Assembly (NCBI GenBank): GCA_963770895.1 | Contig: CAVYRF010000002.1 | Span: 1,760,001 to 1,824,000, forward strand | Length of the DNA stretch: 64,000 nt | Direction of reading: 5' to 3' | Source: an uncultured Acidobacteriota bacterium | GTDB lineage: Bacteria > Acidobacteriota > Thermoanaerobaculia > Multivoradales > UBA5704 | Part shown: positions 1-64,000 of the stretch, one piece after another | Layout of the letters: each line of letters starts with the position of its first letter | How positions within the stretch are numbered: position 1 is the stretch's first letter | Position numbers and translations under genes: made by a program | The notes under the pieces: generated by a model | Seen by the model: only the letters and a program-made list of their open reading frames with translations | The model's database searches: none | What the model was told of the DNA's origin: nothing

Positions 1-1460
1 CCTACGGCGAGCTGCGCCGGCGGGCGGGGGTCCTGGCGGACCGCTTGCGGGCTGCCGGGGTGGGGCCGGAGGTGCCGGTGGGTCTGCTGGCCGAGCGGTC
101 GGTGGGGATGGTGGTGGCGACGCTCGCGGTGCTGGAGGCGGGCGGCGCCTACGTGCCGCTCGACCCCGCGGCGCCGCCGGCGCGGCTGGCGCGGCTGCTG
201 GCCGAAGTGAGCCTGCCGGTGATCGTCGCCCAGCGGCACCTGGCCGCCGGCCTGCCCGCCGCCGCGGGGCTGGCAGGGATGGTGGTGGAGATCGACGGCG
301 GCGGCATCGCCAGCTCGCCGGCGGCTCCCCCGCGTCCACGTCCCGCCGCGCCGCCGGCTTGGTGCGAGCCGGACGGGCTGGCATACGTGATGTTCACGTC
401 GGGTTCGACGGGCACGCCCAAGGGCGTGGCGGTGACGCAGCGCGGCGTGGTGCGCCTGGTGCGGCGGACGTCGTACGCGCGGTTCGGTGCGGACCAGGTG
501 TTTTTGCAGCTGGCGCCGATCGGCTTCGACGCGGCGACGTTCGAGATCTGGGGAGCGCTGCTCAACGGCGGCCGTCTGGTGCTGGCGCCGCCGGGACCGG
601 TTTCGACGTCGGAGCTGGGGGAGCTGCTGGCGCGCCAGGGGGTGACGACGCTGTGGCTGACGGCGGGTCTGTTCCACGAGATGGTGGAGCAGAACCTGCC
701 AGGTCTGCGTCCTGTGCGTCAGCTGCTGGCGGGCGGCGACGCGCTGTCGCCGGCGCTGGTGTCACGGGCATTATCCGGCCTGCCGGGGACGCGGCTGATC
801 AACGGCTACGGTCCGACGGAAGGGACGACGTTCAGCTGCTGCGCCACGGTCACCGCCGAGTCGGTGGGAGCGACGGTGCCGATCGGGCGCCCGATCGCCG
901 GCACGGAGGTGGCGGTGGTGACGGGTGAGGACCAGCCGGCGGGGGTGGGTGTGCTGGGCGAGCTGGTGGTGGGCGGGCAGGGCCTGGCGCGGTGCTACTG
1001 GGGCCGTCCGGAGCTGACGGCGGAGCGATTCCGGCCGGACGCGGGCGGCCCTTCCGGCGGTCGGGTGTACCGGACGGGGGACCGGGTGCGTTGGCTTGCC
1101 GGCGGCAGCCTGGAGTTTGCCGGCCGTCTGGACCGGCAGGTGAAGATCCGCGGCTACCGCATCGAGCCGGGCGAGATCGAGGCGGCGCTGCGTTCGCACC
1201 CGCGGGTGACGCAGGCGGCGGTCGTGGTGCGCGCTGCCGGCGACGCTGCCGGCGCCGCTGCCGCTGCCGGTGACGGGGGCGTAGGCGGAGGCGACAAGCG
1301 GCTGGTGGCATACGTGGCGGGGGCGGAAGGGGACGACCTGCGCGGCTATCTGCAGGAGCGCCTGCCGGGCTACATGGTGCCGGCGGCGTGGGTCCGCCTG
1401 GCGTCGCTCCCCCTCACCGCCAACGGCAAGGTCGACCGCGCCGCCCTGCCCGAGCCCGCG
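1..1460 (+). repeat. Copy 1 of a near-identical ~1.4 kb Val A-domain duplication
   Basis: From base 1 (cctacggcgagctgcgccggcgg) the sequence matches 9979 onward almost base for base, with a few substitutions and two small in-frame indels. Confidence 0.93.
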
Positions 1461-4400
1461 GCCGCCGACCGAGGCGGGGAGCGCGAGCGGTTCCACGTCG
1501 CGCCGCGCACCCCGGTCGAAGAGCTGGTCGCCGGGATCTGGGCCGATCTGCTGGGCATCGAGCAGGTCGGCGCCGGCGACGACTTCTTCGCCCTGGGCGG
1601 CCACTCGCTGCTCGCCACCCGGCTGGTGTCGCGCCTGCGCGCGGCGCTCGCGGTAGAGCTGCCGCTGCGCGCGGTGTTCGCCAACCCGACGCTCGCGGGG
1701 CTGGCGGCGGCGGTCGAAGAAGCCCGCGTCCTGCCTGCCGGCGGCGTCGACTCGGCGCGCCGCGGCCCTGCCGGCGCCCCGCTCCTGCCGGCGCCGCGCG
1801 ACGGCGCGCCCCTGCCGCTTTCGTTCGCCCAGGAGCGGCTGTGGTTCCTCGACCAGATGGAGCCGGGCACGACGGCCTACAACATGCCCCTCCAGGTCGA
1901 GCTCACCGGCCGGCTGCTGCCGCCGGCCCTGGCGGCGGCGCTGGCCGAGGTGGTGCGCCGGCACGAGGCGCTGCGCACCACCTTCACGGCCGCCGGCGGC
2001 ACGCCGCGCCAGCACGTCGCGCCCGCCGCCGGCACCTTCCCGCTGCCGCTGCTGGACCTGGCCGGGCTGCCTGCCGCCCGCCGCGAGCGCGAGGCGGAGC
2101 GCCTGGGCCGCGAGCAGGCCGCCGTGCGCTTCGCGCTCGACCGCGGGCCGCTGTTCACGGCGCTGCTGGTGCGGCTGGGCGCGGAGCGCCACCGCTTCCT
2201 GGCGACGCTCCACCACGTCATCGCCGACGGCTGGTCGGTGAGCGTCCTGGTGCGCGAGCTGGCGGCGCTCTACGCGGCCGTCCGCGCCGGCCTGCCGTCG
2301 CCGCTGCCGGCGCCGCCCATCCAATACGCCGACTTCGCGCTCTGGCAGCGCGGCTGGCTGGCGGCGTTGGAAGCGACCGAGCTGGCCTATTGGGAGTCGC
2401 AGCTGGGCGGCGAGGTGGCGAGCGTCGAGCTGCCCGCCGACCGGCCGCGTCCGGCGATCCAGACCTACCGCGGCGGGCGCCGCCGGCTGGCGCTGACGCC
2501 CGAGCTGACCGCGCGCCTCAAGGGCTTCGGCCGCGCCGCGGGGACGACGCTCTTCATGACGCTCCTGGCCGCCGTCAAAGCGCTGCTGTGCCGCCACAGC
2601 GGCGAGCACGACGTGCCGGTGGGCGCGCCGGTCGCGGGCCGCCGCTGGCAGGAGACGGAGGCGCTGATCGGGTGCTTTCTCAACACACTGGTCCTGCGCA
2701 CCGATCTGGCGGGTCCGCCCACCTTCCGCGAGCTGGCGGCGCGGGTGCGCGCCGTGACGCTCGCGGCGTACTCCCACCAGGACGTGCCGTTCGAGGCGGT
2801 GCTCAACCGCCTGCGCCTGGCGCGCGACCTGTCGCGGGCGCCGCTGTTCCAGGTGCTGTTCAACATGCTGAACCTGCCGGCGTGGGACGCCTCCCTGCCG
2901 GGGCTCGACCTGCGCATCCTCGCCGTCGCCGACACGCCGTCCAAGTTCGACCTCACCTTCTACGTCGCCGAGGCCGATGCCGGCGTCGCGATCGACCTGG
3001 TCTACAACGCCGACCTCTTCGACGAAGCGCGCATGGCCGACGTCCTGGCGCAGCTGGCGCAGTTTCTCGCCCAGGCCGTCGAGCGGCCGGACGAGCCGAT
3101 CGACCGCCCGTCGCTCGCCACCGCCGCGGCGCTGGCGCTGCTGCCCGACCCCGCGGCGCCGCTGGACGCGGGCTGGATCGGCGCCGTGCACGAGCTGTTC
3201 GCGGCGCAGGCCGAGCGCGCGCCGGGACGCTTGGCAGTGGCCGACCCGGACGTCGAGTGGACCTACGGCGAGCTGCTCGCGGGGACGCGGCGCGTCGCCG
3301 GCTGGCTCGCCGGCCGGGGGGTGCGCGCCGGCGACCCGGTCGCCATCTTCGCCCATCGCAGCGCGCCCCTGGTGGAGGCCGTCGTCGGCGCCCTCACCGC
3401 CGGCGCCGCCTTCATGGTGCTCGATCCGGCGTACCCGCCGGCGCGTCAGGTCGAGATGCTGGACCTGGGCGCGCCGCGCGCCGCGCTGGCGCTCGCCGCC
3501 GCCGGGCCGCTGCCGCCCGAGGTGCAGTCGTGGCTGGGCGCGGCGGGCTGCGCCTGCCTGGAGCTCCCGGCGGGCGGCACCGCGGCGGTCCCGGCGCTGG
3601 CCGGGTTCGGCGGGTTCGGCGCCGCCGCCCCGCCGGCGCGGGTCGGCCCCCATGACGTGGCCTGCATCGGCTTCACCTCCGGCTCGACCGGCGGTCCCAA
3701 GGCCATCGCCGGGCTGCACGGCCCGCTGTCCCACTTCCTGCCGCGCCACTGCCAGGTCTTCGAGCTCGGCCCGGACGATCGCTTCTCGCTGCTGTCGGGC
3801 CTGGCGCACGACCCGCTGCAGCGCGACATCTTCACGCCGCTCTTCCTGGGCGCCGCCATCGTCGTCCCCGACCCCGCCGACAGCGGCATCGCCGGCCGCT
3901 GGGCGCGCTGGATGCGCCGCCGGGGCGTGACCGTGGCGCACCTCACGCCGGCGCTCGGCCAGCTGCTCGCCGAACGGCCGCCGGACGGCGAGCTGATCGA
4001 GGTGCCCAGCCTGCGCCGCGTCTTCCTGGTCGGCGAGGCCCTCACCTGCCGCGACGTGGCCCGCCTGCGCGCCATGGCCCCGGCGGTGACCTGCCTCAAC
4101 CTGTACGGCTCGACCGAGACCCAGCGCGCCGTCGGCTTCCACCGGGTGACGGCGCGGGAGGCGGAGTCGGATGCGGCGCGCGACAAACAGGTGTTGCCGC
4201 TCGGCCGCGGCATCGACGACGTGCAGCTGCTGATCGTCAACCCTGCCGGGCGGCTCGCCGGTATCGGCGAGGTCGGCGAGATCGCCGTGCGCAGCCCGCA
4301 CCTGGCCCGCGGCTACCTGCGCAACCCCGCGCTGTCGGCCGAGCGGTTCCAGGTCAACCCATTCACCGGCGCGCCCGGCGACCGCGTCTACCGCACCGGC

Positions 4401-7400
4401 GACCTGGGCCGCTACCGGCCCGACGGCGAAGTGCTGTTCGCCGGCCGCTCGGACTTCCAGGTCAAGCTGCGCGGCTTCCGCATCGAGCTGGGAGAGGTCG
4501 AGGCGGTCCTGCTGCGCCATCCCGCGGTGCGCGAAGCGGTGGTGGTGCTGCGCGGCGACCTGCCGGGGGGCAGCGGCCTGGCCGCCAACGTGGTCGTCCA
4601 CGGCGCCTCCCCTGAGAGCGCCGAGAGTGCGGACGACAGCACCCAGGCGCTGCGCGCCTGGCTGGCACACCGTCTGCCCGCCTACATGGTGCCGGCGGCC
4701 TTCGTGCGGCTGCCCGCCATCCCCCGCACCGCCAACGGCAAGGTGGACCGCCGCGCCCTGGAGCGCATCCCCTTGCCGCACGCCGACCAGGGCGCCGCCG
4801 CCCCCGCCGCCGGCCCGCGCACCCCCGCCGAGGAGCTGCTGGCGGGCATCTGGGCGCAGGTGCTCGGCCGCGAGCGGATCGCCGCCGCCGACAGCTTCTT
4901 CGACCTGGGCGGCCATTCGCTGCTCGCGACCCGCATGACGTCGCGGGTCCAGGAGGTGTTCGGCGTCGAGCTGCCGCTGCGGCGGCTGTTCGCCAACCCC
5001 ACCCTGGCGGCGCTGGCGGCGGACCTGGCGGCGAGCGCGCGGCCGGTGGCGCTGGCGGCGGCGCCGGGCGTGCCGCGGCTCACCCGCCGCCTGCAGCACG
5101 CCGGCCGCGGCGAGGGCCTGCCGCTGTCGTTCGCCCAGCAGCGGCTGTGGTTCCTCGACCGCCTGGAGCCCGGCCCGCTGTACAACATGAGCTCGGCGCT
5201 GCGCCTGACGGGCGCCCTGCACACGGCGGCGCTGGCCGCGGCCCTGCAGGCGATCGTCGCCCGCCACCAGGCGCTGCGCGCCACCTTCGACGGCGCGGAC
5301 GGCATGCCGCTCCAGCGCGTGGCGCCGCCGCACGCCGTGCCGCTGCCGGTCGTCGACCTGGCCGCCCTGCCGGCGGCGTGCCGCGACCGCGAGCTTGCCC
5401 GCGGCGGCGCCGCCGGCATCGCCCGCCCATTCGACCTGGCGCGCGGTCCGCTGCTGCGCGCCACGCTGTTCCGCCTGGGCGCGGGCGATCACGTGCTGGT
5501 GATCGTCGTGCACCACATCGCCGCCGACGGCGCGTCGATCGGCATCTTCGCGCGCGAGCTGTCGGCGCTGTATGCCGGGCTGGTCGGCGGCCAGCCGCCG
5601 TCGCTGCCGCCGCTGCCGGTGCAGTACGCCGACTACTCCGTGTGGCAGCGCGACTGGCTGCAAGGCGACCGGCTGGCGGCGCTGCTCGACGCCTGGCGCG
5701 ACCGCCTGGCCGGCGCTCCCGCCGGTCTCGAGCTGCCCACCGACCGGCCGCGGCCGGCGGTGCAGAGCTTCCGCGGCGCCAGCCTGCCGGTCGAGCTGGC
5801 GCCGCCGGCCGTGCGGGGCCTGCGCGCCCTGGCGCGCGGCCACGGCACGACGCTCTTCATGGCGCTGCTCGCCGCCTTCCAGGTGCTGCTGCACCGGCTG
5901 AGCGGGCAGGACGACCTGGTCGTCGGCTCGCCCATCGCCGGCCGCAACCAGGTGGCGATCGAGGGGCTGATCGGCCTCTTCGCCAACACCTTGGCCCTGC
6001 GCAGCCGCCTTGACGGGCGCCCGGCCTTCCGCCAGGTGCTGGCACAGGCGCGCGACACCGTGCTGGACGCCCATGCCCTGCAGGACCTGCCGTTCGAAAG
6101 GCTGGTCGAAGAGCTGCGGCCGGAGCGCGACCTGGGCCGCTCGCCGCTGTTCTCGGCGATGCTGGTGCTGCAGGACCCCGCCGCCGGCCTGCCGGAGCTG
6201 CCGGGCCTGGCGGTCACGCCGGTCGCCCTGGCCCCCGCCACGGCGCGCTTCGATCTGCTGCTCTCCCTGGCCGAAACCGGCGAGCGCCTGGCCGGCCGCG
6301 TCGAGATCGCCGCCGACCTGTTCGACCGCGCCACCGCCAAACGCTGGCTCGCGGCGCTGGCCGCGCTGGTCGAAGCGGCCGCCGCCGACCCCGGCTGCGC
6401 CGCGGGCGACCTGCCGCTGCTCTCAGCCGCCGAGCGCTTTGCGCTGTGCACGGAGTGGAACGACAGCGCGGCGTTGTCCGCCGGGTCCGCCGGGTCCGCC
6501 GCGCCCACCACCCTGCCGCAGCTCTTCGCGCAGCACGCCGCGCGCACGCCGCTGGCGCCGGCCTGCGCCGACGCCCATGTCCGCCTGACCTACGGCGAGC
6601 TCGACCGGCGCTCCGACCGCCTGGCGCACCGCCTGCGCGCGCTGGGAGTGGGGCCCGAGGCGATCGTCGCCATCGCCATGGAGCGATCGGCCGCGATGGT
6701 GACGGTGCTGCTGGGCGTGCTCAAGGCCGGCGCCGCCTACCTGCCGCTCGACCCCGCCTATCCCGCCGCGCGGCTGGCGTTCATGCTGCGCGACAGCGGC
6801 TGCGGCCTGGTGCTGGCGGACGCGACGGCCGCGGCGCTGCCGCCGCACGACGCCCGCGTGCTGGACCTGGCGCAGGCCTGGGACGCCGACGAAACCCTGG
6901 TGGCGGCGCGCCCGGCCGCGCTGCCGGCGCCGGCGCCGGCGCCGGACAGCCTGGCCTACCTGCTGTACACCTCCGGCTCGACCGGCATGCCGAAGGGTGT
7001 GCAGGTGCCACACCGCGCGCTTGCCAACTTTCTGCGCGCGATGCTGCGCGAGCCGGGCCTCGGCGCGCGCGACCGCCTGCTCGCGGTCACCTCGCTGTCG
7101 TTCGACATCGCCGGCCTGGAGCTCTTCCTGCCGCTCGCCGCCGGCGGCTGCGTCCACGTGGCCAGCGCCGCCGAAGCCGCCGACGGGCATCTTCTGGCCC
7201 AGCGCATCGCCGCCAGCGCCATCGACGTGCTGCAGGCGACCCCCGCGACCTGGCGCATGCTGCTGGCCGCCGGGTGGCGGGGCGGCGGTGGTTTCCGCGC
7301 CCTGTGTGGCGGCGAGGCGCTGCCACCCGACCTGGCGGCGGCGCTGCTGGCGCGGGCCGGCGAGCTGTGGAACCTCTACGGCCCCACCGAGACGACCATC

Positions 7401-10400
7401 TGGTCGGCGGTGTGCCGCGTCGGCGGCGACGGCGTGCACCTGGGTCGGCCGATCGCCGACACGGCGTTGCACGTGCTGGATCGCGACCGCCGGCCGGCGC
7501 CGTTCGGCGCGCCGGGCGAGCTGTGGATCGGCGGCGCCGGGCTGGCGCGCGGCTACCTGGGACGGCCCGAGCTGACGGCGGAGCGCTTCGCGCCCGACCC
7601 GTTCGCCGGCGCCGGCGCGCCGGGCGGGCGCCTGTACCGCACCGGCGACCTGGTGCGCCGCACCGCCGGCGGGCGCCTGGAGTTCCTGGGGCGCGTCGAT
7701 CACCAGGTCAAGCTGCGCGGCTTCCGCATCGAGCTGGGCGAGATCGAGGCGGTGCTGCTGAGCCACCCGGCGGTGGGTCAGGCGGTGGTGGTGCTGCGCG
7801 GCGATCAGGGAGGCCTCTCGGGCCGGCCGCGGTTGCCGAGCGGCGGCGGCGAGCCGTACCTGGCCGGCTACGTGGTGCCGGCGGTTCCCGCGTCGCCGCC
7901 GGGTCCCGCCGAGCTGCGCGCCTGGCTGGCGGAGCGCCTGCCCCGGCACCTGGTGCCGCAGGTGATGATGACGCTGGACGCCCTGCCGCTCACCCCCAAC
8001 GCCAAGGTCGACCGCCTGGCGCTGCCGGCTCCCCGGCGCGCCGCCGCGGGCCAGCCGGAGCCGCCGCGGGGGCCGCTCGAAGAGCTGCTGGCCGACGTCT
8101 GGGGCGAGCTTCTGGGGCTCGACCAGGTGGCGCGGGACGACGATTTCTTCGCCCTGGGCGGGCACTCGCTCCTGGCGGTGCGGGTGGTGGCGCGCCTGCG
8201 CCAGGGCCTGGGCGTCGAGCTGCCGGTGCGCGCCGTGTTCGAGGCTCCGGCGTTGCAGGCCCTGGCGCGGCGGGTCGAGGGCGCGCTGGGCGGCGTCGAC
8301 GTGGCGGCGGCGCCGCCGCTGGCGCCGCGGCCCTGCCTGGACGCGCCGCCGCCGCCGCTCTCCTTCGCGCAGGAGCGGCTGTGGTTCCTCGACCGGCTCG
8401 ATCCGGCGAGCGCCAGCTACAACGTGTCGGCGGCCGTGCGCCTGACCGGCGCGCTCGACCCGGCGGTGCTGCGCCGCTGCCTGGACCAGGTGGTGCGGCG
8501 GCACGAGGCGCTGCGCACCACCTTCGACCTGTGCGGCGAAGCGCCCTGCCAGGTGGTGCATCCGGCCGCGCCGGTGGCGTTTGCCCGGGTCGACCTGCCG
8601 GCGACGCCCCGTGCTGCCAACGCCGCCGACGCCGCCGCCGCTGCCGACGCCGCCGACGCCGCCGGCGAAGCGGAGGTCGCGCGCCTGCTCGCCGCGGCGG
8701 CCCGCCGGCCGTTCGACCTGCGGCGCGGGTCGCAAGATCCGGCGACTGCCGGCGGGCTACCGCGGCCTGCCGGCCTGCTGCGCGCGCTGGTGCTGCGCCG
8801 CACGGAGCGGGACTGGGTGCTGCTCCTGACGCTCCACCACATCGTCGCCGACGGCTGGTCGATGGGCGTTCTGGTCGGCGAGCTGGCGGCCCTCTACCGC
8901 GCCTATGCCGCGGGCGAGCCTTCGCCGCTCGCCGAGCTGCCGGTGCAGTACGCCGACTTCGCGGTGTGGCAGCGGACCGCCATGGCCGGCGAGCGCCTGG
9001 CCGCCGAGCTCGCCTTCTGGCGGCAGCAGCTGGCGGGAGCGCCGGTCCTGCTGCCGCTCCCGGCCGACCGGCCGCGGCCGGCGGTGCGCAGCCAGCGCGG
9101 CCGGCGGGTGGCGCTGCGCCTGGCGCCGGCGCAGCTTGCCGGAGTGCAGGCGATGGGCCGCCGCCATGGCGCGACGCTCTTCATGTCGCTGCTCGCGGCC
9201 TGGCAGCTGCTCCTGGGCCGCACCGGCGGCGCCGCCGACTTGCTGCTCGGCTCGCCGGTCGCCAACCGCCAGCGGCGCGAAACCGAAGGCATGATCGGCT
9301 TCTTCGCCAACACCCTGGTGCTGCGCGCCCGGTTGGCGGACGGCCCCTTCGCCGACCTCCTGGAGCAGACGCGCGCCACCGCGCTCGCGGCCTTCGCGCA
9401 CCAGGACCTGCCGTTCGAAAAGCTGGTGGCCGAGCTGGCCCCCGAGCGCAGCCTGACCGCCAACCCGCTGGTGCAGGCCGTCATCGCGATGCAGGACGTC
9501 CCGCTGCCTGACTGCGACCTGGGCGGCCTGCGCCTGGAGCCGCTGCCGCTGCCGGGAAACACCGCCAAGTTCGACCTCACCCTGATGCTGGCTCCCCTGG
9601 CTCCCCTGGCTCCCCTGGCGCCCCTGGCGCCCGACGGCGCCGGGCTCGCCGGCGCCCTGGAATACGCCTGCGACCTCTTCGACCACACCACCGCGGCGCG
9701 GCTGGCCGCCAGCTTCGTCACGCTGCTCACCGCGCTGGCCGGCGGTGCGGTGGCGCAAACCCCCATCGCCGAGCTGCCGCTGTTGTCGGCGGCCGAGCTG
9801 CAGCAGCTGCGGGAGTGGCGCGGCGAAGCCGTGCTTCCGGCGGCGCCGGAGGCGGGGCGCGAGACGATCGCGTCGCTGTTCGCGGCGCAGGCGGCGCGCA
9901 CGCCGGATGCGGTGGCGGTGACCGCGGCGGGCGGGGGCGATGTCGGCGATGTTGGCGATGTCCGCAGCGAGGCGGTGACCTACGGCGAGCTGCGCCGGCG
10001 GGCGGGGGCCCTGGCGGATCGGCTGCGGGCTGCCGGGGTGGGGCCGGAGGTGCCGGTGGGTCTGCTGGCCCAACGGTCGGTGGGGATGGTGGTGGCGACG
10101 CTCGCGGTGCTGGAGGCGGGCGGCGCCTACGTGCCGCTCGACCCCGCGGCGCCGCCGGCGCGGCTGGCGCGGCTGCTGGCCGAAGTGAGCCTGCCGGTGA
10201 TCGTCGCCCAGCGGCACCTGGCAGCCGGCCTGCCCGCCGCCGCGGGGATGGTGGTGGAGATCGACGCCGGCGGCCTGGCGGTTTCGCCGGCGGCTCCCCC
10301 GCGTCCACGCCCCGCCGCGCCGCCGGCTTGGTGCGAGCCGGACGGGCTGGCATACGTGATGTTCACGTCGGGTTCGACGGGTACGCCCAAGGGCGTGGCG

Positions 10401-13079
10401 GTGACGCACCGCGGTGTGGTGCGCCTGGTGCGGCGGACGTCGTACGCGCGGTTCGGTGCGGACCAGGTGTTTTTGCAGCTGGCGCCGATCGGCTTCGACG
10501 CGGCGACGTTCGAGATCTGGGGAGCGCTGCTCAACGGCGGCCGTCTGGTGCTGGCGCCGCCGGGACCGGTTTCGACGTCGGAGCTGGGGGAGCTGCTGGC
10601 GCGCCAGGGGGTGACGACGCTGTGGCTGACGGCGGGTCTGTTCCACGAGATGGTGGAGCAGAACCTGCCAGGTCTGCGTCCTGTGCGTCAGCTGCTGGCG
10701 GGCGGCGACGCGCTGTCGCCGGCGCTGGTGTCACGGGCATTATCCGGCCTGCCGGGGACGCGGCTGATCAACGGCTACGGTCCGACGGAAGGGACGACGT
10801 TCAGCTGCTGCGCCACGGTCACCGCCGAGTCGGTGGGAGCGACGGTGCCGATCGGGCGCCCGATCGCCGGCACGGAGGTGGCGGTGGTGACGGGTGAGGA
10901 CCAGCCGGCGGGGGTGGGTGTGCTGGGCGAGCTGGTGGTGGGCGGGCAGGGCCTGGCGCGGTGCTACTGGGGCCGTCCGGAGCTGACAGCGGAGCGATTC
11001 CGGCCGGACGCGGGCGGCCCTTCCGGCGGCCGGGTGTACCGGACGGGGGACCGGGTGCGTTGGCTTGCCGGCGGCAGCCTGGAGTTTGCCGGCCGTCTGG
11101 ACCGGCAGGTGAAGATCCGCGGCTATCGCATCGAGCCGGGCGAGATCGAGGCGGCGCTGCGTTCGCACCCGCGGGTGACGCAGGCGGCGGTCGTGGTGCG
11201 CGCTGCCGGCGACGGAGGCGACAAGCGGCTGGTGGCGTACGTGGCGGGGGCGGAGGGGGACGACCTGCGCGGTTACCTTCAGGAGCGCCTGCCGGCCTAC
11301 ATGGTGCCGGCGGCGTGGGTCCGCCTGGCGTCGCTCCCCCTCACCGCCAACGGCAAGGTGGACCGCGCCGCCCTGCCCGAGCCGGCGGCCGGCGTAAGAA
11401 CGGCCGCCGCCGCTCTTGAACCGCTGCGCGCCAGCGAAGAGATCGTCGCGGCGATCTGGTGCGAGCTGCTCGGAGTGTCGCGCGTCGGCCGCCGCGACGA
11501 CTTCTTCGACCTGGGAGGCCACTCGCTGCTCGCCACGCGGCTGGTGTCGCGCCTGCGCAGCCACTTCTCGGTCGAGCTGCCGCTGCGCGCCGCGTTCGAG
11601 GCTCCCACCCTGGCCGGGATGGCGGCGGCGGTCGAGGCGCTGCGCACCCAGCGCGCGGCCGGCGGCGCGATGGAGCGGCTGCCCCGCCCCGAGCGGCTGC
11701 CGCTGTCCCACGCCCAGGAGCGGGTGTGGTTCCTGTACCGCGTCGATCCGCTGAGCACCGCGTTCAACATCGGCGGCGCCGTGGAGCTGACCGGCGCCCT
11801 GGACGTCGGCGCGCTGCGCGCCGGCGTGGACACCGTCGTCGGGCGCCACGAGATGCTGCGCACCAGCTTCCACGAGCTGGACGGCGAGCCGGTGCAGGTG
11901 GTCGCGCCGGCGGCGCCGCAGCCCCTGCCGCTGGTCGACCTGAGCGCCCTTGCCGAGCCGCGGCGCGAGCTGGAGCGGCTGGCCGCCGCCGAGCGGCGCC
12001 GCCCGTTCGACCTGTCCGGCGGGCGCCTGCTGCGCGTGCACCTGCTGCGCCTGGCGGCGCGGCACCACGTGGCGCTGCTCTTCCTGCACCACATCGCCGG
12101 CGACGGCTGGTCGATGGCCATCCTGGAGCGCGAGCTGGGCGACCTCTACGAGCTCTTCGCCTGCCGCGCCACCGTCGCCACCAACGCGCCGCCGCCGGCC
12201 GCGCCGGCCGCGCTCATCCTGCAGTACGCCGACTACGCGGTGTGGCAGCGCCGCTGGCTGGCCGGCGAAGAGCAGGACCGCCAGCTGGCCTACTGGCGGC
12301 GCCAGCTCGCCGGGCCGCTGCCGGTGCTGCAGCTGCCGATGCGCCGGCAGCGCCCCGAGACCCCCAACCTGGTCGGCGCCAGCGAGCGCCTGCGCGTGCC
12401 GCGCCGCGAAGCCGCGGCGCTCAACGAGCTCAGCCGCCGCGAGGGCGTGACCCTGTTCATGACCCTGCTGGCGGCGTTCAAGACGCTGCTCTACAGCTAC
12501 ACCGGCCAGGACGACATCGTGGTCGGCACCAACGTCGCCAACCGCAACCGCACCGAGGTCGAGGGGCTCATCGGCTGCTTCATCAACAACCTGGCGCTGC
12601 GCACCGACCTGTCCGGCAACCCCACCTTCCGCGAGCTGCTGCGCCGCGTCCGCGACGTGGCGCTGGACGCCTACGCCCACCAGGACGTGGCGTTCGAAAA
12701 GGTGATCGCCGACCTGCAGCCGCGGCGGCAGGGCGGCTACTCGCCGGTCTTCCACGTGATGATGGTCTTTGAGAACTACCCCACGGCGCCGCGCCGGGTG
12801 GCGGAGCTGGAGATGGCGTCGCTGCCGCTGCCCACCGACGCCGCCAACTTCGAGCTCATGCTGGCGCTGGGCGAAGACCGCGACGGCTTGAGCGGCCGCC
12901 TCACCTACGACAGCGACCTGTTCGACGCCGCCACCATGACGCGGCTGGCGGCGGACTACGCGGCGCTGCTGGCGCAGGTCGCGGCCTCTCCCGACCTGGC
13001 GCTGGCCGGCTTCGCCCTGGCCCCCGACGCCGGCGACCGCGGCCTTGCCAACAGCTTCAACGAGGTGCTGGAGGCATGA
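3..13079 (+). CDS. NRPS, 5'-truncated: A(Val)-T-C-A(Aad, Lys2-like)-T-C-A(Gly)-T-C-A(Val)-T-C
   Basis: Frame is open from the window edge (TAC at 3; ORF track starts at 45). Four (Y/F)TSGSTGxPK motifs, four GGHSL PCP motifs, and C-domain cores HHVIADG, HHIAADG, HHIVADG, HHIAGDG. Hand-read codes: DAFWLGGTFK twice (Val type), DPRHFVLRAK (Lys2/Aad type), DILQLGLIWK (Gly). Ends with a C domain. Confidence 0.96.
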   Translation, partial: YGELRRRAGVLADRLRAAGVGPEVPVGLLAERSVGMVVATLAVLEAGGAYVPLDPAAPPARLARLLAEVSLPVIVAQRHLAAGLPAAAGLAGMVVEIDGGGIASSPAAPPRPRPAAPPAWCEPDGLAYVMFTSGSTGTPKGVAVTQRGVVRLVRRTSYARFGADQVFLQLAPIGFDAATFEIWGALLNGGRLVLAPPGPVSTSELGELLARQGVTTLWLTAGLFHEMVEQNLPGLRPVRQLLAGGDALSPALVSRALSGLPGTRLINGYGPTEGTTFSCCATVTAESVGATVPIGRPIAGTEVAVVTGEDQPAGVGVLGELVVGGQGLARCYWGRPELTAERFRPDAGGPSGGRVYRTGDRVRWLAGGSLEFAGRLDRQVKIRGYRIEPGEIEAALRSHPRVTQAAVVVRAAGDAAGAAAAAGDGGVGGGDKRLVAYVAGAEGDDLRGYLQERLPGYMVPAAWVRLASLPLTANGKVDRAALPEPAAADRGGERERFHVAPRTPVEELVAGIWADLLGIEQVGAGDDFFALGGHSLLATRLVSRLRAALAVELPLRAVFANPTLAGLAAAVEEARVLPAGGVDSARRGPAGAPLLPAPRDGAPLPLSFAQERLWFLDQMEPGTTAYNMPLQVELTGRLLPPALAAALAEVVRRHEALRTTFTAAGGTPRQHVAPAAGTFPLPLLDLAGLPAARREREAERLGREQAAVRFALDRGPLFTALLVRLGAERHRFLATLHHVIADGWSVSVLVRELAALYAAVRAGLPSPLPAPPIQYADFALWQRGWLAALEATELAYWESQLGGEVASVELPADRPRPAIQTYRGGRRRLALTPELTARLKGFGRAAGTTLFMTLLAAVKALLCRHSGEHDVPVGAPVAGRRWQETEALIGCFLNTLVLRTDLAGPPTFRELAARVRAVTLAAYSHQDVPFEAVLNRLRLARDLSRAPLFQVLFNMLNLPAWDASLPGLDLRILAVADTPSKFDLTFYVAEADAGVAIDLVYNADLFDEARMADVLAQLAQFLAQAVERPDEPIDRPSLATAAALALLPDPAAPLDAGWIGAVHELFAAQAERAPGRLAVADPDVEWTYGELLAGTRRVAGWLAGRGVRAGDPVAIFAHRSAPLVEAVVGALTAGAAFMVLDPAYPPARQVEMLDLGAPRAALALAAAGPLPPEVQSWLGAAGCACLELPAGGTAAVPALAGFGGFGAAAPPARVGPHDVACIGFTSGSTGGPKAIAGLHGPLSHFLPRHCQVFELGPDDRFSLLSGLAHDPLQRDIFTPLFLGAAIVVPDPADSGIAGRWARWMRRRGVTVAHLTPALGQLLAERPPDGELIEVPSLRRVFLVGEALTCRDVARLRAMAPAVTCLNLYGSTETQRAVGFHRVTAREAESDAARDKQVLPLGRGIDDVQLLIVNPAGRLAGIGEVGEIAVRSPHLARGYLRNPALSAERFQVNPFTGAPGDRVYRTGDLGRYRPDGEVLFAGRSDFQVKLRGFRIELGEVEAVLLRHPAVREAVVVLRGDLPGGSGLAANVVVHGASPESAESADDSTQALRAWLAHRLPAYMVPAAFVRLPAIPRTANGKVDRRALERIPLPHADQGAAAPAAGPRTPAEELLAGIWAQVLGRERIAAADSFFDLGGHSLLATRMTSRVQEVFGVELPLRRLFANPTLAALAADLAASARPVALAAAPGVPRLTRRLQHAGRGEGLPLSFAQQRLWFLDRLEPGPLYNMSSALRLTGALHTAALAAALQAIVARHQALRATFDGADGMPLQRVAPPHAVPLPVVDLAALPAACRDRELARGGAAGIARPFDLARGPLLRATLFRLGAGDHVLVIVVHHIAADGASIGIFARELSALYAGLVGGQPPSLPPLPVQYADYSVWQRDWLQGDRLAALLDAWRDRLAGAPAGLELPTDRPRPAVQSFRGASLPVELAPPAVRGLRALARGHGTTLFMALLAAFQVLLHRLSGQDDLVVGSPIAGRNQVAIEGLIGLFANTLALRSRLDGRPAFRQVLAQARDTVLDAHALQDLPFERLVEELRPERDLGRSPLFSAMLVLQDPAAGLPELPGLAVTPVALAPATARFDLLLSLAETGERLAGRVEIAADLFDRATAKRWLAALAALVEAAAADPGCAAGDLPLLSAAERFALCTEWNDSAALSAGSAGSAAPTTLPQLFAQHAARTPLAPACADAHVRLTYGELDRRSDRLAHRLRALGVGPEAIVAIAMERSAAMVTVLLGVLKAGAAYLPLDPAYPAARLAFMLRDSGCGLVLADATAAALPPHDARVLDLAQAWDADETLVAARPAALPAPAPAPDSLAYLLYTSGSTGMPKGVQVPHRALANFLRAMLREPGLGARDRLLAVTSLSFDIAGLELFLPLAAGGCVHVASAAEAADGHLLAQRIAASAIDVLQATPATWRMLLAAGWRGGGGFRALCGGEALPPDLAAALLARAGELWNLYGPTETTIWSAVCRVGGDGVHLGRPIADTALHVLDRDRRPAPFGAPGELWIGGAGLARGYLGRPELTAERFAPDPFAGAGAPGGRLYRTGDLVRRTAGGRLEFLGRVDHQVKLRGFRIELGEIEAVLLSHPAVGQAVVVLRGDQGGLSGRPRLPSGGGEPYLAGYVVPAVPASPPGPAELRAWLAERLPRHLVPQVMMTLDALPLTPNAKVDRLALPAPRRAAAGQPEPPRGPLEELLADVWGELLGLDQVARDDDFFALGGHSLLAVRVVARLRQGLGVELPVRAVFEAPALQALARRVEGALGGVDVAAAPPLAPRPCLDAPPPPLSFAQERLWFLDRLDPASASYNVSAAVRLTGALDPAVLRRCLDQVVRRHEALRTTFDLCGEAPCQVVHPAAPVAFARVDLPATPRAANAADAAAAADAADAAGEAEVARLLAAAARRPFDLRRGSQDPATAGGLPRPAGLLRALVLRRTERDWVLLLTLHHIVADGWSMGVLVGELAALYRAYAAGEPSPLAELPVQYADFAVWQRTAMAGERLAAELAFWRQQLAGAPVLLPLPADRPRPAVRSQRGRRVALRLAPAQLAGVQAMGRRHGATLFMSLLAAWQLLLGRTGGAADLLLGSPVANRQRRETEGMIGFFANTLVLRARLADGPFADLLEQTRATALAAFAHQDLPFEKLVAELAPERSLTANPLVQAVIAMQDVPLPDCDLGGLRLEPLPLPGNTAKFDLTLMLAPLAPLAPLAPLAPDGAGLAGALEYACDLFDHTTAARLAASFVTLLTALAGGAVAQTPIAELPLLSAAELQQLREWRGEAVLPAAPEAGRETIASLFAAQAARTPDAVAVTAAGGGDVGDVGDVRSEAVTYGELRRRAGALADRLRAAGVGPEVPVGLLAQRSVGMVVATLAVLEAGGAYVPLDPAAPPARLARLLAEVSLPVIVAQRHLAAGLPAAAGMVVEIDAGGLAVSPAAPPRPRPAAPPAWCEPDGLAYVMFTSGSTGTPKGVAVTHRGVVRLVRRTSYARFGADQVFLQLAPIGFDAATFEIWGALLNGGRLVLAPPGPVSTSELGELLARQGVTTLWLTAGLFHEMVEQNLPGLRPVRQLLAGGDALSPALVSRALSGLPGTRLINGYGPTEGTTFSCCATVTAESVGATVPIGRPIAGTEVAVVTGEDQPAGVGVLGELVVGGQGLARCYWGRPELTAERFRPDAGGPSGGRVYRTGDRVRWLAGGSLEFAGRLDRQVKIRGYRIEPGEIEAALRSHPRVTQAAVVVRAAGDGGDKRLVAYVAGAEGDDLRGYLQERLPAYMVPAAWVRLASLPLTANGKVDRAALPEPAAGVRTAAAALEPLRASEEIVAAIWCELLGVSRVGRRDDFFDLGGHSLLATRLVSRLRSHFSVELPLRAAFEAPTLAGMAAAVEALRTQRAAGGAMERLPRPERLPLSHAQERVWFLYRVDPLSTAFNIGGAVELTGALDVGALRAGVDTVVGRHEMLRTSFHELDGEPVQVVAPAAPQPLPLVDLSALAEPRRELERLAAAERRRPFDLSGGRLLRVHLLRLAARHHVALLFLHHIAGDGWSMAILERELGDLYELFACRATVATNAPPPAAPAALILQYADYAVWQRRWLAGEEQDRQLAYWRRQLAGPLPVLQLPMRRQRPETPNLVGASERLRVPRREAAALNELSRREGVTLFMTLLAAFKTLLYSYTGQDDIVVGTNVANRNRTEVEGLIGCFINNLALRTDLSGNPTFRELLRRVRDVALDAYAHQDVAFEKVIADLQPRRQGGYSPVFHVMMVFENYPTAPRRVAELEMASLPLPTDAANFELMLALGEDRDGLSGRLTYDSDLFDAATMTRLAADYAALLAQVAASPDLALAGFALAPDAGDRGLANSFNEVLEA
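9588..9632 (+). repeat. 9-bp tandem repeat (ctggc[t/g]ccc)x5 encoding (LAP)5 inside a C domain
   Basis: ctggctccc x3 followed by ctggcgccc x2, read directly from the sequence. Confidence 0.9.
9979..11385 (+). repeat. Copy 2 of the near-identical Val A-domain duplication
   Basis: Matches 1-1460, including locally rare codons such as ttatcc and tggctt. Similarity stops after KVDRAALPEPAA. Confidence 0.93.
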
Positions 13080-14014
13080 CGGCCGCCGCCGCCCCCTTCG
13101 CGGAGGTGCTGGGCCTGCTGCGCGGCGGCGGCGGCCGCATGGAGCTGTTCCGCTACTCGGCCGGGGATCTGCACGAGCTGTACGGCGACGCCTGGGCCGC
13201 CGACGCGCTCTTCGTCCTGCGCAAGGTCGAGGCGTTCGCGCGCCTGTGCGGCGAGGACCTGGCGGCGGCGCTCGCCAGCTACGGCGAATGGATCGAGCGC
13301 GCCCTGGCGGAACGCGCCAGCCAACCCGCGCCGGGATCGCCGCAGGACGATCCGCGCTTCGGCATCCACTACCTGTACGCCCTGACGCTCAGCACGGCGC
13401 TCAACCGCTCCCGCTACGAGCTGCTCTGCGACTACCGCCAGGCCGTCGTGCGGCACCTGCCGGCGGGAACGCGCAGCCTGGAGATCGGCGCCGGCAACTG
13501 CATGGCCGCGGCGCTCGCCGGCGAACGCGGGCGGGTGAGCGCCTACGAGATGAACGAGCTGAGCCGCCTGTGGCCGGGCGTGCTCGAGCTTGGCGGCAGC
13601 GTCGACCTGCGCATCGAACCCTATCGCTTCGACGAGCCGGGCGCGTTTGGCTTCGTCACCATGATCGAGCTGCTGGAGCACGTCGCCGATCCCGCCGCCT
13701 ACCTGGCGGGGGCCGGCCGCGTGCTGGCGGATGGCGGCCTTGCCTATCTCACCTTCGCCGTCCGCATGCCGCAGTTCGATCACCTGGTCGATTTCGCCAC
13801 AGTGGAGGAGTGCCGTCAGCTGGTCGCGGACCACGGTTTCACGGTGCGCGACGAGCGGTGCCTGATCGACACCTATCAACCCTTCGCGGAGGCCGACCGC
13901 TGGCGTCTGGCGGCAGACCCGCGGCACGCCGTCATCTATTGCTGCCTGGCGCAAAAGGACCCGCGGCCCGAGCCGTCCCTGGCGCTGCGTGCATTCAATC
14001 TGGAGATCGACTGA
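13076..14014 (+). CDS. Class I SAM-dependent methyltransferase
   Basis: Motif I-like SLEIGAGNC, acidic post-strand VSAYEMNE, and IELLEHVADP...RVLADGGLAYL typical of class I methyltransferases. ATGA overlap with the upstream NRPS stop. Confidence 0.8.
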   Translation: MTAAAAPFAEVLGLLRGGGGRMELFRYSAGDLHELYGDAWAADALFVLRKVEAFARLCGEDLAAALASYGEWIERALAERASQPAPGSPQDDPRFGIHYLYALTLSTALNRSRYELLCDYRQAVVRHLPAGTRSLEIGAGNCMAAALAGERGRVSAYEMNELSRLWPGVLELGGSVDLRIEPYRFDEPGAFGFVTMIELLEHVADPAAYLAGAGRVLADGGLAYLTFAVRMPQFDHLVDFATVEECRQLVADHGFTVRDERCLIDTYQPFAEADRWRLAADPRHAVIYCCLAQKDPRPEPSLALRAFNLEID

Positions 14015-14016
14015 CC

Positions 14017-15945
14017 ATGGCGCACGAACCGATTCATCAGACCGTCCGGCGTGCCGCGGAGCGTTTCGGCGACCACCTTGCCGTGGACGCGGCGGATCAC
14101 CAGCTGACCTACCGCCAGCTCGCCCAGCGGGCCGGCGACCTGGCCGCGGCGCTCACCGCCAGCGGCGCGGGGCCCGGGTCGCTGGTGGCGATCCTGGCCG
14201 GCCGGGTGGGCGACGTCATCGCCGGCATGCTGGCCGCGCTCGAAGCGGGCTGTGTCTTCGTGCCGCTGGACGCCGGCTTTCCCGTCGCCACCCTGCCCGC
14301 GGTGACCGCCGCGGCGCAGCCGGGCTGGTGGCTGGTCGGCCGCGAGCACGTCGACGCCGTGGCCGATCTGCGCGCCGCGCACGGCTTGACCGCCACGGTG
14401 CTGCCGCTCGACGAGGTGGGCGGCGGCGTGGCTCTGACAGTGCCGTCCGCACCGGCCGCGGCCCCCGCCGCCTGGGACCCCGACGGGCTCTGCTACGTCT
14501 ACTTCACCTCCGGCTCGACCGGGCAACCGAAGGGGATCGGCGGCCGCCTCAAGGCGATCGATCACTTCATCCGCTGGGAGGCCGAGACCCTGGGCGCCGG
14601 GCCCGGCATCCGCGTCAGCCAGCTGACCTCGCCGGCCTTCGACGCCTTTTTGCGCGACGCCTTCCTGCCGCTGTCGGTGGGCGGCACGGTGTGCGTGCCC
14701 GGCGGCCGCGACGTGCTGCTGGACGGCCGCCGCCTGGCGGAGTGGATCGATCGGCAGGGCGTCAACGTCCTGCACTGCACGCCGTCGCTGTTCCGCTCGC
14801 TGTTCGCCGCCGACCTGGACGCCGGGCGCTTCGCCGCCCTGCGCCACGTGCTGCTGGCCGGCGAACCGCTGCTGCCCGCCGACGTGCGCCGCTGGTGCGC
14901 CGTGTTCGGCGAGCGCATCCGGCTGATCAACCTCTACGGGCCGAGCGAAACCACGATGGTCAAGTTCTTCTACCCGGTGCGTCCGGAAGACGGCGCTGCG
15001 CCGTTCGTGCCGATCGGCCAGCCGATGCCCGGCGCGCGCGCCGTGGTGGTCGACGAAAACGGCCAGGTCTGCCAGCCCGGCAAGGTGGGCGAGATCTATA
15101 TCCGCACCCCCTACCGCACCCTGGGCTACGTCAACAATCCGCAGCTCACCGCCGAGGTGTTCATCCAGAACCCCTGGAGCGACCGGCCCGACGACATCGT
15201 CTACAAGACCGGCGACCTGGGGCGGGTGCGCGAGGACGGCAACTTCGAGTTCCTGGGCCGCCGCGATCACCAGGTGAAGGTGCGCGGCGTGCGCATCGAG
15301 CTCGCGCCGATCGAAGACCTGCTGCGCTCCCACGCGCAGGTCGCCGACGCGGTGGTGGCGGCGTGCGACGACCCGCAGGGCAGCAAGTTCCTGTGCGCCT
15401 ACGTGGTGCTCAAGGAAAAGGTGGCGCCCGCCAGCCTGGCCGAGTTCCTGCGCCCGCGCCTGCCCGAGGCCATGGTGCCGACGGCGTTCGTCGAGCTGGA
15501 AACGCTGCCGCGCACCTTGAGCGGCAAGGTCAACCGCCGCGCCCTGCCCGAGCCCGGAGCGCTGCTCGGCCGCGACTACGTGGCGCCGCGGACGCCGGTG
15601 GAGCACGACCTGTGCGACATCTTCTCGCAGCTGCTCGCGGTGCCGCGCGTCGGCATCCACGACAGCTTCTTCGACCTGGGCGGCCACTCGCTGTCGGCCA
15701 CCCTGCTGCTGTCGCGCATCCGCTCGCGGCTGGGCGTCGAGGTGCCGCTGCGCCAGGTCTTCCGCACCCCGACCGTGGAGCAGATCGCCCTGGCGGTGAC
15801 GCGCCTGCAGCTCGAACAGGAGGACGCCGGCGAGATGGCCCGCCTGCTCAGCGAGGTCGCCAGCCTGTCGGGCGACGCCCTGGCGAGCGCCGTGCGCCAG
15901 GAGGCCGAGGCGGAAGAGGTCGTCGTGCGCGAGGGACAACCGTGA
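14017..15945 (+). CDS. Stand-alone NRPS A-T didomain (acidic amino acid, Asp/MeAsp type)
   Basis: Start taken as ATG 14017 (MAHEPIHQ), 2 nt after the methyltransferase stop. Motifs YFTSGSTGQPKG, FDAFLRD, NLYGPSETTMVK, YKTGD, GGHSL. Hand-read code DARHLALMVK. Confidence 0.92.
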   Translation: MAHEPIHQTVRRAAERFGDHLAVDAADHQLTYRQLAQRAGDLAAALTASGAGPGSLVAILAGRVGDVIAGMLAALEAGCVFVPLDAGFPVATLPAVTAAAQPGWWLVGREHVDAVADLRAAHGLTATVLPLDEVGGGVALTVPSAPAAAPAAWDPDGLCYVYFTSGSTGQPKGIGGRLKAIDHFIRWEAETLGAGPGIRVSQLTSPAFDAFLRDAFLPLSVGGTVCVPGGRDVLLDGRRLAEWIDRQGVNVLHCTPSLFRSLFAADLDAGRFAALRHVLLAGEPLLPADVRRWCAVFGERIRLINLYGPSETTMVKFFYPVRPEDGAAPFVPIGQPMPGARAVVVDENGQVCQPGKVGEIYIRTPYRTLGYVNNPQLTAEVFIQNPWSDRPDDIVYKTGDLGRVREDGNFEFLGRRDHQVKVRGVRIELAPIEDLLRSHAQVADAVVAACDDPQGSKFLCAYVVLKEKVAPASLAEFLRPRLPEAMVPTAFVELETLPRTLSGKVNRRALPEPGALLGRDYVAPRTPVEHDLCDIFSQLLAVPRVGIHDSFFDLGGHSLSATLLLSRIRSRLGVEVPLRQVFRTPTVEQIALAVTRLQLEQEDAGEMARLLSEVASLSGDALASAVRQEAEAEEVVVREGQP

Positions 15946-18900
15946 GCGGCGCGGCCGACCTGGCGGCTCTCACCCCCGAGCAGCGCGCCCTGCTGGAGCT
16001 GCGCCTGCGGCAGCGCCGGCAGCAGGCCGCTCCCGGCGCGGCGGCGCCGGACGCCGCCGCCGCGCTGCGCCTGGTGCCGCAGCCGCTGGGCAGCGGCGAG
16101 TTCGTGCTGTCGTTCTCGCAGCTGCGCATGTGGTTCGTCGATCAGCTGGAGAGCGGCAGCGCCTTTTACAACGTCGCCTCCGCCGTGCGCCTGAGCGGCG
16201 CCTTCGATCGCGAGACGCTGCGCCGCGCCCTGGACGAAGTGGTGGTGCGCCACGAATCGCTGCGCACCACGTTCGCGCTGCGCGGCCCGGAGCCGGTGCA
16301 GATCATCGGGCCGCCGCGCGCGACGCGGCTGCCGCTGGTCGACCTGCGCGCCGCGGCGCCCGCCGAACGCGACGCCCTGGCCCGGCGCCACGCGGCGCAG
16401 CTGGCGCGCCAGCCGTTCGACCTGGCGCGCGGACCCCTGCTGCGCCTGTTGCTGGTGCGCCTGGGCGACGCCGAGCACGTGCTGGTCTGCGTCACCCACC
16501 ACATCGTCTCCGACTGGTGGTCGCAGCGCGTCCTGGTGCGCGACCTGGCGGTCGTCTACGGCGCCCTGGCGCGCGGCCTGCCGTCGCCGCTGCCGCCGCT
16601 GCCCGTGCAGTACCGCGATTTCGCCGTCTGGCAGCGTGGCTGGCTGCGCGACGGCGTCCTGGCCGAGCAGCTGGCGTACTGGCGGTCCCGCCTGGCCGGC
16701 GCCCCGACGCAGCTGATGCTGCCGCTCGACCGGCCGCGTCCGGCGGTGCAGAGCTACCGCGGCGGCCACCAGCTGTTCGCCTTCCGCCGCGAGCTGCCGG
16801 CGGCCGTCGGCGCCCTGGCCCGCCAGCAGGGCTGCACGCCGTTCACCGTGCTGTTCGCCGCCTTCCAGGTGCTGCTCTGCCACCGCACCGGGCAGGAGGA
16901 CCTGGTGATCAGCGCGCCGGTCAGCTACCGCAATTCGGCGGAGAGCGAAGGGGTGATCGGGTTCTTCGTCAACACCCTGCTGCTGCGCGCCGACCTGACC
17001 GGCAATCCCGGCTTCCGCGCCCTGCTGGCGCGCGTCTACGCCGCGACGGTGGACGACCTGTCGCACCAGCACCTGCCGCTCGAACGGCTGATCGAGGCGC
17101 TGGCGCCGCAGCGCAGCTTGAGCCACAGCCCCTACCTCCAGGTCGGCATCAACTACGCGGAGGACTTCGCCGGCCAGGGAGAGATCGCCTCCAACCTGGG
17201 TATCGTGGACTTCGATTTCGAGCCCGGCTCGTCGCAGTTCGAGCTCAACCTGATCCTCAACCTCACCGATGAGAACCTGTTCGGCTCCATCCAGTACCGC
17301 ACCGACCTGTTCACGGCGGCGCGGATCGATGAGCTGATCGCCCAGTACCGCGCCATCCTGGAGGCGGTCGTCGCCGAACCGGACGTCGACCTGGCGCGGC
17401 TGCGCGGCAAGCTGGCGGCGGACGCGACGACTCCGACGGCGCCAGGCGGGTTCTTGCTGTCGCCGCAGCAGGAGCGCCTGTGGGCCGCCAATTCCGCCTG
17501 CCGCGCGCTCTGCCTCATCGAGGCGACGGGCGAGGTGGAGGCCGCGGCGCTGGGCCGCGCCCTATGCGCCGTCGTCGCGCGCCACGAGATCCTGCGCACG
17601 ACCTTCCAGGCGCTGCCCGGCCAGCGGTCGGCGCTGCAGGTGGTCGGCGACGGCGCCCCGTGCGCCCTGCGCTACCTGGACCTCGCGCAGAGCGAGCCCG
17701 CGGCCCAGCAGGCGCGGCTGACGCAGGTCTTCGACCAGCTGGAGCGCGAGCCGCTCGACCTGGCGCGCGGGCCGGCGCTCACCGCCGCGATCCTCACCCT
17801 GGCGCCGGGCCGCCAGGTCCTCTGCCTGTGCCTGCCGGCCCTGTGCGCCGACGCGCCGACGCTGCGGCTCCTGGTGGACCAGGTGGCCCTGGCGCTCGGC
17901 GCCGGCTTCGGCGAGGACGAGCCGATCCAGTTTGCCGACGTGGCGCAGTGGCAGAACGACCTGCTGGCCGCCGCGCCGGTGCCCGCATCCGCTGCAACGC
18001 AGGTGGCGATCGCCGAGGCGGGCATGCCGCACGTGCTGTCGTCGTCGCCGGGCGCCGCCTTCGCGCCGCGGTCCGTGGCGCTGCCGCTCGCCCTCCCGGC
18101 GGCCGCGGACGTCCAGGCGGTGCTGCTCGCCGGCTGGCAGACGCTCCTGCAGCGCCTGGCGGACCCGGCCGAGGTGGCGACCGGGGTGCGCGTCTCCGGC
18201 CGCGGCGATCCGGGCCTGGCGGCGGCGCTCGGCCCGCTGGCGCGCTATCTGCCGCTGCCGCCGCCGGCGAGCGGCACGTCGTTCACCGAGCGGGTCGCCG
18301 CGGCGGCGGCGGGCCTGCGCCGGGCCGAGGCGGAGCAGGACCTGGCGCCGGCAGGTGGCGCCGGCTCCTTTTCGTTCTGCTTCGATTTCGACCAGCTCCC
18401 GGCGGCCGTCCCTGGCGGCGGCCCCGGCGGCCCCGGAAGCCCAGCGCTTTCGCTGCGCCGCCTGCGCGCCACCAGCGACCGCTTCCGGCTCAAGCTGGCG
18501 GCCACCCGCCAGGGCGGCGAGCTGGCGGCGGAGCTGTGCTTCGACGCCGGGAGCGTGCTTGCCGCGGAAGCCGAGCGCCTGGGCGGCTGGCTCGCCGCCC
18601 TGCTCGGCAACGCCCTGGAGGCGCCGGACGCGCCGGCGGCGGAGCTGTCGCTGCTGACGCCGGCGGCGCGGCGGCAGGTGCTGGGCGCCCTGGCCGGCCC
18701 GCGCGGCGATTGGGGACCGGACGCGACCCTGCCGCGGCTCTGCTGGGAGCAGGCGCGGCGCACGCCGCACGCGGTGGCGCTGGCCGGCGGCGGCCGCCGC
18801 CTCACCTACGCCGAGCTCGACGATGCCGTCGCCCGCCTGGCCGCCCGCCTGGCCGCCTGCCTGGCGCCGGCGGACGCGGTGCCGGACGCGCGCATCGCCC

Positions 18901-20587
18901 TGGCCGTGGACCGCTCGCCGGAGATGGTCGTGGCGATCCTCGCCATCCAGCGCGCCGGCGCGGCGTACGTGCCGCTCGATCCCGACTTCCCGCCGGACCG
19001 CCTGCGCTTCATGCTGGAAGATTCGCGCGCCGCGCTGCTGGTGAGCCAGGAGCGCCACCTGGCCAGCTTCGCAGGGGTGGCGACGCGGGTGCTCTGCCTG
19101 GCCGCCGGCGAGCCCGCCGCCGCGGCGGCCGCGGCGCCGCCGGCACCGCCAGAGGCCTGGCCGTCGCCCGCCGACCTGGCGTACGTGATCTACACCTCGG
19201 GCTCGACGGGACGCCCCAAGGGGGTCATGGTGAGCCACGGCGCGATCGCCAACCGCGTGCTGTGGATGCGGCGGCAGTTCCCCATGGCGGCGGACGACGT
19301 GCTGCTGCAAAAGACTCCCTACGGCTTCGACGCCTCGATCTGGGAGATCTTCCTGCCCCTGATCTGCGGCGCCCGCCTGGCGATCGCCGAGCCCGGCGGC
19401 CACCGTGACGCGGCCTACCTGGCGGCGGCGATCGCCGAGCACGGCGTGACCGTGCTGCAGCTGGTGCCGTCGCAGCTCGCCATGCTGCTGGAGGCGCCGG
19501 ACCTGGGCCGCCACGCCGCCACGCTGCGGCGGCTTTTCTGCGGCGGCGAGGCGCTGCCCGGCGAAGCGGTGCGGCGTTTCCGCGCCGCCGTCGACGCCCC
19601 AGTCTGCAATCTCTACGGCCCCACCGAGACGGCGATCGACGCCACCTTCCACCTCTGCCCGGCGGCGGCGCCGGCCGGTGTGGTGCCGATCGGCCTGCCG
19701 CTCGACAACCTCCAGGTCTACGTGCTCGACCGCGGCATGCAGCCGGTGCCCCCCGGCCTGCCCGGCGAGCTCTACGTCGGCGGCGTCAGCCTGGCGCGCG
19801 GCTACCTGATGCGCCCGCGCTTGACCGCCGAGCGCTTCGTGCCGCACCCCTGGAGCGCCGCGCCGGGGGAGCGCCTGTACCGCACCGGCGACCAGGTGCG
19901 GTGCGCCGCCGGCGGCGTGCTCGAATTCCTCGGCCGCGGCGACGGCCAGGTCAAGGTGCGCGGCGTGCGCATCGAGCTGGGCGAGATCGAGGCGGCGCTC
20001 GCCCGCCATCCGCAGGTTGCCGCGGCGGTGGCGACGGTGCGCGACGACGCCGCCGGGACGGGCGGCGAGCGCCAGCTGGTGGCCTATTTCCAGGCCGGCG
20101 CGGCGGGGTCGCCGGCGCCGCGCGAGCTGCGCGAGCACCTGCTGCGCACGCTGCCCGAGGCGATGGTGCCGGCGGTGTTCGTCGAGTTGCCGGCGCTGCC
20201 GCTCGCGCCCAGCGGCAAGGTCGACCGCCAGGCGCTGCCGCGGCCCGGCCACGGCGCGCCGCGCCAGGCCGAGTACGTGGCGCCGCGCACCGCCGTCGAG
20301 CAGGCGTTGGCGACGATCTGGGAGGGGCTGCTGGGCGTCGGCCAGGTCGGGGCGCACGACAACTTCTTCGACCTGGGCGGCCACTCGCTGCAGGGCATGC
20401 GGCTGGTCTCGCACGTGCGCGACGCGCTGGGCGTCGAGCTGCGCGTGCGCAGCATCTTCGAGAACCCCACCCTGGCCGGCCTGGCCCAGGTGGCGACCGA
20501 CGAAATGGTCGAGCAACTTGGCGAGGAGCTGGTGTCGCAGCTGCTCGCCACGGGCGCCGGCCCCTCCCTGGCAGGCGGAGAGAGCGC

Positions 20588-20591
<4 letters not shown>
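15942..20591 (+). CDS. NRPS C-I(interface, degenerate C)-A(Gln)-T
   Basis: GTG start in a GTGA overlap, N-terminal docking-like helix LTPEQRALLELRL. C core HHIVSDWW. Second C-like domain has LSPQQERLW but LPALCADA in place of HHxxxDG. Code DAWQFGLIDK (Gln type). GGHSL PCP. Confidence 0.93.
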
Positions 20592-30499
<9,908 letters not shown>

Positions 30500-30518
30500 G
30501 CGGGGGAGACGCGGCGCA

Positions 30519-42628
<12,110 letters not shown>

Positions 42629-42632
<4 letters not shown>

Positions 42633-45600
42633 GCGCGGCGAGCGCGACGAGCACGAAGAGCGCAATGAGCCGCTTCGCCGACGTCTACCCGCTGTCGCCG
42701 ATGCAGGAGGGGATGCTGTTCCACACCCTGCTGGCGCCGGATTCGGGCGTCTACGTCACCCAGGTGGTCCTGGGCTTCGCGGCGGACGACATGGACCTGG
42801 ACCTGCTGGCGCAGAGCTGGCAGCGGGTCGCGGCGCGCCACGCCGCGCTGCGCACGTTCTTCGCCTGGGAAGGGCTCGAAACGCCGATCCAGGTGGTGGA
42901 GCGGCAGGTCGACATGCCGATCGAAAGGCTGGACTGGCGCCGGGTGCGGGCCGCCGATGCTTCCCGGAGGCTGGCTGCCTGGCAGCGCGCCGAGCGCGGC
43001 ACGAGCTTCGACCTGGCGCGGGCGCCGCTGTCGCGCCTGGGCCTGATCCAGCTTCCCGCCAGGCGCAGCGCGGTGGTGTGGACCTTCCACCACATCATCC
43101 TGGACGGCTGGTCGGTGCCGCTGGTGCTGCGCGACGTGGAGGCGATCTATCGTTGGCTGGCGGCGGGGGGGGCCGGCGGCGCCGGTGGCGGGGTCGGAGA
43201 CGGCGCGGCGGTTGCCGCCGGGCCGCCCGGCCTGCCTCCGGCGCGTCCCTTCCGCGACTACATCGTCTGGCTGCAGCGCCAGGACCTGGCGCTCGCCGAA
43301 AGCTACTGGCGCGGTGTGCTGCGCGGCTTTCGCGCGCCGACGCCGCTGCCCGGCGAGGACGGCGGCGAGCGCGGTGCGGCCGGAGCTGCGGGCGCCGTTG
43401 CGGCTGCCGCCGGCGGCGCCGGCGACGGCATGCGTCGCGCCGTGGTGCCGGCGGCGGCAACCGCCGCGCTGGTGGCCTGGGGGCGCCGCGCCGGCCTCAC
43501 CGTGAACACCCTGGCGCAGGGAATCTGGGCGCTGCTGCTCAGCCGCCACGCCGCCCAGCGCGACGTCGCCTTCGGTGCCGCGGTGCTCGGCCGGCCGGCG
43601 GATCTCGACGGCGCGGACGCGATCGTCGGGCTCTTCGTCAACACCCTGGTGGTGCGGATCGACGCGGCGCCGGACGCCCTGCTGGTCCCCTGGCTGCAGG
43701 AGATCCAGGCGGCCTGGGCGCGCTCGCGCCGCTTCGAGCACAGCCCGCTGCTGCGGGTGCAGGAGTGGAGCGAGGTGCCGCGCGGCACGCCGCTGTTCGA
43801 AACCGTGCTCAACTTCACCGGCGCGGCGCAGAAGCCGGCGGCGAGCGACGGTCGCCAGGTGGACACCGCGGCGCAGACCAACGTCGCGATCACCCTGGAC
43901 GTGGCGGTGGGCGACCAGGTCGAGCTGCAGCTGCGCTGGGACCCGGCGCGCTGCGGCGCCGCCGCGATGGAGCGCCTGCTGGCGGCCGCGGCGACGCTTT
44001 TCGCGCGGCTGCCGGGCGCCGCGGGCCGCCGCCTGGCGGACGTCTCGCCGCTCGGCGCCGCCCAGCGCCACCAGGCGGTCTGCGAGTGGAACGACACGGG
44101 CGTAGCGCGGGCCGCCGATCCCGCGTTGCTGCACTCCCGGTTCGAGGCGCTGGCAGCGGCCGCGCCGCACCAGGAGGCGCTGATCGACCAGGCCGGCGCC
44201 CTCACCTACGGCGAGCTCGACGCCCTGGCCACGGCGCTCGCCCGCCGCCTGCGCCGCGCCGGGGTGGGGGTCGAGGCGCGGGTCGGCGTGCTGCTCGAGC
44301 GTTCGCGGGAGATGGTGGTGGCTCTCTTTGCGGTGCTCAAGGCCGGCGCGGCCTACCTGCCGCTCGACCCCGACCACCCGGCGGAGCGGCTGGCGTTCCA
44401 GGCCGCCGACGGCGGCGTCGCGGCGGTCGTCACCACCCCCGCGCTGGGCGGCCGGCTTGCCGCGCCCGCCGGGGGGGACGCGGCCCCGCCACGCATCCTG
44501 GTCGACCTGCGTGAGCTGGCTGCCGACCCGGCCGCCGCGCCGCTGCCGTGCGGCGCCGGCCCGGACAATCTGGCCTACGTGATCTACACCTCGGGTTCGA
44601 CGGGGCGGCCGAAGGGGGCGATGATCACCCACCGCGCCATCGTCAACCGCCTGGAGTGGATGCAGCAAGCGTTCGGCCTCGGCGGCGATGATAGAGTGCT
44701 GCAAAAGACGCCTTTCAGCTTCGACGTTTCGGTCTGGGAATTCTTCTGGCCGCTGGCGACGGGCGCCCGGCTGGTGCTGGCGCCGCCCGGTGCGCACCGC
44801 GATCCGTCGCTGCTGCTGGAGCTGATCGCCGGCCAGCGCATCACCGTCGCCCACTTCGTCCCCTCCATGCTGCACTTCTTCCTGGACACGCCGGAGGTCG
44901 CCGCCGCCGCCGCCGGCCTGCGCCGCGTGATCTGCAGCGGCGAAGCGCTTGGCGGGCCGCTGCAATCGCGCTTTCACGCCAGCCTGCCGGGGGAGCTGTA
45001 CAACCTGTACGGGCCGACCGAGGCGGCGGTCGACGTCACCTGGTGGCGCTGCGACCGCGGCAGCCGCGCGTCGCTGGCTGTGCCACCGGCCGTATCGGTG
45101 GTGCCGATCGGCCGGCCGATCGCCAACACCGCCATCCACCTGCTGGACGCCGCCGGCCAGCCGGCCGCGATCGGCGCGCCGGGGGAGCTGCACATCGGCG
45201 GCGCCGGTCTGGCGCGCGGCTACCTGGGCCGCCCCGACCTGACGGCCGACCGCTTCGTCCCCGACCCCTTCGGCGGCGCTCCCGGCCAGCGCCTCTATCG
45301 CACCGGCGACCTGGCGCGCCGGCGCGCCGACGGCAGCGTCGAATACCTGGGCCGCATCGACCTCCAGGTCAAGGTGCGCGGCATCCGCGTCGAGCTGGGC
45401 GAGATCGAAGACGTGCTGAGCGGCCATCCCGCCGTGCGCCAGGCCGCGGTGGCGGCATGGGACGACGGCGCCGCCGGCAAGCGCCTGGTCGCCTACGTCG
45501 TGCCGGCGGCGCCCGCGGTGACCGCGGCACCCGCACTGCCCGCGCCGCCCGCGCCGCCCTCAACTGTGGCGTGGGAGGAGCTGCTGGCCTGGGCGCGCCG

Positions 45601-46915
45601 CAAGCTGCCCGAAGCCATGGTGCCCGCCGCCGTGGTGCCGCTCGCCGCGCTGCCGGTCACCGCGAGCGGCAAGCTGGACCGGCGCGCCCTGCCGCCGCCC
45701 GACCCCGAAACGGTGATGGGCGGGGCCGGCGGGGGCGGCGAGCGCGCCGCGCCGCGCGACCCGCTGGAAGAGGAGCTGGTCGGCATGTGGCAGGACATCC
45801 TGCGCGTGCGGCCGATCGGCATCGGCGACGACTTCTTCACCCTGGGCGGCCACTCGCTTCTCGCCGTGCGCCTGATGGGGGCGCTGCGCAAGCGCTTCGG
45901 CGTCGAGCTGCCGCTCGCCCGCCTGGTCGAGGCGCGCACCGTCGAGCGCCTGGCCGCCCTGCTGCGCGCGCCGGCGCCAGTCGATCGCCGGGCGCCGCTG
46001 GTCGCCCTGCAGCCGGCGGGCGCCGGGGTGCCCTTTTTCTGCGTGCACCCGATCGGCGGCCACGTGCTGTGCTACGCCGACCTGGCGCGGCACCTGGGCG
46101 GCGACGCCCCCTTCTACGGCTTGCAGGCGCCAGGTCTCGAAGAGGTGGGGGCGGTCGCGCCGTCGATCGAGGAGATGGCGGCCTCCTACCTGGCGGCGGT
46201 GCTGCCGCTGGCGCGCGAGCGCGGCGGCGCCTGCTGCCTGGGCGGCTGGTCGATGGGCGGCATCGTCGCCTTCGAGATGGCGCGCCAGCTGCGCGCCGCC
46301 GGTCACCACCCGGTGCCGGTGGCGATCCTCGACTCCTGGTCGCCCGACATCCACCGCATCGTGCCCGACGATGCCTACCTGCTGGCCGAGATCGTCAGGG
46401 ACGTGGCGCTCCAGCGCGGCATCCCGCAGGCGCTCACCTACGAGCACCTGCTGGAGCTCGCCCCCGAAGAGCGCCTGGCCCGCGTGCTGGAGGTGGGCCG
46501 CGCCGGCGGCCTGGTCGCGGCCGACCTGGACGCCGCCTGGCTGCGGCGCACCCTGGAAGGCTACCGGGCGCGCCGCACCGCCCTGATGCGCTACCGGCCG
46601 GCGCGGCACAGCGGCGGCCTGACGCTGTTCCGCGCCGTCGAGCAGGACGCCCAATTCGTGCGCCAGGTCGAAGCCGAGCTGGGCTTCGACGTCGACGACG
46701 AAACGCTGGGGTGGGGCGCCTATTCGGACGCGCCGGTGGCGGTCGAATGGGCCGCCGGCAATCACTCCACCATGTGCCAGGAGCCGCACGTCGCGGCGCT
46801 GGCCGGCTCTCTGCGCGCCTGGATCGAGCGCGCGATCCCGCCGCGGGACGGCGCCGCGGTACCGGGCTTTGCCACTTCCCTGCGCTCCCACACCCTTGAG
46901 GAGGATCCTGCATGA
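42629..46915 (+). CDS. Terminal NRPS C(DCL type)-A(Ser)-T-TE
   Basis: ATG 42629 in an ATGA overlap (alternative start 42665). YPLSPMQEGMLFH and WTFHHIILDGWS fit a DCL domain after the upstream E domain. Code DVWHISLVDK (Ser). GGHSL PCP. TE GWSMGG and GNHSTM. Confidence 0.95.
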
Positions 46916-48621
46916 CCTTGTTCAAGTTTCTGCTCCGCACCTCGCGCGGCCTCGCCTCGCTGGCGATCCTGGCGGGGCTGGTCGCGGGCGTTTGCAATTC
47001 CGCCCTGATCGCCTGCATCAATCGCACGGTGTCGCGGCCGGGCGCCACCACCGCGACCTGGATCTGGGTCTTCGTCGGCATCTGCCTGCTGCTGCCGCTC
47101 ACCCGCTTCGCTTCCTCGGCGCTGCTGGTCAAGCTGTCGCAGAAGGGAATTCACGACCTGCGCATGCACCTGGGCCAGAACATCCTGGCGGCGCCGCTGC
47201 GCAAGTTGGAGGAGATGGGGCCGGCGCGCCTGCTGAGCGTGCTGACCGACGACGTGCGCACCATCTCGGTCGCGCTCATCGCCATCCCCGGCACCTGTAT
47301 CCAGATCGCCATCGTGCTCGGCTGCCTGGGGTACCTGTGCTGGCTCTCACGGCCGGCGTTCGTCGGCCTGCTGGTGTTGATGGTGCTGGCGCTGGCCAGC
47401 ATCCAGCTGCCGGCGATGCGCGCCCGGCGGCTGCACAGCCTGGCGCGCGAGGTCCAGGACGTGCTGTTCCGCCACCTGCGCGCCATCACCGACGGCAACA
47501 AGGAGCTGAAGATCCACCGCGGCCGCCGGCAGGCCTTCGTCAGCGACTCGCTCGGCGCGGCCTCCGCCCGTTCCCAGCGCTACAGCGTGATCGGCAACAT
47601 GTTGGACGCGGCGACCGGCAGCTGGAGCCAGCTGGTGTTCTTCGGCGCGGTCGGCGCCCTGCTCTTCGTGCTGCCGCGGCTGGTGCCGATGTCGACCGAG
47701 GTGCGGATGGGCTACATCCTGACGATGATGTACATGATGGTGCCGCTCGACGTGATCTTCGGCGCCCTGCTGCCCACGGTGGTGCGGGCCGACATCGCGC
47801 TCAAGAAGATCGAATCGCTCGGCCTCTCGCTCGAGCAGATGGTGAGCGAAAAGCCGGCGCCCGCCGCGCCGCCCCCTTCGTGGCACAGCCTGGAGCTGGC
47901 CGGCGTCACCCATTCGTTCCTGTCGGAACGGGAGCGGGAGTCGTTCGTCGTCGGCCCGATCGACCTGACCCTGCGCCCCGGCGAAGTGGTCTTCATCATC
48001 GGCGGCAACGGCAGCGGCAAGACCACCCTGGCGAAGCTGCTCACCGCGCTCTATGCCCCCGAATCCGGCACGGTGCGCCTGGACGGCGTGGCGATCACCG
48101 ACGACAACCGCGACGCCTATCGCCAGCACTTCTCGGCGGTGTTCTCCGACTTCTTCCTGTTCGACAGCATCCTGGGCCTGGAGGCGCCGGAGCTGGACGC
48201 GCGGGCCCGCGAATACCTGGTCAAGCTGCAGCTCGACGGCAAGGTCGAGATCCGCAGCGGGGCGCTGTCGACGATCGACCTGTCGCAGGGCCAGCGCAAG
48301 CGGCTGGCGCTGCTCACCGCCTACCTGGAAGATCGCGACATCTACCTGTTCGACGAGTGGGCGGCGGACCAGGACCCGCTGTTCAAGCGCACCTTCTACT
48401 TCCAGCTCATCCCCGAGCTCAAGGCGCGCGGCAAGACGGTGCTGGTGATCAGCCACGACGACCAGTACTACCACCTGGGCGACCGCGTCATCAAACTGGT
48501 CAACGGCCAGATCGAGTACGACACCACGCCCGAAAAGCTCGGCCCGCCGCGGCCGCTGTCCGCCGCGACGCCGGGTGAGCCGCTGCTGCAGCACGCGGCG
48601 CAGGCGGCCGCGGCCCCATGA
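46912..48621 (+). CDS. Cyclic peptide export ABC transporter (SyrD/PvdE/YojI family)
   Basis: Hydrophobic N-terminal half, Walker A GGNGSGKTT, and family signature LSQGQRKRLAL...LFDEWAADQDP. Confidence 0.93.
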   Translation: MTLFKFLLRTSRGLASLAILAGLVAGVCNSALIACINRTVSRPGATTATWIWVFVGICLLLPLTRFASSALLVKLSQKGIHDLRMHLGQNILAAPLRKLEEMGPARLLSVLTDDVRTISVALIAIPGTCIQIAIVLGCLGYLCWLSRPAFVGLLVLMVLALASIQLPAMRARRLHSLAREVQDVLFRHLRAITDGNKELKIHRGRRQAFVSDSLGAASARSQRYSVIGNMLDAATGSWSQLVFFGAVGALLFVLPRLVPMSTEVRMGYILTMMYMMVPLDVIFGALLPTVVRADIALKKIESLGLSLEQMVSEKPAPAAPPPSWHSLELAGVTHSFLSERERESFVVGPIDLTLRPGEVVFIIGGNGSGKTTLAKLLTALYAPESGTVRLDGVAITDDNRDAYRQHFSAVFSDFFLFDSILGLEAPELDARAREYLVKLQLDGKVEIRSGALSTIDLSQGQRKRLALLTAYLEDRDIYLFDEWAADQDPLFKRTFYFQLIPELKARGKTVLVISHDDQYYHLGDRVIKLVNGQIEYDTTPEKLGPPRPLSAATPGEPLLQHAAQAAAAP

Positions 48622-51600
48622 CCGAAGCGGCGGGAACGGTGGGAACGGCGACCGATCTCTGCGATCTGCTGCGCCGGCAGGCGGCGCGGCAGCCCGAGGG
48701 GACGGCCTGTATCTTCCTCGCCGACGGCGACGCCGACAGTGAGCAGGAGCGGCTCACCTACGGCGAGCTCGACGCCGCGGCGCGCCGCATCGCCGCGCAG
48801 CTGCGGCGGGCCGCGCCGCAAGGGGGGCGGGCGCTGCTGCTCTACCCCTCGGGGCTCGAGTACGTGCGCGCCTTCTTCGGCTGCGTCTATGCCGGGATGG
48901 CCGGCGTCTGCGCCTATCCGCCGCCGCTGTCCGGCGGCCGGCGCCTCTTGCCGCGGCTGCGCGCCATCGTCGCCGACGCGCAGCCGGCGGTCGCCTTGAC
49001 CAACGCCGGGATGCTGGCGCACGCGCAGACGTTCGTGCGCGACGAGGGCGTGCTGGCGGAGCTGCCCTGGCTGGCTCCCGACGGCGGTCCGGCGGCGGCG
49101 GACGACGACGACGGCGGGTGGTCGCCGCCGGCGCTCGCCGCGGACGACCTGGCGTTTCTCATGTATACCTCCGGCTCGACCGGCACGCCGCGCGGCGTGA
49201 TGGTCAGTCACGGCAACGTCCTCCACAACCTGGCGGCCTTTCCGGGGTTCGCGGCGCGGCCGCTCACCGCCAGCGTGTCGTGGCTGCCGCTGTTCCACGA
49301 CCTGGGGCTGGTGTTCGGCCTGCTGCACCCGCTCTACCAGGGCGCGCCGGCGATCCTGCTGCCGCCCGACGCCTTCGTGCGCCGGCCGCTGCGGTGGCTC
49401 TCGGCGATCTCGCGCTTCCGGGCGAGCGCCACGTTCGGCCCCAACTTCGCCTACGACCTGTGCGCGCGGCGGATCGCGCCCGCCGAGCGCGCCGGGCTCG
49501 ACCTGTCGTGCCTCAACCTGGTGCTCAACGGCTCCGAGCCGGTGCGCCATGAAACCCTGGAGCGGTTCGCCGCCGCCTTCGGCTCGTGCGGCTTCCGCGG
49601 CGCGGCGTTCTATCCCGCCTTCGGGCTGTCCGAGGGCACCTCCGACGTGTCCGGCAACGCCAGCTTCGCGCCGCCGCTGGTCTGCACCCTGCGCGGCGAC
49701 CAGCTCGACCGCCACCAGGTCGTCGCAGCGGCGCCGGGCGAACCGGGCGCCCGCCAGGTGGTGGGCTGCGGCACGGTGCTGCCGGGCCAGCGCGTGGCGA
49801 TCGTCGATCCCGCGACGCTCGCACCTTGCGCCGCCGACCAGGTGGGCGAGATCTGGCTGGGCGGCCCGAGCGTCGCCCAGGGCTACTGGGCGCGGCCGGC
49901 GGAGACGGCCGAGACCTTCGGCGCGCGGCTCGCCGGGTCGGGCGACGGCCCCTTCCTGCGCACCGGCGATCTCGGCTTCCTGCGCGGCGGCGAGCTGTTC
50001 GTCACCGGACGGCTCAAGGACCTGGTGATCGTCCACGGCGTCAACCACTATCCCCAGGACATCGAGTCGAGCGTCGAGCGCAGCCACGCGGCGCTGCGCC
50101 CCGGCTGCGGCATCGCCTTCGGCTGCGAGGCCGACGGCGGCGAGGGGCTGGTGGTGGTGCAGGAGGTGGAGGCGGCGCCGGCGGCGACGCTCGACGAGGC
50201 GTTGGGCAACATCCGCCAGCAGCTGGTCGAAGAGCACCAGGTCGCACCCTGGGCGATCGTGCTGATCGCCGCCGGGACGCTGCCCAAGACGTCCAGCGGC
50301 AAGCTGCAACGGCGCGCCTGCCGCGAGGCGTTCCTGGCCGGCGAGCTGGCGCCGCTGGCCGAATGGCGGGCGGCGCCGGGGGCGATGCCGGAGGGGGTGT
50401 CGGAGGAGACGCCGGACGGGGCGGCCGGCGATCCGCTGGAGGCGTGGCTGGCCGCCGCGGTCGCCCGCCTGGCGGGGATCGCGCCGCAAGCCGTCGACCG
50501 GACGCAGCCGTTCGCCCGCTACGGCCTCACCTCGGTCGCCATCACCGAGCTGGTGGCGGAGCTGGAAGCCCTGCTGGGCAGGCGGCTGCCGCTGACGCTG
50601 CTGTTCGAGCACCCGACGGTGGCGTCGCTGGCCGGCCGCCTGCGCGGCGGTCTGGGCGCGGCGGCGCTGCCGGAGCCGGCGTCGTCGGCGAGCGCGGCAA
50701 ACGCGGTGGGCGCGGTGGGCGCGGACGGCGCGGCGCCGGGCGGGCGCGAGCCGATCGCCATCGTCGGCATGAGCTGCCGCCTGCCGGGGGCGCCCGACCT
50801 GCGCGCCTATTGGGAGCTGCTGCGCGACGGCGTGGACGCCGTGGGGCCGATCCCGCTGGAGCGCTGGGACGTGGACGGCCTGTACGACCCCAATCCCGCC
50901 GCGGCCGGCAAGATGAACACGCGGCAGGGCGGTTTTCTGTCCGGCCTCGACCGGTTCGATCCGCTGTTCTTCTCCATCTCCCCCGCCGAAGCGGCGCACC
51001 TCGATCCGCGGCAGCGCCTGGTGCTGGAGCTGGCCTGGGAATCGCTGGCGCACGCCGGCATCCCGGCCGCCAGCCTGCGCGGCAGCAGCACCGGCGTCTT
51101 CATCGGCACCATGACCGACGATTTCTTCCACCTGCTGCTCGACGATCCGGCGCGCGGCGACGCCTATTCCGGCACCGGCGGCGCCAACAGCCTGGTGGCC
51201 AACCGCGTCTCCTACTGCCTCGACCTGCGGGGGCCGAGCATGGCCGTCGACACCGCCTGCTCGGGGTCGCTGGTGGCGATCCACCTGGCCTGCCAGAGCC
51301 TGTGGAGCGGCGAAAGCAGCGCGGCGCTGGCCGGCGGCGTGATGGTGAACCTGCGGCCCGACGGCTTCCTGTTCTTTTCGCGCGCCGGCGCGCTGGCCCC
51401 GGACGGCCGCTGCAAGCCGTTCGACGCGCGTGCCGACGGCATCGGCCGGGCGGAGGGGGCCGGCATGCTGGTGCTCAAGCCGCTCTCCCGCGCCCGCGCC
51501 GACGGCGACCGGGTGCTGGCGGTGATCCGCGGCAGCGCGATCAACCAGGACGGCATGAGCAACGGCCTGACGGCGCCCCAGCCGCGGGCGCAGGAAGCGC

Positions 51601-54600
51601 TGCTGCGGCAGGCCTGCCGCCGGGCCGGCGTGGCGCCGGGCGACGTGCAATACGTCGAGGCGCACGGCACCGGCACGCCGCTCGGCGACGCCGTCGAGAT
51701 GACGGCCCTGGCGGCGGCGCTGGGCCAGGGCCGGTCGGCGGAGCGGCCGCTGATGGTGGGGTCGGTGAAGAGCAACTTCGGCCACGCCGAGGCGGCGGCG
51801 GGAGTGGCGAGCGTGATCAAGGTGGTGCTGGCGATGCGGCATCGCCTGCTGCCGCCCAGCCTGCACTTCCAGGCACCGTCGCCGCAGCTGGAGCTGGACC
51901 GCCTGCCGGTGCGGGTGCAGCACGTGCTCAGCCGCTGGCCCGCCGAGGAGCGGCCGCTGGTCGCCGGCGTCAGCGCCTTCGGCATCGGCGGCGCCAACGC
52001 CCACGTGGTGCTCGGGGAAGCTCCCCAGGAGGCCGCGGCGGCGTCCGGCGCGGCGGCGGCGCCCGCGGTGCGGCAGGCCGGGGCGGGCGGCGGCATCGCT
52101 CACCTGCTGCCGCTGTCGGCGCGCGATGCGCGGGCGCTGGCCCAACTGGCCGGGCGGACCGGGCAGTGGCTCGGCGGCGCCGGCGCCGCCGAGCCGCTTG
52201 ACGACCTCTGCTACACGGCGGCGGTGCGGCGCGATCATCACCCTCACCGCTGGGCGGCGTCCGGCCGCACCCACGCCGAGATGGCGGCGGCGCTGGCCGC
52301 TTTCGCCGCCACCGCTCAGGGTGGCCATGGCGGCCCTGGCGGCAATGGCGGCCAGGACGGTGCGGAACCCATGGCCGCGGCGCCGGTGATGAGCCGTCCG
52401 CGGCTGATCATGGTGTTTTCGGGGCAAGGTTCGCAGTGGGTGCGCATGGGCCAGGGCCTGGCCGAGCGCGAGCCGGTCTTCCGCGAAGCGCTGGCGCGGG
52501 TCGCCCGCCTGTTCCCCGCCCGCGACGGCCGCTCGCTGCTCGATCAGCTTGCGGCCGGCGCCGCGGACTCGCGATTGGACGCGCCGGAAGTGCTGCAGCC
52601 GGCGACCTTTGCCGTGCAGGTCGCCCTGTTCGAGCTGTGGCGCTCCTGGGGTCTCACCCCCGACGCGGTCGCCGGCCACAGCCTCGGCGAGGTGGCTGCC
52701 GCCTACGCGTGCGGCGCCCTGTGCATCGAAGATGCGGCGCGCGTGGTCGAGCACCGCTCGCGCCTCATGCAGTGGGCGATGGGGCCTGGCACCACGGCCC
52801 AGGTCCAGCTGCCGGAAGAGCGCGCCGCGGAGGTGCTGGCGGGGCACGCGGACGTGGAGCTCGCCGGCGCCAGCGGCCCGTCGTCCTTCGTCGTCTCGGG
52901 CGGCACGACGGCGGTCGCCCAGCTGCTGGCCGAGCTCGGCGGGCGGGGGGTGCGCTGCCGCGTGCTGCGGGTCGGACCGATCGCGCTCCACAGCCGCTTC
53001 ATGGACCCGTTGCAGGAGCCGCTCGCCGCGGCGCTGGGCAGCCTGCGGCCGGGACCGGCGCGCATCCCCTTCTTTTCGGCCGTCACCGGCGGCGCGCTGG
53101 CGGGGGAGCGGCTCGATGCCGGGTATTGGGTGCGCAACCTGCGCCAGCCGTTCCGCTTCCGGGCGGCGATGCGGGCGATGCTGGAGGCGCCGGAGGCGCC
53201 GGAGGACGGCGGCGGCGCGCCCGTCATCCTGCTCGAAGTCTCCCCCCACCCGCTGCTGGCGGCGCCGATGCAGGACAACCTGCGCCAGCTCGGCCGCCAG
53301 GGCCTGGTGCTGTCGTCGCTGCGCCGCGACGAGGACGAGCGCGGCGAGCTGCTCGCCGCGCTGGGCCGCGCCTACGCCGCCGGCCGCGACGTCGCCTGGC
53401 CGCGGCTCTATCCCGCGGGGCGGGTGCTGGACCTGCCCGGCTATCCGTGGCAACGCGAGCGGCACTGGTACCAGCAGCGGCGGACGGCATCGCCTGCCGG
53501 GAGCGACGGGCGCGACGCGGGTGGCGTCCGCGGCGCGGCGGTGGCGCCGGGGCCGGACGCGGATCAGGCGGCGGCGCTCTTCGACGTGGAATGGGTGCCG
53601 ATTGCCGCGGCGCCGGTGACCACGCCACCGGCGGCAGCGGCGGCTGGCCATCGCGGTGCCTGGGTGCTGGTCTGCGGCGGCCTGTCGGGCGACGCGCTGG
53701 CGGGGGCACTTGCGGCGGCGGGGGCCGCGGTGTGGCGGGTGGCGGCGGGGGAGCGGTACGCGGCGCCGGCGGCGGGCGGCCGGCAGTTCACCATCGACAT
53801 GGCCGCGCCGGCCGACTGGCGCCGCCTGCTCGCCGACCTGCCGGCGCCAGCCGGCCAGGGCGCCGGGGAAGGCCGCACCCGGCTGGTGCTGCTGTTCGGT
53901 GACGACATTCGGGCAGCAGCGGTGGGAGAGGCAGGAGCGGTGGGAACGGTTGGCGTGGCGGGAGCGGCGGGAGAGCGGGGGCCGATTGGCGCGCCGGCCG
54001 CGGTGCCTGAGACGGCGGATGCCGGCGCCGCCAGGGCGGCCACCGCCGCCCTGCTGTACGCCGTGCAAGCCGCGGCGCAGCTGGCGGCGCCGCCGCAGCT
54101 CTGGGTGGTGACGCGCGGCGCCCAGCCGCCCGGAGCGGTCGCCGCTCCGGACCAGGCGCTGCTGTGGGGCCTGGCGCGGGCGTTCGGCCAGCAGGAGCAC
54201 CCCGAGCTGTGGGGCGGCGTCGTCGACCTGGACCCGGCGGCGGAACCGGGCTCGCTCGACGAGGCGCGGCGGCTGCGCGGCCACGTCCTGGCGCCGGGCG
54301 GCGAGGATCAGGTATCGCTGCGCCAGGGGGAGCGCTACGCGCCGCGGCTGCGCCGCCGGCCCGCCGCCGGCACCGGCGGCGGCGCCAACCCACCGGCGGC
54401 GGGGCCGGCGCGTCCGCGCGCCGACGCGACGTACCTGGTCACCGGCGGGTTCGGCGCGCTCGGCCTGCGGGTGGCGCGCTGGCTGGTCGCGCGGGGTGCG
54501 CGCCGCCTGCTGCTGCTCGGCCGCCACGGCCTGCCGCCGCGGCGCACCTGGAGCGACGTCCCCGCCGCCGACCCTTACCGGCAGCGCATCGATGCCGTGC

Positions 54601-55562
54601 GGGCGCTGGAGTCGGCCGGCGCCAGCGTCCACCTGGCGGCGGCCGACGTCGCCGACGCGGCGGCGGTGGCGGGCCTGGTGGACACCTTCGAGCGCGAGGC
54701 CTGGCCGCCGGTGCGCGGCGTCGTCCACGCCGCCGGCGTGGTCGACGACCGGCTGCTGCTGCGCATGGACGGCGCCAGCCTGGATGCCGTGCTGCGCCCC
54801 AAGGTGCAAGGGGCGCTCGCCCTGCACGCGGCCTTCGCCGGCCGCCAGCTCGACTTCTTCGTGCTCTTCTCGTCGCTGTCGGCGCTGCTGCCGCCGCCGG
54901 GCCAGGGTGCCTACGCCGCCGCCAATGCCTTCCTGGACGCCCTGGCGCACCACCGGCGAGCGCTCGGCCTGCCCGGTCTCAGCATCGATTGGGGACCCTG
55001 GGCAGAGACCGGCATGGCGGCCGGCCGGCCGCTGCCGCACGCGGCCGGCGACGGCGGCGGGATCGCGCTGCTCGACCCCGCCGCCGCGCTGGCGGCGCTG
55101 GAGGTGGCGCTCGCGGGTGGCGCGGCGCAGGCCGTGGCGGCGGGAGACGTGGCGTGGCAGCGGCTGCAAGCGGGATTTTTCCCGCGCGGCGCGGCGCCGG
55201 CGCTGCTGGCCGACCTGCTGCCGGCGCCGGACGATCTGCCGCCCACCGCGCCCAAGGTTGCGCCGGCGGCGCTGGACTGCGTCGATGACGCGGCCTTCGA
55301 GCAACGGCTGCGGGAGCTGACCGCCGGCGTGCTGCAGCTGCCGATCGAGCGGCTCAATCCGCTCTCACCGTTGCGCGATCTCGGTTTCGACTCGATCATG
55401 GCGGTCGAGTTGCGCGCCAGCGTCGAACAGAGCCTCGGCAGCAGCCTGCCGATGCGCATCTTCCTGGACGCGCCGAGCGTGCGGCAGCTGGCCGGCCGTC
55501 TGGCGGAGCACCTGGCAATCGGTTCCACGGTCGGCGGGAACGGCCCGCGGATGGAGTCATGA
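48618..55562 (+). CDS. FAAL-ACP-KS-AT-KR-ACP type I PKS (lipid starter unit)
   Basis: FAAL MYTSGSTGTPRG, SWLPLFHDLGL, LRTGDLG, LPKTSSGK. ACP1 YGLTS. KS VDTACSGS / EAHGTGT / NFGHAE. AT GQGSQW, GHSLG, IALHS. KR TGGFGALG, HAAGVVDD, YAAAN. ACP2 LGFDSI. Confidence 0.94.
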   Translation: MTEAAGTVGTATDLCDLLRRQAARQPEGTACIFLADGDADSEQERLTYGELDAAARRIAAQLRRAAPQGGRALLLYPSGLEYVRAFFGCVYAGMAGVCAYPPPLSGGRRLLPRLRAIVADAQPAVALTNAGMLAHAQTFVRDEGVLAELPWLAPDGGPAAADDDDGGWSPPALAADDLAFLMYTSGSTGTPRGVMVSHGNVLHNLAAFPGFAARPLTASVSWLPLFHDLGLVFGLLHPLYQGAPAILLPPDAFVRRPLRWLSAISRFRASATFGPNFAYDLCARRIAPAERAGLDLSCLNLVLNGSEPVRHETLERFAAAFGSCGFRGAAFYPAFGLSEGTSDVSGNASFAPPLVCTLRGDQLDRHQVVAAAPGEPGARQVVGCGTVLPGQRVAIVDPATLAPCAADQVGEIWLGGPSVAQGYWARPAETAETFGARLAGSGDGPFLRTGDLGFLRGGELFVTGRLKDLVIVHGVNHYPQDIESSVERSHAALRPGCGIAFGCEADGGEGLVVVQEVEAAPAATLDEALGNIRQQLVEEHQVAPWAIVLIAAGTLPKTSSGKLQRRACREAFLAGELAPLAEWRAAPGAMPEGVSEETPDGAAGDPLEAWLAAAVARLAGIAPQAVDRTQPFARYGLTSVAITELVAELEALLGRRLPLTLLFEHPTVASLAGRLRGGLGAAALPEPASSASAANAVGAVGADGAAPGGREPIAIVGMSCRLPGAPDLRAYWELLRDGVDAVGPIPLERWDVDGLYDPNPAAAGKMNTRQGGFLSGLDRFDPLFFSISPAEAAHLDPRQRLVLELAWESLAHAGIPAASLRGSSTGVFIGTMTDDFFHLLLDDPARGDAYSGTGGANSLVANRVSYCLDLRGPSMAVDTACSGSLVAIHLACQSLWSGESSAALAGGVMVNLRPDGFLFFSRAGALAPDGRCKPFDARADGIGRAEGAGMLVLKPLSRARADGDRVLAVIRGSAINQDGMSNGLTAPQPRAQEALLRQACRRAGVAPGDVQYVEAHGTGTPLGDAVEMTALAAALGQGRSAERPLMVGSVKSNFGHAEAAAGVASVIKVVLAMRHRLLPPSLHFQAPSPQLELDRLPVRVQHVLSRWPAEERPLVAGVSAFGIGGANAHVVLGEAPQEAAAASGAAAAPAVRQAGAGGGIAHLLPLSARDARALAQLAGRTGQWLGGAGAAEPLDDLCYTAAVRRDHHPHRWAASGRTHAEMAAALAAFAATAQGGHGGPGGNGGQDGAEPMAAAPVMSRPRLIMVFSGQGSQWVRMGQGLAEREPVFREALARVARLFPARDGRSLLDQLAAGAADSRLDAPEVLQPATFAVQVALFELWRSWGLTPDAVAGHSLGEVAAAYACGALCIEDAARVVEHRSRLMQWAMGPGTTAQVQLPEERAAEVLAGHADVELAGASGPSSFVVSGGTTAVAQLLAELGGRGVRCRVLRVGPIALHSRFMDPLQEPLAAALGSLRPGPARIPFFSAVTGGALAGERLDAGYWVRNLRQPFRFRAAMRAMLEAPEAPEDGGGAPVILLEVSPHPLLAAPMQDNLRQLGRQGLVLSSLRRDEDERGELLAALGRAYAAGRDVAWPRLYPAGRVLDLPGYPWQRERHWYQQRRTASPAGSDGRDAGGVRGAAVAPGPDADQAAALFDVEWVPIAAAPVTTPPAAAAAGHRGAWVLVCGGLSGDALAGALAAAGAAVWRVAAGERYAAPAAGGRQFTIDMAAPADWRRLLADLPAPAGQGAGEGRTRLVLLFGDDIRAAAVGEAGAVGTVGVAGAAGERGPIGAPAAVPETADAGAARAATAALLYAVQAAAQLAAPPQLWVVTRGAQPPGAVAAPDQALLWGLARAFGQQEHPELWGGVVDLDPAAEPGSLDEARRLRGHVLAPGGEDQVSLRQGERYAPRLRRRPAAGTGGGANPPAAGPARPRADATYLVTGGFGALGLRVARWLVARGARRLLLLGRHGLPPRRTWSDVPAADPYRQRIDAVRALESAGASVHLAAADVADAAAVAGLVDTFEREAWPPVRGVVHAAGVVDDRLLLRMDGASLDAVLRPKVQGALALHAAFAGRQLDFFVLFSSLSALLPPPGQGAYAAANAFLDALAHHRRALGLPGLSIDWGPWAETGMAAGRPLPHAAGDGGGIALLDPAAALAALEVALAGGAAQAVAAGDVAWQRLQAGFFPRGAAPALLADLLPAPDDLPPTAPKVAPAALDCVDDAAFEQRLRELTAGVLQLPIERLNPLSPLRDLGFDSIMAVELRASVEQSLGSSLPMRIFLDAPSVRQLAGRLAEHLAIGSTVGGNGPRMES

Positions 55563-55567
55563 TCACT

Positions 55568-55592
55568 GCGGCGTGACGCAATTGCGCGCCGC
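55568..55592 (+). promoter_or_regulatory. Possible intergenic RNA hairpin
   Basis: gcggcg-tga-cgcaattgcg-cgccgc: outer 6-bp inverted repeat around a perfect 10-bp palindrome, just before the permease RBS (gggag). No U-tract, so not a classical terminator. Confidence 0.25.
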
Positions 55593-55607
55593 TCGGGAGA
55601 GACAGTC

Positions 55608-58037
55608 ATGGATGGCATTTTGCGCGACCTGCGAATCAGTTTTCGCACGCTTCTCCACAAGCCCAGCTTCCTCATCGCCGCGGTCCTGGTCCTGGCGTCG
55701 GGGATCGGCGCGACGGTGGCGATCTTCAGCTTCATCCACGCCTTCGTGCTCCACCCCCTGGACCTGGCCGGGGCCGACCGCATGGTGCAGCTGTGGGAAG
55801 CCTCCAAGGAGGAGGGCTGGGCCAAACGCGAGGTCGCGCCCGGCAACTTCCTCGACTGGAAATCGCAGAATCACGTCTTCGACCACCTGGCGTCGTACCA
55901 GCCCACCAGCTTCAACCTGGCGAGCCGCGGCGAGCCGGAGCGCCTGGCCGGGGCCAACGTCTCGGCCGATTTCTTTCGCGTCCTGGGCCTGACGCCCGCC
56001 AGCGGCCGCGACTTCCTGCCCAACGAGGACGCCGCCGGCGCGCCGCGGGTGGCGGTGATCAGCGACAACCTGTGGCGCCGCCACTTCGGCGCCGATCCGG
56101 CGATGCTCGGCAAGAGCTTCATGGTCAACGGCCAGAGCTGCGTGGTGGTGGGCGTGCTGCCGCCCTCCTTCCACCTGCCGCACCTGGGCCATGCCGACAT
56201 CTGGGTGCCGTTCGCCTTCGATGCCGGCAATGCCAACGATCGCGTCGGGCGCGGCCTGTACGTGCTGGGGCACCTGCGGCCGGGAGTCACCGCGCAGGGC
56301 GCCCAGGCGGACATGTCGTCGCTCGCGGCGCGCCTGGCGCAGCAGCATCCGCGGCCGGACGGGCCGATCGGCGTGCTGGTGATCCCGCTGGAGGTGGAGG
56401 TGGCGCAGTCCTACCGCCCGTCGCTGCTCATCCTGCTGATCGCCGCCGGGTGCCTGCTGCTGCTCGCCTGCGCCAACGTCGCCAACCTCCAGCTGGCGCG
56501 CACCTCGACGCGGGTGCATGAAATCTCGGTGCGCGTCGCGCTCGGCGTGACGCGCCCGCAGCTGATCCGCCAGCTGTTCCTGGAAAGCGTGCTGGTGGCG
56601 CTGCTCGGCGGCGTGCTGGCGCTCGTCGTGGCGCGCGCCTCGATCGCGCTCATGACCTACAAGCTGCCGCCGGACGTGCTGGTGTACGTGCCGCACTACG
56701 GCCGCGTGCCGATCGACGGCAGCGTGCTGCTGTTCAGCCTCGCCGCCGCGCTGGCGACGGCGGTCCTCTTCGGCCTGGTGCCCGCGGTGCGGGCGTCGCG
56801 GCCGCAGGTCGGCGCGCTGCTCAAGGGCGCCGGCCGCGCCTCGGCCGGCCGCCACGCCCGGCGCGGGCGGTCGCTGCTGATGGTGAGCGAGGTCGCCCTG
56901 GCGCTCACCCTGCTGGTGACCTCCGCCCTCATGCTCAAGAGCTTCGGCCGCCTGCAACGGGTCGATCCAGGCTTTCAGGCCGATCGCGTGCTGACCACCG
57001 AGCTCGAGCTGCCGCAGGCGACCTACGGTACGCCGGCGCTCGAAGCCCAGTTCTACCAGCGCGCGCTGGAGCGCGTCGAGCACCTGCCGGGCGTCGACAG
57101 CGCGGCGGTGGTCAACCACGTGCCGATGGGCGGCAGCAACTACAGCGGCACGGTCACCGTCGAAGGCTCTCCGGAAAAGGGCGACTGGCAGTTCAGCATG
57201 GTGCGCAGCTGCTCGCCCGACTACTTCCGGGTGCTGCGCATCCCGGTCGATCAGGGGCGCGCCTTCACCCCCCAGGACACCGCCGCCTCGCGCCGCGTGG
57301 TGATCGTCAACGAAGCGGTGGCCAGGCACTTCTGGCCCAACGGCAGCGCCCTTGGCAAGCGCCTCAAGCGCGGCCGGCTCGACAGCGACAATCCGTGGAT
57401 GGAAGTCGTCGGCGTCGTCGGCAACGTCAAGCAGTGGGCGCTCAACGACAACAGCACGGCGCAGATCTACCAGCCGATGCCGCAGTGGACGCCGCGGTCG
57501 GCGGCGATCGTGGTCCGCACCGTCTCCGACCGCCCCGCGGCGGTGGCGCAGAGCGTGCGCCGCGAAGTGCTGGCGGTCGATCCGCAGGAGCCCCTGGGAG
57601 AGTTCAAGACGATGCGGCAGCTGGTGAGCAATTCCCTGCTGCTGCAGGCGATGAGCGTCATCCTCATCGGCTTTTTCGGCACCATCGCCCTGGTCGTCGG
57701 CGCGATCGGCATCTTCAGCGTTGTCTACTACCTGACACTGCAGCGCACTCATGAGTTCGGCGTCCGCATGGCGCTGGGCGCTTCGCGCGGCAACGTGATT
57801 CAACTGGTCCTGTCGGGCGGTCTGCGGCTGGTCGCGATCGGCCTCGCGATCGGCGCGATCGCTGCCTTCGGCGCCGCCAGCGCGATGGGCGGCCTGCTGT
57901 ACGGGGTCAGCGCCGGCGACCTGTCGACCTACGCCGGGGCGGCGCTCTTCCTGGCCGTCGTGGCGGCGCTCGCGATCTATCTGCCGGCGCGCCAGGCAGG
58001 CAAGGTGTCGCCGGCGCTGTCCACGCGCTACGAATAA
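55608..58037 (+). CDS. ADOP-family duplicated permease (MacB/FtsX-like ABC permease)
   Basis: 809 aa. Starts MDGILRDLRISFRTL, contains LACANVANLQLAR...HEISVRVALG and a second QRTHEFGVRMALGA, i.e. two permease repeats each with a large extracytoplasmic loop. Confidence 0.88.
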   Translation: MDGILRDLRISFRTLLHKPSFLIAAVLVLASGIGATVAIFSFIHAFVLHPLDLAGADRMVQLWEASKEEGWAKREVAPGNFLDWKSQNHVFDHLASYQPTSFNLASRGEPERLAGANVSADFFRVLGLTPASGRDFLPNEDAAGAPRVAVISDNLWRRHFGADPAMLGKSFMVNGQSCVVVGVLPPSFHLPHLGHADIWVPFAFDAGNANDRVGRGLYVLGHLRPGVTAQGAQADMSSLAARLAQQHPRPDGPIGVLVIPLEVEVAQSYRPSLLILLIAAGCLLLLACANVANLQLARTSTRVHEISVRVALGVTRPQLIRQLFLESVLVALLGGVLALVVARASIALMTYKLPPDVLVYVPHYGRVPIDGSVLLFSLAAALATAVLFGLVPAVRASRPQVGALLKGAGRASAGRHARRGRSLLMVSEVALALTLLVTSALMLKSFGRLQRVDPGFQADRVLTTELELPQATYGTPALEAQFYQRALERVEHLPGVDSAAVVNHVPMGGSNYSGTVTVEGSPEKGDWQFSMVRSCSPDYFRVLRIPVDQGRAFTPQDTAASRRVVIVNEAVARHFWPNGSALGKRLKRGRLDSDNPWMEVVGVVGNVKQWALNDNSTAQIYQPMPQWTPRSAAIVVRTVSDRPAAVAQSVRREVLAVDPQEPLGEFKTMRQLVSNSLLLQAMSVILIGFFGTIALVVGAIGIFSVVYYLTLQRTHEFGVRMALGASRGNVIQLVLSGGLRLVAIGLAIGAIAAFGAASAMGGLLYGVSAGDLSTYAGAALFLAVVAALAIYLPARQAGKVSPALSTRYE

Positions 58038-58079
58038 CCGGCAGTGGAGCGTGCGAACGAAAGGTGAAAGGTGGTTCCG

Positions 58080-59126
58080 ATGGCTGACAACGAAGGCAAC
58101 GCCCCCGCGGCACCGCGGTTTCCGGGCACCATAAAGCGGCGGGCGGCGGCGATCACGCTCGACGACCTGGTCGAGATACGCCCGCTGTACGCGAACGGGG
58201 CGCTGCCGCTGTTCGTCGAGCCGCGCGTGCCGGGGCTGGAGCTGGCGGCGTGGACGCTCGCCAACCGGACGCTGGTCGAAGAGCACCTGCTGCGCCACGG
58301 CGGCATCCTGTTCCGCGGTTTCGCGGTCGATTCGCCGGCGCAGCTGGAGGCGTTCCTGCAAGCGCTGGCGGGCGGGGCGCTCGAATATCGCGAGCGCTCG
58401 TCGCCGCGCAGCCAGGTCGAAGGCAAGATCTACACCTCGACCGACTACCCACCAACCCATTCCATCTTCCTGCACAACGAAAACTCCTATCAAAACGTGT
58501 GGCCGCTCAAGATCGCCTTTTTCTGCCAGATCCCCGCGGCGCAGGGGGGCGCCACGCCCATCGCCGACTGCCGCCGCGTGTTTGCGCGCATGGACCCGGC
58601 GGTGCGCGACCGCTTCGTCGACAAGGGCTGGATGTACGTGCGGAACTTCGGCGACGGCCTGGGTCTGGATTGGAAAACCGTCTTTCAGACTCAGGATCGC
58701 AGCGTGGTCGAAGAGTATTGCAACAAGAGCGGCATCACCGTCGAATGGCGCCCGGACGGGCGCCTGCGCACGCGTTCGGTGCGGCCGGCGGTCACGCCGC
58801 ATCCCCGCACCGGCGAGCTGCTGTGGTTCAATCACGCCACCTTCTTCCACGTTTCGACGCTGGAACCCGACGTGCGGCAGGTGCTGCTCGACCAATATGA
58901 TCAGGACGAGCTGCCGACCAACACCTATTACGGCGACGGCAGTCCGATCGAACCCGCGACGCTCGACCACCTGCGCTCGCTCTACCACCAGGAAACCTTG
59001 CAATTCCCCTGGCGGCGGGGCGACGTGCTGCTGCTCGACAACATGATGACGGCGCATGGAAGGGCGCCTTTCGCCGGCGAGCGCAAGGTCCTGGTCGGCA
59101 TGGCGGAGCCGGTGACGCGTAAGTGA
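58080..59126 (+). CDS. TauD/TfdA-family Fe(II)/2-oxoglutarate dioxygenase (SyrP-like aminoacyl beta-hydroxylase)
   Basis: HGGILFRGF, IFLHNENSY (HxE), GGATPIAD, WFNHATFFH, DNMMTAHGR. ATG 58080 preferred over GTG 58071 because of the aaaggtg RBS. Confidence 0.92.
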   Translation: MADNEGNAPAAPRFPGTIKRRAAAITLDDLVEIRPLYANGALPLFVEPRVPGLELAAWTLANRTLVEEHLLRHGGILFRGFAVDSPAQLEAFLQALAGGALEYRERSSPRSQVEGKIYTSTDYPPTHSIFLHNENSYQNVWPLKIAFFCQIPAAQGGATPIADCRRVFARMDPAVRDRFVDKGWMYVRNFGDGLGLDWKTVFQTQDRSVVEEYCNKSGITVEWRPDGRLRTRSVRPAVTPHPRTGELLWFNHATFFHVSTLEPDVRQVLLDQYDQDELPTNTYYGDGSPIEPATLDHLRSLYHQETLQFPWRRGDVLLLDNMMTAHGRAPFAGERKVLVGMAEPVTRK

Positions 59127-59160
59127 TCGACCGCGGCGGCGAAACCAGGTAAGGCAGCCC

Positions 59161-60285
59161 ATGGACTTCGGCATTCTTTTCTTTTCCAGTCCGGCGCCTG
59201 CCGACGGGCCCGGCAAGTACCGGCTGCTGCTCGACGCGGCGCGCTTCGCCGATCGGCGCGGCTTCTCCGCGGTATGGACGCCCGAACGCCACTTCCACGA
59301 TTTCGGCGGTCTCTACCCCAGTCCCGCGGTGGTCAGCGCGGCGCTGGCGGTGACCACCGAGCGCGTCCAGATCCGCGCCGGCAGCCTGATCTCGCCGCTG
59401 CACCACGAGGTGCGCATCGCCGAAGAGTGGTCGATCGTCGACAACCTCTCGGGCGGCCGGGCGGCCATCTCCTTCGGCTCGGGCTGGAACGTCGACGACT
59501 TCATCTTCCACCCCGACCGCTACCCGCGCCGCCAGGCGGTGATGTACGAGCAGATCGAAGCGGTCCGCCGGCTGTGGCGCGGCGACACCCTGGTGCGGGA
59601 CAACACCTTCGGCAAGCCGGTCCAGATCACCCTGCGCCCCCGCCCGGTGCGGCGCGAGCTGCCGATCTGGATCACCTCCTCGGGCAACGCGGAAACCTTT
59701 GCCAGCGCCGGCACTCTGGGCGCCAACGTGCTCACCCACCTGATCGGCCAGGACGTGGCGACGCTGGCGGCAAAGATCGAGCGCTACCGCGCCGCGCACG
59801 CCGCGGCGGCGGACCGCCACGGCGCCGGCGGGCCGGGCACCGTCTCGCTCATGCTGCACACCTTTTTAGGCGCCGACCTGGCCGCCGTGCGGGCGCGGGT
59901 CCGCGGGCCGTTTCGCGAGTACCTGCGCTCCGCGGTGAGCCTCGAACAGCTCGCCGCGGCGGGCGGCGGCGCCGTCAGCGGCGGCCACAAGATCGAGCAG
60001 CACAGCATTCCGCCCGCGGTCATGGAGGAGCTGCTCGACATGACCTACGAGCGCTATGCCGATCACAACGCGCTTCTGGGCACCGTCGCCAGCTGCAAAC
60101 CGCTGATCGCGCGGCTGGCGGACATCGGCGTCGACGAGATCGCCTGCCTGATCGATTTCATCGACGACCCGGATGCGGTGCTGGCAGGCCTGGAGCACCT
60201 GGACGCCCTGCGCGCCGCCTGTGCGGCGCCCGCCGCGCCGGCCGCCGCCGATCCGCTGGCGGCCTTTCTGGAAACCCTCGCATGA
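59161..60285 (+). CDS. Luciferase-like flavin monooxygenase, MupA/Atu3671 natural-product type
   Basis: MDFGILFFS, VWTPERHFHDFGGLYPSP, AEEWSIVDNLSGGR, DEIACLIDF. Confidence 0.92.
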   Translation: MDFGILFFSSPAPADGPGKYRLLLDAARFADRRGFSAVWTPERHFHDFGGLYPSPAVVSAALAVTTERVQIRAGSLISPLHHEVRIAEEWSIVDNLSGGRAAISFGSGWNVDDFIFHPDRYPRRQAVMYEQIEAVRRLWRGDTLVRDNTFGKPVQITLRPRPVRRELPIWITSSGNAETFASAGTLGANVLTHLIGQDVATLAAKIERYRAAHAAAADRHGAGGPGTVSLMLHTFLGADLAAVRARVRGPFREYLRSAVSLEQLAAAGGGAVSGGHKIEQHSIPPAVMEELLDMTYERYADHNALLGTVASCKPLIARLADIGVDEIACLIDFIDDPDAVLAGLEHLDALRAACAAPAAPAAADPLAAFLETLA

Positions 60286-60316
60286 GGCGGCGGGGAGCCG
60301 CCGAGCGGCCAACCTG

Positions 60317-62245
60317 ATGTGCGGCATCGCCGGCACCTACGATCCGCGCGGCCGGCGCGCCGATGCGGCGGCGGTCGAGCGGATGGCCGGCGCGCTGGCG
60401 CACCGCGGCCCCGATTCCGCCGGCGCGTTTCAAGCCGACGGAGTGATGCTCGGTTTCCGCCGCTTGAGCATCATCGACCTGGCGGGCGGCGACCAGCCGC
60501 TGTTCAGCGAAGACGGCAACCTGGTCCTGGTCTGCAACGGTGAGATCTACGACTACCGCGAGCTGACGGCCGAGCTCACCGCCAAGGGCCACGTCTTTCG
60601 CACCCACAGCGACGTCGAAGTGCTGCTCCACCTGTACGAAGAGCACGGCGCCGACCTGCTTCACCGCATCAACGGCCAGTTCGCCTTCGCGCTCTACGAC
60701 CGGCGCGCGCGCAGCCTGCTTTTGGCGCGCGACCCCTGCGGCATCAATCCGCTCTTCTATACCGTCGTCGACGGCCAGCTGATCTTCGCCTCCGAGATCA
60801 AGGCGATCCTGGAGCACCCGCTGGCGCCGCGCCAGGTCGATCTCACCGGCCTGGACCAGGTCCTCACCTTTCCGGGCCTGGTGGCGCCCCGCACCTTCTT
60901 CAAAGGCATCCGCTGCCTGCCGGCGGGCCACCTGCTGCGCGCCGGCGCGGACGGGGTGGAAGAGCGCGAATATTGGGATCTCACCTATCCCGAGGCAGCG
61001 GACCATGAGCCCGCCGTTTCCGCGGCGCACGAACGAGACTACGTCGACGGCCTGCGCGAGCGGCTGCGCCAGGCCGTGCGCTACCGCCTGCAGGCCGACG
61101 TGCCGGTGGGCCTGTACCTGAGCGGCGGCCTCGACTCTTCGCTCATCGGCGCCCTGATCCATGAGATCTCCGCCACGCCGCGGCACTCCTTTTCGATCGC
61201 CTTCCCCGACCAGGAGATCTCCGAGGCCCGCCACCAACGCCTTATGGCCCAGGCGCTGGGCACGACGCACCACGAGATCTGGTTCGATTGGAGCGAGATC
61301 GCCAACCGCCTGACGCGCATGGTCCACCACTGCGAATGCCCGGTCAAGGAAGCCTTCGACACCTGCGCCCTGGCCCTCTCCGCGGCCGCGCGCCAGGCCG
61401 GCGTGCCGGTGGTGCTCGCCGGCCAGGGCGCCGACGAGCTCTTTGCCGGCTACATGGGCTATCGCTTCGACCAGGCCGGCCTGCGCGCCGCCCGCGCCCA
61501 GACCCTCGAAGGCGCGCTCGAAGACGAGATCCGCGAACGCCTCTGGGGTGAAGCCGGCCTGTTCTATGAAACGGATTTCCTGCCCCTGCGAGACCTCAAG
61601 GCCGCCCTGTACGCCGCCGATCTGGGCGCCAACCTGGCCGATTTCGACTGCACCAACCAACCCCTGCTCGACGGCAGCAAGCTGCGCGGGCGCCACTACG
61701 TCCACCAGCGCTCCTACCTGGACTTCAAGCTGCGCCTGGCCGAGCACCTGCTATCCGAGCACGGCGACCGCATGGTGCTCGCCAACTCGGTCGAGGGCCG
61801 CTATCCCTTCCTGGACCGTGAAGTCGTGCGCTTCGCCACCACCATCCCCCCCACCCTCAAGCTCAACGGCATGCAGGAAAAATACATCGTCAAGCAGGCC
61901 GCCCAAGGCCTGGTGCCGCGCGAAATCATCCAGCGCGAAAAGTTCGGCTTCCGCGCCCCAGGCACCCCCTACCTGCTGCAGCAGCGCATCGAATGGATCG
62001 AAGACCTCCTGTCCGCCGACCGCATCCGCGCCCAGGGCCTCTTCAACCCCGCCACCGTGGAAAACCTCAAGCACCGCTACCGCCAGCCCAGCTTCACCCT
62101 CAACCCACACCTCGAAACCGATCTCCTGATGATCGTCCTCACCTGCGGCCTCCTGGTCGACCAATTCAACCTCTCCACCCCCGCCCCCGCCCCCCGACCC
62201 GCCCTGACCGCCGCCGCCGCCGCGTTCGCCGCCGACGACCTCTAG
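60317..62245 (+). CDS. asnB: Asparagine synthase (glutamine-hydrolysing)-like amidotransferase
   Basis: N-terminal MCGIAG (Ntn Cys) at ATG 60317, HRGPD, RRLSIID, NGEIY, LSGGLDSS, GQGADELFAGY, VEGRYPFLD. Confidence 0.92.
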   Translation: MCGIAGTYDPRGRRADAAAVERMAGALAHRGPDSAGAFQADGVMLGFRRLSIIDLAGGDQPLFSEDGNLVLVCNGEIYDYRELTAELTAKGHVFRTHSDVEVLLHLYEEHGADLLHRINGQFAFALYDRRARSLLLARDPCGINPLFYTVVDGQLIFASEIKAILEHPLAPRQVDLTGLDQVLTFPGLVAPRTFFKGIRCLPAGHLLRAGADGVEEREYWDLTYPEAADHEPAVSAAHERDYVDGLRERLRQAVRYRLQADVPVGLYLSGGLDSSLIGALIHEISATPRHSFSIAFPDQEISEARHQRLMAQALGTTHHEIWFDWSEIANRLTRMVHHCECPVKEAFDTCALALSAAARQAGVPVVLAGQGADELFAGYMGYRFDQAGLRAARAQTLEGALEDEIRERLWGEAGLFYETDFLPLRDLKAALYAADLGANLADFDCTNQPLLDGSKLRGRHYVHQRSYLDFKLRLAEHLLSEHGDRMVLANSVEGRYPFLDREVVRFATTIPPTLKLNGMQEKYIVKQAAQGLVPREIIQREKFGFRAPGTPYLLQQRIEWIEDLLSADRIRAQGLFNPATVENLKHRYRQPSFTLNPHLETDLLMIVLTCGLLVDQFNLSTPAPAPRPALTAAAAAFAADDL

Positions 62246-63999
62246 ACGACCTCTGGCCGCGCAGGTTGACCAGCAACTGCGGGACGGCACCGAAGAGCCG
62301 CGGCAAAGGTGGCGACGCTTGCGCGCATGGTGGCCACCATTTGGCGATCGAACGCAGCAGCCATGTCGCCGGCTTGCTGCGTCAGCAACCAGGACCTGTG
62401 CGAGCGGGACCTCTTCGCGCACACCAGGCGGACTACCGGCAGCAACACGCCCTCCAGAAGCGGCAGTGCGATACCGGCAGCTTCGCCCAGGCGCGCGAGG
62501 TACGCCCGCGAGGGAACCAGGCTGCCTGTCTCGTAGCGGCTGATCGTAGTACGGTCGATCGACACAGCAGCGCTCATCGCCTCCTGGCTGAATCCGGGGA
62601 TTGCGCGCAACACCCGCACCAGGACGCTCGTTTCGTCGCGCGAGACCGTATCGGTCCGTTCCAAACGGGGGACGTGCGCCATGCGCGCGCTACCGTCCGG
62701 CGTCAGGGGCTGGAAGACCCAGTTCCCCGCCCGCAAAAGCTCCAGGTCTTCGTGCAGCTGCCATAGCTTCTCAGCCGACTGGCATAGCTCGTCAAGGCTG
62801 GCCGTCAGGGCTCGCGAGCCCCATCTCGATTTGACGGTTGCGAAGATTGTTTGCACCAAGGCACCGATCTTCGCGCTCCACTCCCTGCCGTCGAAGTAGA
62901 GAACCGCCAGATCGATCGACACCAGCACCGACTCGTAGTGACTGGTGAAATGCTGGATTTCCGTATGCACCCATTCCAAATCGGCGATCGCTTGTCGGCG
63001 ATCGCCCTGACCTGCGGCCACGCGTGCCTTGAGCCACAATTGCCGGAGGATGTCCAACGTAGACTCACCGGCAAGCGCACCACCCACGCTCTGAAGGCAC
63101 TCGTCGGCCTCTCGACAGCGCCCGATCTGGCACAGACACGCAACCTGGTGATACTGCACCAGCCACTGCATTTCTGGCAGCAACTCGACCAGGGGCGCCG
63201 CCGCGTCCAGCGCGGCGAGCGCATCGTCGACCCGGCCGGCGAGCCGTAAAGCCGTCGCCTTCTTGACCAGCAGCCGGCCAGAATCCTCCGCGGGAGCAAG
63301 GGCAATGGCCCGGTCGAGCAGGCACACGGCGGCAGGCCAGGCTTTTTGCGCCAGGCGGAGCGATGATTCCAGGTCGAGGAGCCGCCATTCTGGCAGCGTG
63401 AATTCCGCGGCTTGATGACCTTCGCCCCACTGCCGCGTCGCAGCAGCCAATTCCGCGTCAGCCGCGGTGAGATCCCCTTTTGACCGATACGCATTTGCAA
63501 GGAATCCGCGCGCGTAGCCCTGCAGGCGCCGCAACCCGCCAGCGTCACCCCGCGCCAGCTGGGCTGCCCGCACGGACAGCTCAGCGAGCTGCATGGATTC
63601 CGTGACGCTGTGAGCGCCGGCGGCAACGCTCGCGTCGCACAGGCGCAGGCACATCGCCCAGGTTTGCAGGTGCAGACCGGTTTCCAATCGTTGGCGCCGC
63701 TCCCGATGGGTGAGCGTCGCCAGCACTCGCCAGTGTGCATCTGCATCCTGATGCGCCACTTCGGCGCGCCGCATCAGGATCGTAGCGGCGGCGTGCTCCT
63801 GCACAAGCTCCGCCAACGCAGGCAACATTTTTAATGTGAACGTATTGACCTGCTGCCGCTCGTCGTGGGTCAGCCCATCTGGCGGTACGGAGTCCGCCGG
63901 GGCGGCTACGGTAGACAACAGCGCGCAAGTCGCGACCGCGCACTCGCCAAGTCCCTCCCCGGCGCCCATGACCGCGGCGAAGTCATCGAAGCGAGCCCG
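62242..63999 (-). CDS. TPR-like helical protein with C-terminal XRE-type HTH (probably 5'-truncated)
   Basis: Frame has no stop between ATG 63969 and the window edge. Helical-repeat-like segments (FLANAYRSKGDLTAADAEL, KATALRLAGRVDDALAALD). HTH-like LRAIPGFSQEAMSAAVSIDRTTISRYETG. Stop overlaps the asnB stop in ctag at 62242-62245. Confidence 0.65.
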   Translation of the reverse strand, partial: RARFDDFAAVMGAGEGLGECAVATCALLSTVAAPADSVPPDGLTHDERQQVNTFTLKMLPALAELVQEHAAATILMRRAEVAHQDADAHWRVLATLTHRERRQRLETGLHLQTWAMCLRLCDASVAAGAHSVTESMQLAELSVRAAQLARGDAGGLRRLQGYARGFLANAYRSKGDLTAADAELAAATRQWGEGHQAAEFTLPEWRLLDLESSLRLAQKAWPAAVCLLDRAIALAPAEDSGRLLVKKATALRLAGRVDDALAALDAAAPLVELLPEMQWLVQYHQVACLCQIGRCREADECLQSVGGALAGESTLDILRQLWLKARVAAGQGDRRQAIADLEWVHTEIQHFTSHYESVLVSIDLAVLYFDGREWSAKIGALVQTIFATVKSRWGSRALTASLDELCQSAEKLWQLHEDLELLRAGNWVFQPLTPDGSARMAHVPRLERTDTVSRDETSVLVRVLRAIPGFSQEAMSAAVSIDRTTISRYETGSLVPSRAYLARLGEAAGIALPLLEGVLLPVVRLVCAKRSRSHRSWLLTQQAGDMAAAFDRQMVATMRASVATFAAALRCRPAVAGQPARPEVV

Positions 64000-64000
64000 C

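Follow-up and report, generated by a model that had tools for sequence, protein, structure and literature searches.

The lipopeptide assembly lines closest to the cluster analysed here join fatty acid loading to a PKS module that carries an aminotransferase and a monooxygenase. In the puwainaphycin synthetase of Cylindrospermum (PuwC/D/B/E-H), a FAAL and a PKS module accompany a KS-AT-ACP-aminotransferase-monooxygenase unit followed by C-A-T, and the account given in PMC4219810 has PuwE, with the architecture KS-AT-ACP-AmT-Ox, producing a 3-amino-2-hydroxy acyl unit on the fatty acyl starter. Ralsolamycin RmyA from Ralstonia is outlined in PMC4989320 as a FAAL-KS-aminotransferase protein with a luciferase-like monooxygenase (LLM), followed by NRPS modules, with a cyclic peptide transporter in the cluster. 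The cluster examined here, from a soil Acidobacterium, has the traits of beta-amino-fatty-acid lipopeptide lines in that it contains FAAL loading and a KS-AT-ACP-AMT-LLM unit fused to an NRPS module, and it shares with RmyA/RmyB the FAAL, aminotransferase (AMT), LLM and NRPS toolkit as well as the transporter. However, judged by gene order, its AMT module does not stand at the line head but comes after 11 amino-acid modules, whereas in RmyA/RmyB and mycosubtilin MycA the AMT unit is found at the line start, where it shares one polypeptide with the FAAL. RmyA/RmyB and MycA also lack the interface domain, the extra C domain (Cs') and the modAA C domain described below.

The nearest named proteins are hybrids from Ralstonia, Burkholderia and Calothrix (41-45% identity), and for cyanobacterial homologues the identity is no more than about 43%. 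Names and sizes suggest that the Ralstonia hybrids, at 44-45%, are RmyA. The AMT-LLM hybrids of Burkholderia stagnalis (41-44%) are putative occidiofungin genes, and occidiofungin-type clusters share a TauD gene and a cyclic peptide transporter with this line; occidiofungin, however, is an octapeptide, and the module count and order of those clusters are very different. A SyrD-type exporter is likewise shared with Pseudomonas-type cyclic lipopeptide synthetases such as that of syringomycin, but their N-terminal starter C domain was not found here. The cluster is a real, apparently undescribed variant of the FAAL/PKS/NRPS lipopeptide lines.

Extent and coupling of the cluster

The whole stretch analysed (the window, 64,000 nucleotides) carries a tightly coupled plus-strand operon in which Pfam and our in-house domain map place 11 NRPS A domains: four in gene A (of which the window truncates the first), one each in C1 and C2, three in D, and one each in E and F. 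These are accompanied by one FAAL, two KS-AT modules, one TE, an aminotransferase and an in-line LLM, and by separate methyltransferase, TauD, LLM and AsnB genes. The preliminary description had named these tailoring genes and a single coupled operon with 11 A domains, two PKS modules and one TE, all of which the domain assignments and gene junctions bear out. The extent of 62 kb given there falls short, since the cluster starts 8.4 kb upstream of the window and the full line spans 70.7 kb (-8433 to 62245), and the inventory missed two C-like domains at 17451-18665 and 37998-39338. Recovery of the upstream genes, which had been suggested, completed gene A to its start at -8433 (L001:11567) and gained two full modules together with the C domain and the A-domain start of a third; the encoded protein measures 7170 aa. 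As gene A begins outside the window, the whole line comprises 13 NRPS A domains.

The cluster (~71 kb) is intact and consists of 13 genes whose reading frames are all open. Starts and stops overlap by 4 nt at six junctions (A/B, C1/C2, C2/D, E/F, F/G and G/H), and at the remaining six the genes stand 2 to 45 nt apart. The ORF scan had reported 13989..20591 as one gene, a model that we rejected because this interval really holds two genes, 14017..15945 (in a different frame) and 15942..20591. GC content is ~75% in the cluster versus 70.8% genome-wide. The source genome contains about 249 C-domain matches, and the cluster is one orphan among many in the source's family. An intact 71-kb cluster in a near-complete genome gives heterologous expression or synthetic studies a usable place to start.

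Residue order and the Gln module

The domains of the line, their order, the integrity of their motifs and most specificity classes could be established directly. Residues were called from specificity codes read in alignments, together with NCBIfam and PDB rankings. Most code-to-substrate assignments are putative readings by published codes; the literature searched for such codes yielded none, and five of the 13 calls (A2, A7, A9, A11 and partly A1) are tentative. Within the window the order reads Val, Aad, Gly, Val, an unassigned residue, Gln, a second unassigned residue, Thr converted to Dhb, an extended Ala-like residue, D-Dab and Ser. Ten of the 11 calls made in the preliminary description agree with this order, and only its Asp* at the fifth position does not, as the code there differs from the Asp-type codes in relatives. 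For the line as a whole, assembling 13 residues, a single PK unit and a single lipid would require each of the 13 canonical C domains, and the KS, exactly once.

Gene A (-8433..13079, like all genes of the cluster on the plus strand) is an NRPS with six C-A-T modules and a terminal C domain. In its window part (1..13079), the aligned codes are those of Val (A3), Aad (A4), Gly (A5) and Val (A6), and A4 is the sole A domain among the 12 tested with Lys2-type TIGR03443 as best family (442 bits), in keeping with the Aad residue claimed earlier. Gene C1 (14017..15945), a stand-alone A-T protein of 642 aa with the code DARHLALMVK, forms the acceptor half of module 7. Gene D (20588..30499) is organised as C-A-T, with Cys at code position 1, followed by C-A(Thr)-T and CmodAA-A(Ala-like)-T. 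Its dehydrating, modAA-type C domain (27242..28564, motif NHxxxDG) lies directly behind the Thr module, and its PDB ranking is led by a wide margin by McyA (8jbr, 290.7 bits) and AmbE (7r9x, 182 bits), with all others at or below 120 bits. In both its similarity to dehydrating C domains and its position after a Thr-code module it looks like an ordinary member of the class, which would convert Thr to Dhb; the McyA and AmbE domains are likewise placed after a Thr/Ser module, and we noted no difference from them. The Dhb inferred earlier is consistent with this arrangement. The D-Dab assignment also stands: A12 best matches the last A domain of a PvdL-type model (498 bits), which we take to be Dab-loading, and an epimerisation (E) domain follows. 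Gene F (42629..46915; DCL C-A(Ser)-T-TE) carries the sole release domain of the cluster, and the first motif of its C domain is of the YPLSPMQEGMLFH type, presumably typical of DCL domains.

Gene C2 (15942..20591) combines a C domain, an interface (I) domain, an A domain with a Gln code and a T domain. The I domain (17451..18665) is C-like, with PALCAD replacing HHxxxDG. PALCAD domains form one clade (support 1.0) across which this motif is conserved; in seven of 12 cases a TauD domain immediately precedes, a share biased by the choice of loci from adjacent matches, and four of 12, including that of C2, lie behind a C domain. A PALCAD-type domain begins within about 130 nt of at least 10 of the 23 TauD matches in five relatives. 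All 12 clade members with visible context have the I domain directly upstream of an A domain, with Asp-, Asn-, His-, Glu/Gln- or Ser-like codes, and the code in a 'C-I-A' module of G024 is identical to that in C2. The cluster supplies its own TauD/TfdA Fe(II)/2-oxoglutarate dioxygenase in gene J (58080..59126; Pfam, 174 bits), whose H132, E134, H326 and R335 are invariant among 16 homologues. Since relatives' versions are fused behind TauD, we read the PALCAD domain of C2 as a hydroxylase interface domain and propose that it serves as the docking site for J; its presence in a Gln module would imply 3-hydroxy-Gln. The hydroxylated Gln suggested in the preliminary description, which had overlooked this domain, agrees with the Gln code, the interface domain and the TauD gene.

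TauD-type beta-hydroxylases with NRPS interface domains were reportedly described by Reitz et al. in 2019 for siderophore beta-OH-Asp and beta-OH-His systems. As in those systems, a dead C-like domain stands right before the A domain and a TauD gene is present, with both fused and stand-alone hydroxylases among the relatives, but the partner A code here is that of Gln rather than Asp or His. In its list of bacterial C subtypes, a 2023 publication includes 'I (interface)'. Siderophore uptake genes, whether TonB-type or other, were absent from the flanking ORFs checked. For enzymology, the cluster raises the question of whether interface domains also bring a TauD hydroxylase to Gln, beyond siderophore pathways.

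Gene E, the proposed assembly route and its alternatives

Gene E (30519..42632) encodes a 4037-aa protein read by Pfam, NCBIfam and the domain map as KS-AT-ACP-AMT-LLM-C-Cs'-A(Dab)-T-E. The Cys-His-His triad of the KS and the GHSLG/HAFH motifs of the AT are intact. A class-III aminotransferase and a MupA/Atu3671-type FMN LLM follow in-line (34149..36503; TIGR04020, 457 bits, cut-off 244), and the E domain (41175..42629; TIGR01720, 105 bits, cut-off 74) would give D-Dab. The elongating C domain (residues 2041-2479) is directly followed by Cs' (residues 2494-2940; 37998..39338, motif NHLVADARG), a second C domain before the Dab A domain. The T-KS junction between D and E is adjacent and co-directional in all four loci checked, namely the window, a second cluster in its genome, G001 and the orthologous locus of G010, where Cmod-A-T at 66-73% identity, a stop and a KS at 85% succeed one another. 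The KS of E clusters with KSs placed after NRPS A-T (clade support 0.28-0.50), a grouping behind which may lie kinship rather than function, and the KS of H falls in a separate clade (support 1.0). By gene order, the eleven preceding modules, the D/E adjacency in G010 and the only TE after E-F indicate that the AMT does not act at the line head. The preliminary description had not matched this internal position, or the module order, to any pathway. The literature searched indeed contained no characterised pathway with an internal KS-AT-ACP-aminotransferase module, but the arrangement is not unique, as it recurs in the source's NRPS-rich family, and internal AMT modules lie behind at least three NRPS modules in two other loci (L077 and L078).

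On balance, we favour a single collinear 13-gene hybrid line leading to a lipopeptide of 13 amino acids and one polyketide-extended residue; where the lipid enters, which reactions the individual tailoring steps perform and that the product is cyclised are what we infer. Gene H (48618..55562), with the Pfam architecture FAAL-ACP-KS-AT-KR-ACP and an N-terminus best matched in the PDB by a PKS FAAL domain (524 bits), SafB and FadD23/32/28, would activate a fatty acid, extend it by C2 and reduce it to a 3-hydroxyacyl-ACP. The N-terminal C domain of gene A would join this acyl group to residue 1, and gene A would then add Ala, an Ala-like residue, Val, alpha-aminoadipate, Gly and Val before its terminal C domain passes the chain to residue 7 on C1, which is probably modified by the neighbouring methyltransferase B. 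C2 would add Gln, beta-hydroxylated on its carrier by J docked on the I domain, and gene D would add one residue, Thr (converted to Dhb through the modAA-type C domain) and an Ala-like residue. The KS of E is predicted to accept the peptidyl chain from the last T domain of D for malonate extension, after which the AMT would convert the beta-keto group to an amine and the LLM hydroxylate the alpha-carbon, yielding a 3,4-diamino-2-hydroxy acid. E would then add Dab, epimerised to D-Dab, and F would add Ser, with the TE releasing the product, probably as a ring; Cs' would most likely acylate the second amine of Dab.

A tentative extension of this route, to which we give rather less than even weight, is that this line and its relatives across uncultured Acidobacteriota employ two devices without a characterised precedent, an AMT-LLM unit acting on a peptidyl chain and a Cs' acylating the Dab side chain. 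The in-line module would write a 3,4-diamino-2-hydroxy acid mid-peptide from a peptidyl-aminoacyl chain, and Cs' would represent a distinct acyl-accepting C subtype almost confined to sites before Dab-type A domains, for which the FAAL-PKS lipid may be the donor. If true, a single assembly line would lipidate or branch its product at a second site, in its interior. Whether an aminotransferase/monooxygenase PKS module works on a peptidyl substrate, and what role the Dab-linked tandem C domain plays, are the enzymological questions that follow.

The properties of Cs' also bear on an icosalide-like second initiation, in which it would N-acylate carrier-bound Dab with the 3-hydroxyacyl group of gene H and the lipid, or a second one, would sit on Dab instead of, or besides, the N-terminus. 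We regard this as unlikely, though several observations point towards it. The top PDB matches of Cs' are the lipo-initiating RzmA-Cs (81 bits) and CDA-C1 (70 bits), then VibH (53 bits) and EntF, and NCBIfam returns the MxcG N-terminal C domain (87 bits); all of these, we take it, receive their acyl or aryl donors in trans, and Cs' resembles such starter domains. It is 64% identical to its G010 orthologue in another genus, against 42-48% for the linkers, and none of the three orthologues has lost the catalytic second His or the Asp. A Dab-code A domain follows Cs' in 13/13 homologues that bear it, versus 1/89 of those without Cs'; being related, the homologues do not give independent counts. 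Agreement comes from two more metagenome loci (codes Dab, Dab and one other). Gene H adjoins E-F-G, behind which it lies, rather than preceding A, and A's first C domain is not starter-like: the PDB ranks it with the elongation domains of Txo2 and Txo1, and none of its 43 PDB matches at E <= 1e-10 is a starter C domain. These points also count against the collinear route, as does the low support (0.29) for grouping that C domain with C domains accepting ACP-bound donors. A precedent exists in IcoA module 3 (LCL-CI-A-PCP), for which PMC6553374 describes a chain-initiating C domain placed right behind LCL and acylating the residue held on the carrier; as far as that description goes, this residue is Ser, with an intact motif, whereas the sequence here has Dab and NHxxxDA. 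Against a second initiation, the first His of the Cs' motif is Asn and DG is DA (HHxxxD is found in 8/13 Cs' homologues and in 2/3 of the further metagenome-locus Cs' domains), Cs' forms a long branch beside DCL/modAA domains (support 0.94, in a tree built without starter references), and the N-terminal C domain of A would be left without a donor, except if the same lipid were used a second time or an acyl-CoA took its place.

An iturin/puwainaphycin-like order, with H feeding E to make a 3-amino-2,5-dihydroxy fatty acid starter and the A-D peptide separate or joined later, is more improbable still. It draws on the 12/12 Kitasatospora/Streptomyces loci whose upstream flank reached far enough, in which the FAAL...KR unit is contiguous with, and directly before, KS-AT-AMT-LLM-C-A-T, and on RmyA and PuwE, which the descriptions in PMC4989320 and PMC4219810 place with the AMT-Ox unit directly behind the lipid. 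Yet H-E-F would stop after two residues, leaving the 11 modules of A-D without a release domain and the last T domain of D without an acceptor. The D/E adjacency kept in G010, which also speaks for the collinear route, the internal AMT modules of L077 and L078 and the different clades of the two KS domains argue against this order as well. Least probable of all is that the cluster or its product has already been described and escaped our proxies. Novelty was judged by a genome scan and by literature mostly outside subscription journals, but no locus exceeded 51% identity in the scan of species-representative genomes (one per species), and the only close relatives are Acidobacteriota records, namely G010 (69-72%) and a single metagenome protein (67%). 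In the literature searched we found neither a report of the cluster nor a nonribosomal peptide characterised from the source's NRPS-rich acidobacterial family, and for Ca. Angelobacter, a BGC-rich acidobacterial genus, the clusters covered in PMC9723581 include none linked to MIBiG.

Exporters and remaining tailoring genes

Two genes would serve export of the product: gene G (46912..48621), a cyclic peptide export ABC transporter of the SyrD type (TIGR01194, 467 bits, cut-off 286), and gene I (55608..58037), an ADOP-family duplicated permease of the MacB/FtsX type (TIGR03434, 874 bits, cut-off 622). The SAM-dependent methyltransferase encoded by gene B (13076..14014, 312 aa) was recognised by Pfam Methyltransf_23 (36 bits), with no NCBIfam match and only weak UbiG-type matches in the PDB. 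Genes K and L are candidates for further tailoring enzymes. Gene K (59161..60285) is a stand-alone MupA/Atu3671-type LLM (TIGR04020, 456 bits) and a paralogue of the in-line LLM (46-48% identity), and gene L (60317..62245) is a glutamine-hydrolysing asparagine synthase homologue that starts with MCGIAG (TIGR01536, 467 bits, cut-off 267). The 3' border of the cluster is marked by a convergent ORF on the minus strand (62242..63969) with an HTH_31 motif, to which we assign no part in the pathway.

Architecture, relatives and setting of the assembly line

The line is laid out over a run of genes that all read on the forward strand, with gene models drawn from the junction sequences and a domain map built with seeds from the window itself together with Pfam scans, both of which bear out the domain content of the preliminary description. 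Its characterisation as one coupled operon is fair, as six junctions are 4-nt overlaps and the others are gaps of 2–45 nt. Pfam and the domain map likewise return the 11 NRPS adenylation (A) domains reported for the window, with the FAAL besides, but the size of the line had to be revised: the part of gene A that precedes the window holds two further complete modules and a third module's C domain, giving 13 A domains in total rather than 11. Gene A (NRPS, 7170 aa; −8433..13079) comprises six C-A-T modules and a terminal C domain, and is followed by the methyltransferase gene B (13076..14014), the stand-alone A-T gene C1 (14017..15945) and the NRPS gene C2 (15942..20591), which reads C, a C-like domain with a PALCAD motif, A, T. 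The NRPS gene D (20588..30499) encodes C-A-T, C-A-T and C(NHxxxDG)-A-T, and the PKS-NRPS hybrid gene E (30519..42632) encodes KS-AT-ACP-AMT-LLM-C, a further C-like domain (NHLVADARG), A, T and E. Cys-His-His is present in its KS, and GHSLG and HAFH in its AT; we take HAFH to be a malonyl signature. Gene F (42629..46915) ends the NRPS part as C-A-T-TE, the motif at the start of its C domain being presumably typical of DCL domains. Modules 3 and 6 of gene A have the same Val code, and their C-A regions (−1326..1245 and 8691..11214) are 85% identical in DNA over 2.6 kb, which marks an internal module duplication.

The species-representative scan (one genome per species) returned 37 loci with identities of at most 51%, and among 41 related genomes an orthologue was found only in G010, at 72%. 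In a large protein collection, relatives above 60% were limited to the G010 record and one metagenome protein, and the closest named relatives were Ralstonia hybrids (44–45%), Burkholderia stagnalis (41–44%) and Calothrix (43%). A metagenome scan with P0002, the 67% orthologue, gave a best locus of 59% and did not return the 72-kb contig of P0002 itself. Literature searches found no account of the cluster, nor of an internal aminotransferase (AMT) module acting on a peptide. Judged by identity scans and literature, the cluster is apparently undescribed.

The window occupies G000:C2:1760001-1824000. The source genome (8.16 Mb in three contigs) has 70.8% GC against approximately 75% for the cluster, and is rich in such systems, with about 249 C-domain, 211 A-domain and 25 KS matches. 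Gene I (55608..58037) encodes a duplicated permease of the ADOP family (TIGR03434, 874 bits) with 29 full-length paralogues in this genome, and NCBI labels P0001, the gene E orthologue from G010, a genome of the same family, 'Acidobacteriota bacterium'; on these paralogues and that label an actinomycete origin is rejected. Candidatus Angelobacter is rejected on GC content, approximately 55% for that genus in an excerpt of PMC9723581.

Gene A is preceded by a caspase-like gene, a TPR-S gene and an opposite-strand methyltransferase gene, and the cluster is followed by an HTH ORF, a DinB gene, and genes for a hybrid kinase, a PMT_2 glycosyltransferase and an ABC protein; no pathway-related gene was apparent in the flanking ORFs checked on either side. 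The Peptidase_C14 caspase-family gene (L001:7576-9924, that is −12424..−10076, reverse strand) adjoins the MAP3K_TRAF_bd/TPR-S gene, and the two look like a signalling or defence pair. Promoter and terminator scans, which covered 55000–64000 and the stretch before gene A, did not exceed shuffles in their number of sites. For 34000–43900 no RNA candidate was listed, and one DNA-type run of unassigned kind accounts for 0.37 of the words. The reverse-strand ORF at 62242–63969 (575 aa) lies in a region of lower GC, with an HTH_31 motif at residues 450–500; it may be overcalled, the real gene being much shorter.

Predicted substrates and tailoring

The 13 A domains were aligned with MAFFT, and ten specificity positions were read off with conserved motifs as anchors. 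Except for A4 and A12, which have tool support, substrate assignments assume agreement with published codes; literature searches for the codes gave no match. So read, the predictions are Ala for A1 (DLFNNALTYK), Ala-like for A2 (DVFCNAITYK) and A11 (DLFNCALTHK), Val for A3 and A6 (both DAFWLGGTFK), Gly for A5 (DILQLGLIWK), Gln for A8 (DAWQFGLIDK), Thr for A10 (DFWNIGMVHK) and Ser for A13 (DVWHISLVDK). The earlier assignment of alpha-aminoadipate (Aad) to A4 (DPRHFVLRAK) gains support from the family scan, which covered 12 A domains and left out A3 at the window edge: A4 alone has as its best match TIGR03443, the Lys2-type alpha-aminoadipate reductase (442 bits, against 366 bits for the generic A-domain model). 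The same is true of Dab for A12 (DIWEMTADDK), whose best match is the last A domain of a PvdL-type model (498 bits), which presumably loads Dab. The 'Asp*' proposed for A7 (DARHLALMVK), by contrast, is not supported, as this code is far from the Asp-/Asn-type codes in relatives (DLTKVGHVGK, DLTKVGEVGK) and has no substrate reading; akin 'DAR...' codes form a small class in the genome, likewise without one. Codes beginning 'DPR...' or 'DAR...' (the Aad-like or unassigned class) occur in nine A domains of the genome. A9 (22103–23641; CVQHMAQVIK) also has no substrate reading: Cys replaces the conserved Asp at its first position, which no other code in the genome's 211 A domains shows, and its substrate may be something other than an ordinary alpha-amino acid.

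In the PDB, the C domain that follows the Thr module is closest to McyA (8jbr, 290.7 bits), with the modAA C domain of AmbE (7r9x, 182 bits) next and the remaining solved C domains at or below 120 bits; we read it as a dehydrating domain that would make Dhb. Gene B sits between the two halves of module 7, whose residue as its target is a guess. Gene L (60317..62245) is a glutamine-dependent asparagine synthase homologue in a line without an Asn code, and may amidate an acidic side chain. Gene K (59161..60285) encodes a stand-alone LLM paralogous to the in-line one, and gene G (46912..48621) an ABC exporter of the SyrD cyclic-peptide type.

The TauD gene J (58080..59126) keeps the invariant His-Glu-His and Arg, and the second C-like domain of C2, before the Gln A domain, lacks both histidines. 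Across five relatives, NRPS genes often contain homologues of J in the order C-TauD-X-A-T; for at least 10 of 23 TauD matches, an X-type match begins no more than about 130 nt away. A tree of 51 C-type domains, from which hits with <70% coverage or with stop codons were dropped, resolved 12 of them as a clean clade, in which the histidine pair is absent throughout and a PALCAD-like motif is present in most. Of these 12, seven lie behind a TauD domain, four (that of C2 included) behind a C domain and one at a contig start, shares that are biased because the 14 TauD/X loci fetched were picked from adjacent hits. In a second tree of 83 domains the PALCAD clade had support 1.0. The A domains that follow them have Asp-, Asn-, His-, Glu/Gln- or Ser-like codes, and DAWQFGLIDK recurs identically in one further such module, in G024. 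The C2 domain fits the 'interface domain' of siderophore beta-hydroxylase systems, reportedly defined by Reitz et al. in 2019, a term that excerpts of the literature confirm, and we infer that gene J would hydroxylate carrier-bound Gln. Complex prediction for J and the interface domain, both supplied as alignments and run without controls, scored 0.31 (mark 0.32), which speaks neither for nor against the pairing. A siderophore product is rejected, as no uptake genes were seen in the flanking ORFs that were checked and Gln is the only residue predicted to be hydroxylated. In G024, locus L057 (G024:C23:110000-126000) has two tandem TauD domains in one NRPS gene (6755–8864, reverse strand), in the order C-TauD-TauD-I-A-T (I, interface-type domain), followed by a Glu-like code.

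The internal aminotransferase module and the order of the line

The AMT-LLM pair of gene E is of the same kind as those in PuwE, where it yields a 3-amino-2-hydroxy acyl unit (excerpt of PMC4219810), and RmyA (excerpt of PMC4989320). The AMT module of gene E stands after 11 amino-acid modules, and this internal layout recurs in L078, a second cluster of the source genome, in L077 of G018 and in L060 of G001. L078 (G000:C2:3925001-3945000) reads as three C-A-T modules, then KS-AT-ACP-AMT-C-A-T-DCL; the residue to be extended by its AMT module has a Gly-like code. Past L078, this second NRPS line (G000:C2:3925001-3961000) has a TE-like match after about 7 kb and, after about 15 kb, a TauD match sharing 71% identity with gene J.

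The position of the module could be deceptive if the FAAL...KR unit of gene H (48618..55562; FAAL-ACP-KS-AT-KR-ACP) fed KS-AT-AMT-LLM directly, against collinear order, as the two adjoin in this order in all 12 Kitasatospora/Streptomyces loci whose flank reached that far. The junction itself is a gene boundary, T to KS, in 4/4 loci checked, and in the G010 orthologue the last D module (66–73% identical) is followed by a stop codon and then by a KS 85% identical to that of gene E. The gene E KS groups with KSs that follow NRPS A-T, with weak support (0.28–0.50), and the KS of gene H falls in a separate clade (support 1.0). We nevertheless consider the direct route improbable and prefer collinear order, because passage from H to E would leave 11 modules without an acceptor and without a release domain.

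Lipid entry and the second C-like domain of gene E

Gene H opens with the FAAL, and its KR has a VDD variant of the LDD motif that we take to mark 3R-hydroxy products. The first C domain of gene A ranks with elongation rather than starter C domains in the PDB; in the tree it forms a pair with the corresponding G010 domain (support 1.0) and stands weakly (0.29) beside C domains that take ACP-bound donors. Given this elongation-type ranking and weak tree placement, we leave lipid entry between two sites: the N-terminus is more likely than not, and attachment at Dab is rather unlikely.

Attachment at Dab would involve Cs', the second C-like domain of gene E (37998..39338), which precedes the Dab A domain. 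Trees set it apart from the interface domains. Among solved structures it scores highest with two lipo-initiating domains, RzmA-Cs (81 bits) and CDA-C1 (70 bits), followed by VibH and EntF; in NCBIfam it aligns to the C domain at the N-terminus of MxcG, and ESM Atlas returns only 'Condensation domain'. Identity to its G010 orthologue is 64%, compared with 69–77% for neighbouring catalytic domains and 42–48% for linkers, and the motif N-H-L-[VI]-A-D-A is common to three orthologues. The top 120 homologues of the AMT-LLM-C region, which are kin and yield dependent counts, include 13 with a domain scoring best with Cs'. The code DIWE[LIV]TADDK follows it in 13/13, against one of 89 AMT/LLM-C-A junctions without Cs', and HHxxxD is intact in eight of the 13. 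Two of 80 metagenome loci add three Cs' domains, with Dab, Dab and one other code behind them; the remaining three Dab-code A domains of the source genome are without a close Cs'. In module 3 of IcoA, an elongating C domain followed by a chain-initiating one can acylate a carrier-bound residue (excerpt of PMC6553374). From the ranking of Cs', its association with the Dab code and the IcoA precedent, we think that it acylates one amine of Dab, for which the lipid of gene H could be the donor. A Cs'-type domain also occurs outside the AMT-LLM context, on the metagenome contig L090 (23837–25171), where it stands between a DCL-type C domain and an A domain whose code is DIESIATIDK.

Follow-up and report, generated by a model that had tools for sequence, protein, structure and literature searches.

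Lys2 is the alpha-aminoadipate reductase and reduces the delta-carboxyl of 2-aminoadipate (Aad). Pro236 is present in two distal-carboxyl activators, ACVS-A1 of ACV synthetase (code EPRNIVEFVK) and the adenylation (A) domain of McyE in microcystin synthetase (DPRHSGVVGK), the latter inserting D-Glu via its gamma-carboxyl from an elongation module that comes after a KS-AT-ACP-aminotransferase unit. According to excerpts of PMC7884236, module 1 of ACV synthetase, with a half condensation domain (C*) in front, activates Aad and links it via the delta-carboxyl, and both this module and Lys2 have been proposed to descend from an elongation module. The origin question was left open in PMC2823734, which called for more bacterial sampling. 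The one product-anchored bacterial DPRH-type domain that we found in print is Zmn16-A1 of the zeamine synthetase (Serratia plymuthica), whose code, DPRHLALLAK, was tabulated with an NRPSpredictor call of Aad (PMC3547906), whereas in PMC5811116 MS/MS and NMR placed an Asp, linked through its side chain, at the N-terminus of prezeamine.

Here we describe an A domain of Lys2 type in the window, i.e., the whole stretch of 64,000 nucleotides that was analysed. It shares with Zmn16-A1 a place in a bacterial NRPS and the residues D, P, R, and H at positions 235, 236, 239, and 278, but Zmn16-A1 belongs to a loading module, has Asp as substrate, and shows L, A, L at 299/301/330 where the domain studied here has F, V, R. 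Module 1 of ACV synthetase serves initiation and has another code, whereas ours is an elongation module. The cluster of the window also encodes a KS-AT-ACP-AMT unit, comparable to the one in front of the McyE module, and the McyE code differs at positions 299-331. Pro236 and Arg239 are both present in the target code, as in distal-carboxyl activators (Zmn16-A1 code from PMC3547906).

The target module and its NRPS gene

The target domain (Table 1) is encoded by the NRPS gene g1, whose open reading frame is 5'-open within the window. The start of the gene lies about 8.4 kb outside the window on the 5' side, and the gene comprises in total six C-A-T modules and a terminal C domain, the target being in module 4. 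The Pfam content of g1 was limited to Condensation, AMP-binding, AMP-binding_C, and PP-binding, and the target module showed the canonical features of C-A-T elongation, namely a C domain with HHxxxDG, motifs A3, A5, A7, A8, and A10, and a T domain with GGHS. A thioester reductase domain C-terminal to the target carrier domain was absent from g1 by Pfam, a C domain standing there instead, and we found no epimerisation domain between the target module and this downstream C domain. We take the code of the next A domain to be of Gly type; such a code came after DPR in 18 of 42 cases in the hit proteins. The host is a high-GC bacterium, and module 4, to which the target contributes the A domain, extends the chain within a very large lipopeptide NRPS/PKS assembly line.

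The 10-residue code was read via motif anchors and MAFFT, and D235, P236, R239, H278, R330, and K517 were all present. A previous reading made from the sequence only had placed the start of the domain at 3185, one nucleotide before the codon frame opens; the four motifs that it quoted all occurred in the target frame, each once per protein.

Table 1. Features of the NRPS locus, in window coordinates.
Feature	Position	Strand	Basis
3' part of NRPS gene g1	3..13079	+	ORF list, Pfam, domain map
Condensation domain 5' of target A, full length, HHVIADG	1797..3134	+	domain map; ADA HMM rank 1/277, 70.7 bits
Lys2-type (DPR) adenylation domain (target), code DPRHFVLRAK	3186..4775	+	motifs, profile, BLASTP, trees
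A3 motif, target	3672..3701	+	
A4 region, target; code positions 235, 236, 239 (D, P, R)	3783..3854	+	
12-residue motif with code position 278 (H), target	3933..3968	+	
A5 motif, target; code positions 322, 330, 331 (L, R, A)	4098..4133	+	
A10 motif PRTANGKVDRRAL including Lys517, target	4722..4760	+	
Carrier (T) domain of target module; PF00550 at residues 1612-1673; GGHSL at nt 4896-4934	4836..5021	+	Pfam
Downstream condensation domain, HHIAADG	5109..6434	+	domain map
Next A domain, code DILQLGLIWK	6471..8090	+	
A domain of stand-alone A-T protein g2, code DARHLALMVK	14008..15627	+	

Lys2 and the bacterial DPR family

For comparison, 22 metagenome Lys2 loci were fetched by a degenerate pattern built on a motif from the previous reading; the control genomes were prokaryotes only and so contained no Lys2. 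All 22 loci showed the motif core, which the pattern forces, followed by the [LF]GA end in the flank, which it does not, and a second Lys2 motif, ending [AS]V, and a third, ending [LI]L, were each present in 21 of the 22. The 12 Lys2 tested with TIGR03443, the NCBI equivalog for Lys2 (L-aminoadipate-semialdehyde dehydrogenase; curated whole-protein cut-off 1030.1 bits), all scored between 1414 and 1963 bits. Their code was DPRHFVMRAK in 11 cases and DPRHFVMRSK in one, so that the Lys2 code which the previous reading had given from recall was correct, and the target does depart from it by a single residue.

No NCBIfam model scored higher for the target A domain than TIGR03443 itself (441.6 bits, E 5e-132, the generic A-domain model giving 366.1 bits), and the target was the top match to TIGR03443 within its own genome, whereas the model was absent for all nine other A domains of the window, even at E<=1e-60. 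With the C-lobe and T domain included the score rose to 577.2 bits, still below the equivalog cut-off; the open frame passed it at 1255, a result that we discarded as a sum over several modules. BLASTP against Lys2 A domains gave 17 full-length alignments with 36-41.5% identity and 350-389 bits. At the 34 pocket-shell positions, presumably those of NRPSpredictor, the target was identical to the 12 Lys2 at 22-24 positions, the corresponding range for 40 other A domains being 6-15. Judged on these sequence comparisons, the likeness between the target and Lys2 is far beyond chance.

In the 96-row tree, the 12 Lys2 and 44 bacterial DPR rows were split from the 40 other A domains (SH-aLRT 99), and the same split was recovered at 100 in two 44-row trees obtained with two models; all support values given here come from quick searches, and the trees include neither ACVS-A1 nor McyE, McyB-A2, or Zmn16-A1. 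The DPR family and the fungal Lys2 A domain form one clade, and the phylogeny with Lys2 that had been suggested as a check places the target inside it. Lys2 is carried by a long stem of about 0.9-1.0 changes per site. We withdrew a nested position of Lys2 inside the bacterial DPR family seen in the 96-row tree, since grouping the bacterial rows together gave a log-likelihood 44.7 higher; bacterial DPR monophyly obtained a p-AU of 0.95 and also the higher likelihood, and Lys2 may sit either within the bacterial family or beside it. The 96-row tree placed the A domain of g2 next to the DPR+Lys2 clade as its sister (SH-aLRT 100, on a long branch), and this domain may be another activator of side-chain carboxyls; a special tie between it and the McyB fragment 8hlk was looked for and none was found.

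All 120 listed relatives of the target were bacterial NRPSs, their best A domain being 44-76% identical to it, and 121 of the 231 A-domain segments taken from these proteins had a code starting with DPR. The family codes follow DPRH[FL]V[LFY]R[AS]K, with L, F, Y, S, or A at position 322 across the family. Species-representative genomes yielded at least 599 pattern matches and at least 567 confirmed loci, mostly in Acidobacteriota, and 4 of the 237 A domains of the own genome were of DPR type. The best 80 related loci were all from uncultured MAGs, with no characterised producer among them; no solved family member was present in the PDB (best profile match 61.8 bits, generic), and the ESM Atlas returned generic A-domain clusters only. 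Full-text literature searches with the codes DPRHFVMRAK and DPRHSGVVGK and with six-letter stems gave nothing relevant, five-letter stems retrieved ADPRHL genes only, and our literature searches found neither a bacterial Lys2-like A-domain case nor an assayed or product-linked R330-type bacterial member.

These data bear on the description of the target as a fungal domain set into a bacterial NRPS, under which it had originally been presented. A recent transfer from fungal LYS2 would explain the motif likeness alone, but the closest bacterial relatives are 70-76% identical to the target, far above the values for Lys2, its GC (0.767) and GC3 (0.958) are like those of the flanking parts of g1, family members number in the hundreds in bacteria, and Lys2 is set apart by its own long stem. 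The identities and GC3 refute such a transfer, to which we attach a negligible probability. The target is native to bacteria, as one member of a large family of bacterial A domains that is still uncharacterised.

The upstream condensation lobe and the Lys2 ADA

The organization of Lys2 is ADA-A-T-R, with a truncated ADA half-domain and a reductase, whereas the target module has a full catalytic C domain and is devoid of a reductase domain; Lys2 reduces the acyl, whereas in the target, an in-line elongation module, it goes to the next residue. The Lys2 ADA has its homologue in the region 5' of the target A domain, and the C-lobe of the C domain located there was the best match of the genome to the Lys2 ADA-region HMM. 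The C domains upstream of the four DPR A domains of this genome ranked 1, 2, 9, and 70 among 277 C-family domains. Across the hit proteins, scores with the ADA HMM had a median of 83.1 bits upstream of DPR A domains (n = 109) versus 45.0 bits upstream of other A domains (n = 79; p = 2e-25), and the DPR-upstream C domain outscored the others within 67 of 68 proteins. In the C-lobe tree, the ADA also fell together with the lobes found upstream of DPR A domains (SH-aLRT 99).

By profile and tree, the N-terminal ADA of Lys2 is thus most like the C-lobe of condensation domains directly upstream of DPR A domains, a relationship that is new here. Since it is the condensation domain preceding the target whose C-lobe most resembles the Lys2 ADA, the C-lobe and the A domain appear to have been inherited together. 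The suggestion that the target may bear on the origin of Lys2 is sustained by this match and by the placement in the Lys2 clade, even if the picture of an embedded fungal domain is not. We advance as a tentative proposal, of less than even probability, that R330-type DPR modules insert delta-linked Aad and that Lys2 might descend from such a C-A-T module, or share an immediate ancestor with it, through loss of the N-lobe of the C domain to give the ADA and addition of the reductase.

Proposed substrate and activated carboxyl of the target

The target A domain would bind an alpha-amino dicarboxylic acid "backwards", like Lys2, with Arg239 and Arg330 anchoring the alpha-carboxylate at the bottom of the pocket. 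Adenylation would fall on the distal carboxyl, which would then be transferred to the carrier domain. There the alpha-amino group would be acylated by the C domain upstream, and the C domain downstream would hand the distal acyl on to the residue that follows (Gly-type code), so that an isopeptide link would form and the alpha-carboxylate would stay free. By analogy with Lys2, it is quite likely that the target activates an acidic amino acid at its distal carboxyl, and we consider the account as a whole, with Aad as the best guess, somewhat probable. The orientation is not readable from the code alone, because the target retains Asp235, which ordinary alpha-carboxyl activators also have. The presence of this residue together with Lys517, and the ordinary look of the flanking C domains (LSFAQ[EQ]RLWF and HHxxxDG, which we take to be ordinary C-domain motifs), could fit activation of Aad or Glu at the alpha-carboxyl, Arg239 and Arg330 then binding the side-chain carboxylate and a normal peptide bond being formed. 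We regard this as improbable, as Lys2 uses this pocket to activate the distal carboxyl, Pro236 is common to other distal-carboxyl activators, and the sole product-anchored bacterial DPRH domain found links via the side chain (PMC5811116).

Within distal-carboxyl activation, Aad would be the most likely substrate because the target code equals that of Lys2 at 9 of 10 positions, including Arg330; we hold this call, which is drawn from sequence, with somewhat less than even confidence. A shorter common acid bound backwards by a member of the same clade, either Glu via the gamma-carboxyl or Asp via the beta-carboxyl, in D- or L-form, is a less likely alternative, the Aad call then being an artefact of Lys2 as the only reference. 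The mismatch between prediction and product for Zmn16-A1 (PMC3547906; excerpts of PMC5811116) points in this direction; the zeamine case plausibly supports, by analogy, distal-carboxyl activation while warning against trusting chain length. The very widespread DPR family would also fit a common metabolite, and the variability at position 322 suggests more than one substrate. Aad-supply genes were likewise not found: in the own genome (95% complete) LysW had 0 matches, and the best scores remained below the cut-offs for LAT (118.3 vs 520.8), 2-aminoadipate transaminase (239 vs 650), and homocitrate synthase (176.8 vs 413.55), and no such gene was visible within the cluster. An aminotransferase beside another DPR cluster, considered as a lysine aminotransferase, was an EctB-type diaminobutyrate transaminase. 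A universal substrate such as Glu needs no Aad-supply gene. Against the shorter acids, the target shares with Lys2 Phe299, Val301, and Arg330, which Zmn16-A1 lacks, the target code equals that of Zmn16-A1 at only 7 of 10 positions, and the pocket-shell identities tie the target to Lys2.

Standard predictors will call hundreds of soil Acidobacteriota domains "Aad" from Lys2 alone, and all structure predictions for these very large, unexplored clusters depend on the actual substrate (Aad, Glu, or Asp) and on the carboxyl used. With the link between ADA and C-lobe, the origin of Lys2 from an elongation module, as proposed in PMC7884236, has a concrete candidate among bacteria. If our tentative proposal is true, R330-type DPR modules would be the first NRPS units other than ACV synthetase to use Aad, and the co-inherited C-lobe and A unit would be a trace of the event that formed Lys2.

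A Lys2-type adenylation domain in an NRPS gene

One NRPS/PKS cluster occupies nearly the whole window, whose GC content is 70-77%. The NRPS gene g1 begins about 8.4 kb before the window, ends at 13079 and consists of six C-A-T modules followed by a terminal C domain; the adenylation (A) domain studied here, hereafter the target, belongs to its module 4 (see table). The C domains on both sides of the target look ordinary, and the domain map showed no epimerisation domain in module 4 or in these flanking C domains. Downstream of g1 lie a methyltransferase gene, a stand-alone A-T protein (g2) and four more NRPS genes, one of which contains an in-line KS-AT-ACP-aminotransferase-monooxygenase unit. 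Also on this side of g1 are a terminal thioesterase, an ABC transporter, a FAAL-ACP-KS-AT-KR-ACP starter, and TauD, LLM and AsnB-like genes.

Features of the cluster and their positions in the window (upstream-locus coordinates where stated)
Feature	Position
A domains of g1 modules 3 and 6	3-1600, 9870-11490
Upstream C domain, module 4	1797-3134
Target A domain, module 4	3186-4775
Four motif strings of the target	3672-3701, 3783-3854, 3933-3968, 4098-4133
T domain, module 4	4836-5021
Next C domain after module 4	5109-6434
Methyltransferase gene	13076-14011
Methyltransferase gene, then g2	13076-15945
Tandem C-C didomains (g3 and g5) and C-family domains lacking HHxxxDG (g3 and g4)	16095-18668, 27236-28546, 36630-39275
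In-line KS-AT-ACP-aminotransferase-LLM unit within an NRPS gene	30500-42632
Separate FAAL-ACP-KS-AT-KR-ACP starter	48618-55562
TauD-family dioxygenase, MupA-type LLM, AsnB-type amidotransferase, after the synthetases	58071-62245
Caspase-family peptidase (PF00656) and its neighbour, immediately preceding the NRPS gene, some 10 kb upstream of the window	upstream-locus 7579-9924

The four motif strings quoted in the sequence-only reading were each found once, in a codon frame that starts at 3186 rather than 3185. Its ten-residue code was also borne out: DPRHFVLRAK, one position away from the DPRHFVMRAK given there for Lys2, the fungal alpha-aminoadipate reductase. Among NCBIfam models, the Lys2 equivalog TIGR03443 ranked first for the target (441.6 bits; the generic A-domain model reached 366.1 bits). 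At E<=1e-60 this model was listed for none of the nine other A domains of the window, and the target was its best match in the source genome.

Lys2 references were obtained by scanning metagenome contigs with a degenerate pattern of a Lys2 motif (15 letters), which turned up 22 loci; their GC was 36-67% and their open frames were long. All 12 sequences tested, each cut at about 1150 residues, scored 1414-1963 bits on TIGR03443 (cut-off 1030.1). They contained the Lys2 motif strings given in the sequence-only reading, and the code DPRHFVMRAK was read in 11 of the 12, the remaining one being DPRHFVMRSK. The target was 36-41.5% identical to the Lys2 A domains (350-389 bits) and matched them at 22-24 of the 34 pocket-shell positions, which we take to be those of NRPSpredictor, against 6-15 of 34 for 40 other A domains.

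Phylogeny and bacterial distribution

A quick tree of 96 rows (LG+C20 PMSF) included 12 Lys2, 44 bacterial domains with codes beginning DPR and 40 other A domains; none of our trees, whose support values are SH-aLRT, contains ACVS-A1, McyE, McyB-A2 or Zmn16-A1. The Lys2 and DPR rows were split from the 40 others with a support of 99, and at 100 in two 44-row trees. The target fell inside this clade, in agreement with the affinity to Lys2 first proposed, and we regard its membership of the Lys2-type A-domain clade, as judged from sequence, as real and well-supported. The Lys2 rows formed a single group of their own (100), whose stem measured about 1.0 changes per site. The nesting of Lys2 inside the bacterial family in the 96-row tree was not upheld by the AU test: a topology holding 28 bacterial rows together was not rejected (p 0.95), and its log-likelihood was 44.7 above that of the free quick tree. 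Lys2 may thus be either nested within the bacterial family or sister to it.

The proposal of a fungal domain embedded in a bacterial NRPS could not be maintained. The 120 relatives listed in a search among longer proteins were all bacterial multi-module NRPSs (Thermoanaerobaculia, Pyrinomonadaceae, Longimicrobium, Herpetosiphonaceae, Scytonema and others), the best A domain in each being 44-76% identical to the target, and the GC and GC3 of the target equal those of its flanking regions. In species-representative genomes there were at least 599 pattern matches, and 567 of these could be confirmed; the 80 top-ranking loci all came from uncultured organisms, mostly Acidobacteriota. The target is native to bacteria and uncharacterised. 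Of the 231 A-domain segments taken from the hit proteins, 121 had codes opening with DPR; Arg330 was present in 108 of these, and the other 13 formed a second subtype with Gln330 (DPRHFGFQAK). The A domain following the DPR module had a Gly-type code, DILQLGV[VI]WK, in 18 of 42 cases in the hit proteins, and likewise in the window.

The source genome (8.16 Mb, 70.8% GC) encodes four DPR domains among 237 A3 motifs, together with 277 C-family domains. Its longest open frames reach 12745 aa and no more than 11 E-like C-C pairs were counted; its NRPS load is extreme, and canonical epimerisation domains are few.

Substrate, regiochemistry and the surrounding cluster

We infer both the substrate and the regiochemistry of the target, which, from its sequence, probably makes an isopeptide-linked acidic residue. 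Lys2 acts on the delta-carboxyl, and activation of a distal carboxyl is favoured by the near-equality of the two pockets. It is also favoured by the zeamine loading domain Zmn16-A1, a bacterial domain with a DPRH code (DPRHLALLAK), whose product has Asp at its N-terminus, attached via the side chain, as determined by MS/MS and NMR (PMC5811116). 2-Aminoadipate (Aad) is the leading guess for the substrate, though unproven: Phe299, Val301 and Arg330 are common to the target and Lys2 and are not found in Zmn16-A1. Against Aad, no Aad-supply gene was found above cut-off in the source genome and none in the cluster, and the Aad predicted for Zmn16-A1 (PMC3547906) was, by the product described in PMC5811116, wrong on chain length. 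A 2025 survey gives DPRHLALLAK as 'specific for' aminoadipate, an entry that seems to repeat the prediction and not the product.

The g2 code, DARHLALMVK, equals that of Zmn16-A1 at 7 of 10 positions, and in the 96-row tree its A domain was sister to the whole DPR and Lys2 clade (100), on a long branch; g2 may use the side-chain carboxyl to load Asp or methylated Asp. Three further DARH-type domains occur in the source genome.

Iturin, puwainaphycin and microcystin are beta-amino-acid lipopeptides, and the in-line KS-AT-ACP-aminotransferase-LLM unit with the FAAL starter follows the same logic. The MupA-type LLM scored 455.7 bits on TIGR04020 and the AsnB-type amidotransferase 466.9 bits on TIGR01536; speculatively, the latter could amidate the free carboxylate of the isopeptide-linked residue. 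The A domains of g1 modules 3 and 6, both DAFWLGGTFK, are nearly identical (end branches 0.014 and 0.006 in the 96-row tree), which points to recent duplication within the gene or recent gene conversion. Neither the second C domain of g3 nor g4's third one has the HHxxxDG motif. Next to the upstream caspase-family peptidase is a protein that combines MAP3K TRAF-binding and TPR-S domains.

Condensation domains upstream of DPR domains and the Lys2 N-terminal region

An HMM of the Lys2 region preceding the A domain (ADA; about 240-260 residues, 11 sequences) aligned to the C-lobe of condensation domains, at about residues 190-445. Among the 277 C-family domains of the source genome, those directly upstream of DPR domains ranked 1, 2, 9 and 70, the first (70.7 bits) being that upstream of the target, and those downstream of DPR modules ranked 132, 133 and 150. 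In the hit proteins, median scores were 83.1 bits for domains preceding DPR (n=109) and 45.0 bits for those preceding other A domains (n=79), with a Mann-Whitney p of 2e-25 that overstates independence because these proteins are related to each other; the within-protein comparison, in which the DPR-upstream domain outscored the others in 67 of 68 proteins, is a fairer measure. A 70-row C-lobe tree separated 28 other lobes from 11 ADA and 30 DPR-upstream lobes (99), at a point where long branches meet; one more row labelled 'other' lay on the ADA side, and its A domain proved to be a DPR variant missed by our regular expression.

At the sequence level, this likeness fits the origin from an elongation module proposed for Lys2 and ACVS module 1 (PMC7884236). 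An earlier study had A-acyltransferase proteins as the sole bacterial sisters of the aminoadipate reductases, the Lys2 homologues, and called for more bacterial sampling (PMC2823734); the likeness described here answers that call.
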